NCBI RefSeq assembly: GCF_002113885.1
Contig: NW_018407609.1
Coordinates: 1,929 to 65,928, forward strand
DNA length: 64,000 bases
DNA from: Mizuhopecten yessoensis
Taxonomy: Eukaryota
Reading direction: 5' to 3'
Shown: one piece after another, positions 1 through 64,000 of the stretch
Layout: every line of letters begins with the position of its first letter
How positions within the stretch are numbered: the first letter of the stretch is position 1
The notes under the pieces: model-generated
Told to the model about the DNA's origin: nothing
The model's database searches: none
Seen by the model: the letters and a program-made list of their open reading frames with translations, nothing else
Position numbers and translations under genes: made by a program

Positions 1-3000
1 GGAACGGATGTATCATACTAGCTCGATCATGTACGGACGTTACAGACAAACTCTAGTTCGGACATTACGTAATTGTTCCATCTAGTACGGACGTAACCTA
101 CTAGCTCGATCATGTACGGACTTAACATACTAGCTCGATCTTGTACGGACGTTACAAACTAGCTGTTTCTAGTACGGACGATACATACTAGCTCGATCAT
201 GTATGGACGTAACATACCAGCTCTAGTGCTGACATTACGTAATTGTTCTATCTAGAACGGACGTAACATACTAGCTCGATCATGTACGGACGTTATAGAA
301 TAGCTCTAGTTCGGACATTACGTAATTGTTCCATCTAGTACGGACGTAACATACTAGCTCGACCATGTACGGACATAACATACTAGCTCGATCATGTACG
401 GACGTTACAGACTAGCTCTAGTTCGGACATTACGTTATTGTTCAAACTAGTACGGACGAAACATACTAGCTCGATCATGTACGGACGTTACAAACTAGCT
501 CTAGTTCGGACATTACGTAATTGTTCTATCTAGTACGGATGCAACATGCTTGCCCGACCATGTACGGACGTAACATACTAGCTGTATCTAATACGGACGT
601 TACATACTAGCTCGATCATGTATGGACGTTACACACTAGCTCTAGTTCGGACATTACGTAATTGTTCTATCTAATACGGACATAACATACTAGCTGTATC
701 TCGTGTGGACATAAGATACTAGCTTGATCATGTACGGACGTAACATACTAGCTCGATCATGTACGGACGTTACACACTAGCTCTAGTTCGGACATTACGT
801 AATTGTTCTATCTAATACGGACGTAACATACTAGCTCGATCATGTACGGACGTAACATACTAGCTCTAGTTCGGACATTACGTAATTGTTCTATCTAGAA
901 CAGACGTAACATACTAGCTCGACCATGTACGGACGTAACATACTAGCTCGATCATGTACGGACGTTACAGACTAGCTCTAGTTCGGACATTACGTAATTG
1001 TTCTATCTAGAACGGACGTAACATACTAGCTCGATCATGTACGGACGTAACATACTAGCTCGATCATGTACGGACGTTACAGACTAGCTCTAGTTCGGAC
1101 ATTACGTAATTGTTCTATCTAGAACGGACGTAACATACTAGCTCGATCATGTACGGACGTAACATACTAGCTCGATCATGTACGGACGTTACAGACTAGC
1201 TCTAGTTCGGACATTACGTAATTGTTCTATCTAGAACGGACGTAACATACTAGCTCGATCATGTACGGACGTAACATACTAGCTCGATCATGTACGGACG
1301 TTACAGACTAGCTCTAGTTCGGACATTACGTAATTGTTCTATCTAGAACGGACGTAACATACTAGCTCGATCATGTACGGACGTAACATACTAGCTCGAT
1401 CATGTACGGACGTAACATACTAGCTCTAGTTCGGACATTACGTAATTGTTCTATCTAGAACGGACGTAACATACTAGCTCGATCATGTACGGACGTAACA
1501 TACTAGCTCGATCATGTACGGACGTAACATACTAGCTCTAGTTCGGACATTACGTAATTGTTCTATCTAGAACGGACGTAACATACTAGCTCGATCATGT
1601 ACGGACGTAACATACTAGCTCGATCATGTACGGACGTAACATACTAGCTCTAGTTCGGACATTACGTAATTGTTCTATCTAGAACGGACGTAACATACTA
1701 GCTCGATCATGTACGGACGTAACATACTAGCTCGATCATGTACGGACGTAACATACTAGCTCTAGTTCGGACATTACGTAATTGTTCTATCTAGAACGGA
1801 CGTAACATACTAGCTCGATCATGTACGGACGTAACATACTAGCTCGATCATGTACGGACGTAACATACTAGCTCTAGTTCGGACATTACGTAATTGTTCT
1901 ATCTAGAACGGACGTAACATACTAGCTCGATCATGTACGGACGTAACATACTAGCTCGATCATGTACGGACGTAACATACTAGCTCTAGTTCGGACATTA
2001 CGTAATTGTTCTATCTAGAACGGACGTAACATACTAGCTCGATCATGTACGGACGTAACATACTAGCTCGATCATGTACGGACGTAACATACTAGCTCTA
2101 GTTCGGACATTACGTAATTGTTCTATCTAGAACGGACGTAACATACTAGCTCGATCATGTACGGACGTAACATACTAGCTCGATCATGTACGGACGTAAC
2201 ATACTAGCTCTAGTTCGGACATTACGTAATTGTTCTATCTAGTACGGACGTAACATACTAGCTCGACCATGTACGGACGTAACATACTAGCTCGATCATG
2301 TACGGACGTTACAGACTAGCTCTAGTTCGGACATTACGTAATTGTTCTATCTAGAACGGACGTAACATACTAGCTCGATCATGTACGGACGTAACATACT
2401 AGCTCGATCATGTACGGACGTAACATACTAGCTCTAGTTCGGACATTACGTAATTGTTCTATCTAGAACGGACGTAACATACTAGCTCGATCATGTACGG
2501 ACGTAACATACTAGCTCGATCATGTACGGACGTAACATACTAGCTCTAGTTCGGACATTACGTAATTGTTCTATCTAGAACGGACGTAACATACTAGCTC
2601 GATCATGTACGGACGTAACATACTAGCTCGATCATGTACGGACGTAACATACTAGCTCTAGTTCGGACATTACGTAATTGTTCTATCTAGAACGGACGTA
2701 ACATACTAGCTCGATCATGTACGGACGTAACATACTAGCTCGATCATGTACGGACGTAACATACTAGCTCTAGTTCGGACATTACGTAATTGTTCTATCT
2801 AGAACGGACGTAACATACTAGCTCGATCATGTACGGACGTAACATACTAGCTCGATCATGTACGGACGTAACATACTAGCTCTAGTTCGGACATTACGTA
2901 ATTGTTCTATCTAGAACGGACGTAACATACTAGCTCGATCATGTACGGACGTAACATACTAGCTCGATCATGTACGGACGTTACAGACTAGCTCTAGTTC

Positions 3001-4960
3001 GGACATTACGTAATTGTGCTATCTAGAACGGACGTAACATACTAGCTCGATCATGTACGGACGTTACAGACAAGCTCTAGTTCGGACATTACGTAATTGT
3101 TCCATCTAGTACGGACGTAACCTACTAGCTCGACCATGTACGGACGTAACATACTAGCTTGATCATGTACGGACGTTACAGACAAGCTCTAGTTCGGACA
3201 TTACGTAATTGTTCCATCTAGTACGGACGTAACATACTAGCTCGACCATTTACGGACATAACATACTAGCTCGATCATGTACGGACGTTACAGACTAGCT
3301 CTAGTTCGGACATTACGTAATTGTGCTATCTAGAACGGACGTATCATACTAGCTCGATCATGTACGGACGTTACAGACAAACTCTAGTTCGGACATTACG
3401 TAATTGTTCCATCTAGTACGGACGTAACCTACTAGCTCGATCATGTACGGACTTAACATACTAGCTCGATCTTGTACGGACGTTACAAACTAGCTGTTTC
3501 TAGTACGGACGATACATACTAGCTCGATCATTTATGGACGTAACATACCAGCTCTAGTGCTGACATTACGTAATTGTTCTATCTTGTACGGACGTAACAT
3601 ACTAGCTCGATCATGTACGGACCTTACATACTAGCTCGATCATGTACGGACGTTACACACTAGCTCTGGTTCGGACATTACGTAATTGTTCTATCTAGTA
3701 CGGACGTAACATTCTAGCTCGATCATGTACGGACGTTACATACTAGCTCTAGTTCGGACATTACGTAATTGTTTTATCTAATACGGACGTAACATACTAG
3801 CTCGACCATGTACGGACGCAACATACTAGCTCTGGTTCGGACATTACGTAATTGTTCTATCTAGAACGGACGTAACATAGCTCGATCATGTACGAGCGTA
3901 ACATACTAGCTCGATCATGTTCGGACATTCTGTACTTGATCTATCTAGTACGGCCGTAACATACTAGTTCGATCATGTACGGACGTAACATACTAGCTCG
4001 ATCATGTACGGACGTTACAGACTAGCTGTATCTCGTGTGGACGTAACATACTAGCTGTATCTAGTACGGACGTAACATACTAGCTCGATCATGTTTGGAC
4101 ATTACGTATATCTATCTAGTACGGACGTAACATACTAGCTCGATCATATTTGGACATTACGTAATTGATCTATCTAGTACGGACGTAACATACTATCTCG
4201 ATCATGTACGAACGTTACAAACTAGCTCTAGTTCGGACATAACGTAATTGTTCTATCTAGTACAGACGTAACATACTAGCTGGATCATGTACGGACGTAA
4301 CATACTAGCTGTATCTAGTACGGACGTAACATACTAGCTCGACCATGTACGGATGTTACAGACTAGCTCTAGTTCGACATTACGTAATTGGTCTATCTAG
4401 TTCGGACGTTACAGACTAGCTTATTGATGTATGGATGTAACATACTAGCTCATCTCGGACTTAACGTACATGTTTTATTGGATACGGATGTAACATACTA
4501 GCAGCTTCGTTTAGTACGGGCGTTACATAAAGCATACACTGACGGTAGATACAGGTCTAGTGCTTCATCAATTACGGACGTTTTATCTATCTCTGACGAA
4601 CGTTACATAATAGCTTTATCTAGATCTAATAACAAAACTGCCTCTGCATGCAAGGACGTTACAATGTAAATACTGATATTTCAGCTAGTTTTATCTAACT
4701 ACGGACGTTACAATGTAGCGTTAATACAGGCGTTTCATATAGCTATTCCTAACTACGGACGTTACAATATAGTGTTAATACAGGCGCTTCATATAGCTTT
4801 TTTTAACTACGTATAGTCCAGGCGTTATATACTACCGTTATCTTGTGTGGATGGCATACGTTACATTGATCTAGTATGGACGTTATATTATAGATGTTTA
4901 GTAGGGACGTTATATACCTCTATCTAATCACTACAGGCGCATACTCCATTCAGTACATAC
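1..4960. repeat. Satellite with a 112-bp higher-order repeat (29+29+25+29 bp GGAC-initiated subunits), in SPO11 intron 12
   Basis: GGACATTACGTAATTG recurs every 112 bp (e.g. 1321, 1433). Subunits are GGACGTAACATACTAGCTCGATCATGTAC x2, GGACGTAACATACTAGCTCTAGTTC and GGACATTACGTAATTGTTCTATCTAGAAC. The core (~900-3000) is homogeneous and the array degenerates towards ~4960. Confidence 0.95.
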
Positions 4961-4976
4961 GTCACTTAGGCCTTAC

Positions 4977-7900
4977 CTCCCTTTGGAAAGCAGCGGACTG
5001 GCTGTAGTACGGACGAGATTTCAGCTCGACCACCTTTTCGCGGTCAGCCTTGGTCATTGGTAGTAGATCCGCCCGACCAATACCCAACCTGGTAATGGAA
5101 TACAGAGATAACACGACAGACTTTCACGACCGTTAACATATTCTTTGGACGGCAGTTTCTTCGTTTTCGTTGGTTTAATAGTACAATACCATGAAAACTT
5201 ATATCCGTGTCCCGGGCAAGATTAAAACCAATTTTTTTTGTCTGGAATTAATCCTACATATAAATCTATGCAAGTCTGCAAGAAACGTGTCTGCATATTA
5301 TTTTAAAAGACGGTAAACGCATTTCAATTCAGTAATGTTGTAAATTTCATTGTTGATTTTAACCAGATAATTAATTCGCAACACCTATTGTCGGTCCTGT
5401 TCAACCGTGGATTGATACGCAACCCTTTTTACAAACATTTCTAAACACTTAAATTGTTTATAAGAATAAGCATTGCCATTGGCAAAGCAGCATACCGTAC
5501 CTTGTGACGTCACTGGGCAAGACACCTATCCACCCGAGGGAAGGTACAGTGAGGTAGCTGGATTCGTGAGATAAGGCCTAAACAGACGAGATTACTACAA
5601 ATTAGTGTATTTTCGTCAGTATTTATTTTTGCGTTTATGTGCCACACGCCCGCCACCCCTTAATTTTACGGTTCTCTCTAGTTGAATCATTGTGAACAAA
5701 ATATATATGTAACGACAAACGGAAAACTTACCCTGGATCCGTACTTATAGATGGACATAATCTCAATACCTACAACAGAAATGTAATATCGACATTGGCA
5801 ATGACTCGCTTACCAGTGGTTTCGATCAACATATCTAAGAGGAGATAGTATGTGTTGGGTCGAAACCAGTTCGCGTTTACGGATACTGCCATTTGGACCA
5901 CATGGACCACATGGACTGGAGAATTCGTAAACCCCTAAAACGTCTAAAATTACTCTGAACACCTTAGATTAGGGCCAAAAATAGCTGTAACAAATTCTCA
6001 GGTCCCTGTGATTTGGACCACATATAGTAAAACCACGTTATAATGCCATCATTTGTCGAGCGAAATTTGTCCTACAGATGTTTGGCAATTCGTCGTGAAA
6101 GATGCAAAAGTGACATTAATAACATGTTGGGGTGTTATATATCATTAGGTGACAAATGAAACGAGGGGCATTATATCAAGATTTAAATGAATCGAGAATT
6201 AACATAAATAAGAGTAGTGGGCTTCATCCAAGTCAACAATCTCCAGCATTGTAACATCGACAAAAACGAATGAGAAAAGTGGACATCACAAGTTAGAAGA
6301 TATGAAAAGCAAGAAACATGTGTAAGTGAGTCTGTGACGCACCGTGAGGATCAGCATCCACCAACACCATGACTGGTATGTGGAAGGAATCCCATAGCTT
6401 CCTAAGCAACATCCGGGTATTCACGTCGGGAAATCCCTTACCCTGCAAAGAACATGTGTGATGTATAATGTGAATACATGTTGCGCCAGAGAACAAGCAA
6501 AGAAAAGAACGAACAGTTATAAATGGAGATGACATACCGTAATGAGTATGGCTGGACCAAGCTTGGTGCAGAATCCGTTGTCAATGAGATTCTGAAAGGT
6601 GGCATCCTTCTCCACAACGAGAATAAACGACGCATCCGTATGCAAATGTAAGAATGTCAAGGTCATAGTAATATGAATATGTATAAGAGAATCGAATGTC
6701 AAAGGTCAAAATAAGGGAATATATATGGCAACAGACGCCAGGATCACAAGGCAGTGTATAATGGTATTGTAGATCAAATATATTTGTATGCGAATAACTA
6801 AACACAATCTGTGACCGTGTCGTACGGATGTGAATGTGTATGCATGTTACATTTTTGTAGGCGTGTCGTGTCCATATGAAGGCATGTCAAAGTCATGAGA
6901 TCGTGGATGTGTCAAGGTCATAAGAACGTAAAATGCAGGCGTGTCGAGGTATCAAGGACGTGGATGTGTCATGTCAGTGTGTGGGTATATCAGGTTAATG
7001 TGAGTGTGTATCAAGGTTTGGTTTAGTATTGTTTAACGTCCTATCAACAGCTATGGTTATTTTTTTATAAGAAGTTCTTTATGCACAACCAATAAAAATT
7101 TCTATGTGACGTTTCGATGACTAGTACGATATGTACACTGTCACCTTCATTAGAAAAATGACCAATGAAGCGTATGCACACAAAGGTGAACAATGTGTAC
7201 GAGTTATCCATAAAATCGATGTCGATTTCGTCTACGCTGGAAACGTATGTACAATAGTTGTTATATATGTACCGAAATGGCTCAATTCAGCTACGCTTTG
7301 TTAACACTTGGTCATAGATGTGCGAGAGTCTATGAGCCCCCTCATCTCGATTTAGAACTGGCCCAGTGCGGCGTATCCAGATGACTTCCTTTATCTGCCG
7401 CTCGAACAGATTGTTCTCTCGTGATTGCCGATTTATTTATTTTGGACTCCGACTGTTTTCTTTCGGATCTGGTGAATCTACGTTTCCAGCGTAGCCGAAA
7501 TTGACATCGATTTTATGGTCAACTCGTACACATTTTACACCTTTGTGTGCATACGCTTCATTGGTCATTTTTTCCGATGAAGGTGACAGTGTACATATCG
7601 TACTAGTCATCGAAACGTCACATAGACAATTTTATTGGTTGTGTAAAAAGAACTTCTCATAATCCATACTTGCCAACCTGAAGAAAATGTTTAGCAATAG
7701 CTATGGTTATTGAAGGACGGCCTCCCCTGTGTGCAAGATGCATACGTGTAGTGTNCCCCCCCCCATGAGTTTCGGTAAGGCATTTTCATTATAAAGGATA
7801 TAACTCAAAGATCTAACGTCATTAGGAACCATCACACCCTGAAATAGAAAAGTTAGCATACACCGTACTGTGATATTATGTTGTTTTATACATACTTACT

Positions 7901-10900
7901 ATCACTAGTGGATGTTTGAAAAAAACATGCGCACTTAAAGCTGACGCATAGCATAAACTCAAACGCAAATCCATGAGTAGGGGTTTGACTATTTGAAATA
8001 ATAGTATACATACTTTATGTAAAATATAAATGGAGGAAATATGTAGGTGGGACTTGGCATAAGGTGAACTTTAAGTGACTGTGAGAGAAAATTGCATACA
8101 TCATTGGTGGTAGGGTTTGGGAGGGTCAGGGACATTTTATTTAATAACTGAATTGCCTTCAGTTGGCACTCATAGTCAATATGAATGCCATTCGAACGTG
8201 TGACGAATTCGAAGTGCTGCTAGGATTCATGTTGAAGGTGTTATGTTCCATCTGGCACCGCTGGTTTTTTTCGTCAAATACGCTGTAACTGATCTTACCG
8301 TACGAGTGGATTTACAGTCGACTAAGTTCCCGTCGCCATCTTGAAACGACAAATCCCCGGCTACGCACCCTTTAGAGGAAGCTAACTAAAAGAAATATAA
8401 ATGGAATTCAGAGCATGACTTGTAAAGCCTACTTAATTTCTTTCTAAACATTTATATAGATACTACAAGTCGTAACAATAACACATGCTGTGCGATCCTT
8501 CTAAAGATATGTTGGCTATTTTGAGAAATAAGAGGCCCATGGGCCTTAACGGTCACCTGACATCCGATTCAAATTAGGACTGTCATCCAGGGGCCAATTC
8601 ATACTTTTCGTCGGTCTGAGTGACCTTGCTGCATCGTCCATTAATTTTTCCTTGTGAACACAATAACTTCAGTAAATATGAACCGATTGGTCAAATTGGT
8701 CCAGTAATCAAACTCATCCAAATTCTCATTGATACAAAGCTGCATACAAAGTTTCATCAAACTTGGTTAACATTTCCTTAAGTTATCCTGTTCACAAGGT
8801 CCAATAATAATACAAAGGGCTATAACTCTGTAAGTTACGTCGAATAATTCCTATTTTCGAACTCGTCCGAGATCTTTTTGTTATATGGCTGCATACAAAG
8901 TTTCATCAAACTCGGTTAACATTTACTCAAGTTATCGTGTTCACAAGGTCCAATAATAATATTACAAAGGGCAATTACTCTGTAAGTTACTTTCGAATAA
9001 TTCCCATTTTCGAATTCGACCGATATCTTTTTGATATATGGCTGCATACAAAGTTTCATCAAACTCGATTAACAATAACTGATATCGTGCTCACAAGGAA
9101 AAGTTAACGCACGCCGCACGACGCACGACGATATAGTGAGCGTTACACATGGGGTATGGAGGGTGGGCAGCCGCTAGAGCGTTTGTGCTGATTCGTATCC
9201 CTGTCGGCCGTGCTGAAGGCTAAGGGGAGACTCGGACTCACCACGTGCAGGCCCCATCGCGGTATGTCCAGTAGACAGGAGAGGTTGTCCACCACCTCGT
9301 CCAGTTGCGCCTGACTCCCGAACCCCGACACATCCTGGTAATAGATGTCTCTGGAGCAAAAATCCAAACGGTGGGTTTAAACGTGTAAATACAGTTTATA
9401 TTGATATGTAATGAGTAACATAGTATTTCAGTGAGTTACATAGTATGTCAGTGTGTTGCATAGTATTTCAGTGTGTTAAATAGTATTTCAATGTGTTACA
9501 TAGTATTTCAGTGTGTAACATAGTATGTCAATGTGTTACATAGTATTTCAGTGTGTTACATTGTATTTCAGTGTGTAACATAGTATTTTTTTTATATATA
9601 TTTCTGAAGTGAATACAATCTTGCATGAATGTATCAACATGGAGGCAAACCTAGCCATGGCTAAGTGATTAGAAAAAACAAAGACAGAGAACAAGCTTTC
9701 CATTACGTAGAAGCAATCCTATATATAATGTATTGTATACACTTCTAATAATCGCGATGAGCACGTTGCTAGTGCTACATATGTCTCACCATTATTCCTG
9801 TCTTGTAGAAATACTGACCTTTTGGTGCAGTGTTTTCCTGTCTGTACCAGTCTGTATATGACACCCAGGACTTTTAACATCAGGCCTGTCACAAAGTAAA
9901 GGATCGGTCTTATGTACACTACCCTGTACATTGTCTTCTGACCACAGGGCCCGGCCAATATGATACACGTATGAGGGGCATATGTAAATAAATGTAAGCA
10001 ATGTGTCTTCTGTCCACAGGGCCCGGCCAATATAATACACGTATGAGGGGCATACGTAAATAAATGTAAGCAATGGGTCTTCTGACCACAGGGCCCAACC
10101 AATATGATACACGTATGAGGGGCATATGTAAATAAATGTAAGCAATGTGTTTTGACCACAGGGGCCGGACCAATATGATATACCCGGCCCATGTGGCGAA
10201 TAAAACTCAATTGCTCGTTATAGCGTTCATAAAAGCACAGGGACATGCGAATTGGTTACTGTTTAGCTATATGTTTGAACCTAAACTGGTGAGTTCAAGG
10301 TAGTATAAGACGTCCAACTTTCGGTAAAAATGCCACCGAAATGATGTGGCATCTACGATCTAAACTCGTTTTATGGGTTTAGATCATCTTTCGATAAAGA
10401 TATCACTACAATGATGGTATAACTTATTTTAGGGGTTTGTATCAATTTTCGGTACGGATGCCAACCGCAATAATAGTATAGCTTGTTAATATCTCACACC
10501 TACCGAGTTTCTTTACAGATGTTTGAGAGCTAAATCTGACTGATGTCATTTTCAGTTGTTTTTCCATCTTCAGTCCATAGTCTTCCTCAAAACTGAAACA
10601 ATAGTCATGAATCTGAATGTGACCGTCTCTTTTTTTCATAAAAAAATAATAATAACAAACTCAGCCTAGAAAAAATATGAACACGTACAAGAATCTACAC
10701 CAATATATGATGTACTTCTCAATTTTTTTCCCAAAATTCAGAATTTCCCCTTCCCCTGCACCACTTCTTCCCAACTTAAGCAACCTCAACATTCACAAAG
10801 AAAAATATCGAGCGTGCCAGTTATTCCAAACTTTTAAATTACATGATTTTTTTTCTACTAGGTCTCTAGTTCCTATTATAATAGGTCAAAATCGAAGGTC

Positions 10901-13900
10901 AATTGATTTCTGTACCATGCTTGGTCAGTCGATGACGTGTTTAAATTGATTTAGCAAAACAAAAACAAATCCTACCTGATATTGTCCCAGGACGTCCGAC
11001 TTTTGTAGACCAATGTTTTGAAATCCTACCTGATATTGTCCCAGGACGTCCGACTGTTGTAGACCTATGTTGTGAAATCCTACCTGATATTGTCCTAGAA
11101 TGTCCGACTGTTGTAGACCAATGTTGTGAAATCCTACCTGATATTGTCCTAGAATGTCCGACTGTTGTAGACCAATGTTGTGAAATCCTACCTGATATTG
11201 TTTCAGGACGTTCGACTGTTGTAGACCAATGTTGTGAACTCCTACCTGATATTGTCCCAGGACGTCCGACTGTTGTAGACCAATGTTGGGGGCTCCTACC
11301 TGATATTGTCCCAGGATGTCCGACTGTTGTAGACCAATGTTGTGAAATCCTACCTGATATTGTCCCAGGACGTCCGACTATTGCAGACCAATGTTGTGAA
11401 ATCCTACCTGATATTGTCCCAGGATGTCCGACTGTTGTAGACCAATGTTGTGAAATCCTACCTGATATTGTCCCAGGACGTCCGACTGTTGTAGACCAAT
11501 GTTGTGAAATCCTACCTGATATTGTCCCAGGACGTCCGACTGTTGTAGACCAATGTTGTGAAATCCTACCTGATATTGTCCCAGGACGTCCGACTGTTGT
11601 AGACCAATGTTGTGAAATCCTACCTGATATTGTCCCAGGACGTCCGACTGTTGTAGACCAATGTTGTGAAATCCTACCTGATATTGTCCCAGGACGTCCG
11701 ACTGTTGTAGACCAATGTTGTGAAATCCTACCTGATATTGTCCCAGGACGTCCGACTGTTGTAGACCAATGTTGTGAAATCCTACCTGATATTGTCCCAG
11801 GACGTCCGACTGTTGTAGACCAATGTTGTGAAATCCTACCTGATATTGTCCCAGGACGTCCGACTGTTGTAGACCAATGTTGTGAAATCCTACCTGATAT
11901 TGTCCCAGGACGTCCGACTGTTGTAGACCAATGTTGTGAAATCCTACCTGATATTGTCCCAGGACGTCCGACTGTTGTAGACCAATGTTGTGAAATCCTA
12001 CCTGATATTGTCCCAGGACGTCCGACTGTTGTAGACCAATGTTGTGAAATCCTACCTGATATTGTCCCAGGACGTCCGACTGTTGTAGACCAATGTTGTG
12101 AAATCCTACCTGATATTGTCCCAGGACGTCCGACTGTTGTAGACCAATGTTGTGAAATCCTACCTGATATTGTCCCAGGACGTCCGACTGTTGTAGACCA
12201 ATGTTGTGAAATCCTACCTGATATTGTCCCAGGACGTCCGACTGTTGTAGACCAATGTTGTGAAATCCTACCTGATATTGTCCCAGGACGTCCGACTGTT
12301 GTAGACCAATGTTGTGAAATCCTACCTGATATTGTCCCAGGACGTCCGACTGTTGTAGACCAATGTTGTGAAATCCTACCTGATATTGTCCCAGGACGTC
12401 CGACTGTTGTAGACCAATGTTGTGAAATCCTACCTGATATTGTCCCAGGACGTCCGACTGTTGTAGACCAATGTTGTGAAATCCTACCTGATATTGTCCC
12501 AGGACGTCCGACTGTTGTAGACCAATGTTGTGAAATCCTACCTGATATTGTCCCAGGACGTCCGACTGTTGTAGACCAATGTTGTGAAATCCTACCTGAT
12601 ATTGTCCCAGGACGTCCGACTGTTGTAGACCAATGTTGTGAAATCCTACCTGATATTGTCCCAGGACGTCCGACTGTTGTAGACCAATGTTGTGAAATCC
12701 TACCTGATATTGTCCCAGGACGTCCGACTGTTGTAGACCAATGTTGTGAAATCCTACCTGATATTGTCCCAGGACGTCCGACTGTTGTAGACCAATGTTG
12801 TGAAATCCTACCTGATATTGTCCCAGGACGTCCGACTGTTGTAGACCAATGTTGTGAAATCCTACCTGATATTGTCCCAGGACGTCCGACTGTTGTAGAC
12901 CAATGTTGTGAAATCCTACCTGATATTGTCCCAGGACGTCCGACTGTTGTAGACCAATGTTGTGAAATCCTACCTGATATTGTCCCAGGACGTCCGACTG
13001 TTGTAGACCAATGTTGTGAAATCCTACCTGATATTGTCCCAGGACGTCCGACTGTTGTAGACCAATGTTGTGAAATCCTACCTGATATTGTCCCAGGACG
13101 TCCGACTGTTGTAGACCAATGTTGTGAAATCCTACCTGATATTGTCCCAGGACGTCCGACTGTTGTAGACCAATGTTGTGAAATCCTACCTGATATTGTC
13201 CCAGGACGTCCGACTGTTGTAGACCAATGTTGTGAAATCCTACCTGATATTGTCCCAGGACGTCCGACTGTTGTAGACCAATGTTGTGAAATCCTACCTG
13301 ATATTGTCCCAGGACGTCCGACTGTTGGAGACCAATGTTGTGAAATCCTACCTGATATTGTCCCAGGACGTCCGACTGTTGGAGACCAATGTTGGGGGCT
13401 CTCCACTACTAATCTGTTGTACCAAACTAAGGACGACGTTTTCTATTTTGTGAAGGACGATTCCTTTAGAAGGCTCAGGTCTTAAATAAATAAAAAAAAG
13501 TTCAAATATTTCCCAATTCTAATATAATTGTATTACACCTGTTAAATTGACCGAAGAAAAAAGGTTTGAGAAAAAGTCTCACTTATCTATATATTTGACA
13601 AGTAGGAAAATAATCACACGACGTTAAAAAACAATACAAATAAGAAAATTACTTTTCGGACACCTTTTTTTGTAATTTTGTTGTCCGTAGAATGAGACAC
13701 ACAATCCAGATAGACGGGGTCAAAATGTATATGAAACGCAATCGATTCTCAAAAACACGGTGGTACTTTTAGATGGTAGATTTCAAAATGTCTATTACTT
13801 TTCTATCACGACAGCAGGGACCCTCAGCGTGATGTTCGCCCTCAATTGGCCTCCTTTTGGTGTCTGTTCAAACTTAAAAGTTTTTGCGTACATGCCTCAT

Positions 13901-15091
13901 AATAATTAAGATCTCCGGAGAATTGTACAATAACTGTTTTCGTGAATGAAACAGGGTATTGTAAGGTCATGCTATTAGAATTCTTGGCGTCATAATAGAG
14001 TTGTCTACTTTTACTGAAATTGCACTGGTTGTGCTTACATGTCAGCATTGCAGATTAGAAAGTTTCAGATTATAATCTCAGTACATTACTTGCATGTTAC
14101 AATTAAATCCTAAAAAAACACCAAAACACCCAAAAAGCGAAAAAAACATTTATAATTCGCTTGTTTTACATTACGATCTGATAGCTCTATCAGTCTATCT
14201 CGTTTAAAAAACAGAATTGTCACTACTTTTTATCCGCTTACTTATTATTGAGGGACCCAAAATGGGACACTGTTCATATACATGTGTGCTTCAGCATGCT
14301 TATTTTACAAGACATATTCTAAATCAAAATTGATTTTTAAGCAAATGTAGCCATTTTATCTGCCTAATATGTTGCATGTAACAATTACATGTCGAGTAAT
14401 TCCCGGCTCTCACAAATCAAAAATGAAATGAAAATACTATATCTACCCGGGAAATCTGTCACCGTTATCTGTCACTCTCAGCATGCATTTAGCGATGCTC
14501 TCAAGTTGAACTGTTATACTTTGTGAACTGTGTAGCCATATTGTATATTACAGCGTTCTTGTTCATCGACATGGCATTGCTGTTTATAAATGTAACCTTG
14601 TGTCATCGGTTTTCTCGCCCTTAGGAAGCAATCGTGGAATTCGTACTCATACTGTAACAAAACAGTTAAAATTACCGAGGGCTCTAAGGTACACGTGACC
14701 TACCAATTGAAAACGGACAGTGTGCTTTTTTTGTTTTGTTTTTTGTTTTGTTTTTTCAATTCAAGTTTATTCCGGGGGCCTTACGACCCATAGGCATACA
14801 TAAATATAATACATAATATTACATACATATGTGGAGAGTGATATCTCATGACATGCATACAGAACACAGAAAGTAACATATACATGTCTGTATACGATAC
14901 ACAAACAACATACTAACAGAGACGGGAGGTAACTCCTCGGCAATGTTATCTTGATTGCGTTTACATAAATGCCAATTATTACTAAGTTTAATGAATATAC
15001 ATTTTACACCATTAACAATAATACTTGTATTATACAGACAGACAGACATACAGACACAAACAGACAGACAGACAGACAAACAGACACACAG

Positions 15092-15126
<35 letters not shown>

Positions 15127-16290
15127 CACACAGAAGTATAAGTAATAATTATTTTTCAGTCTATTGGCATGCTTTTCTTTGCATTCGAAATGATACATGA
15201 AATACATATGAAAGGTGTTTAACGATAACATTCGCTTTTAGCCAAAGTATGTTTTTCTTTTAAAATGTTTCCTTGTGGCAAATTTGATTCAGTGTTCGGT
15301 AAAAGACAACTCGAATACACTTTACGGTGACCAGCAACAGCAGGTTTCATCAGAATTATTATCAAAACAAAGATTTTCTTAAAATGATTAATACTGTAGA
15401 GTTTCATATATTTTTTTTACCTCCTTTATTTAGAATCTTATAAATTTTTGTGCATAGTCTAATTTCTGTTCTTTTAGGATTGAATTATTTTCCCTCCTTT
15501 TTCATTAAAAAATAATGAAAATCGAATTTTCCCAACAGTGACATAAATGCATGTCTCCTTTCCGCTTCGGCAGTGGAACAAATTGGCGTGGTCTCATTTC
15601 TTGTGCGTTCCACAGACGACACAAATGACTTTTTTTCAGGAATATGGTCATTTTGAACAAGATAAGAAGCGTATTAAGCAAAATTGTACATGAATGCGTG
15701 TTTATCTGAAGGAGAAATACATTCTTAAGTTTTCCGGCCGAACCGCAGGTATTTTTTGTCAGTTCGATGCGCTCGTTGTCATGAGATAGGGATATAACTG
15801 TTACAAAATGAAGCTTGATAGAATGGTGGCGTGGAAGTATATAACGCATGAACACTTTCGGCGAAACGATACATCTTTCTTTTGGAGTATTTAGTTTTTT
15901 TTAACATTATTTTTTCGGAGGACTCGGGAGTGGCTACGTTTAAAGGCACATACATTTATAAAGTAGTGACCTCTGATGTGTTCATGGTAATATCAAAGTT
16001 TTAGAGGCTTAGGTCAACTTTCAGTAAACTGCCAACCCAGCGATTAACATCATTTAAACCCCTTACAAATTAGCTTAGTTAAAACTGTTAACCATCTCAT
16101 GTCCCTGTGTGCAAAAGAGGGATGTGTCCGTCCACTCCTGTGGTCCTTGAACAGATCCGGCAATACATGTATGTGGAACCACTTACTCTCTATCTTGTGG
16201 TGACGTCCTTTTCCTAACGTCGCAGTAGATTGCCTCCTGAAATTCATCAATAGCTCGCCACGATTTCCTGGGTTTGTCAAGTCTGTTCAT
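4977..16290 (-). CDS. SPO11: Meiotic recombination protein SPO11 (TopoVIA homolog), exons 1-12; terminal exon off-window
   Basis: Exons joined in frame with consistent phases: 16187-16290, 13352-13480, 10504-10592, 9819-9885, 9242-9350, 8299-8385, 7802-7838, 6538-6647, 6343-6442, 5732-5769, 5501-5577, 4977-5088 (1059 nt, 353 codons). Motifs: TKRDIYY (catalytic Tyr), LASSKGCVAG, Toprim VVEKDATF, GKGFPD, DADPHG and IEIMSIYKYGS. Exon 1 (MNRLDKPRKSWRAIDEFQEAI..., GTAAGT donor, matching phase) is the least certain assignment. Confidence 0.93.
6648..7801 (-). other. U12-type (minor spliceosome) AT-AC intron 7 of SPO11
   Basis: On the minus strand the intron starts ATATCCTTT and ends ...ACCTTGACATTCTTAC (branch point, then AC). 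These boundaries keep the 37-nt and 110-nt exons in frame. Confidence 0.88.
7065..7662. mobile_element. MITE/foldback element with ~180-bp terminal inverted repeats
   Basis: 7065-7247 is the near-perfect reverse complement of 7479-7662. There is no coding capacity. Confidence 0.85.
8528..9131 (+). mobile_element. Helentron/HINE-like non-autonomous element (3' truncated) with internal ~150-bp tandem units, in SPO11 intron 5
   Basis: Starts AAGAGGCCCATGGGCCTTAACGGTCACCTGA, the same type of head as the element at 41966. GCTGCATACAAAGTTTCATCAAACT recurs at ~8739, 8888 and 9041. It ends in an ACGC/ACGAC microsatellite. Confidence 0.7.
9415..9587. repeat. 20-bp minisatellite (TAGTATTTCAGTGTGTTACA), ~8 copies
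   Basis: Direct tandem periodicity of 20 bp in SPO11 intron 4. Confidence 0.9.
9932..10190. repeat. 72-bp minisatellite, ~3.5 copies
   Basis: CCACAGGGCCC...TAAGCAATG units recur every 72 bp (9940, 10012, 10084) in SPO11 intron 3. Confidence 0.9.
10967..13395 (-). repeat. 54-bp tandem array (45 units) made of the 3' ~44 nt of SPO11 exon 2 plus the donor GTAGGATTTC
   Basis: Minus-strand unit: ACAACATTGGTCTACAACAGTCGGACGTCCTGGGACAATATCAG|GTAGGATTTC. Donors run from 13351 to 10975, a span of 44x54 bp. Confidence 0.95.
14755..14830 (-). mobile_element. 3' end fragment of a LINE/SINE (stem-loop plus AAACTTG-type tail)
   Basis: The minus strand reads GGGTCGTAAGGCCCCCGGAATAAACTTGAATTGAAA. This resembles the 3' end of the LINE at 47219-47258 (GGGCCAATGGCCC...AATAAAACTTGAAACTTG). 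Confidence 0.5.
15035..15132. repeat. Compound (CAGA)n/(CA)n microsatellite
   Basis: Directly visible simple repeat. Confidence 0.95.
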
Positions 16291-18510
16291 CACGGAAGCT
16301 TGTCGTCTGCTACATAAAACGCCACCTAGCGGACCAAACTATCATTAATTATCTCCCTTATGGACTGCATAAAGTTAAAAAAATCTTTGATAACACACAA
16401 AACAAATTCCTTTAAACTGGTAATATACATTTATTTCCTGGTTAAACAAGTAAAACACAGTCGAGACTCAAGGGAAAAAAATCAGAACTCAAAGACAACA
16501 GCTGAAAACTAAAAGAGATTTAGCCGGTATACATCCAGAGAAGTAGCTTTCCTGCACCACGAACGCCACTTGATATGTCCGTTCCTTCAAATCAAGGAAA
16601 GTAGGAAGGCCAACGAAGAAAATATGGTTGACACAATTTGTATCAGTGCCAGACATCTACAGATAACATCGTACCTTGATGGACACAGTTATCTCTCTAG
16701 ACTAGTGGCACGGTTCAAAATATACACACTTTTGGAACTATTTAATTTGGAATTAACCAGTAGTTCTGTTGTAGGACGAAGAATAGTGATAAAGATATAT
16801 ATATATAGTGCCGTCGCTGGGGCGCGATCATTGGCTCTCCAGCCTGATGCTCTATCGCTGAGCTAAAGGGAAATTCCCTACAGCTGACGCTTTTAAGGCA
16901 ACCTAATAAATGCACATCTTTTACAGTTCTACTCCTCCAAATTTTGAAATTCATAAATTGAGGTGTCGAACGCACCTGCCCCTCGGTTTCTACGATAGAT
17001 AAGCCATTTTGGATTTCCAATTTTTTGCCACTAGCATCACCAATGAGTCATAGAAGGACGCAACAACTATTTGATGTAGTGTATTTTTTTTTTTTGGCAT
17101 ACTGTATCTATTTACAAATTTTACAAGTGCATCATATGTGTAGGCAATACGTTCATCTTTCAATCCAATCAGTGTATTGCATGTCCGTAGCCTGCGGACA
17201 GTAATATTGACGATCATCAAATTTAGATCGTAATGTACGGTAGAAACTGAACAAGACATAATTATATTCATTGTTCATTCAACATCAAAAAACACTTATT
17301 TTTAATGGATATAAGTACGCATTTTTTAATCACAAAAGTTGCTTTTGTATACGTATTACAAAAACATTAATATACAATGACTTTTTCAAAGATGATTATT
17401 TTTGTCTAGTAAGTATATTTGATACCTATTTGTACAGCTGGATAGACTGGAACAATCAGTGTAACGTGTCAACGGCAATAGCCAACCGCTGTGAGCGGTA
17501 ATTAACTCGTGACCTCTTTGCCAGGAGGAAGGAACACAGGGTACCAACTCCGGTACATGCTTTCTTTTCTAAGGCTGGTTGTATACCTTATAAGATGCTA
17601 ACAACGTCAACCTCGTGTGTCATGAGTGTAAAATAAAACTTGACTTGAAACTTGACCTATTTTGGACTAAGGTAAGAGATTTGACGCCGGGAGTCGATCC
17701 TGCACCTACAAGTAAACCACTGTAGAACGTCTAAGGGTCGTTGGTAATAGGTACCATTAAGAGATTTTCTATTTCATCGGATATTTACGAAAGGAGTGAA
17801 GTTGGTTTCATTCCAGCTTCAGGGCGAGTTCATAAATTTCATTTGAAATTTAATGCTTTTTCAATCCGATAACGAAGAAATGTTAATTATCTTAATTCAG
17901 AGGTCGCATTGAACTAACGACAAAAAAATAAATGAATAAAAAACAACAACGGTGTATTTATTGGATAACACGATAGCCATGTAATAGAGTAATTTTCCGT
18001 TGTTATATTTGGTTTTTCTATATAAGTTTGAGTTATAATAAAGCTATCCACAATGCTAGTTATTTTAATTATTTTTATTATATTTCTGTAAGAAGAACAA
18101 CCGGTCGCCCTCTGCATTACTAAAACTCCCATTAATGTTTTGGTGGAATTTTTTATCTGACTTATTTCTCTTCGCGCCGCTGTAAGCGAATCAGAAATCG
18201 CGTTACACATGATGTTTATAACTAACAGACGTTTAAAACCAGGATCTAGACATTTTTGTTATTAAAATGACAGTCAAAATACCAAACAAATGTTAAATTC
18301 GCCACAAATATTGTTTACAGTGTAAACGAAATAGAAACATCGACACACGCATGACTTTTAGAATACTTTCATTTTTCTGCGAAGGCATGAGGAAGATGGA
18401 TGGATCGGACGTCTTTGAAAATATCAGGATAATAAAACACTTGTGGCAGATTTTAATTGTGCGTAGGATAACGGTCGCCTTCTAGCTTCGAGCTAGAGGG
18501 AATTTACATT

Positions 18511-18587
18511 TAGCTCAGCGGTAGAGCGTCGATTAGGAAGTCTGGTTCGATTCCTGGTTGAAGCACACTATTATCTTTCCTGTTACA
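18511..18587 (+). mobile_element. tRNA-derived SINE-like relic
   Basis: A-box-like TAGCTCAGCGGTAGAGC and B-box-like GGTTCGATTCC, but the anticodon arm is collapsed and there is no acceptor stem. Confidence 0.55.
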
Positions 18588-18889
18588 CACCGTATCGCCT
18601 GGTTATTTTGGGCGATTACACGCCCCTGGAAAATAGTTCTAGCCTTAGGGCTGACAGCTTCCTTCCCATGATCTGTTTAGATTTTGTTATTCACGCTTGA
18701 TGTGTGTGTCTCTCAAAAAGAGCGTGCATATTCAAGAGAGGGTCGTACCAATAATTGATATACTTCCTCTTTGACCTAGGGAATGATCATACAAAAATAG
18801 GTTCAACCCAGTGCAGATCCATAAGGACACCAGATAAAATAGTTAAGCTGTGAAATAAGTATTAATATTTATTTTCAATCATTTCTCTT

Positions 18890-19010
18890 TTCTTTGACAA
18901 GAGGTGGCTAACTTTTACAAAAGCCTTAGACAAATCCATAACTAACACATCCATTTTCTTTGAGCTATCCAGCGTTTTGGTGATGTTATCAACAAATCCG
19001 AAAGTTGTGA
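18890..19010 (-). pseudogene. Degenerate LINE reverse transcriptase fragment
   Basis: Translates to FVDNITKTLDSSKKMDVLVMDLSKAFVKVSH, matching the RT D-x-SKAFD-x-V-x-H motif region. Confidence 0.7.
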
Positions 19011-21019
19011 TTCGCAAAGAATAGAATTTTCGTAAAAAACCACTTGTTTGAGAGGATATAAGATAACATGGCGACCGGAATGTGTTATGATGTAAGATAC
19101 CATGATAATTATGCTTCATAATTTTGCAACAAATTTGTGTCCAATTTTCGGTCTTTTTTAATATTGGAGCATTATGGGAGGTGTTCCTATCTTGGAGGAC
19201 TATGCCAGATAGCAATGATTAGTTCAAAACGTTTTCTTGTAGCTGTATAGAGAATATGAAAAACATAAACGAAAAAAAGGCATTTATTAGTAGTAATTAG
19301 TTGAAATATGGTAGGACAATCGGTCTTGATGATTTCGTCTCTGATGCAACCCAAGATAATGGGATGATGCACCTACACATGGGCAGTGATAAGCGACATA
19401 CAAGCTATCAGGTAAAGAGTATCAGAAAAAATGCTTTCGCGTAATAAATAATTAATAATATGATATTTTCAGGATTAATGAGTATCTGGTGGGAACTGGA
19501 GCTCATGAGTACCGCAAATTACACATGCTTGAAAGGACCATCCTTTTTGTAATAAAAGGATACCTTTATTTTTATTATCTTTTATATGACTACTTGTTGG
19601 CAATGTATCCAGCAACACAGTTGGGGACACCTGCGTCATGAATTTATTTATTTTCACCAGGAAGTGTTTGAAAATAGTCGTTTCTAAATTTGACAAACGC
19701 TTAAGATTTGTCAAGAGGTAATAAAAAGCTAGGGGAGGTTTAATTACTTAGACATTTTATGTGAGCCAAAGTTTGCGGTCGATCGAGTAAAGGATGTAAT
19801 ATGATTTGTTGTAACGTTAATGGATTTTGTTTGTTTCGTTATATCATATGATTGGCATTAAATACCATATAATTACGACTATGAAAGATCAAATTTTCTT
19901 TTCTAATATCAATGATTATATTTCTTTCAAGTCACTTATATCATATCCTTCATATGTCGAAGTTATATACTCGTTTCCCCGAGTAGGCTTCGGGTAAAGA
20001 ATGCGGTACTACTGCGATTTACTTGCTAGTCTTGCTATTACATCGTTTTTCGGACTTTACATGTAGGGTTTATTCGTTTATTCTCGATTCACGATTGCGA
20101 GGATGCTATTTCAATATTGAGGGAAATAATCGATGGAATATATATTTGCGGAAGAGTTGTATTCGCTCATGAGTTTCCTAGCGAATTAAGTTGATACATC
20201 GCGCTAATCAAAATGATTTACAATAACATATATTTGAGGTAAAATTTTAAACAGAAATATTGTAAAAGATCTTGAGACAAAAGGGACTCACAATATCGCT
20301 ATACGCTTTATAAAGCATTTCATTGTGGGACCATTATATCGATCAATCAACAAAACCAAATACATGCCTCGATATAAACAAGTCATATCAATATTACTCA
20401 AACATGCAAAACAAATTTAAACAGCAGGATTAGTTGTCTGGTTAATATGGGAATCGTACTCGACCATTTGAAATTGCTCACAATCTTAAGCTATACTATG
20501 CTTAACTACGGTTTGTGGGGTTCTTAATCTGCCCGCGCATGGATTTTATACAAACTTTGCAATTTTAATGGTGTAGTGAAATCACTTCGGAAACCGATAG
20601 TATTGTTTTAAAGTGTGTAAAGAAAATGCAGAAAGGGCCTGTATTGGTGTTTTTCCTGAAAAATTAGGAGGTACCCCGATATTTGATGTCATAAGTACAC
20701 ACAATCAGGATAGATTGTTGTAGATTGTTCACATTAGGATTGTGGAGACACTAAGCATTCCATTAATATGTATTTTGTATGTTTTAAGTAAGTGATATAA
20801 AACATCAACTGGCTTACCATGACCACACTCAATTAAAAATATCGACCAAACAAATCACACTTGAATATTCAAAGTCTATTTCTTATAGGCTTTCTTAGAT
20901 GTCTCTTCTTCGTAAGTATTTAAAAATAGTTTTAGGGTATTGTTAACATTAGTGAACATTTTTTATTTAAATTGATAACCTGGAACATAGTCTACCAGCC
21001 TGTCTTATATACCTACCCC

Positions 21020-21247
21020 ATCCTCCTCCTCCTCCTTCTCCTCCTTCTCCTCATCAATATATATTGTCATCGTCATAATCATCATCATACGCCATCTTCT
21101 TACACCATCATCATCATTATAATCATCCACAATACACCATCAGTATCGTCATTTACATATTCAGTCCGTCATCATAATCATATACCATCATCTTACATCA
21201 TCATCAACAACATATCAGCATCCTCTGCAATGTATGATGATGATCAT

Positions 21248-21279
<32 letters not shown>

Positions 21280-21352
21280 GCATCAACAATGTATGACAAT
21301 CATCAACATTATCTACAATCATCTTACATCATCATCAACAATATTTCATCAT

Positions 21353-21383
<31 letters not shown>

Positions 21384-21448
21384 AGCAGCATCAACAATGT
21401 ATGACAATCATCAACATTATCTACAATCTTACATCATCATCAACAAAT

Positions 21449-21482
<34 letters not shown>

Positions 21483-21490
21483 CCACCACA
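21020..21490. repeat. Degenerate CAT/CAG/CCT trinucleotide region with an internal duplication
   Basis: (CAT)n(CAG)n CATCAACAATGTATGACAATC occurs twice (~21243 and ~21346). It is present in duplication copy A only. Confidence 0.9.
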
Positions 21491-22276
21491 TTCTTATCAG
21501 ATGAACGCAGGTAATTACATCTTTTAATGACGTAACTCAGTACTCCAGTATATATGCAAATATCTCGTTGACTGTTTTGCTGCCTTTCAAGTTATCCTTC
21601 CAACTTGGCCCGTCTTGCTTATTTCATTTTTTATTTCTTATTGTCTTCTGACTACACTCTCCTTTCATCTTCATTAAGATTTATTTATATTGTCCTACAC
21701 TAGTCACTTATACTATACTACTATAGAATTCTTCTCAGTTTAAAACCTGTATACAGTATGTCTGAAAATTGTTAAGCAAGCTGGCAGAATATATAGCGGA
21801 ACATTTTACTTACACAGGTGACTTTGAGGTCTTTGGTGTGTGTCCCAGTCTAGCTAGTGCGCTAATTATTTTTATATTGCCCCCACAACATGGAATAAAA
21901 TTAAATGTTATGGAGCTTCAAAAGGAAGTAACATGCATGCATTTGATAAAATGCATGTCAGGCCCTGTCGAGCTGTTCTTTTTGCAAGATTCCGAATAAA
22001 ACTTTCTATTCAGCCATAGTATGAATAAGTTTCATAAATCCGTGCGTGGGCAGGGTCTATAGGAATTTTAACATAGCCACGAACACCACCTTTTTAGAAC
22101 ATTACTCATAATCCCTTTCTCTGTTTTGAGGGGGAAACTTCATTTGTGGGAATACCATTTAAAACACAAATGCATTGCCGACACAGCCATTAATCTCAAT
22201 ACATAATTTAAGTGTTTGGTAAATAGTCAAAAGTTCATCTTAAAATCTTCCTAATTTCTAATTTCTTCAAAATAGG

Positions 22277-22346
22277 TATAAAAGCAGCGATTTGTTAACA
22301 TATCAAGTAGAAGCTCGGAGGAGAGAGAGAGCGATCTAAGAGAAAG
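22277..22346 (+). promoter_or_regulatory. TATA box and non-coding exon 1 of BRICHOS gene copy A
   Basis: TATAAAA at 22277, and ~65 nt downstream the donor AAAG|GTAAGT. Conserved in copy B. Confidence 0.65.
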
Positions 22347-22545
22347 GTAAGTCTCTTGTTTCACCAAGGTCTTTTCTAACGTAGCTTAAAAACCAAGAGA
22401 CTCATTTTGTGCTGGAAAGGGAATATGAAAAACACCCAAATTCATTTATTACATTAATTTATTTATTTGAATTATGATTATCAATAACAATATTTCTAAT
22501 GAATGCTTAACACATATAATGTACTTTTCTGAATCTAGGTTGATC

Positions 22546-23667
22546 ATGCGCCTGTTGATCGTAGTAGCAGTTGGTCTATTGGCTGAAATAGGCCAAACAA
22601 CATCAGCAGACGACAGTCATGTCACTTTGGTATGCAGCAGTGCTGGAAACATGTAGAGTGTAATCCGTATCCTAAGTTGTTTTTTTAATATTTCATATCC
22701 TTAGCGTTTAGATATTTGTATATAAGGTCATTTAATTTTCTCGGTACTGATATCTTCTTTCTTTGATGGATATCGCCAGGTTTAAGGCCCTGCGATAAAT
22801 CCTACTTACAAAAATATCCAACATAGGAGGGTCCTCACATCTTTTTTCACATAGTATCTCCATTATTATATAGTCTCATTTTTATCATTAAAATAAGGAT
22901 TCATTTGCAGTTCCATGTAAAATATGGACTGTAAAACGATTTACGCTTTATTGAATTATTCTCAAGTAAATTGTAAGAATGTTATAGCAGAATGTGCTAT
23001 ACTAAAACAGAAGTTTCATCGTTTATATTTTGTAATATACTCGTTTATAAGTTCAATGTGCATTTTTTCGGATTTTCAGTTTAAAAGATTTAATTCGGCA
23101 AAAATTGGCTGCTTGAAATATCGTATCTTGAAACCCAGGAAAATTGACTTTATTAAAATATGGATATTCTCTTGCGGGATGTTACATTTCGTTTCGATAG
23201 TACCATATACGATTTCAAAAAGAAAAGAATTCAATAAATATGATTAAGCAATGAATGTTTTAACAAAATTTGTTATGGTCCTATAACAGATAATGATGTA
23301 ATATTAACGACAAACTGAATAAAGCCCGGCAGGGCTTTATAAATGTTTGAAATAAGAAGTGATAAAAGTGTGGTGAAAAACTTAACTTCATTTACTGTAA
23401 TGCGTGTTCATAAGAGTTGCTTTCTTATTCATTATGTATCTATTTACCTTTTTTATTTTTTCAAAAAACAAAAATTATTTGGAAACTGCTTATAGAATTT
23501 TGTCTCCGGAATTTTTCCTCGTGTAGTTCCTGTCTCAGAATATCAGTACAGCAGAGGGGGACGTGTTTGCTGTCAACATGGAAACGGATAAAACCGAAGG
23601 GAAGGACATTGTGCACTCAACTATGAATGGGAATGGTTCCCAGACGGTGGTTACAGACCATGCACTG
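22546..23667 (+). pseudogene. Partial duplicate (coding exons 2-3 only) of the BRICHOS precursor gene; possibly an alternative 5' cassette
   Basis: Exons 22546-22629 (MRLLIVVAVGLLAEIGQTTSADDSHVTL) and 23527-23667 (FLSQNISTAEG...TDHAL) have intact splice sites. No downstream exons of its own were found. Confidence 0.8.
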
Positions 23668-23879
23668 GTGAGTTGCATCAGTATATTCAGCTCACCTGTT
23701 TAAAAAATAGAATAATTGGGGGTTAGTAGGTGATGTGAGGGCATACATTGGTTTTGACTTCTTCGCAATGCCGGAACAACAATTCTATGATCGGAGTACT
23801 TTGGTTTTTACCTTTGTAGAGTCACATAGTTGTGTGTGTGTTTTTTCCAAATTGTGAATGCAACACTTATGTGATAAAA

Positions 23880-24030
23880 AAATTCTTATATTCGTGTCTA
23901 TGTCATATTGACTTAATTAAACTTGTTGAATAAATTGATTTGACACTCACCTAAAGGCTCGTGTCATATTAAATTATTGAACTCCTTTAATAAATTCAAT
24001 ATGACATGGACACTCATGTAAGATCCTCTA
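23880..24030. mobile_element. Short palindromic MITE-like hairpin
   Basis: TCTTATATTCGTGTCTATGTCATATTGA is an imperfect inverted repeat of TCAATATGACATGGACACTCATGTAAGA, centred near 23955. Confidence 0.6.
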
Positions 24031-24540
24031 CATATAACACTCAGATCAAAGACCTTGTAGAAAGTACTGATTCCTTTGTGCTGTACATGATTAACTTGTT
24101 CTCATTTCAACATTTGTTATAAAATTTAGAATTAAAGACTAATACAACTTATAAATATTGAATCACATACGCTCTGTATCAATATAAAATATAGAGCTAT
24201 TTAATTTCGTTCGACTATATAATACCAAGGCCTGTAAATAGCATAAGTACAATCAAATAAAGAAAACGAAAAACCTCCAAAATGTAATTTAAGAAAAATA
24301 CGAACAACTATGTTCCGCACGTGGGATTTCAATAACTGTTTGAAGAAAGACAACTCGAATGCACTAAGAGTAAAACGTAATTGACTAGTAGATCTCCGGC
24401 AGCTTTGGGTGAATTGTCAAGCCAACCGATAGTATCATTCAAAGTCCCTTTTTGCGGAATACGCTATTTGGAGAGTAGATGTGCCCAATCTCCAGTCAAA
24501 ATTACATGTGGTCCTTTAACTGATTTGTGAAACCACTCAC

Positions 24541-24644
24541 TCCCTATCTCGTAGTGACGTCCTCTTCCTAACGTCGCAGTAGATTTCCGTCTGAAATTCA
24601 TCATTAGCTCGCCATGACACCCCGGGTCTGTCAAGTCTGTCCAT
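24541..24644 (-). other. SPO11: Duplicated SPO11 exon 1 (exon 1b), open frame with an intact donor
   Basis: ATG...MDRLDRPGVSWRANDEFQTEIYCDVRKRTSLRDR(GA)|GTGAGT. It has the same 104-nt length and phase as 16187-16290. Confidence 0.7.
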
Positions 24645-27600
24645 CACGGAAGCTTTTGTTGTCGTCTGCTACATCAAACGCCATTTAAAAAAAAAGGTTT
24701 TACGCACCTGCCTCTGTGTTTGTTTTCCAATTGTGTAATCACCGATGAGTCCTAGATGGACGAAACAGCTGTATGATGCAGTGTAATTCTTTTATTGCAT
24801 ACTGTATTTATTTTCCAAATTTAAAAAATGCATCACATGTGTGAGTGTTTGTGTGTGTGTGTGTGTTACTTTCATCTTTTTTTTTATCTAACCGGGTCTA
24901 TATACCTGCAGACTGTAAAACTTAAGATCGACGTAAAGTACGATAGAAACTGAACCAGACATAATTCTGTTAATTTATTTTTCAGCATCAAAGACGGTTA
25001 TTTTTTATGAAATAAGTAGGTATTTGTTAATTTCAAGTTGCGTTACTAATCACATAAAAAGAAGTTTAAAGAAAAATAGAAATTTTGAAAAGAAATCGAT
25101 TTATGAAATATATGTATGTCATATGCAATGACCTTATCAAAGATGATTACTTTTGTCTAGTAGTTATATTGGATACATATTTGCACAGCTGGATAGACCA
25201 GAACAATCAGTGTAACGTGTTAATAACAATAGCTACTTGCTGCCGGTGGGATTAACCTGTGAACTCTTTGCCAGTAGGCGGGAATACACTAGAGTCTCTG
25301 TCGTATGCTTTCTTTATGGGCCCTATATGTTGTAAACAAGGTTAACCTATTTTGGGACTAAGTTTAAAGACGACGCCGATAGTCTACCTCTATGCCTACA
25401 AATTAACTACTCTAGAACGTCTGGGGATCAATGGTAAGAGATAAAATTAAGAGATTTCCCATTTCATCAAATATTTACGAAACAGGTCAAGTTGTTTTCA
25501 TTCCAGCTCCGGGCGAGTTCATAAATCCCTTAAAGTGGATTTCATATAATTTTGTATCAGATAACTAAGAAATGTATCAATACACGCGAAAACTTTTTCG
25601 TTTTCTGATCATCCTCAAGTCTTCAATTGTCTTTGACGTCACAATGTTAGGACTATTGTCTTGATTCAGAGGTCACCATGACAAAGTAAAACAAAATGTG
25701 TTTTCATTGGATAACGCGGTAATCTTGTAATAAAGTTTGCGTTACAATGATATGATTTAGGATACTTTTCAAAAAAAAAAAAAAAATAACGTCAATATTA
25801 AGTTAATACTTCCCGTTGTTATACTTTTGTAAAAAATAATTTCTATGTAGGTTCGAGTTACGATAAAACCATCTACTTTGCAGTTTTTTTTATTTATCAA
25901 TATTATATTTCTGTTAGAGGACTAACACCCGGTGGATATTTATCGAGTTATAACCCTCTGCATTACTTACACCCCCTTTCACGTTTTGTTGGAAATCTTT
26001 ATCTGGCTAAAGTCGGCTCACACCAATGTAAGTCAATCAGAGTTCGCGTTACATAGGAGGTTTACAAGAACGTTTTAAACGAAGGCAACTAATAATTTCC
26101 TGAATTTAGACACTTATAAATACTGAAAGGCACCATTCTTTAATGAAACTGAATTATGTGGAAAGTTTGAAGTACATATTTTATATGCATAAGATAACGT
26201 TAGATATGATGTTTTGATGTAAAACGTACGAAGCGAAATACGCCGCCTGTCGCCATGTTAGGATGAGTGGTAAAGTACCGAATGGTACAAATATCACATT
26301 TACACAATGGCTTTTTTGATCGTCAGATAAAATCTCTCTAAGTATATGAAATTCACCATAAAAAGAGTTATTTCATTAACACCTTTTGCATCTTCCCTTA
26401 GTGCTTTTTGTAATCATTCGGTAGTCATTATTTCTTAACAGGAAGAACGTGTTCTTGTATATTTTCACCAGTTTCGTTCCTAACCCGTTTAATATTGTAT
26501 TACTGCTGCTTTACTGAGAATCTGTCAAAACCAGTACAAGTATTTGTGTAATAATTGTAAAACAAAATTGCTGAAACTGAAAAGTAAGTCTACCATAAAA
26601 CATCACTTAAGGCCAATCGCGCAAGAGATACTCTTGATTGGTAGCACAGCACTTTTAACAACTTAAACAGAATTGAAGTCATTCAAACATATGTGTTATT
26701 TATCTTTTATTGCCAAGATTTTGATAACCTTATACAAGTTACTGTCGGTTAGAGTTAAACTGTATTTTTGCGGCGTGTCATTCGTTCGCGATGTAGTTTA
26801 TCTGAGAGGTGTAGTTTGTAGGAAATGTAAATAAAAAAGAAAAGAAAACGGGAAAAGGTCATGCGATACTCTTCAAAGTATTATCTTTGCTGTGTAGGTT
26901 AAAAAAAACTAGTTTTATAGTCCTAGTCTAATTATTTATTTTCTCGTCACCGTGAGGGAACGAGTTGCTATTTCCTAAAGAAATACAGAAAAAATGTGTC
27001 TAGTTTAAGTTTTATTGCTGCTGCTATTGCACTGGTGCGCATTTCGGGAAGCCTCCTTGCTCGGTACATTTGTCATGCGTGAATATTGTCGCGTTGCCAA
27101 GATGAACCATGTACCCTTACAGAACATTTTCAAGTGAGCTTTTTTCCTACAATCTGACAGACTGTATCTGCTGAGAGCAACGAGCATGGCAGTCATACTA
27201 AAGGTACAAACTCTCTTCCTCCAAAGCAAAATAATTAGAGGTTGCAATCGTATCGTGGTTCTTTATATATCTACAGTCAGTCATGGTTTGCAAGTCCTAT
27301 AAAGGAGTCCATTTGGTTTTTGAGTACATTTATTAGATATACAGTTTTATTAAGTTTGTTTTATGGCGTTAGTCAGACACAAACAACTTGTCCTGCATCC
27401 TTCAGATGTGGGATACAAATAAAGACTGTTTTAGTGGGTTTCTTTGCAGTTGCAACGCTTTCTATGTTTTCCTGAGATTCCTGACGAATCATGTTTTGGA
27501 TCAAATGATTAAATACTTTCTTTTCGTTTGGTCTTTATCACAAGATTGTCTTGGTTTCTTAAACAGTCCGTTGCTTTTACCATTCAAATGTTTTCGGAAG

Positions 27601-27660
27601 ATATTGATAGTAAACTTATTTGTTCGGATAGCTTGTTATGGATGTGCTTTTTTAAATGCA

Positions 27661-27765
27661 GAAGGTTCAGTTATTGGGCCTTTCTTGTTTGTTATCTTTA
27701 TAAATGACCTATCAAGTTCGGTAGGTTTGGAAGCATTTTCATTCGCTGACGACAACAAAAGTGAA
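27661..27765 (+). pseudogene. CR1-like LINE RT fragment
   Basis: Translates to GSVIGPFLFVIFINDL...FSFADDNK (GS-x-LGP-x-LF and F/YADD motifs). Confidence 0.75.
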
Positions 27766-27768
27766 ATC

Positions 27769-28045
27769 AGTCAGTATCAGTGTAGAAGACTATTGAAGTG
27801 ACATCAGACAGTATCAATGTAGACGGTTATTTAAGTGACATCAGACAGTATCAATGTAGACGGTTATTTAAGTGAAATCAGACAGTATCAATGTAGACGG
27901 TTATTTAAGTGACATCAGTCAGTATCAGTGTAGACGGTTATTTAAGTGACATCAGTCAGTATCAGTGTAGAAGGTTATTTAAGTGACATCAGTCAGTATC
28001 AGTGTAGAAGATTATTTAAGAGACATCAGACAGTATCAGCGTCAG
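27769..28045. repeat. 37-bp minisatellite, ~7 copies
   Basis: Unit GTGACATCAGACAGTATCAATGTAGACGGTTATTTAA, immediately after the RT fragment. Confidence 0.9.
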
Positions 28046-31000
28046 AGATACTTATCACTAGAGGAGGGTGGAACTACATCATATTTCGTAGATTCCCTTT
28101 TTGTTTTCGTACACAGTAGAATCTGCGTTTGCCTTTGTTTTAGTTCGGAAGTATAGACTAGGAATTTAATAAGCGAAATATGATATTTTGATTATAAATA
28201 GGATGCGCTCCCAGTGTTGATGTAAGCAATGTTTATGTGTTTTTTTGCAACATACCTTCTGATATTTGCAAGATGTTATAACACAAACAAAGATACCAGC
28301 AACCTGTAATTGTTTTTGTATCAGTTTCAGGTACAGTCAAACACTTTTAACAGCAAAATACCGTTTCATAGCCTGTATACGCTTTTTTGGGGGACTTCAT
28401 ACCCTCATACCATGATTTTTTTTATTTTTATCGACGAGAAAGTTTATGATGAGGATCGTTTCATTATTTATTACAAACGCTTGAGATTTGTCACGAGATG
28501 ATAAAAAGTAAGAGCGTTTGTAGGAATCATAAATCAAGTATGTTCCGGAACTTGCGATTATATGATATGTTATAAAGTCAATGATTGAACTTTTTTTGAA
28601 AATAACTATTGTTGTTAATCCATATTATATAATTGGCCTGCATTACCTCCTAATTACAATTCTGAAAACTGAAATTATGATTTCTACACGAAATTACGTA
28701 GTCACCAATATTAGCACATTTCCAATTGTTTATTAGGAATATCCCTCATATTTTACTTGTTACTCGATGAGACTGAGGTTCAACGACAAAATATCTTACC
28801 TCTTAATCTCATTTATTAATTCACGATTGTTTCAATTGTTTCAACATTGATAGTATTTATGCATGCGATTTCTACAAATTGTTATGCTCGGGTCGATTTG
28901 TCCTAGCCAGATATTGCATGCAGTTTTTTAATGAAATGGTTAAGGTTCGTATTAACGTAAAGTGTTCCAACGCGCTGTGCTCTATCTCAAAAGAAAAGAT
29001 TTTATTCATCATTTTCTGACTTGGGGTTTCTTGGCCTTATACCACAGAAAAGCATAATTTATACAAAAGAAATTCATTTTGGCTTCGTTTTGATAGACCT
29101 CCTAATTATAAACAGACAGTGAATTTAAAACAGAAAAGAATAAGCAACGACCTCACAAAGGAAGATCGAGAACAGGAAAAACTGTTATGGGCAGAGGTCA
29201 TAGAATAACACGCGGGCAAAACGCTTTAGGTGATTACACGTACAAAGTTCGAGGCCCGCCATGGGCAAGTTAGGGTAAAAAAAACTAAGAAGACTACAGT
29301 CTAGAAGAACCATGTATATTGTAGATAATTTTACCGCATATGACAAATACAAATGTTTATACACTAACGCTGACGAACTTCGAATTAAATGTCTTATCAG
29401 ATAGTGAGATTAAAGGACTGTGCCCCTCACATAATTGGCATTACTGAAGTTATACCTTAAATAAAAAAATATAACATCTTTCCGTCTGAATTAACCATGG
29501 ATGAGATAGGGGAGTACACATTGTTTTAATAAGGAGAACATTTAAGCCTATGGGCATATATCACTATATAAGAGCCTGGTGAGGCATATTGACTTCCTAA
29601 TTATAGTCTGGTCACCGTACAAAAGGAAATACATTGTAAGTGGATAAATTAAAGAAGTTCAATTAAGGGTCCTAAAACAAACACCAGGTCCAAAGCAAGT
29701 ATCTCAGTTATCCGGAACGTCTAAAAATCTTGAAACCGCCCACATTATAGTATAGTCGACATAGAGGTGTCATGATCGAAATATTTAAATAACACAATAC
29801 ACTTATATAAATATATTATCTTTCATCGTTACTAACATTAACAACTATAGCTAAGGATAGTGACGTGAATACGGATAGTTTACAGGGGAAGTTAGAAGCG
29901 AGTCGGGGAAATGCAGTGTAAAAATATGGTACATTCAGGAATTCGGTACATTGCGGTCAAACCAAAGTCTTCTGTTGCGTCATCGTTATTACACTTTTAG
30001 GTTGAACGTTATTTACAGACTATTTCAAGAAAAGTATATACATGTATGTAAGTAGGATCGCACATATACAAGCTGCATTATAATGCTAATATAAAATATA
30101 CTCTATGATAATCATACAAGACATGCTGTAAGTTGTTTGATTTAAAATGTTCTTATTGCCTAAAATAGCTGGCGACCTTATTTTCTTTGTAAGTATATAT
30201 AGTGGATAAACTAAATCTAACAGAATTTTCTTTTCGTCTGGGTTTAATATGTAAAAATAAACTTTGTCCACTTACGGTTCTTCCCCATGCGTGAAAGCGT
30301 TCTGGGAAATTAAGGCCGCGTACTGTCTTCAAAAACATGATAGTAAACCCTACGGTTTCTGTAATTATAACAGAAATATACGAAATATTTTATCTTTACA
30401 AGACGTCACTCTCTTAGAATGGTTCAATATGAACGGTTCATTCTATTCTCTGCGTACATTTTCAGTTTTGAGTTTAAATGAAGCGACCGCAGAATAAGTG
30501 GTCGTGTGTTCCACCTATGCAGCATACACTATTGTTTTTACACAACTACACGTTCAATATCATTTTTATTTGGAAATCTAACCAGACAATAGCAGTAAAC
30601 GGCAAAATTGCAGTAAAAAAAAAACCATTCAGAATGGCGCTCTGTGTTATTATCAAGCGTGACGTCATAAGAACTTGGCGTCAAAAAATAGTGGACAAAT
30701 AGTGGACAAATATGGACAACTAGTGGACAAATGTGGACAAATGATGACAAAATAAGGACAAAATACAATACAGAATCAGCAGTATTTGCATATTTTTACA
30801 TCAAAAAAGAATATATCGTATTTGTTTTTATATTTTGAATAAGTTTAGTCTCAAAATATATTCTTTCATATTAATTGATTTATCTATCTATCTATTGATA
30901 TAACCTTAGTTTCAAACATCTTAAACAAATCATGTTTAAATTACAACCATTGAGTATTATAAATAAAATGTATAGAAAACATTCCGATGATAGCATGAAG

Positions 31001-31490
31001 GATTCTATACAAAAAGTAACGTTCGACGACAGTGACTTCATCTAAAGCTTCCCGTACGACTCTCACTAGCTCTGACATTGACCACACACTCTTCATAACC
31101 GAATCACAAGACAAGCTTATGCAGTCTATCCACTTTCCTCCACCAAAACAATACAACAGCAAGCAGACATGTACAAGAAGGAACGACAAGACATATCAAA
31201 CAACAAGGAGCGCAATAGGAAACAACATCGCCAACTATTTATTGCTTTTAAATAAGTTTTATGCATAGGATTATTAAGGAAATTGAAATTACATGATTAA
31301 AAAAAGGACAGAAAAAATAGGAAAAGAAAAGAAAAGAGAAAAAAAACCCGAAACAGCGGCGAGAGAATCCTGGAGAGAATACCAGAAATCAGAAGCAAAA
31401 TGCTGAAACAGGGGAGTTGATTCCGTCATTAACACAAAATTGATGACGTCACACGCAATACACGCTAATGAAAACAGGGGGAGATAATTN

Positions 31491-31527
<37 letters not shown>

Positions 31528-32765
31528 CGTAGGTTAACGGGGTTGCTATTGCTAAGGCCGATTTTCTGGATAAGAAAACTATCCTTCCAATTGATCGAAT
31601 AGGAATTGCACATGTAAGGAGTATCTGGTTTGAACAGGGCTCATGAGAACAAAAAGGAGACATTTTTATATTCTCTTTTATAGGACTACTTGTTGGCGAC
31701 ACCACACTTGGGGACACATGCGTCATGTTTTTTTAATTTTCACCAGGAAGTTTTTGAAAAGGATCGTTTCTAAATTCGACAAACACTTCAGATTTGTCAA
31801 GAGGTCATTAAAAGTTAGGGGAGGTTTAAACACTTATATATTTTATGTGAGCCGCTGTTTGCGGCTGATAGAGTAAATCATGTAATATATTGTAATGTCA
31901 TAGTGTATCATTGGCAGTAAATACCTTATAATTACCACTATGAAAAAAGTAAAAGTTTTTTTCTAATAACAATGATTAGATACCTCATATGTCGAAGTTA
32001 TATAGTTGTTTCTCGATAAGGTTTCGGTTAAAAATGCGGTACTACTTCGATTCACTTAGGTCTTGCTATTACATTGTTTCTCGGACTTTGTCGGTAGGGT
32101 TTACTTGTTTATTCTCGAATTCATGATTACGAGGATGCTACTTTAATATTGAGAGAAATAATCGACGGAATATACATTTGCGGAAGATTTTTATTCGCTA
32201 ATGAGTTTCCTAGCGAATTAAGTTGAACATTTATATCTCGCGAAAACAAAATGATTTACAGAAAAAATAAATATGAGATAAAGTTTTAAAACGAAATATT
32301 GCAAAAGACCTTTAGACAAGAGGGGCTCACAAAACCGTTATACGCCTTATAAAGCATTTCATTGTGGCACTACTATATCGATCAATCAATAAAGCCAAAT
32401 ACATGCCTCGATATAAATAAAACATATCAAGATGACCCAAACATGCAAAAAAATAAAAATAGCGGGTTAACTTGAAATTATTTATTATATATATTTTAAG
32501 TTGTCTGGTTTATATGGGAACTGTTCTTTAATCGACATTGAAAACTGTTCACGATCTTCAGCTATAATATGCTTAACGACGGTTAACATTTTTAGAACAT
32601 GACTCATCACCCAATCTTCTGTATTGAGGGAAAAACATAATTTCTGGAAATACCACGTAGAACACACATTTATTGCCGACACAGCCATAAATCTCAATGT
32701 GTAGACTCAAGTGTTTGGTAAATAGTCAAAAAAAATTATCTTGAATTATTCCTGGTCAAAATAAG

Positions 32766-32830
32766 TATAAAATAAAGCGTTTTGTTAACATATCAAGTAG
32801 AAGCTCGGAAGAGAGAGATCTTCGACAAAG
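32766..32830 (+). promoter_or_regulatory. TATA box and non-coding exon 1 of BRICHOS gene copy B
   Basis: TATAAAA at 32766 and donor AAAG|GTAAGT at 32830/32831. Confidence 0.65.
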
Positions 32831-33034
32831 GTAAGTCTCTTGTTTTATCAAGATAATTTTTAATATTGCTTAGAAACCAAGACATTCATTTTGTTCTGAA
32901 AGGGTATAACTCAAACTCAATTATTATATTAATCAAATAATTTATTCATTTCAATTATGATTATAAATGACTTATTGCAATATTTCTAATTACAGTAAAC
33001 ACATATAATGTACTTTACTTAATCTAGGTTAACC

Positions 33035-36000
33035 ATGCGCCTGTTGATCGTAGTAGCCGTAGGTCTGTTGGCCGTAATAGGTCAAACAACATCAGCAGAT
33101 GACGGTCATGTCACTTTGGTATGTAGCAGTGCTCAAACTATGTAGAGTGTAATCCGTATCCTATGTTGTTGTTTTTTGTTTTTTGTTTTTTTGTTTAAAA
33201 ATATTTCATATCCTTAGCGTTTAGATATTTCTATATAAGGTTATTTGATTTTCTCGGTACTGATATCTTCTTTCTTTGTTGGATATCGCCAGGTTTAAGG
33301 CCGTGCAATAAATCCTACTAACAAAAATATCCGACATAGGAGGGTCCTCACACCTATTTTCACATAGTATCTCCATTATTATATAGTATCATTTTTATCA
33401 TTAAAATAAGGATTCACTTGCAGTTCCATGTAAAATATGGGCTGTAAAACGATTTAGGATTCATTGAATTATTCTCAAGTAAACTGTAAGAATGTCATAG
33501 CAGAATATATTATACTGAAAGAGAACTTTCATCGTTTATATTTTGTAATATACTCATTTATAAGTTCGATGGGCATTTTTTTTTTTGGATTTTCAGTTTA
33601 TCTCAGTAATAAGAATTGAAAGATTTAATTCGGCAAAAATTGGCTGCTTGAAATATTGTATCTTGAAACCCGGGAAAATTGACTTTATTAAAATATGGAT
33701 ATTCTCTTGCGGGATGTTACATTTCGTTTCGATGGTACCATATACGATTTCAAAAAGAAAAGAATTCAATAAATATGATTAAGCAATGAATGTTTTAACA
33801 AAATTTGTTATGGTCCTATAACACATAATGATGTCATATTAACGACAAACTGAATAAAGTCCGGCAGGGCTTTATAAATGTATGAAATATGAAGTGATAA
33901 AAGTGTGGTGAAAAACTTAACTTCATTTACTGTAATGCGTGTTCATAAGAGTTGCTTTCTTATTCATTATGTATCTGTTTACCTTTTTTATTTTTTCAAA
34001 AAACAAAAATTATTTTGAAACTGCTTATAGAATTTTGTCTCCGGAATTTTTCCTCGTGTAGTTCCTGTCTCAAAATATCAGTACAGCAGAGGGGGACGTG
34101 TTTGCTGTCAACATGGAAACGGATAAAACCGAAGGGAAGGACATTGTGCACTCAACTATGAATGGGAATGGTTCCCAGACGGTGGTTACAGACCATGCAC
34201 TGGTGAGTTGCATCAGTATATTCAGCTCGCCTGTTTGAAATATAGAATGCTTGGCGGTTAGTATGTGATGTGAGGGCATACATTAGTTTTGACTTCTTCG
34301 CTAAAATACACCCACCAGGGTTAGGTTTCTGTTTAAGGCATAATCTATAAACAGTTGTCTTTCTGTCATCTGCAATCGAAATTAATTACAGGACATTTAG
34401 TGATATTTTAAAGTAATTATCCAGCGTTTAATACGACACCCCGTTTGTAGTACATGGAAAATCTATTCCAGTAAACGTTATGTAAAAGGCATCGCATGAT
34501 ATGGAAATGGAAAAAATATATCTTTTACATAACGTTAGCTGAAATAGTGATTTTTTAAATTGCCTTGTGTGTTTAATAAATCATGCTTAATAGAATGAAT
34601 TGAGAAGAATAGAGTAGAACGCGTTTCAAGTTGGAATAATTGATGCCTATTAATTTGCGTTGTTCTTTTGCAAAAGATATTCTTAAACGTTAATAAATAT
34701 ACATGAAGAAATGACTTACTTGCCTGTTATTTTCATCCTATTGAGTTATTTTGTATTCTAGCAGGGCAAATGTTCGCGGTTTATATACAGCAAACTATTG
34801 TGTGTATTACATTTTGCAGAACTTCATTCAATATATTCTTTATTATATTAGCCTTATACATTTTGCTTACCGAGTTATTAAATTAACCGTACAAGTCACA
34901 AATTATTTTCCTATTTAACAAAAAAGAGCAATATGCAATAAAGCGTCCTTTTTTTGTTAATATTGTCCAGATAGAAGCATCAGTAGGTGTGGTAAGCTTC
35001 AGTTAACTAAGTGCCCTGTCTTACAAGGAATCCTAGATCCGACCCCGAATGAATGTTTTAGCAAATGACATAATAGAATAATATATTTCACTGTTTCTTT
35101 GAATTTTTCTTTCTTCTAAGAATATGCGAGTTGTGATACCAGACTCAGAATCCGAGGATTGTCACTTTTTGGAACTTGACGAAGAAGAAAAGACAGAACC
35201 GTCACTTGAAGAGGACACAGAAGGCGTAGCCAAGGTAAGACATCTTTGATTTTCATTTTCATTCTTTTTATAGTTCTTTATATGTACTACATCATTTCGC
35301 TTAAACATTTTTCCAGTATAACAGATAAGTATAAAGGGTAAGCCTAATCCCTCCATTTCGGGAAAATGTTTGGACCATAATTTTCAAATATTTTACATAT
35401 TGTAATAACATTTGTAGAAAACTGGCGGTGTGGGACTTTTTTGAGCTTTGACTGATATACTGGTGAATATATGTTACCATTTTCATCGGGATAGGGGTAT
35501 ACTTATTTGACTAAGCTGAAGGAAAACATATCGATTATATTTTTTGAAATTATATAATAACATCCTAAATATCTTCTTTATTAAAAGTGATCGCAAACTT
35601 GTATTTTTCATTGGAACAAAAAAATTGAAATGAGTAGAGGATATCACTGTTTTTTATGCCCTGTCTTTTACTATCAAGATTCTTTGTAATGAATCTACCG
35701 ACTTCATTTCTCAACATATTGCATAAACAATTACACAAAGGTCAAATCTTAGTATATATGCCTCGCAGGAGTTCATATTTCAGGGTCTCGGAGGAGTCAA
35801 CGCCAATATAACTGTTGCTATTTATAGTTCAACCATAAGACCAATGGGGCGTTCATGTCTTACAGACGCTTTCTATTTTAATGAATAACAAATGGTTAAA
35901 TAATTTTATATTGTTCATTAAGTATCCACAAGTTGAATTTTATTGCTATTTTCGAGAAAAAGAAAAAAATGGATTTGTTTATTAGTTTTTGTCGTCATAA

Positions 36001-38143
36001 AGACAATAGCCTCTGTGAAAAGCTTGTTCATCTATGGCAGAAAATATTGTTAAGACAAAGAATGCGACGTCACATTAAGAAAAAAATGTCAGGGTTATTG
36101 TGACGTAATAATGAATAACGTTCATTGTTTACTATCATTACACTACACCAAACTCTCTGATCGCTCGGATTAAAAACGTAAAGATTATTGTATATCGTCA
36201 TAACTGATGTTAAAATAAGAAGGATACGGGCGGGAAATTTTATTTCAATATCTTTTAAAATCGATATCTCACACAAATCAAGCTGAAACATAAGAAATTG
36301 GAAAGCATACACACGTTACTATTTAATTGACATATCATAGCTTACTACTACCAAACGCGTTTTCCTAACTATTCATTTTTTAATAACAAACTATTTCATA
36401 AGATACATCTGAAACGTTGACAAACGATACTTTAGCAATGTTCTAAAAATGGTTTATTGATACAATTCTCAAGAAACATCAGCTGTAGACATTTATTCCA
36501 TAAATATGTTGCTTTTGGCTTGAAGAATACTTATAATAAGCTATATAAAAATGCTACTGTGCAGAACAGAACGGCTTGGAACTTTCGCGGTTACTGATAT
36601 TCAACTATTTCACGCTTGTTACATTTCATGGTTAGAAGAATCCGTTCCTGCAATATCGTTCTTTTTCTGGTATAAAGAGGTCGAAGTTTCATCCTCAATA
36701 GTGTATTTATTAAAATAGAAATCCCCGCCAACATTTCCGGCTATACAATATATTTATGCTGTTGCATCGCTCATCGCATCTTTACTGAATCCTCTATATA
36801 TTGTGATAGACGATGGAATCTGCTGTGACGGAAAATGTCAACGCCACTGAGGAGAAGACTTGTTTGTATGATGAGGATGAACCCGTCATGTCAGAGGAGT
36901 TAAAGACTACCATTACAGCCTTGTGTGGGCCTCGAAAGATTCGTCACCTGACCCGGAAGGGCGAGTGTCAGGATATACCACAGGACGGGAGTCAACAAGG
37001 TAAACAAGTACATATGTAATTATATATAAGGGGTGTCCCAATAAGCCTTGAGTGTATAACGATATATTGCAATACCGAACGTATATATTGGATATGTATC
37101 CCGATACATAGTCATAAGAAAATAGTTTCAATTTAAAACGAAATCGTTGTCAGAATCAAAGTTAAACTGTCAAACCAATCATCGATTACGAAATTCTAAC
37201 GGATTCCCACTACTAGTAATAACCTGCGTTATGGTTATTGATAAGCTTTTGAAAAAATTACAATATGCCTGTGTATTGCGATATACCGGTTTCCTGATAT
37301 ATTTTGACTGTCCGAATATATTCAATGCCGGTGGAATAGATATGAATGGAGAACTCATATTTTAGCAATAACGGGTCTTGCGTCGTGGTGTTCAGAAGTT
37401 CTAAATATAACAGTTAACTTCATAATATTTAGCATGGATGCTATTCAAATTGGGGCTGAAATTGTGGGTTACGAGTATCTATAACATCTTGAAATTTAAA
37501 TGGTTACGCTCCTGATTTTATCTGCACATTAAGATTTATCATTGACAGAATCGAAGGCACACTGATATCAAAACCAGTCGATTACGCAATTACGCTGTAG
37601 CGCGATTCAACTTTATTTTTAATCACAGCATTGTTCTGTGATCACAGGTGTGCAAGATTCCAGACCAGTCAACTCGTTTCATCCACACAAAAAGCGCATA
37701 CAGGGACTTTGCATGTCTGAAATGAATAAAAATTGCAGAATAGATAATCATGTGATATTGAAAGCAGTACTCTTGAAATTTGATATAGAGGAAATTTCGA
37801 TCTGCCCATGATAACAAATAATGTCTATCAACGTTTTGAAAAAACAGACTTGTTTGTCGAAATACTTCATATTGCCAAGTGGATGTCTGAATTGTTTTTA
37901 CTTATTTTTCTTTTTCCCCCTTATTTAGATGACGACGATAACGACTCGGAGGTGAATTCTGAATCAGGACTTCTCGTCCGCCGTAAAAGGTTTTGGGGAA
38001 GGTGTCCCTACAGATGCAAATGGTTCTGTCGTAGGGTGACCATATGCTGCTACAGGCGATCGTGCCGCTACTTCTTTTGTACGTGGAGGAGATACTGTTA
38101 CCGTACCACACACTACTACCTAAAATGTGGGAGATTTTGCTAA
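33035..38143 (+). CDS. Secreted BRICHOS-domain precursor of a cationic cysteine-rich (putative antimicrobial) peptide, 247 aa
   Basis: GT-AG exons 33035-33118, 34062-34202, 35121-35234, 36810-36999 and 37929-38143 join in frame (744 nt). Signal peptide MRLLIVVAVGLLAVIGQTTSA. BRICHOS-like motifs TVVTDHALNMRVV...DCHFLEL and ELKTTITALCGPRKIRHL. An acidic linker and RRKR are followed by FWGRCPYRCKWFCRRVTICCYRRSCRYFFCTWRRYCYRTTHYYLKCGRFC. Confidence 0.85.
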
Positions 38144-41100
38144 TTCGAAGACCAGACCAGGACAAATTTAATAACCAATTAGACATGATCATCATAATTT
38201 GCAATTATCGCACACGTTATTTACACGTAGCTATTATGACATTGAATTGTGGACATCACAATTTTGGGGCCAGCATCGAAGTACGGATAATTATTAACTG
38301 CGCTTGGCATTTACACATGTTGATCTAATTTAGGAAATTTGAAAATAATTTTCGTTTTGACTGTAGAGAGAAAAAAATATTGTCCTGCTTAAAAAGTATT
38401 CCCATATATTCGTAGCTAAATTAAGACGACTATAAAACTCTCGTTAGATTTGTTTAATTCATTTAATTCTTTGCTTCGATGATTGCTTTTTTAACATTCC
38501 TGTACTGAACTATTATGCTTTTCGTCTCTTGTTGAGTTAACAAAGTTTTTACTCTTTCTCCTACCATTCATTGGATTGTCTCCCTTTTTATCAGTTTAAG
38601 ATTTATCTGTTAAGTCCTAGGGTATGCTTTCTATCCCAACCTCTATGGTATGACGGATAGCATGTGGAAAGAAATGACACATTGACGTCACGCAAACAAT
38701 AAAATATGATGTCACAGTCACCTTTCGACCGGCGCAAATTAGCATGTAAAACTGTCTCAAATGCTGAAAACAACCTTTTCACAGAATATTCAAAAGCTCT
38801 TAAAACTTCGCCATCAGTTATTTTTAGATTTATTTTTATAATTAACTGTAATTAAGCTTACTTATGTGTCCTTTGCTTATTTTTTCTCTTCACATTTTTA
38901 TAATATATATTACATATGCGAAATTCATTGAATGCGGTTGTGACAAATTAACTCAATAAATAAAAGAAATTAACTTGTCTTTGTGATTCATTGGTACACG
39001 GCGTTAGGAGCCGATCCTTGTTACTATTTATGAAAACTTTTCGGAGAAAATATCAGGAAGTGTAAGTAAAATTAATTAATTCATGATATTTTCTTTTAAA
39101 CGTTAAGATCTTTCCGAATTTCAAATGGTTTCTGATTGAAATTCGCCACTTGGCAGAGCTGGTTACTTTATAAAACACTATCTTGTTCCCATAAAATAGC
39201 TGTCCAATCATTTTTTAAATCAATCATGAACCGAAAATAAGGATGTCAAAGAATCTTTTTTACAATATTTTCGGTATTCAAAGCGATTCTATTCATGCAT
39301 TTTATCCCAGATTTGGATGTACTAACGCACATTTCTTTTAATATAAGTTTCATATTTTACAATATTAGTTACAGGATTCTATTGGGTTCCCGATGAATAA
39401 CGGCGACATGAAAGTAACTGAAACCCGTATGACTTACTTTAACATAAAAAACCAATTCGAAACGATACTGGCTTACTGTCGATTTTCATCTTTTTACATT
39501 GTTTTGAAATGTCATAAAACACTTTGGTTGATGCTATGTGATACTTTGCTTAAATACTTGAGTTTGTAGCAATAACCGATTTCTGCGCTTTGTGGTTAAC
39601 TTGCTCTAATATTTGTGATATAATCGAGGATAGTATGATACATATCAAAGATACAGTCAAACCTGCTCATGTGACCATTAAGAAACCACCTGTGTTGTAA
39701 TGTTCTCCATTGTAAGGATTTCATTATGAAATTAAATTGTATTAGCAGACTACCTGTGTTAAGAGACCGCGCTGGATCTTCCATTGGCCGGTCTCACGTA
39801 TTATATCCCCAATCCCTTTTCATTAATAATTCATTTTTATATTTAATTTCGATCCTTTTTGTTTCAACATGAAAGTTACTTATTTTTGACTTGTGACCGG
39901 ATACCGTTAACAAATGACCTCACTGTTCATCTGGAACTATCTGAAATGATAATAGTCATGATGTACCACTTGGTAATGATTTTCCCATATGAATTGCTAT
40001 GCTCAATCTGGGAATAAAACCCTAACAATATGTGTCAACAAGTAAATACATAAGACTAAGCTTTCTAGTGTACAATACACCTACATCATTTAGTCCTGTC
40101 TGGTAAGATTTTATTTAATCAGTTTAAACATACCTTTGATTTAATACACCAGGCAGTATTCAGACTTGTCAGAATCATTCTGATGATTCGTTGTCCTTTT
40201 ATACATAATTTTATGAAAAAATAGACCCATGAGCATCCGTTGTTTACATCAAAATATGTTTTCTTAAAAATTCTACGACAGACGTCATAGGTATGAGGAG
40301 TGCAATTGTGGCAATCTGTCTCAGGATCATATTCCAGCAGGTGAAGTGCGTGAAGTTGACACATTCTACAATAAAATCATGTTTTTGGTTATATTTATAT
40401 CAACATACATTATTGCTGAAGACATATTCATTAAGCCACAAACAGTAGTTTTTTTTTAATTGTTTTTGAAAATTTCGTGAAATGATAAATGACATAATCA
40501 TCATTTTCCATAGAGTTTTGAAGAAAGATGATGATTAGGGGATGGGTTGTATTCCATTTTTTTAAAGTTGTGTCTGTGAAACTGACTTCAATTCCTTCCA
40601 GCACAGTTTTGCATGGAACACCTAAATGAATTGAAAAAAAAGTCAAAAGTTGTAAATTTGTAACACAACAAACGGTTTGATATGCGCTTATTCCGTTTGA
40701 TGTAATTCTACATATGGTTCGGAACATTTGACATAATATATCATTATTTTGTCCTTGGTATAACAAGTTCTTTTAAATCTTTTAAATATGTGCTCACTTA
40801 CTCTAAGACAGAACAGTATTGTATTCAAAACAGTTTCTCATAAACATTTGTAAATGTTATTCGTTATACGTTATAGATGCGGCTTTCCGGCTGTGGTGGC
40901 ATTTAGTCCCAATCAGTACCAACATTATATTGCAGGGAATTGTACATTACCAAACAAACAGATAAAGTCCTTATTATCATGTTTAACAAACCTTAATTGA
41001 AAATGCAATCACTTGTGAGAGTGTTAGTTTATTATTGAAGAAAAGAAGAAAAATAAAGCTGATCCCGATTGAAGAAAAGTAAATTAATTATAGGTCTTCC

Positions 41101-41965
41101 ACATAATAGTACGAGATTTTGGGTAAATAAAACAAGTTTAATTTTAAGGTTAAGGTATAGCAACGAATTGATAATTTATTTACTTAATGTGGCAAGGCAG
41201 TGGAGAAATTTTGTTGGAATAAAGAATGTCTTCTATAAAATCTGCATAACCTAGTCTTGATATTCAGGGATATGTCACCGCGAGTTTGATAAATATGTGC
41301 TTTTCGGATTGGCAAAGAGGTATGGCTACGAATCGCTTCAGGAATATTATTTGAAGAAAAGCTAGCTATTGGTAGAATTTTGAGAAATAGTGGAAACTAC
41401 AAGATAAGAAAACTATCAGGACCATAAAATATTTTTTCAATTAGATATTTTTCTAAGGTCAATAGTTTTGATACACCTCATACTTTTTCCTGCCTTTTTA
41501 TTCATATTGTCTAGTTGTTTTCATTCCAATTAACTAAAATGTCCCAGCGGCGTTAACATACACCGGATTGTGTTCGTTAAGGATAACGATTAGTTATTTA
41601 TCATGTTTCTGTCCCATTCGTTTTATTATCCTTCTATAGGTGGTCAAATAACTTGTTTATGTCGCAAAACACAACTCCAACATCTTTCCTGGAGTTAACT
41701 AACCTTATTTTTTATCACATTCACCAATTAGTTTATTTCAGATTGTTGAGTCGTAATCTGAATTAGCCTTCTGTTCATAAATTGAAAAAATAAAACATTG
41801 AAAAAACAATTGTGAACATATCTGGCAATGTGTATTGCTAGCACCCTTCCCATAATGTTTATCTGAGAAATTTTCTTTAAAATAACTCGGAATGTGAAAT
41901 ATTTGTTGACATGCAGCCGCTCTTGCTGTTTCTGGAGACTTGGACAATGCAATGGGAAAAAAGTC

Positions 41966-43062
41966 AACAAGAGGCCCAATGGCCTCAGCGGTCACCTGAG
42001 TTATATCATAGGTACTGGTAGCTTTATTTTATTGTTTAGATGTGATGTGAAAATCAGTATGTAAACTAAGTGAAATACAATACTTGTCATGTCATCAAAG
42101 GATAAGAATTTTAAAATATTGGTAAATGTTCCCGTTAGGGCCCCGCCCTAGCCCCTGGGGAGGGGGCAGGAATTCCAATTTTACAATGTAATACCCTCAT
42201 CCACCAAAGATAATTCTGACCAAGTTTGAATATTTTTCTGCTGAAAATGGATAAAATATACCCAAAAGTGTCATTTCGCTATGTAAACTATAGTAAACTT
42301 TACCCCCTCCCAAAGGGGGAACGGATGGCTCAGGGGTCCTGAAATTGACAATTTCAATAAAGCTCCTGATGATTGTACCTCCGAGTCTGGAGTAGAAGAT
42401 TTTTCTTTGAAATATTAGTAAATTTTCCCTTTGATCCCCACCCTGGCCCTTGGGGTTGAGGTCGGAATCCCAATTTTACATTTTAAAACCATCTTCTTCC
42501 AAGGATAATTCTCACCAAGTAAGAATAATTTCCTACAGAAAATTGTAAAAATATACACAAAAGTGTTATTTCCTTATATAAGCTATAGTAAACTTTACCC
42601 CCTCCCACAGGGAGGGCCCAGGGGTCCTGAACCTGAATTTACAATTTAAATAAAGCCCCTGATGATTTTTCCATCCATGCAGAGAAAATGACTGTAGTAC
42701 CTCTGAGTCTGGAGAAGGTATTTTGAAATATTGGTTAATTTTCCCTTTGGGGCCCCACCCTGGCAGCTAGGGTTGATTAGGAATCCCAATTTTACAATTT
42801 AAAACCATCTTCCTCCAAGGATAATTCTCACCAAGTAAGAATATTTTCCTACAGAAAAGTGTCAGCCCCTGGCCCCAGGGGTTGGGGTAGGAATCTAAAT
42901 TTAACAATTGTGTAGCCTCATCTACTAAGGATGGTTCTGACAAAGTTTGAAACAAATCCATCCACTGGTTCTTGAGAAGTTGAAAATGTACAAAGTTTAC
43001 GCACGACGACGGACTGAAAGTAATCGGAATAGGTCACTTGAGCAAAGCTCAGGTGACCTAAA
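41966..43062 (+). mobile_element. Complete Helentron/HINE-like non-autonomous element with internal tandem repeats
   Basis: 5' end AACAAGAGGCCCAATGGCCTCAGCGGTCACCTGAG. The 3' end has an ACGACGAC microsatellite, then the hairpin AGGTCACTTGAGC-AAA-GCTCAGGTGACCT. Internal repeats have a ~300-bp period (AAACTTTACCCC at ~42296 and ~42590). Confidence 0.8.
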
Positions 43063-43684
43063 AAGTGATAGGAGACTCTCGAAACATATCTTGATGACAA
43101 ATCTCCTCTTTTTTGGTATTGATGAGTCGGATGGTGAAGACTTTAAAGTCGAAGATGACATACGAGTACCTACAGAAGACTGTGTAAACAAGGTTATACG
43201 TGTTGTACAAGAAAAACTGGAGGTACGCGAGGAGACCTATGTAGAGCGTGCTCATCGGGTCGGACATAAAGCGGAAGGTAAGGCCAGGCCTATAGTCGCA
43301 AGGTTTAAAAGGCGTGACCAAAAAGAAAAAATTAAACAATTAGCACCCAAAAAGTTGAAAGGATCTAAATTTCGCATAACAGAACAATTCCCCTGGGAAG
43401 TTCGTGAGACTAGGAGGAGGCTTTGGCCAGCATGTAAGAGTGCTCGGGACGAGGGAAAGAAGGCATACTTTGTGCGTGAAAAGTTGTACATTGATGGTAT
43501 TTTGTACACCGAGCCTACAGTAATAGCGACCACTACCAAGGACACTGGTGGAGCCATCCCTAAGCCAAGTAATCATGGTAACAGAGCCAGCCAAGGAACA
43601 GCTAGTCGTGGTCAAGGCAAAGCTAGTCGTGGACGAGGAAGTGGACGAGGAAATGTCGGTCGTGGACATCATCCTGTTTCATAG
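43063..43684 (+). CDS. LINE ORF1 C-terminal part (L1-ORF1/Tnp_22-like RRM-CTD, RG-rich tail)
   Basis: Motifs NLLFFGIDE, VERAHRVG, RPIVARF, ITEQFPWEVRETRRRL and KLYIDG. The tail is ASRGRGSGRGNVGRG. Confidence 0.82.
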
Positions 43685-43690
43685 GACAAT

Positions 43691-46600
43691 GTGGAGTGTG
43701 GGGACACGCCCCAGAATCTCAAAGTTCTATCATGGAACATAAACGGTGGACTTGACAATAAGTTAAAGACAATAAGTTTTTTAAATTATATCAAGACATA
43801 TGACTTGATTTTTCTATCTGAATGTTGGATACCCAATGATTATTCTTTATCAATTGAGGGGTTTTCGTGTTATATTTACCCTAGATTACTAGTTGTAGGA
43901 TCTCAAGGTGGTGGGATGGTTATTCTTGTTAAAAACGTGTTTGTAAATTATGTATCTGTAATTGAATCAATATATGATTCAATCATATGGTTAAAGGTAT
44001 CGAAAACCCTTATTGATAACCAAAATGATTTATATATAGCATGTGTTTACATGCCACCTTCTAGTTCTGTATATTATAACATGTACAACTGTGACCTTTT
44101 CTTTGAACTTGAAAATGGTATTGTAAATTATAGTTCCCTCGGGGACATTATGATGGTTGGAGATTTTAATAGTCGTACAGGTATCCTACCTGATTATATC
44201 CAGAATGATGTAATTCATTCCAGTATTAAAAATTGCCTCTCCAATATAATAAATTATGAACCTGATGACGGTTTAAAAATCAGGCATAACCCAGATGTAG
44301 TAATTAACACTTTTGGTAATCGCCTGATACAGCTATGTAAATCATGTAATATGTGTATATGTAACGGAAGAGACCAACAAGGATATTCTAATGATTTTAC
44401 ATACTATGGACACAACGGCATGAGTACTATAGATTACTGTATAATTACAGATTCATTATTTAATATTCTGGAACAATTTATAATTTCAAATTTTAATGTA
44501 TTTTCTGACCATGCTCCTTTGCATATTCAATTAAAATGTCAGATTTATCACACTGTTACACATGAGGTTACTGAAAGTGGTGAGCGTAAACCATTATACA
44601 AATGGAATGATGATTTTAAGGATTGTTTTTTAAATTTGTTGTCTGACAATCAGGAGAACCTATGTGTTGCTGTAACCATCCCTGATGCTGTTAGTCAGTC
44701 TGATATTAACACTAGTGTGAGTAGTTTTACTGAAATACTGATGAAATCTATGGAACCTTTCCTTGTAAAATTAACTAAATATTGTGATGCCAATCAAGAT
44801 AACCATAATTATACATGCCGAGATGGGTTAATCAATTTTAATACTGATAAACCATGGTTTGATATGGAATTGAAAACTTTGTACAACTTGTACAAATCAG
44901 CTCTGTATAACTTCAATAAGGAAAAAAATGTATTTAATCATGCTCTGCTTGTGGAGAAGAAAAGGAACTATAAATTAAAAGAATCTATGAAAAAAAGAAT
45001 GTACTTAAAGTGTGAAGGCGACATGCTTGAATACATGAGATTTAACAATCCTAAGGAATTTTACAGAAATTTCACTGCAACCAAGTCCAAGAAACCAGAT
45101 ATTGAATTGAAAGTTTTATTTGAGCACTTCAAAAATTTGGCCAGGAACGATAACTCTGATCAAGAACCTGATCAATCTCACAATCATTCAGATGAAGTAC
45201 CACTATATGAAGAATTGGACCAAGTAATTACTATTGATGAAATTTGCAAAGCAATCAGTAATTTAAAGAAGGGAAAATCCCATGGTATAGATTGCATCTT
45301 AAATGAAAGTTTATTGGTAGGGAGGGATATTTTATTACCTATTTTGTGTAAACTTTTTAACAATATATTGGACTCTGGTCTCTATCCTGCTGATTGGGCA
45401 GTTGCTGTAATTACACCGGTACATAAAAAGGGTGACCTAACTGACCCTAACAATTTTAGAGGTATAAGTATAGTAAGTTGTTTAGGAAAATTATTCACTT
45501 CTGTTTTAAACAATAGACTTTTAAAATGGTCAGAAACATATGATGTAATAACTGATGCTCAATTTGGGTTTAGACCTGGTCTTAGTACAGTAGATGCTAT
45601 ATTTTGTTTACATTCTATTATATCCAAATCATTTATTAATAAGAAAAGATTGTATTGTTGCTTTGTCGATTTTCGTAAAGCATTTGATATGGTAAATAGA
45701 ATAAATTTATGGAATAAGCTATCAAAACTTGGTATAAGAGGAAAGCTATTACAAGTTGTAAGGTCTATGTACTCTCATGTTAAATCTTGTGTTAAATTAG
45801 ATGGAAAGTTGTCAGATTTTTTTCTTAACAGGGTTGGATTATTACAGGGTGAAATTCTGTCACCGATATTTTTTTCTATGTATATAAATGATTTTGAATC
45901 ATATTTTATACAAAATTGCAAGGGTAGTTATGAGTTTGAGGAACTCAGTTTATATCTGATGCTATATGCTGATGATCTGGTATTATTCTCCGAGACTGTA
46001 GAAGGTCTCCAAGATATGCTTGATAATTTAGAAAAATATTGTACTGAATGGAATTTAACTGTAAATGCTGAAAAGACAAAAATTGTAGTTTTTAGAAAAG
46101 GTGGAAGATTGCATAATGAGGAAAAATGGTATTACAAAGGAAGTAAGGTTGAATGTGTGGATCAATTTCCTTACCTAGGTGTTATTTTAAATTACAACAA
46201 TAAATTCACATCTATACAAAAACAATTAGCTAGCCAAGGACGAAAAGCTATGTTTGCATTATTTGCAAAGTGTTCATCATTAAACTTAAATGTAAAAACT
46301 ATGCTCCATCTTTTCGATACATATGTAAGCAGTATCCTTTTCTATGCAAGTGAAATTTGGTGTATGCACAAAGCTCCAGAGATAGAACATGTACATTTAC
46401 ATTTTTGTAAGAAACTACTAAAAGTGAAGAAATCGGCCAATAACAACATGGTATATCTTGAATTGGGACGGTTACCTCTAGTTTGTATGAGAAAAATTAG
46501 AATGATAAAATATTGGTTTAAATTATTAAAATCTGAAAATTGTATTATATCAACTTCCTATAGGTTTTTATTACAATGTTGTAGTAGAAATGATTTCAAC

Positions 46601-47149
46601 TGGGCTATAGCAGTAAGAGATGAATTAAACAATCTAGGTCTTAGTGATGTTTGGTTTAATCCATGCATCTCTCAGCAAAATCTGTTATTACCATTGATAA
46701 AACAAAGAATTTTTGATCAAGGCATACAATCCCTAAGGGCCACAGTGGAAAACTCTCCAAAATGTTTATTGTATAAACATATAATAGATTTTGGAGAAAC
46801 ATTACAATTTTACCTCACAAAATATATACCAAAGAAATATCGCATTTGTTTAACTCGAATACGTACATCTACCCATTCTTTAGCTATAGAAGTTGGAAGG
46901 TATAATAATATACCTAGAGAACGTAGATATTGTAAACAGTGTAACTCCCCCTCTGAATTAGAGGACGAATTTCATTTTTTATTGGTCTGTTCTAAATTCC
47001 AAAATCTCAGATCTCGTTTTATCAAAAGCTATTATTGGAAAAAACCATCTGTGTTTAAAGTCGTCCAGTTATTGAGTGTCCATAATATTAAAGAATTGTG
47101 TATACTAGGAAAATTCATATATGAGGCAAACAAATTAAGGGTATTATAA
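43691..47149 (+). CDS. LINE ORF2: apurinic-type endonuclease, reverse transcriptase and C-terminal Cys/His motif
   Basis: APE motifs SWNING, LSECW, GDFN, IDY, SDH. RT motifs QFGFR, DFRKAFD, QGEILSP, LYADD, YLG. C-terminal CKQC...EDEFHFLLVC. No stop codons. Confidence 0.96.
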   Translation: MECGDTPQNLKVLSWNINGGLDNKLKTISFLNYIKTYDLIFLSECWIPNDYSLSIEGFSCYIYPRLLVVGSQGGGMVILVKNVFVNYVSVIESIYDSIIWLKVSKTLIDNQNDLYIACVYMPPSSSVYYNMYNCDLFFELENGIVNYSSLGDIMMVGDFNSRTGILPDYIQNDVIHSSIKNCLSNIINYEPDDGLKIRHNPDVVINTFGNRLIQLCKSCNMCICNGRDQQGYSNDFTYYGHNGMSTIDYCIITDSLFNILEQFIISNFNVFSDHAPLHIQLKCQIYHTVTHEVTESGERKPLYKWNDDFKDCFLNLLSDNQENLCVAVTIPDAVSQSDINTSVSSFTEILMKSMEPFLVKLTKYCDANQDNHNYTCRDGLINFNTDKPWFDMELKTLYNLYKSALYNFNKEKNVFNHALLVEKKRNYKLKESMKKRMYLKCEGDMLEYMRFNNPKEFYRNFTATKSKKPDIELKVLFEHFKNLARNDNSDQEPDQSHNHSDEVPLYEELDQVITIDEICKAISNLKKGKSHGIDCILNESLLVGRDILLPILCKLFNNILDSGLYPADWAVAVITPVHKKGDLTDPNNFRGISIVSCLGKLFTSVLNNRLLKWSETYDVITDAQFGFRPGLSTVDAIFCLHSIISKSFINKKRLYCCFVDFRKAFDMVNRINLWNKLSKLGIRGKLLQVVRSMYSHVKSCVKLDGKLSDFFLNRVGLLQGEILSPIFFSMYINDFESYFIQNCKGSYEFEELSLYLMLYADDLVLFSETVEGLQDMLDNLEKYCTEWNLTVNAEKTKIVVFRKGGRLHNEEKWYYKGSKVECVDQFPYLGVILNYNNKFTSIQKQLASQGRKAMFALFAKCSSLNLNVKTMLHLFDTYVSSILFYASEIWCMHKAPEIEHVHLHFCKKLLKVKKSANNNMVYLELGRLPLVCMRKIRMIKYWFKLLKSENCIISTSYRFLLQCCSRNDFNWAIAVRDELNNLGLSDVWFNPCISQQNLLLPLIKQRIFDQGIQSLRATVENSPKCLLYKHIIDFGETLQFYLTKYIPKKYRICLTRIRTSTHSLAIEVGRYNNIPRERRYCKQCNSPSELEDEFHFLLVCSKFQNLRSRFIKSYYWKKPSVFKVVQLLSVHNIKELCILGKFIYEANKLRVL

Positions 47150-50100
47150 TGGAATATGATTGTTTTCATCCTCTGTACATTGTCCATGATTTGTTTAAAA
47201 AATGTTTTGTATACTGATGGGCCAATGGCCCAAAGTTTGAATAAAACTTGAAACTTGACAAACCGCAAAAAAGGGGACTAAGCAGGAACAGAAAAAAGAA
47301 ATTTATAAGCTGAAACAAGCAGATTGCAGTGAAGATCGAGACACACAAAATATTTAGGCAATAACGTTTTTATTAAAGCAAGCCTTCTGTTACTTTAATA
47401 TCGGCGATATATATATTTAAATCTACAAATATTTTTACAGTAATTTCCATATACATTTTTTGCTTCACTTTATCCATTAATATTAACTTGTTTAATGAAT
47501 CAAACATCATTTAGCATCTTTGATCAAAATCAAAGACTTTTCTTTCTGAGAATATGTGATTATATATGAACGTGAAAACGTGAAACTTACCTCGACTTTG
47601 TTTTGGTCAATATCACTTACTCAGGTCCATAAAACCATATATTCACCACAACAAAAGTCCATAAATGATAAGTATTATAACTGATTATTGATGTTTCAAA
47701 TTATGTTGCCATACGTCTTTCTTTTATTTGATTTATTTTTAGTTTCAGGTTAAAATCCATGTAGTAGCATCAACAACACAATGAATGAGTATAAAATCAA
47801 AATAAGCTTTATTATCATTATAAACTTTCAATCAGAGGCTAAATGATTTGACAATACAAATGTAAAATTAAAATTAAAACATAAGTGTCAGTAAACAAGG
47901 ACATAGAGATGTGTAAACAGAGACAGACTTAAAAGAGTTAAACAGCAAAATATTAGCCCAGTGCTAAAAGTATGGTTAGTTTATAGACGACTTAACATAA
48001 AAGTTTCCTCTCACACATACATGTACATATATAGGGATTGCTAATGACCATCTGCATAAAAAAACAAATACATACACAAATATTTTTTTAACGACTCCCT
48101 ACCACTGCCAAATACTCACAAATCTCTATAATTCCTTTTCATAGAATGACTATAGCTTGGTTAAATCAGTTCATAAAAGAAAACCCTTCTGTCACTCTTA
48201 CCAACATATTGTACATGGCCAACAGTAGTAGTACTCTGTACAGTCACACTACTATCATATCATAAACAAGTTAAGGAGAGGTGATTATGTATGCTCAAAT
48301 GTATTGGCTATAGCTGGATAGGAATACTTAAATGTATTGTTCATAAACAACTGAGGCGGCTAGTTGTTAAAACAAATATATCTTAAGAACAGTTTAGCAG
48401 AATCATACAAACAAATTGTATATCAGGAAACATAAGTGATTTCATTAAATAAGAAGCAAGAAAATGTTATTGAACTGTATATCTAAATAACTGATTAAAT
48501 GCAATGAATTTATCAAAGGAAATGTTGAACAACATACTGCATACAATTACCCCCCCCACACACACACACACAAACATGTACATGCACAATATATTGTATG
48601 ACATACACATATACAATCATAAATGACAAATACTGCTCAACTGAGCTGAGGAAATTAAATAAATGAAACATTAAGAAAATAAAGTAAGCCTTTAATACAA
48701 ATGATGTAAAATTAAACAAGTATATTTCAAAACATGGATGATTCTGTGATAAATAAATCGATTCTTGATCTTTTCAAGTATGAGTTTTGAGTTTCCTAAA
48801 AAACATGAAAGTATCTTTCATCAAATATTTTACATAAACGAATACATGAAATATATATTTTGTAAATATAAGTTTTTGAATGTTATTTCATTTTTGAAAC
48901 ATTGCCAGTCAATATAAATCAAATGTGACTTTAATATAATTCTAGGACCTTTGGTCGCTTGGTAAAAAATCTGTAGAATGTAGCACAAGATATGGTAATC
49001 AAACTTTAAATGCAATAAAACAAAAGTGTACAGCAATGTTAGAGATACTGTGAAATAATTTTGTTGTGGTTGTTGGTGATTTCATTTCATTGATTTCGCA
49101 GATACTCGTCCTCGAAAAATGATGGTTTGTGTGTACAGCTGTAGGTCAACTAGCTGGGGCAAAAATAGGTATGATTACGATGTCATTTCAAATTATCCTG
49201 TTTCAACAGTACTGTAGGAGTGATAATGCTTATATTTTAGTGAGAATGATGGCTTAAATGTTATAAATTAAGGTCAATCTAACTTAGAAATCATATCTCT
49301 GGTCAAACTGGCAATAAATGAGACCGACACCATCGTATAAGGGGAGACAATCCTCAAACACTATTTCAATGCGACTCATAGTAAGTAGCTTCTACCCACA
49401 GCTATATAGTCAGGTCAAGATTATATATTCACAAGATAATGCTTTATTTAGAGGCAGGGATACTTTAATACTTTCTTAACGTTGATGTATACATAAATAA
49501 TGACTACTGTGACTCCTAAGACTAGAAAAGATTACAAAAATAATATCACACTTCAGACTACGACAGAATAAATACAGATAAAATATACTCTCTAGTGATG
49601 TGTGCCCCATAACTGTATATACAACATTTATTAAAATACACACCATCACTTCATTTACAACTTGTAAGTTAAAACAATGAATATCTGCTCATCTATAATA
49701 AAACATTCTAAAATTCATTAAAAGGTTACAACTACTGTATCTTCCTGGTGAATGCCAATATTATGAAGAACGCAACAAGAACTGGATTCTAATTTGAATA
49801 AAATAACTAACAGAACGAGCCAAACCAGCAGTAACGTATATACAGCAGTGATTGTGCGTGTTTATGATTGTTGCAAAAATATTAAAATTATCTGAAGAAT
49901 GATGCATGCTATTTCATATCGTCCAGTCGTCTCTCTAGGTTTGGACAAACCAACTCTGTTGGGGATTGAAACATTAAGAATTAATAGTCTGGTGTTATAC
50001 AATAAAAACTCCTACTGAACTGCAAAAATCTACAAATAAAAGACTAAGTAACATTGTTTGCTAAAGTACCTTGAACTATTATTGCTTGATGAAATATGTT

Positions 50101-52680
50101 TTATGACACAAAGAGATTCATACAACCAACTATAAATTAAACATAAAACAAAGACCTTTCATATACAACTACATAGTTGCAACATAAACAGAACTTTTCA
50201 TGTTCCCGCGACTAAATCCTAAATTCTCTGATTCTAATATATACTTTTTTATACCAAATACATGGATGCCTGTCATTTTATAAAGAAAGTATTTCCAAGA
50301 TTTTCCCAAGTCATTTACTGAAAATTTGAAAGTTTCCCTGTCCAGTTAATATATCTGTGAAATGTAATCACCCCTCTCCTTTAGAACCTGAATAAAGTTT
50401 GCCTGACTGTTTGAAATGCTGTATGATATTATACGCAACAATGGTTTAAATAAAATCAAAATAACACGACCAGTCTTCATGTTCATGTTAAGGATCCTCA
50501 CCGCCAAAGATTGTAACCTTGCAGTGGAAACTGACTTCTCCAGCAAGACTATAGCTTTGATAAATAATTTTAAATGATATTAAATTTTGAGAAATATAAG
50601 AATTAAAGACACATTTTTTATATAAATAGTTTTTGTAATCAGATCTCAATATCTAGCTGATTTACACTGGAAACAATTTGATACATACAGTTAATTTCAA
50701 TTCAGAATGTAGATTTTAAAATATGTTAATCAAGACACTTCTTACAAATGACGAGATTATCACAGCTCAGCATTACAGGTACCATTATTTAGGGGTTTTT
50801 CCAGAGACAAATGAATGATTACAGCAATATTAAAATATTAAAATAATGGCAACGGATAAAAACATACATTCTAACCAATACTGCATTACACAGGTGCTTG
50901 AATTACTGGTCCTTTCCCCTATACAAAAAATCTTGGACATGAGCAAGTCTGTAAGTATGTATATAGCAGTGAATTCCTCTTATGTACCAGTACATTTTCA
51001 ATTGAAAATCACATATAATAAGAAAAAGGTGACAGAAAAATGTATTACTGTGAATTAACTACTTATAATGTATTAGCTAGGTACATGTACAAAAAAGAGA
51101 TTTTATTAGCTACAAATTTATCCCACTTTTTATAGGACATAATTAAAAGCTGTTTTGACTATTTTTTATGGCTGCCACCAAGCCCAGGTGTGAATACAAC
51201 CTTCTCCTGACTATAACGAGAGTAGTCGACATCGTTTTCATTTGAATACACTGTATGTATGGGAATGTTTTACATGTGGTTTGTTGTACAAATGGAACAG
51301 ATGATCATGATGTCACGAGTTTAGCTCAATCACATAATATTAAACAAATAACATTACATATCATATACGGAGAAAGGTCATATTTCATGATTATTAATGA
51401 AAAGGCAAAGGTTCAAGTGGAATCCAGTGAAGGCAGATAGACTTGCTCAAGTCAGAGGGGGCGTAGTGAAGGAGTTGTTATCAGAATAAAATATGCAAAC
51501 TGTATATATATTGACTAATGGAACAATCAATGACTAATTAATTCACTAATCTCATTCACTTTACCTATACAATCATATAACAAAAAGGGCCAAGTTTCAA
51601 TTCTCTGACTATTTCACATCTAGAATTTTCTTCATGTAGGTATATACATTGTACCTTCCAAATCTCACAATTTCAGGAGTCTTCGTGTTTTGACCCTCAA
51701 TTCTGATTTTTGTAACAAGCAAAATTCAAACACATCTTCCTTTTTGCTTGAATTCAATTAAATTATTACAGAAAACTGCTTACCGTAAACTAAGGTACCA
51801 GTTAACGTACAGGTTTTGGTTGGAAAACATGACCAGTGAAGTAATCATTTATGGGAATAGGGTTCACTCAGGAAAATGCCTGCCGAATAAATGACAAAAA
51901 AGTTTGTACTGACTAAATCTATCACAGTTTTAATGCTATGGTTTGTTTTACTGGACATTAACTTATTTTGGGAAATGGTTTCTTAGTCCAAAGGAAGAAA
52001 ATAGAGAATATTAAAATTCTGATGTCAAAATGTTTTATCATAATTACTATACTAAGTTTGATTTTTTATAACCAAAAAAATGGAAGATATTTTAAAGGGA
52101 ACATTAATGGATTTTTTTGTTTGCTAATTGGCAATATCGACAAATTGGAAAAAATGGAGCTTAATATTGATTGGTAATAATTGATGGGCAGATTTATGTT
52201 CAAAAGACTATTGACTGTTGGACAGAGGACAAAAAGGATCCTTACTGTGCCTGGTCCTAGTACTAACCTCTGGAGAGGAGGAAAGGTAATAGTGTGGGTA
52301 GTTCAATTCATCAGAACTGTATCACAGTTGTAGCAGTACCAGGATACAATGCATCTTAAAGGTACATCATAATAAAAAGAATTTGTATGTAATGCAATGA
52401 AGCTACAATATAAATGAGAATTGAATATAAATAAACTAATAAATGATCAAGGTGTTCATCATGGCAAATAATTAATTAATAATAACAAAACATAAGGACT
52501 GCTGACTTGTTCAACAACAAACCTATTTCTCCATAACACTATGTAAAATTTAAGTTCATACATCGTCATGTATGCATAAATGTCTGACTTATTTCTTCGC
52601 TTGTTTGAGTAGTAAAACTTTCGGAGTTAAATAAGGAGTCAACGCTGATCAGCAAATGAATAATACTACGTCATGTTTTA

Positions 52681-53190
52681 TGTACAGGTCAGGTGTACGG
52701 TATTACTGTGTACAGGTCAGGTGTACGGTAATACCGTACACCTGACCTGTACCCAGAAATTCCGTACCCCTGACCTGTACACAGTAATACCGGACACCTG
52801 ACCTGTACACAGTAATACCGGACACCTGACCTGTACACAGTAATACGGGACACCTGACCTGTACACAGTAATACAGTACACCTGACCTGTACACAGTAAT
52901 CCGGTACACCTGACCTGTACACAGTAATCCGGTACACCTGACCTGTACACAGAAATACCGTACACCTGACCTGTACCCAGAAATTCCGTACCCCTGACCT
53001 GTACACAGTAATACCGGACACCTGACCTGTACATAGTAATACCGTACACCTGACCTGTATACAGTAATACCGTACACCTTACCTGTACACAGTAATACCG
53101 TACCCCTGCCCTGTACACAGTAATACCGTACAGGTCAGGTGTACGGTATTTCTGTGTACAGGTCAGGTGTACGGTATTACTGTGTACAGG
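52681..53190. repeat. 28-bp minisatellite with an inverted central block
   Basis: Unit CACCTGACCTGTACACAGTAATACCGTA at 52729-53130. It is flanked on both sides by ~2 units in the opposite orientation. Confidence 0.9.
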
Positions 53191-53452
53191 TATAATATTT
53201 GTATGAAAATCCTGAACCCAGAATGTTCTATATACTGTACACAGATGCACAAATCCTGACCCAAGGATGTTAATTGGAAGTATGCAGATAATTCCAGGAT
53301 ACGTATGTATATGCAAGTATACAAATCCTACTGCAGATGTGTATGTGCAAATATGAAAGTCATGACCCTAAAATGTGTATATGCATGCAAGCATACAACT
53401 AATATGGCAAGCTTTTCATAAGCAAGTATGAATGTCATTACTCCAGGAGTTT

Positions 53453-55803
53453 TTATATGCGAGTATACAGAGTCTGACCCCCTGTTGCTTCTTCTCCATC
53501 CTCTCTGAGACAGTCACCAATGAACATCCAGCATTTGTTAGCATACGTCTCTGGGTTCTCCCTGAGGATTGATACATGCTTTGGTGTCTCCCAGCACTCA
53601 GACTGGATGTGTAGCTTGAGCTTGTCCCTTCTGTATGTGACTATCTCCTCAACATCTGTGTGTGGAATGATCTTGTCAGCACGGGAGTACAAGTACAACT
53701 GAGGCCATCGCGCCTTGTCCTCCTTTATAAACTCAAATACGGAATAGGGGCTAATGGTGATGCCACTGGATCTATTGAATAGTCTTGACAAAAACAGATA
53801 GATCCTCAAGAAGAATAAATATGTCACCATGCCTACAAAGTAGGCAATTTTCATGAAACCTGAATTGCCAGTAGAGATTGCAAAGGCTTGGGCGGCTCTG
53901 AAAATTCTGCGTTTTCCTGGTGCACTGTCGACAATAGATCCCTTCACTTTCAACTTTGAGTATTTCCTGCCCTCTACGGAGTGTAAAATTCTGGAGATTT
54001 CTGAGTAGACAAAAGCGCCATTGTTGCTGAAGATATGAAAGAAGACAGGACTCTCCTCCAAGTTAAAGTCACTGATCAAATCCAGTACTCTAATCCCTAT
54101 TCCGTGGAGGAGATGAGGCTTGAAGAAGGTGATTTCTTGAGGTGGAATGTAACGGATAGTTATACACCTGAATAGAAAATAAAAAATACACATAACTTTA
54201 ATTTTAAAATTTGCTTACTGAATAGTTATCTTAAAATATCAAGATCTACACTTTTAAGCATCAGTATTTATTTCTAAAAGATGCATTATTCTGATTTTCT
54301 TACTGTAACCTGCAAGTACTGCACACACAAATGACATAAATAAAGTTCATATTAGATAAAGATTTTTGTTTTTTGTTGGAAAACTGGGCAATAGCTTACA
54401 TAAATTTATACCTTCCATTAGAATTCATATTATATAAGAATATTATAGATACACATATTTTTCCATTGTATGTATTGTGTAAATCCCACATAAAAAAAGT
54501 CTTGACTAATGAAAATGGGCAATCCACACAAAAATATATCATAATTCCAATTCATCTACAGTTATTTTCCTATAAAAGGAGGAGTATCATAGATGAACAA
54601 GAATTTTCAACTACTATCACAACATTTCACTTATATGCAAGAATTTCTTCAGGCAAATCCTTAACTTTTTTTTCTATTTTTAATTTCCCATTAATAAGAG
54701 ATACAATGGGTTCTCAGAAAGTAGGCGAATATCACAAGGAAAGCATAAGTCATGGACTCAAAATGACAAACATCCGAGTCCCATAATCACTGTGCATGTA
54801 GAGCCTGTAGGCTATATCACTAGGCCTACTACTGTTTTGAAATATTAATTGATTTACATAACATGATGCTTCATCATTGTTCCATATTATTTGACAAGCT
54901 ATGACACATATGATGGACATATATGATTCTATGTTTTAGATTATTGAATATTTTACTGTATGTTTCACATTCAAATAAAAGAAAAGCATTATGTGTACTT
55001 TTAAACTGACCATCATGTTTTAATGGAATAGCAGTTTATTTTATGAATAATGTCCACAAATTAATGTATCAAATAATGTATATTAGACACCAATATTCGA
55101 TTTTAAAATTGCATTTTAGTTTCTTTTAAAGGACCCCAATGGAAATAAGCTTTCAGCTTTTTGGGTTATCCTAGGTAAAAATTCTAATCTTTTGATCACA
55201 ATGTTCATGTTGTTATTTTAAGGTACAAGTTTAATGTAATGTACTCTGTGATATTTATGTATTGTAATATGCCTATTTTATCTGATTAAATATTATTATT
55301 ATAAATATTTTACAACTATATGAATCGATGACATCATGTGTGTAGGGGTGCGGTGTATAGTATTGTAGAGCACTCTACATGTAATGATGTATATAAGTTA
55401 TACATTATTTTACACCATAAATGTTTTCATTTCTTTGTTCCTTGTTAGCATCTGCCTTCTGTGACATACTGGTAGCCTTACAGCATTAACTTGCATGACT
55501 ACTTTGTGCAACAGCGCTGCACACGAACATACTTAAGATGCATACTTAAAGTCTAACGGGCAAGGTCAGCGGAAGACAAAGTACACACCTATTTTGCTCG
55601 TATATTTTGCTGTACTTTGCAAGATACTGGTCCTTGCAACCTGCCCAGCCGATAAGAATGACAACAGGTTCAACGTTCTCCCCGGTCACATTAACGAAAT
55701 CGTGCAACAAGTCCGCATCGTCATCATCGAAAACATCTCCTGAAGTCGGGGTAGGAAATGTTATGTGGTAGTCAAGTTCTAAATCGTCCTCACTTTTCTC
55801 CAT
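53453..55803 (-). CDS. TMEM53: Transmembrane protein 53 (DUF829 family), 2 exons, 309 aa
   Basis: Exons 55589-55803 and 53453-54167 join in frame. Motifs [52 protein letters not shown] and HVS. Confidence 0.93.
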
Positions 55804-55945
55804 GTTGGATTTGTATATAACCGGAAATGATAACGCGTAATTTGATTCGCGGAGACACGTTATTCTTGACCAATGAGAAATGATGTTACAAAATCAAGAA
55901 ACCAATATGGCCGTGTAGCAACAAATATCAACAACGTTGAGGTGA
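55804..55945. promoter_or_regulatory. Compact bidirectional promoter between TMEM53 and ARMH1
   Basis: The start codons are 370 bp apart and divergent. Elements: ETS-like ACCGGAAAT (55820), two CCAAT boxes 32 bp apart (55870, 55902), and an RFX-like half site GTAGCAAC (~55915). Confidence 0.6.
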
Positions 55946-56112
55946 AAATTTCAATAATACGAGAATTTCATGTTCAAAATGAGGATTTACATGTTTTCAG
56001 AGATGTAAACTTTTAGATACCACCTGAGATTTTGAGTAGTGTTACAGGACGTTACAAAACACACAAAAGGATACAATAATTTGAGTTACCGCATTACAGA
56101 AGTTCCAACTGA

Positions 56113-62143
<6,031 letters not shown>

Positions 62144-62166
<23 letters not shown>

Positions 62167-64000
62167 GTAGGTGTTACTACACACATCTCTACATTTACTG
62201 TGATATACTGTACACTCCGACAGTCTAGGATGTCACTGGAGGTAGGTGTAACTACACACATCTCTACATTTACTGTGATATACTGTACACTCCGACAGTC
62301 TAGGATGTCACTGGAGGTAGGTGTTACTACACACATCTCTACATTTACTGTGATATACTGTACACTCCGACAGTCTAGGATGTCACTGGAGGTATGTGTA
62401 ACTACACACATCTCTACATTTACTGTGATATACTGTACACTCCGACAGTCTAGCATGTCACTGGAGGTAGGTGTTACTACACACATCTCTACATTTACTG
62501 TGATATACTGTACACTCCGACAGTCTAGCATGTCACTGGAGGTAGGTGTTACTACACACATCTCTACATTTACTGTGATATACTGTACACTCCGACAGTC
62601 TAGCATGTCACTGGAGGTAGGTGTTACTACACACATCTCTACATTTACTGTGATATACTGTACACTCCGACAGTCTAGCATGTCACTGGAGGTAGGTGTT
62701 ACTACACACATCTCTACATTTACTGTGATATACTGTACACTCCGACAGTCTAGCATGTCACTGGAGGTAGGTGTTACTACACACATCTCTACATTTACTG
62801 TGATATACTGTACACTCCGACAGTCTAGCATGTCACTGGAGGTAGGTGTTACTACACACATCTCTACATTTACTGTGATATACTGTACACTCCGACAGTC
62901 TAGCATGTCACTGGAGGTAGGTGTTACTACACACATCTCTACATTTACTGTGATATACTGTACACTCCGACAGTCTAGCATGTCACTGGAGGTAGGTGTT
63001 ACTACACACATCTCTACATTTACTGTGATATACTGTACACTCCGACAGTCTAGCATGTCACTGGAGGTAGGTGTTACTACACACATCTCTACATTTACTG
63101 TGATATACTGTACACTCCGACAGTCTAGCATGTCACTGGAGGTAGGTGTTACTACACACATCTCTACATTTACTGTGATATACTGTACACTCCGACAGTC
63201 TAGCATGTCACTGGAGGTAGGTGTTACTACACACATCTCTACATTTACTGTGATATACTGTACACTCCGACAGTCTAGCATGTCACTGGAGGTAGGTGTT
63301 ACTACACACATCTCTACATTTACTGTGATATACTGTACACTCCGACAGTCTAGCATGTCACTGGAGGTAGGTGTTACTACACACATCTCTACATTTACTG
63401 TGATATACTGTACACTCCGACAGTCTAGCATGTCACTGGAGGTAGGTGTTACTACACACATCTCTACATTTACTGTGATATACTGTACACTCCGACAGTC
63501 TAGCATGTCACTGGAGGTAGGTGTTACTACACACATCTCTACATTTACTGTGATATACTGTACACTCCGACAGTCTAGCATGTCACTGGAGGTAGGTGTT
63601 ACTACACACATCTCTACATTTACTGTGATATACTGTACACTCCGACAGTCTAGCATGTCACTGGAGGTAGGTGTTACTACACACATCTCTACATTTACTG
63701 TGATATACTGTACACTCCGACAGTCTAGCATGTCACTGGAGGTAGGTGTTACTACACACATCTCTACATTTACTGTGATATACTGTACACTCCGACAGTC
63801 TAGCATGTCACTGGAGGTAGGTGTTACTACACACATCTCTACATTTACTGTGATATACTGTACACTCCGACAGTCTAGCATGTCACTGGAGGTAGGTGTT
63901 ACTACACACATCTCTACATTTACTGTGATATACTGTACACTCCGACAGTCTAGCATGTCACTGGAGGTAGGTGTTACTACACACATCTCTACATTTACTG
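62144..64000 (+). repeat. 75-bp tandem array (>=25 units) made of the last 23 nt of an ARMH1 exon, its donor and 52 nt of intron
   Basis: Unit GACAGTCTAGCATGTCACTGGAG|GTAGGTGTTACTACACACATCTCTACATTTACTGTGATATACTGTACACTCC. Donors at 62167+75n up to 63967. Confidence 0.95.

What the first reader, a model, noticed from the sequence alone, without database searches (positions are those of the whole stretch)
15290..34301. Duplication of a divergent promoter region interleaves the 5' ends of SPO11 and the BRICHOS peptide gene
Seen: the order is SPO11 exon 1a (<-), BRICHOS promoter and exons 1-3 copy A (->), SPO11 exon 1b (<-), full BRICHOS copy B (->). Both breakpoints lie in introns, so each gene stays intact but gains a second, distal 5' end with intact ATG, frame and donors. 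Inference: copy A exon 3 (phase 0) can splice to exon 4 at 35121, and exon 1b (phase 2) can splice to SPO11 exon 2. This would give alternative promoters for both genes and mutually antisense overlapping transcription between a meiotic gene and an immune gene.
Basis: partly seen in the sequence, partly recalled or inferred. Interest (0 to 1): 0.74.

Follow-up and report, generated by a model that had tools for sequence, protein, structure and literature searches.

The report
Scallop-specific duplication of two gene starts
In the Yesso scallop, a stretch of DNA holding the starts of two back-to-back genes (the meiosis gene SPO11 and a secreted cysteine-rich peptide gene) was copied in tandem, leaving each gene intact plus a spare start; the spare peptide-gene start is weakly transcribed, and I found no evidence that the spare SPO11 start is used.

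Summary
Copy A (16172-23766) and copy B (24526-34301) are collinear and lie in one gap-free stretch. The order is SPO11 exon 1a (-), peptide-gene promoter and exons 1-3 copy A (+), SPO11 exon 1b (-), full peptide gene copy B (+).

It is not a haplotype mis-join:
- Identity is only 65-92% over most of the unit.
- Each copy carries its own kb-scale insertions.
- The assembly holds exactly two copies.

Pecten maximus and Ylistrum balloti have the same head-to-head gene pair with one copy of each cassette. The duplication is therefore specific to the Mizuhopecten lineage. A 600-bp tract over exon 3 is 98-99% identical, which points to gene conversion.

The functional reading is only partly supported:
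- NCBI's M. yessoensis SPO11 model uses exon 1a.
- Exon 1b had no RNA in four runs, but there was no positive control. Its changes fall on a motif conserved in scallops.
- In one RNA library, an exon 2 like copy A is spliced to exon 3 at roughly 1/1000 of the total exon 3 depth.
- Splicing exon 3A to the next acceptor (exon 2B) would give a premature stop.

The BRICHOS label could not be confirmed. This is an ordinary partial tandem duplication with an unusual layout.

The parts
13352..13480 (-). SPO11 exon 2 (the acceptor both exon 1 copies would use)
   Evidence: Acceptor tttaag|ACCTGAG and donor CAG|GTAGGA. Its translation matches residues 36-78 of the NCBI M. yessoensis SPO11-like protein P0116.
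16187..16290 (-). SPO11 exon 1a, proximal; coding part, 34 codons + 2 nt, donor GTAAGT
   Evidence: Identical to the N-terminus of P0116, so this is the exon used in the annotated model.
16301..16325 (-). Conserved element GGTGGCGTTTTATGTAGCAGACGAC upstream of the exon 1a ATG (putative core promoter or 5'UTR)
   Evidence: Conserved in Pecten maximus and Ylistrum balloti.
16172..23766 (.). Duplication unit, copy A (7.6 kb). Its own insertions lie at 16325-17035, 18222-19553 and 20514-22087.
22277..22346 (+). Peptide gene copy A: TATAAAA box and non-coding exon 1A (ends 22346, donor GTAAGT)
   Evidence: The proximal promoter blocks are shared with copy B and P. maximus.
22539..22629 (+). Peptide gene exon 2A (7 nt UTR + signal peptide MRLLIVVAVGLLAEIGQTTSADDSHVTL)
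   Evidence: Contigs of RNA run X1 lie on it at >=95% identity, and a GT..AG joint links 22629 to 23527.
23527..23667 (+). Peptide gene exon 3A (47 codons, phase 0, donor GTGAGT); one synonymous difference from 3B, at 23538
23092..23693 (.). Tract 97.7-99.3% identical to copy B (3' half of intron 2 plus exon 3): gene conversion or a later exchange
   Evidence: Heterogeneity chi-square p = 2e-18; longest exact run 155 nt.
23772..24040 (.). Palindromic MITE-like repeat inserted at the right edge of copy A
   Evidence: more than 1000 first-look candidates in the genome, matching on both strands.
24041..24525 (.). Unique junction DNA between the copies, with a weak remnant of SPO11 intron 1 at 24326-24365
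24541..24644 (-). SPO11 exon 1b, distal spare copy (intact ATG, 34 codons + 2 nt, donor GTGAGT)
   Evidence: 15/104 nt and 9/35 aa differ from exon 1a. No RNA depth in four runs.
24661..24684 (-). Copy of the conserved SPO11 upstream element, with GG->AA at its 5' end
24526..34301 (.). Duplication unit, copy B (9.8 kb). Its own 5.6-kb insertion at 26068-31651 holds a reverse-transcriptase-like ORF.
32766..38143 (+). Full peptide gene, copy B: TATA 32766-32772; exon 1B ends 32830; exon 2B 33028-33118; 3B 34062-34202; exon 4 35121-35234; exon 5 36810-36999; exon 6 37929-38143 (RRKR followed by a 50-aa Cys-rich cationic peptide)
   Evidence: The exon 3->4 junction is seen in RNA as loose ends.
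19614..19726 (.). Intergenic block also found in P. maximus; its twin in copy B lies at 31703-31815
   Evidence: 67-68% identity to the P. maximus intergenic region.

Best explanation
A tandem segmental duplication arose in the Mizuhopecten lineage, after its split from Pecten and Ylistrum. It copied the segment running from SPO11 intron 1 to intron 3 of the head-to-head neighbouring gene, which encodes a secreted peptide precursor.

Each gene keeps one complete copy driven by its proximal cassette: SPO11 by exon 1a, the peptide gene by promoter B. The two distal cassettes (peptide-gene promoter and exons 1A-3A, and SPO11 exon 1b) sit as spare 5' ends in what is effectively the intergenic space.

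Since then the copies have diverged by 8-35% and have each acquired their own transposon insertions. They have been partly re-homogenised by gene conversion over exon 3.

Cassette A of the peptide gene still fires weakly and its exon 2 is spliced to exon 3. Its transcripts must skip exons 2B and 3B to be productive, so most are probably non-productive or minor. SPO11 exon 1b is most likely a slowly decaying relic.

Shown: the structure, its lineage specificity, the use of exon 1a in the annotated model, the 2A-like->3 splice, and the conversion tract. Inferred: that the distal cassettes contribute little functional mRNA.
For: Structure and divergence. Only two copies in the assembly, in one N-free stretch.

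Independent repeat insertions in each copy.

P. maximus (L001) and Y. balloti (L002) hold the same head-to-head pair with a single SPO11 exon 1 and single peptide-gene exons 2-4. Exons 1a and 1b share derived residues (C23, R28, T29, S30) against both outgroups.

The NCBI M. yessoensis SPO11-like protein P0116 starts with exon 1a, and its 90% cluster has one member.

RNA run X1:
- Summed contig depth on exon 3 is about 2-3 x 10^5, against about 200 on the exon 2A bin.
- One GT..AG joint links 22629 to 23527.
- Contigs clipped at the exon 3 acceptor carry copy B's exon 2.
- The letters after 23667 equal the start of exon 4.
- Depth on exon 1b is zero in all four runs.

Sequence change:
- Exon 1b carries 8 derived changes against 4 in exon 1a. 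These include I14N and A20E in the motif WRAI..FQ.AI, which is conserved in all three scallops.
- dN/dS for exon 1a versus 1b is 0.74, not different from neutral.
- A 3A->2B splice gives a stop after 24 codons.
Against: - Peptide exon 2 shows dN/dS of 0.10 between copies A and B (6 synonymous and 2 non-synonymous changes; Fisher p = 0.005). On the A branch alone, only about 2 of about 6 changes are non-synonymous. By hand, binomial p is about 0.05 against the neutral expectation from the site counts. This hints that exon 2A has been translated.
- Copy A keeps every promoter block shared with P. maximus.
- The RNA test of exon 1b had no positive control. The three raw-read runs do not express the peptide gene either, their tissue is unknown, and SPO11 itself could not be checked.
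- Only one informative RNA library was laid, and its depths are summed contig depths, which are a poor measure of level.
- The derived-change count of 8 against 4 is not significant.
Confidence: 0.6

Rival explanations
1. Both distal cassettes are working alternative promoters or first exons (3A->4 and 1b->2), giving each gene a second 5' end and causing mutual antisense transcription across about 11 kb.
For: - All signals are intact: ATGs, frames and donors.
- The conserved SPO11 upstream element is kept in copy B, and the conserved promoter blocks and TATA box are kept in copy A.
- An exon 2 like copy A is spliced to exon 3 in X1.
- dN/dS for exon 2 is 0.10.
Against: - No RNA lies over exon 1b, and no 1b isoform is on record.
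- Exon 1b's changes hit the conserved N-terminal motif, and the GG of the upstream element is lost.
- Copy A-like RNA is about 1000 times lower than the total.
- 3A->4 needs two good exons to be skipped, otherwise a premature stop follows.
Confidence: 0.1
2. Only the peptide gene gained a working second promoter. Cassette A drives a minor or condition-specific mRNA that encodes the same precursor with a slightly different signal peptide (E14, S24). SPO11 exon 1b is dead.
For: - The GT..AG joint 22629->23527 and copy A-like contigs on exon 2.
- An exact-match contig over intron 1A at depth 3.
- Synonymous-biased divergence of exon 2.
- Promoter blocks are kept.
- Gene conversion keeps exon 3A and its donor identical to 3B.
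Against: - The copy A-like contig differs from reference copy A at 3 of 66 letters. Its exon 1 end differs at 3 of 16 letters from both 1A and 1B. It may therefore come from a variant allele or an unassembled paralogue rather than this cassette.
- A 1.57-kb insertion sits about 190 bp upstream of the TATA box of copy A.
- The 3A->2B problem applies.
- The continuation of copy A-type transcripts beyond exon 3 was not seen.
Confidence: 0.27
3. It is an assembly artefact: two haplotypes of one locus were joined in tandem.
For: The assembly is fragmented (82,659 contigs), and scallops are highly heterozygous (general knowledge, not tested here).
Against: - Identity is 65-92% over most of the unit, with kb-scale private insertions.
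- Exons 1a and 1b differ at 15 of 104 nt.
- The junction is continuous sequence without N.
- There is no further copy elsewhere in the assembly.
- Four runs from 2025, all from one sample (S6), hold 66-72% of the sampled words of 22200-24800.
- X1 holds an exact 183-nt contig of copy A's intron 1 alongside copy B-type exon 2.
Confidence: 0.02

Closest known systems
Partial tandem (segmental) duplications that duplicate first exons and promoters, as in gene clusters with tandemly duplicated alternative first exons (UGT1A and clustered protocadherins; from general knowledge)
   Same: A tandem copy of a promoter plus 5' exon(s) lies upstream of a shared set of downstream exons. Each copy keeps its own donor and, in principle, can splice to the common exons.
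   Different: - Here there are only two copies.
- The unit spans the 5' ends of two different head-to-head genes, so both gain a spare start at once.
- The peptide-gene cassette holds three exons, including internal ones with acceptors. This makes read-through splicing non-productive unless exons 2B and 3B are skipped.
- Use of the distal copies is not demonstrated.
Conserved head-to-head gene pairs / bidirectional promoters (for example PMC3403606, listed, not read)
   Same: SPO11 and the peptide gene are head-to-head in three scallop genera.
   Different: The spacing between the ATGs is 6.3-7.4 kb in the unduplicated species. That is well beyond the roughly 1 kb usually taken to define a bidirectional promoter (general knowledge). 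The tools gave no sign of a shared promoter.
BRICHOS-AMP precursors of polychaetes (arenicins, alvinellacin, capitellacin, nicomicins; PMC9756803)
   Same: The precursor has a signal peptide, a middle region with two spaced Cys, a dibasic RRKR site and a C-terminal Cys-rich cationic peptide.
   Different: PMC9756803 says BRICHOS-AMPs have been found only in polychaetes. No BRICHOS match was obtained here. The joined protein was not searched or folded.

Membership tests
SPO11 / TopoVI-A (gene on the minus strand) | TP6A_N domain (PF04406) with the catalytic-tyrosine region | tested here: met
   the exon at window 9242-9355 (-) scores 44.4 bits (cut-off 26). The exon peptides match NCBI 'meiotic recombination protein SPO11-like, partial [Mizuhopecten yessoensis]' P0116, which carries PF04406 and PF21180.
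SPO11 / TopoVI-A | Exon 1a or 1b is the N-terminus of the expressed protein | tested here: inconclusive
   Exon 1a equals the N-terminus of P0116. Exon 1b is in no protein on record and has no RNA depth in four runs, but none of those runs could be checked for SPO11 expression.
BRICHOS domain proteins (PF04089) | Match to the Pfam BRICHOS profile | tested here: not met
   - The six-frame genome search with PF04089 found nothing.
- Exons 3, 4 and 5 scanned one by one gave no hit at E <= 1.
- The 193-aa product of the Y. balloti orthologue has no Pfam hit on record.
BRICHOS domain proteins (PF04089) | BRICHOS fold | not tested
   Folding needs the joined exons, and that step was left out. PDB sequence searches with exons 3 and 5 found nothing. 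The Atlas feature search on exon 5 was uninformative.
Tandem segmental duplication (not an allelic artefact) | Two collinear copies in one continuous sequence, diverged beyond allelic level, absent from outgroups | tested here: met
Alternative promoter / alternative first exon | Transcripts that start at the distal cassette and join the common downstream exons | tested here: inconclusive
   a 2A-like->3 splice is seen at low depth in one library, and exon 3->4 is seen but cannot be assigned to a copy. Nothing was seen for exon 1b. No TSS data are available.

The most novel reading that the evidence does not exclude
Both spare cassettes are in use. SPO11 would have a germline first exon 1b whose 11-kb intron contains an active promoter of an extremely highly expressed peptide gene. 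That gene's distal promoter would in turn transcribe antisense through SPO11 exon 1b. Transcriptional interference would then couple expression of a meiotic gene and a putative defence gene in one scallop lineage.
Probability: 0.07. Interest if true: 0.6.

Novelty: new member of a known kind. Interest (0 to 1): 0.3.

Why it matters
It is a well-dated natural example of what happens when a tandem duplication has its breakpoints inside two head-to-head genes. Neither gene is broken, and both acquire a spare promoter-plus-first-exon cassette. Two outgroup scallop species show the unduplicated state. The locus could therefore serve as a small model for three questions: the early fate of duplicated 5' ends (decay, gene conversion or co-option as alternative promoters), splicing choice when a cassette carries internal exons, and promoter interference. 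It changes no current view of SPO11 or of peptide-gene biology unless the distal cassettes prove to be used.

Tried and rejected
- The repeat finder on 10-40 kb was swamped by the 54-bp array. I replaced it with scripted BLAST.
- PF04089 against the genome in six frames found nothing. Pfam by exon found nothing. PDB sequence searches of exons 3 and 5 found nothing. The Atlas feature search of exon 5 gave only scores of 0.75.
- Word searches with exon 3 and with the open frame around exon 2A found no candidates. A full-length peptide precursor could not be reached, because no stop-free reference is long enough and the joined model was not to be searched.
- The single representative-library search went to SPO11. 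It gave no self-hit, but led via P0013 to the scallop orthologues.
- The look-up of encoding contigs for the M. yessoensis SPO11 protein returned nothing, because records of the window's own genome are left out. The NCBI gene ranges at this locus could not be read.
- The exon 1 end seen in X1 was searched in the genome and the window. There was no exact copy, so a third assembled paralogue is rejected.
- I tested whether the junction DNA 24041-24525 continues the homology. Only a 40-nt remnant of SPO11 intron 1 was found.
- The three raw-read RNA runs (X10, X15, X13) showed only repeat-derived partial matches, so they say nothing about either gene.
Full report
**Observation**

A scripted self-BLAST of the window shows one collinear pair of segments:
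- 16172-16324 / 24526-24683 (85%)
- 17036-17883 / 24738-25575 (65%)
- 17994-18221 / 25810-26067 (68%)
- 19554-20513 / 31652-32584 (76%)
- 22088-23766 / 32586-34301 (87%)

The two units (A 7.6 kb, B 9.8 kb) are separated by 759 bp. No run of N lies between them; the only Ns in the window are single letters at 7755 and 31490.

**Gene parts**

SPO11, minus strand:
- Exon 2 begins at 13480, behind the acceptor tttaag.
- Exon 1a runs 16290->16187 and exon 1b runs 24644->24541.
- Each exon 1 has an ATG, 34 codons plus 2 nt, and a GT donor.

Peptide gene, plus strand:
- Both copies have a TATAAAA box and a non-coding exon 1.
- Exon 2 encodes a 28-codon signal peptide. Exon 3 has 47 codons in phase 0.
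- Only copy B continues into exons 4 (35121-35234), 5 (36810-36999) and 6 (37929-38143).
- Exon 6 carries RRKR followed by a 50-residue Cys-rich cationic peptide.

**Identity of the genes and the genome**

PF04406 (TP6A_N) hits an exon at window 9242-9355 on the minus strand. A search of the representative library with that exon's open frame, followed by a word search from the oyster-like hit P0013, found P0116. NCBI names it 'meiotic recombination protein SPO11-like, partial [Mizuhopecten yessoensis]'. Its first 78 residues are exactly exon 1a plus exon 2 of this window. The window is therefore Yesso scallop, and the annotated SPO11 uses exon 1a. The 90% cluster of P0116 has one member, so no 1b isoform is on record.

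The 'BRICHOS' label could not be confirmed:
- PF04089 found nothing in the genome in six frames, and nothing exon by exon.
- PDB sequence searches with exons 3 and 5 found nothing.
- The 193-aa product of the Ylistrum balloti orthologue has no Pfam hit on record.

The joined protein was neither searched nor folded, so a weak full-length match or a BRICHOS fold is not excluded. A review states that BRICHOS-AMPs are known only from polychaetes (PMC9756803).

**Not an assembly artefact**

- Most of the unit is 65-92% identical, and exons 1a and 1b differ at 15 of 104 nt.
- Each copy has private kb-scale insertions: A at 16325-17035, 18222-19553 and 20514-22087; B at 26068-31651. Both carry reverse-transcriptase-like ORFs, at 18862-19215 in A and 27388-27801 in B.
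- The whole 988-Mb assembly holds exactly these two copies.
- Four runs from 2025, all from one sample, hold 66-72% of the sampled words of 22200-24800.
- RNA run X1 holds an exact 183-nt contig of copy A's intron 1 together with copy B-type exon 2.

**Age and origin**

The loci of Pecten maximus (L001) and Ylistrum balloti (L002) were fetched through their SPO11 proteins. Both show the same head-to-head neighbour upstream of SPO11 and a KH-domain gene downstream.

- tblastn finds one SPO11 exon 1 and one each of peptide-gene exons 2, 3 and 4 (plus exon 5 in Y. balloti) in each locus. The ATG-to-ATG spacing is 7.4 and 6.3 kb.
- The pairing of the two genes is therefore old, but it is not a compact bidirectional promoter. 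The duplication is specific to the Mizuhopecten lineage.
- Exons 1a and 1b share derived residues against both outgroups. Non-coding DNA aligns between A and B over kilobases. Between scallop genera it aligns only at the exons, their near flanks and one roughly 115-nt intergenic block.
- The right edge of copy A abuts a MITE-like repeat at 23772-24040.

**Uneven divergence**

JC distances between the copies:

| Segment | JC distance |
|---|---|
| Promoter | 0.21 |
| Intron 1 | 0.25 |
| Exon 2 | 0.12 |
| 5' half of intron 2 | 0.08 |
| 3' half of intron 2 | 0.023 |
| Exon 3 | 0.007 |

- The heterogeneity is highly significant (chi-square p = 2e-18), and the longest exact run is 155 nt.
- A tract of about 600 bp (23092-23693) has been homogenised, most simply by gene conversion. 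This keeps exon 3A and its donor identical to 3B regardless of function.
- At the single difference in exon 3 (23538), copy A has the ancestral base.

**Constraint**

Peptide exon 2:
- The copies differ at 6 synonymous and 2 non-synonymous sites (dN/dS 0.10, Fisher p = 0.005).
- Polarised with the outgroups, copy A carries 4 derived changes and copy B carries 1.
- On the A branch about 2 of 6 changes are non-synonymous. By hand, binomial p is about 0.05 against the neutral expectation from the site counts. This is a hint, not proof, that exon 2A has been translated.
- Copy A keeps all the promoter blocks shared with P. maximus, but has a 1.57-kb insertion about 190 bp upstream of its TATA box.

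SPO11 exon 1:
- dN/dS between 1a and 1b is 0.74, not different from neutral.
- Exon 1b has 8 derived changes against 4 in exon 1a. These include I14N and A20E inside the motif WRAI..FQ.AI, which is conserved in all three scallops.
- A 25-nt element upstream of the ATG is conserved across the three genera. It is kept in both copies, with GG->AA in copy B.

**RNA**

One call was allowed, so I laid 22000-25200.

Run X1 (contigs of a metatranscriptomic RNA library):
- Summed contig depth on exon 3 is about 2-3 x 10^5.
- The bin over exon 2A has depth of about 200.
- One contig joins 22629 to 23527 across a GT..AG intron (depth 228).
- Contigs clipped at the exon 3 acceptor carry copy B's exon 2.
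- Seven contigs continue after 23667 with the first letters of exon 4.
- An exact contig covers 22329-22511 (the end of exon 1A plus intron 1A) at depth 3.

The contig on the 5' part of exon 2A has 3 mismatches in 66 letters; copy B would give 8. It continues upstream into an exon 1 end that differs at 3 of 16 letters from both 1A and 1B. That sequence is not in the assembly. It is therefore a copy A-like third haplotype: a divergent allele or an unassembled paralogue.

The three raw-read runs had no reads on any exon of either gene. Exon 1b had zero depth in all four runs. Because no run could be shown to express SPO11, this is absence of evidence only.

**Splicing logic**

Read in the phase left by exon 3A, exon 2B gives a stop after 24 codons. 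The default read-through product of promoter A is therefore a transcript with a premature stop. Including 3B alone would be in frame. For SPO11 the model is simpler, because exon 1a has no acceptor, so 1b->2 is geometrically plausible. It simply lacks evidence.

**Verdict**

The spare cassettes are intact on paper, and the peptide-gene cassette is weakly alive.
- The working genes use the proximal cassettes. Nothing yet shows that either distal cassette makes a meaningful product or that antisense interference occurs.
- The kind of event, a partial tandem duplication that creates spare first exons, is well known. The twist is that one event did this to two head-to-head genes at once.

Noticed in passing
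window 10859-13351: A 54-bp tandem array of about 45 copies repeats the 3' end of SPO11 exon 2 together with its GT donor. The scan already noted it as s1-519455.
   Followed up: no
window 23498-23711 (and its twin in copy B): In run X1, a 202-million-letter metatranscriptomic RNA library, summed contig depth on exon 3 of the peptide gene is 2-3 x 10^5. The gene is among the most abundant transcripts there. Three other RNA-seq runs of the species show none at all.
   Followed up: partly
window 22331-22602: X1 holds a spliced exon1-exon2 contig that matches neither reference copy. Exon 2 is 3/66 off copy A, and the exon 1 end GGGATCTTAGATAAAG is 3/16 off both copies. It has no match in the assembly. 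It is either a divergent allele or an unassembled third copy.
   Followed up: partly
window 23538: At the only A/B difference in exon 3, X1 shows no other letter at >=5% although copy B-type transcripts dominate. Copy B in that sample probably carries the ancestral G, and the reference A would then be a recent variant.
   Followed up: no
window 23244-23349, 23772-24040, 16762-16930, 24738-24789: Short interspersed or MITE-like repeats with hundreds to thousands of genome copies. Some attract partial RNA reads from elsewhere.
   Followed up: partly
window 16301-16325 and 24661-24684; L001 about 9955-9985; L002 about 9945-9975: A 25-nt element (GGTGGCGYTKTAYGWAGCAGACGAC) about 15-35 nt upstream of the SPO11 ATG is conserved across three scallop genera, while everything further upstream is unalignable. 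It is a candidate core promoter of SPO11.
   Followed up: no
L002 265-3709 (Ylistrum balloti), L001 1-2601 (Pecten maximus): The orthologous peptide-gene models are short (193 aa, and 149 aa cut by the locus end). The Y. balloti model ends just after exon 5, so the Cys-rich last exon may be unannotated or lie beyond the fetched DNA. No match to exon 6 was found within the loci.
   Followed up: no
window 1-4500 and 62144-64000: Two further long tandem arrays: a period of about 112 nt at 78-88% identity, and a period of 75 nt at 98-99.6% identity.
   Followed up: no
window 31490: A single N lies inside a homopolymer run in the copy B-only insertion. It was left as it is.
   Followed up: no

Follow-up and report, generated by a model that had tools for sequence, protein, structure and literature searches.

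The window, a stretch of 64,000 nucleotides from the Yesso scallop, Mizuhopecten yessoensis (contig NW_018407609.1, positions 1,929 to 65,928), contains LOC110456194, a real, expressed gene for a predicted secreted precursor. The gene model, its splicing and expression, the conservation of its family and the paired covariation of its Cys residues were established in this analysis. We consider it slightly more probable than improbable that the product is an expressed, scallop-only prepropeptide in which a divergent BRICHOS proregion precedes a furin-released, disulfide-laddered hairpin of charge +13 with a host-defense role.

Gene structure, transcription and the scallop family

The five spliced coding exons amount to 744 nt in frame and encode 247 amino acids, with an intact open reading frame and canonical splice sites everywhere. 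The features of the locus are the following.

22311..23667, plus strand: partial duplicate of the gene's 5' end (leader' 22311-22347, exon 1' 22546-22629, exon 2' 23527-23667)
32795..32830, start approximate, plus strand: non-coding leader exon (5' UTR), donor GT at 32831
33035-33118, 34062-34202, 35121-35234, 36810-36999 and 37929-38143 (stop included), plus strand: coding exons of LOC110456194, AG..GT borders throughout
33028..33118, plus strand: start-codon exon, ATG at 33035; aa 1-28, predicted signal peptide aa 1-20 (33035-33094)
34062..34202, plus strand: coding exon 2; aa 29-75, predicted N-terminal strands of the BRICHOS-like sheet, sequon region IVHSTMNGNGSQT, candidate Asp
35121..35234, plus strand: coding exon 3; aa 76-113, predicted strands 77-82 and 89-93, invariant C89, beginning of the acidic disordered loop
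36810..36999, plus strand: coding exon 4; aa 114-177, last codon split; sequon NAT, C131, predicted helix 142-152 and strand 157-161, C166
37929..38143, plus strand: coding part of the last exon; acidic linker, LVRRKR site, predicted 50-aa mature peptide, stop codon (38141-38143)
38144..38885, end approximate, plus strand: 3' UTR, from the reach of the contigs, 281-585 nt past 38300

The translated product is identical to the database protein P0005, which is RefSeq XP_021362446.1, "uncharacterized protein LOC110456194" of M. yessoensis. This residue-for-residue match bears out the five in-frame exons and the probable mollusc source proposed in a first-pass annotation of this DNA. The same annotation had called the gene unannotated, which was wrong: it is annotated as XP_021362446.1 and as GenBank OWF46086.1, though uncharacterized. 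It had also suggested confirming the junctions by RNA-seq, and all four were present, exact and with zero mismatches, in assembled contigs of 3 runs from 3 studies. Depth was 1395, 47 and 7 in runs X3, X4 and X8, and the spliced contigs carried no variant letters. One polyA run had zero reads on the exons, and depth across runs ranged from 0 to 1395. The contigs also showed the leader exon ending at 32830 and spliced to 33028; those of X4 and X8 read TCGGAAGAGAGAGATCTTCGACAA immediately before 33026/33028, a string that maps to 32805-32828. A TATA-like 'gtataaaata' lies at about 32764-32773, about 30 nt upstream of the leader exon.

The upstream duplicate keeps intact splice signals; its exon 1' has 2 amino acid changes, and the protein encoded by exon 2' is identical. 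Copies of exons 3-5 are absent after exon 2'. Exon 1' is used in the GenBank model OWF46086.1 (P0009), and the RNA contigs agree with the downstream copy, LOC110456194, rather than with the duplicate.

The family was found in four scallop species. Profile searches over 5.8 billion proteins, with the whole family and with the proregion alone, gave scallop proteins alone and no annelid or other BRICHOS relatives, and the two matches of phmmer with exon 5 among 1.84 billion representatives were a scallop protein and a spurious hit. By these searches, the family appears to be restricted to scallops (Pectinidae). Because the Argopecten, Pecten and Ylistrum orthologs and paralogs share the same five coding exons, the gene model stands far beyond chance. 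The locus is usually a tandem pair adjoining SPO11, which lies head-to-head upstream of the gene in both M. yessoensis and Ylistrum. The proregion is under purifying selection, with dN of about 0.1-0.3 and saturated dS; median dN was 0.22 for the proregion versus 0.43 for the peptide.

Degenerate copies exist in Argopecten (a frameshifted copy, L006:2410-6241) and in Pecten (LOC117326558, whose N-terminus is transposase-like and whose Cys frame is broken). Together with the partial 5' duplicate in the window, they could suggest a decaying or artefactual locus, that is, a chance chain of open reading frames or a pseudogene that never yields its peptide. The intact reading frame with canonical splice sites, the abundance of correctly spliced RNA in three studies, the purifying selection on the proregion and the intact orthologs in four genera leave this explanation highly improbable and close to refuted.

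The precursor and its cationic C-terminal peptide

The precursor begins with a hydrophobic N-terminus, MRLLIVVAVGLLAVIGQTTSA, whose core, LLIVVAVGLLAVIG, AF2 models as helical (aa 3-15); the signal peptide is probably cleaved after the predicted aa 1-20. The proregion that follows (aa 21-193, about 170 aa) contains conserved N-glycosylation sequons and 43 Asp and Glu versus 12 Lys and Arg, for a net charge of about -31. It ends at an RRKR sequence at aa 194-197 (37979-37990), and the residues L192-V193-R194-R195-K196-R197 are invariant across four full-length orthologs. From this motif, we infer cleavage by a furin-type enzyme. The layout that had been claimed, signal peptide, acidic propiece, furin-type RRKR and cationic Cys-rich C-terminal peptide, is therefore present. 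It also matches that of BRICHOS precursors in its hydrophobic N-terminus, invariant LVRRKR, a predicted cleavage motif, and predicted C-terminal hairpin.

The C-terminal peptide comprises 50 aa (37991-38140), among them 11 Arg, 2 Lys, 10 Cys and 15 Phe, Trp or Tyr, with no Asp or Glu, so that its length, charge of +13 and lack of acidic residues are as the first-pass annotation described. The count of ten Cys is right in M. yessoensis, but just 8 of the 10 are conserved in the family. These eight are arranged in mirror symmetry (i+j=55) as the pairs 5-50, 9-46, 19-36 and 25-30, for which random placement gives P = 4.5e-4. Losses and gains of Cys in the orthologs fall exactly within the mirror pairs: Pecten has jointly lost Cys 5 and 50 and jointly gained 13 and 42, and in Ylistrum copy 1 Cys 9 was lost with 46 and 25 with 30. 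The AF2 model places a hairpin here, with strands 207-223 and 226-242 at a pLDDT of 66-84. Taken with the model, the peptide is predicted to be a single long beta-hairpin with four disulfide rungs. Two observations count against a simple closed ladder, the odd number of Cys in some copies, as with the 9 of Argopecten copy 2, and the two non-partner Cys in M. yessoensis. The latter, Cys13 and Cys20, are species-specific, are not cross-strand partners and may be either free or paired between molecules.

Beta-hairpin antimicrobial peptides are defined as short and cationic, with one antiparallel strand pair and at least one intramolecular disulfide (PMC13001179). The scallop peptide is cationic (+13), with one predicted hairpin and predicted disulfides backed by covariation, and at 50 aa it is far longer than the 12-25 aa of the class. 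Across the family, a charge of +8 to +15 and 13-18 aromatic residues are retained.

Relationship of the proregion to BRICHOS domains

The first-pass annotation had identified the proregion as BRICHOS-type and had named the lack of a BRICHOS profile hit as a count against that label. At the sequence level no such hit was obtained: hmmscan of Pfam-A at E<=10 gave no match to Pfam BRICHOS (PF04089) for the five exons, for P0001 or for any of the 7 family members, P0005 included. The Pfam OAF profile matched none of the 7 at the same threshold, the precomputed Pfam annotation is '-' for all family members, and PDB profile searches returned nothing, with 2YAD, 8OVI and 8RNU lacking a sequence match. 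What stood of the label comes from structure: 2YAD, the BRICHOS domain of proSP-C and the only BRICHOS crystal structure, was the top match in 3 of 5 structure searches, with weak scores, and the candidate Asp, both Cys and the succession of strands and helix agree with the published BRICHOS core (PMC9714404).

The AF2 models, full-length and domain-only, were built from just 7 sequences and have a mean pLDDT of 49-51. With the full-length model, 2YAD ranked first of 350,542 chains in Foldseek (a weak match, E 0.37), first in the VIA second look (Z 5.3, 69 of 79 residues) and first of 48,161 in the VIA wide search (Z 4.9, 65 of 77 residues). With the domain-only model it ranked sixth in the VIA wide search (Z 5.4, 61 residues) and fourteenth in Foldseek. 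All of these matches are weak (Foldseek E 0.37-0.44; VIA Z 4.9-5.4, all Z scores being below the level of about 8 that the tool takes as meaningful) and stand level with LolA, ependymin and FABP folds. The superpositions had an rmsd of 3.1-3.5 Å and 14-15% identity over 61-69 of 77-79 residues, and all VIA alignments to 2YAD stop at model residue 160, which corresponds to 2YAD residue 197.

In the model, the part encoded by exon 2 forms strands 28-35, 41-51, 54-60 and 66-72. The last of these ends at D72, in VVTDHAL, the candidate BRICHOS Asp; among the 6 proteins that span this position, 5 have Asp and the Argopecten paralog P0004 has Asn. On the weak structural alignments, D72 is a candidate equivalent of D105 of proSP-C. 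C89 opens strand 89-93 and C152 closes helix 142-152, and both are invariant in all 7 members; as modeled, the pair fits a candidate BRICHOS disulfide from strand 4 to helix 2. C152-G153 ends the helix, and IRHLT forms strand 157-161. C131 and C166, likewise invariant, could form a second disulfide. The features described for the BRICHOS family are a signal peptide, a furin site, a nested-Cys hairpin cargo, Cys in strand 4 and helix 2, and an Asp at the end of strand 2 (PMC9714404). All five, plus the order of the elements, were found in the scallop precursor by alignment and AF2 model.

The same precursor and hairpin could instead carry a proregion that is not a BRICHOS homolog, with either a half-barrel of the LolA or ependymin kind or a beta-rich fold that is new. 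Convergence, with an acidic propiece neutralizing a basic cargo, would then account for the resemblance to the BRICHOS antimicrobial precursors of annelids. The blank Pfam and PDB sequence profiles favor this explanation. With the domain-only model, ependymin-related proteins led Foldseek (E 0.04-0.17, probability 0.95-1.0), and LolA and LolB led the VIA wide search (Z 5.8, 93-107 residues versus 61 for 2YAD). However, the LolA and ependymin matches share no motifs with the proregion (4-13% identity), whereas one small PDB family, that of 2YAD, took first place in each of three independent searches that used the full-length model, with 84-87% of its own chain covered, and the Asp, Cys and Cys-Gly sit on the right elements. 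Typical BRICHOS domains have extra N-terminal strands that are absent in 2YAD (PMC9714404), which would account for the longer alignments obtained with larger sheets. We regard a non-BRICHOS proregion as unlikely, though it carries appreciable weight. Membership of the proregion in BRICHOS is unsettled; judged from the models, its fold is most likely a beta-sheet-plus-helix domain, a divergent BRICHOS.

Comparison with known precursors and proposed function

In published reviews, BRICHOS antimicrobial peptides are known from marine worms only (polychaetes and Urechis), whereas the host here is a bivalve mollusc. The annelid precursors (arenicins, alvinellacin, capitellacin, nicomicins, HfBRI-25 and AmBRI-44a) are about 200-240 aa long (202-239 aa; PMC6265681, PMC13001179), similar to the 247 aa of the scallop protein. 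Like it, they have a signal peptide, an acidic proregion, theirs with BRICHOS, and a cationic Cys peptide at the extreme C-terminus (PMC6265681, PMC9756803, PMC11767717, PMC13001179). In most of them the cargo is a beta-hairpin locked by disulfides, with an abundance of Arg and aromatics, as predicted for the scallop peptide. They differ in having no detectable sequence similarity to the scallop family, whose members miss Pfam BRICHOS, and in the size of the hairpins, 20-22 aa with 1-2 disulfides versus 50 aa with four predicted ladder disulfides and two extra Cys. A limit of 1-2 disulfides for such cargos, as had been assumed, does not hold: AmBRI-44a and the OAF mature polypeptide have four each (PMC11767717, PMC9714404), although AmBRI-44a is described as defensin-like and not as a single hairpin.

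OAF (Out at first), the 11th human BRICHOS member, shares with the scallop precursor a signal peptide, a furin-type site and extra N-terminal strands on the core domain, BRICHOS in OAF and BRICHOS-like in the scallop. The long mature polypeptide of OAF has nested conserved Cys, from which an extended antiparallel hairpin braced by four disulfides is predicted (PMC9714404), as for the scallop cargo. The positions are very similar, the domain at about 27-172 and the cargo at 204-273 in OAF versus about 28-161 and 198-247 in the scallop protein. By its mirror Cys pairs, their paired losses and gains and the AF2 hairpin, the scallop peptide fits the OAF type of cargo, a furin-released hairpin with four nested disulfides, a resemblance of design that is not evidence of membership. 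The 70-aa cargo of OAF shows strong conservation from fly to human, whereas that of scallops has 48-51 aa, is hyper-cationic, evolves fast and is confined to Pectinidae.

The BRICHOS domain of proSP-C (2YAD), first or tied for first among structural matches to the modeled proregion, shares with that model the order of an Asp strand, two Cys-bearing strands, a long disordered loop, a short helix ending in Cys-Gly and a final strand. There is no profile-level match between them; the scallop domain has three extra N-terminal strands and an acidic disordered segment where helix 1 is expected, and its cargo is C-terminal, whereas that of proSP-C is N-terminal and transmembrane. Hepcidin, tachyplesin, protegrin and theta-defensin are also single cationic beta-hairpins with a disulfide ladder, of four disulfides in hepcidin (PMC13001179). 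They have 17-25 residues, about half the scallop length or less, their precursors are unrelated and lack a BRICHOS-like propiece, and they have no sequence similarity to the scallop peptide.

We propose that the signal peptide would direct the precursor into the ER, where the acidic proregion would fold so that Asp72 ends a strand, Cys89 lies two strands further on and Cys152 closes the short helix. It would keep the basic, aromatic, beta-prone C-terminal segment soluble and offset its net charge during folding; such a chaperone role is plausible. A furin-type convertase would cut after RRKR197, and the 50-aa peptide of charge +13 would form a hairpin turning at its residues 27-28, with rungs 25-30, 19-36, 9-46 and 5-50. 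Released, it may act as a membrane-active host-defense peptide, an antimicrobial activity that we infer by analogy with arenicin-type peptides.

The peptide is 14% Tyr, 22% Arg and 20% Cys. Richness in these residues is also typical of bivalve adhesive proteins. The released peptide could be non-antimicrobial, either structural or adhesive (byssus, shell matrix, egg coat) or a signaling or matrix-binding molecule like the OAF and chondromodulin cargos. BRICHOS cargos are functionally diverse, and the one in OAF, too, is a hairpin released by furin, its four disulfides nested (PMC9714404); the range of depth between runs suggests tissue specificity. Conversely, a charge of +8 to +15 without acidic residues and fast turnover on a fixed frame of Cys, charge and aromatics are the usual signature of host defense. 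The OAF Pfam profile gave no match, and conservation of the OAF cargo is high throughout animals (PMC9714404), in contrast to the scallop-specific, variable peptide. We judge a non-antimicrobial function improbable, with some chance of being correct.

The LOC110456194 family looks like a new mollusc family of putative antimicrobial peptides with a candidate BRICHOS domain. More tentatively, and with doubts outweighing confidence, these may be the first BRICHOS-chaperoned host-defense peptides outside annelids and the longest natural single-hairpin antimicrobials, of OAF-like design, with four rungs swapped, lost or gained in pairs. Should activity be absent, the gene would still be a well-supported, expressed, lineage-specific gene of the secreted-peptide type. 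If the proposal is true, the cultured Yesso scallop would have a previously undescribed defense-peptide family with relatives in bay and king scallops, and BRICHOS-type antimicrobial precursors would extend beyond marine worms to molluscs. The 50-residue, four-rung hairpin and its natural "rung-swap" variants would provide a series for the effects of length and cross-bracing on activity, stability and toxicity, and an aggregation-prone basic hairpin joined to an acidic BRICHOS-like domain would be a simple natural test of the intramolecular-chaperone idea. The module of a BRICHOS domain plus a furin-released, disulfide-laddered hairpin would then be ancient in animals and repeatedly recruited for immunity.

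The LOC110456194 gene and its transcripts

Five coding exons with canonical AG..GT borders are joined in frame between 33035 and 38143 and add up to 744 nt, or 247 codons. Translation and residue counts bore out the precursor described in the first-pass annotation, namely a hydrophobic N-terminus followed by a proregion of acidic character (aa 21-193, 43 Asp+Glu versus 12 Lys+Arg), an RRKR motif and a C-terminal 50-aa peptide with 10 Cys.

Features of LOC110456194 (window coordinates)
ending at 32830, +, non-coding leader exon spliced to 33028, reading ...GATCTTCGACAAAG in RNA contigs
33035-33118, +, coding exon 1
34062-34202, +, coding exon 2
35121-35234, +, coding exon 3
36810-36999, +, coding exon 4
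37929-38143, +, coding exon 5
37979-37990, +, RRKR (aa 194-197), from translated exon 5
37991-38140, +, C-terminal peptide of 50 aa (11 Arg, 2 Lys, no acidic residue, 10 Cys, 15 aromatic)
to roughly 38885, +, 3′ UTR, from RNA contigs

Assembled RNA contigs from three runs belonging to three studies (X3, X4 and X8) were aligned to 32900-38300. One contig per run joined the four predicted junctions exactly, with zero mismatches, at a contig depth of 1395 in X3, 47 in X4 and 7 in X8, the last run being labelled as a second organism. That this is a dead gene is scarcely credible. A raw polyA run (X24) had zero reads on the exons and, set against the contigs of the three other runs, this indicates that expression differs strongly among samples. 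The X24 reads were confined to a repeat in intron 1 (33624-33985, 95-99% identity), where they showed joints with a switch of strand at 33802/33824-33826, loose T-rich ends and an A>G change close to fixation at 33786. Such reads seem to come from an inverted-repeat element transcribed at its other copies, not from LOC110456194. The X3 contig, the most abundant, also has a different 5′ leader at 33026, reading ...GACATATGGGGGAAATCTTCGACAA versus ...GGAAGAGAGAGATCTTCGACAA in X4 and X8. Its variant part has no match in the window within 2 mismatches, and it may be allelic, belong to another leader exon or be an artefact of assembly.

A phmmer search with exon 5 against 1.84 billion representatives led to a 254-aa Argopecten protein, and a word-indexed search from the latter led to a 247-aa protein (P0005) that is identical, letter for letter, to the exon model. 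P0005 is XP_021362446.1, listed as uncharacterized protein LOC110456194 of Mizuhopecten yessoensis, which identifies the window as DNA of the Yesso scallop. The gene is already in RefSeq, and the earlier label "unannotated" has to give way to "uncharacterised": a literature search on four LOC identifiers, those of the gene and its orthologs, found no paper that names them. All full-length searches used P0005; exons were otherwise searched singly.

A second copy of the promoter, the leader and the first two coding exons lies 10.5 kb upstream, where 19966-23766 resembles 32001-34301 at 79-87% identity. The upstream duplicate lacks exons 3-5, and its parts have intact ORFs and splice signals.

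Parts of the upstream duplicate (window coordinates)
22311-22347, leader′
22546-22629, exon 1′
23527-23667, exon 2′

An older GenBank model, OWF46086.1 (272 aa), starts from the upstream exon 1′, whereas the RefSeq model and the RNA contigs take the downstream copy of exon 1.

A scallop family and its putative released peptide

Profile searches found family members only in Pectinidae: two each in Argopecten irradians, Pecten maximus and Ylistrum balloti, and one in M. yessoensis. No relatives outside scallops were found by the exon 5 phmmer search (1.84 billion representatives) or by two profile searches (5.8 billion proteins); one apparent relative, P0002, was discarded as a spurious low-complexity match. 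In the other scallop genomes the loci have an identical exon structure and form tandem pairs. A SPO11 gene, identified by TP6A_N and Toprim Pfam marks, lies upstream of the Ylistrum peptide gene on the opposite strand (L001:1-3709), and its exons match 6613-13466 (minus strand) of the window in the same arrangement. The head-to-head neighbourhood is thus conserved and older than the split of Ylistrum and Mizuhopecten.

Both Ylistrum RefSeq models (LOC132560085 and LOC132560084) end before the peptide exon, reading into the intron. An intact peptide exon was found just downstream of each model end, at L001:13748-13942 (RQKR + 48 aa) and L003:14518-14715 (RRKR + 50 aa). Two other copies are decaying. 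The Argopecten irradians copy at L006:2410-6241 has a frameshift right after RRKR and a Cys30 to Gly change, and in Pecten maximus LOC117326558 (L004:16908-19228) a foreign, transposase-like N-terminus replaces exons 1-2 and the peptide has a broken Cys frame, with several ladder Cys lost. A diverged exon-2-like fragment (GDM[DN]SVSIESGGTDGKDILHSAMNGN) lies upstream of each Pecten paralog and on the strand opposite to it, at L002:6545-6625 (minus strand) and L004:12333-12476 (minus strand). No other family exons were found near either fragment; a third gene was rejected in favour of isolated relics, and the fragment was probably duplicated along with the gene.

All four full-length orthologs carry LVRRKR unchanged, and Ylistrum copy 1 has RQKR, which still conforms to R-X-K-R. 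In an AlphaFold model built from an alignment of seven sequences, residues 207-223 and 226-242 form one long predicted hairpin with a pLDDT of 66-84, the best-scored part of the model. The predicted turn falls at peptide residues 27-28, which places residue i opposite residue 55-i. The eight Cys common to most members (5, 9, 19, 25, 30, 36, 46 and 50) make exactly four mirror pairs in this one register, a symmetry reached in 4.5e-4 of trials when 8 Cys were placed at random in 50 positions. Losses and gains are also paired: Pecten copy 1 has jointly lost 5 and 50 and jointly gained 13 and 42, and in Ylistrum copy 1 residue 9 is lost with 46 and 25 with 30. The modelled hairpin, the mirror positions and the paired changes support a four-rung cystine ladder in the peptide.

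Additional Cys beyond the eight-Cys frame recur only at four positions, which are again two mirror pairs (13/42 and 20/35).

Positions of the additional Cys (window coordinates)
38027-38029, peptide position 13, Cys in M. yessoensis and Pecten copy 1
38048-38050, peptide position 20, Cys in M. yessoensis
38093-38095, peptide position 35, Cys in Ylistrum copy 1 and Argopecten copy 2
38114-38116, peptide position 42, Cys in Ylistrum copy 1 and Pecten copy 1

Cys13 and Cys20 of the Yesso peptide lie on one strand, opposite Tyr42 and Tyr35, so that no bond between them is possible in the predicted hairpin. Only the Pecten copy 1 combination (13+42) could pair inside it, which suggests that the other extra Cys are free thiols or form bonds between molecules. 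Their recurrence hints at repeated use of these positions, perhaps for intermolecular bonds.

Median dN was 0.43 for the peptide versus 0.22 for the proregion, an about twofold faster non-synonymous change in the peptide; dS was saturated (>1), dN/dS was dropped as a test of diversifying selection, and only the dN contrast is usable. The peptide charge stays at +8 to +15 and the aromatic residues at 13-18 across the family. A PDB sequence search and the exon 5 phmmer search returned no similar solved structure or other database protein for the mature peptide. Its 50 Arg/Cys/Tyr-rich residues could also bring to mind a protamine-like sperm protein, a candidate rejected because the precursor has a signal peptide, sequons for N-glycosylation and a furin site.

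The proregion and the BRICHOS fold

The first-pass annotation placed the proregion in the BRICHOS family. Pfam searches, exon by exon and full-length, P0005 included, gave no BRICHOS or OAF match at E<=10 in any of the seven members (0/7). Searched against PDB sequences, the family profile, the proregion profile and the mature peptide returned only chance-level matches (nucleolin RRM, complex I subunit B18).

Structure comparisons were suggestive. The full-length AlphaFold model has a pLDDT of 49 and the domain-only model one of 51. When Foldseek compared the former with 350,542 chains, the proSP-C BRICHOS crystal structure (2YAD) took ranks 1, 2, 3, 5 and 6, at E 0.37-1.0 and a TM of about 0.5 on target. 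With the full-length model it was also rank 1 of 48,161 representatives in a wide VIA search (Z 4.9, 65/77 residues) and rank 1 in a second VIA look (Z 5.3, rmsd 3.5 Å, 69/79 residues), where the Bri2 "BRICHOS monomer" 8OVI scored Z 3.9. With the domain-only model, Foldseek put ependymin-related proteins at the top (E 0.04) and VIA put LolA/LolB there (Z 5.8), and 2YAD was at rank 14 and rank 6 (Z 5.4), respectively. The VIA scores of 2YAD and of the competing folds lie within one Z unit, all below the tool's meaningful level, and are too close to separate the folds statistically. All structural alignments to 2YAD end at model residue 160, equivalent to 2YAD residue 197, so that C152 falls eight residues short of the end of the chain. 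This is the place of the conserved helix-2 Cys in proSP-C numbering, Cys189, a correspondence that serves as a lead only.

BRICHOS domains share little sequence identity and are defined by a secondary structure that is conserved, a single Asp and a disulfide-forming pair of Cys (PMC9627735, PMC6265681). The core comprises strands 1′, 2′, 1-4, 4′ and 5 plus helix 2, with the Asp ending strand 2 and the strand-4 Cys bonded to helix 2 (PMC9714404). The elements predicted in the scallop proregion come from the AlphaFold model, with invariance taken from the alignment.

Predicted elements of the proregion (precursor residues)
aa 28-35 and 41-51, extra N-terminal strands
D72, at the end of a strand
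C89, invariant, opening a strand
after the C89 strand, long acidic disordered loop
C131, invariant, in a short strand
aa 142-152, helix closing in invariant C152-G153
aa 157-161, final strand

The candidate BRICHOS Asp is Asn in one paralog. We lean towards a BRICHOS homolog, which we consider somewhat probable, because these independent details agree with the published definition of the family. With sequence searches negative and competing folds scoring alongside 2YAD, a proregion that is not BRICHOS is a less likely but still serious alternative, and the same function would be compatible with it.

Known systems and a proposed mechanism

The annelid BRICHOS antimicrobial precursors have their whole layout and size in common with the scallop precursor (PMC6265681, PMC13001179), but profile searches detected no sequence similarity between them and the scallop family. 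Reviews give polychaetes and Urechis as the sole sources of this class (PMC9756803, PMC11767717). The contrast drawn earlier, with known members limited to 1-2 disulfides, no longer holds: four are present in AmBRI-44a (PMC11767717), and four are predicted for the OAF cargo (PMC9714404). The OAF cargo follows a BRICHOS domain, is likewise freed by cleavage at a furin site and is predicted to form an extended hairpin whose four disulfides are nested (PMC9714404); among known systems its design comes closest to that of the scallop peptide. The OAF profile gave no match, and the OAF cargo changes slowly and occurs across animals, so the likeness is read as either analogy or very remote relatedness. 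Hepcidin provides an example of an antimicrobial hairpin with four disulfides, at half the length of the scallop peptide (PMC13001179).

Most likely, the gene product is secreted as a precursor. Its acidic proregion, probably of BRICHOS type, would serve as neutraliser and chaperone for a cargo that is very basic, aromatic and beta-prone. A furin-type convertase would then release the 50-aa four-rung hairpin, and the hairpin may act on microbial membranes. A non-immune extracellular role is an alternative that we consider unlikely. An antimicrobial peptide of this kind would be relevant to invertebrate immunity and to peptide design.
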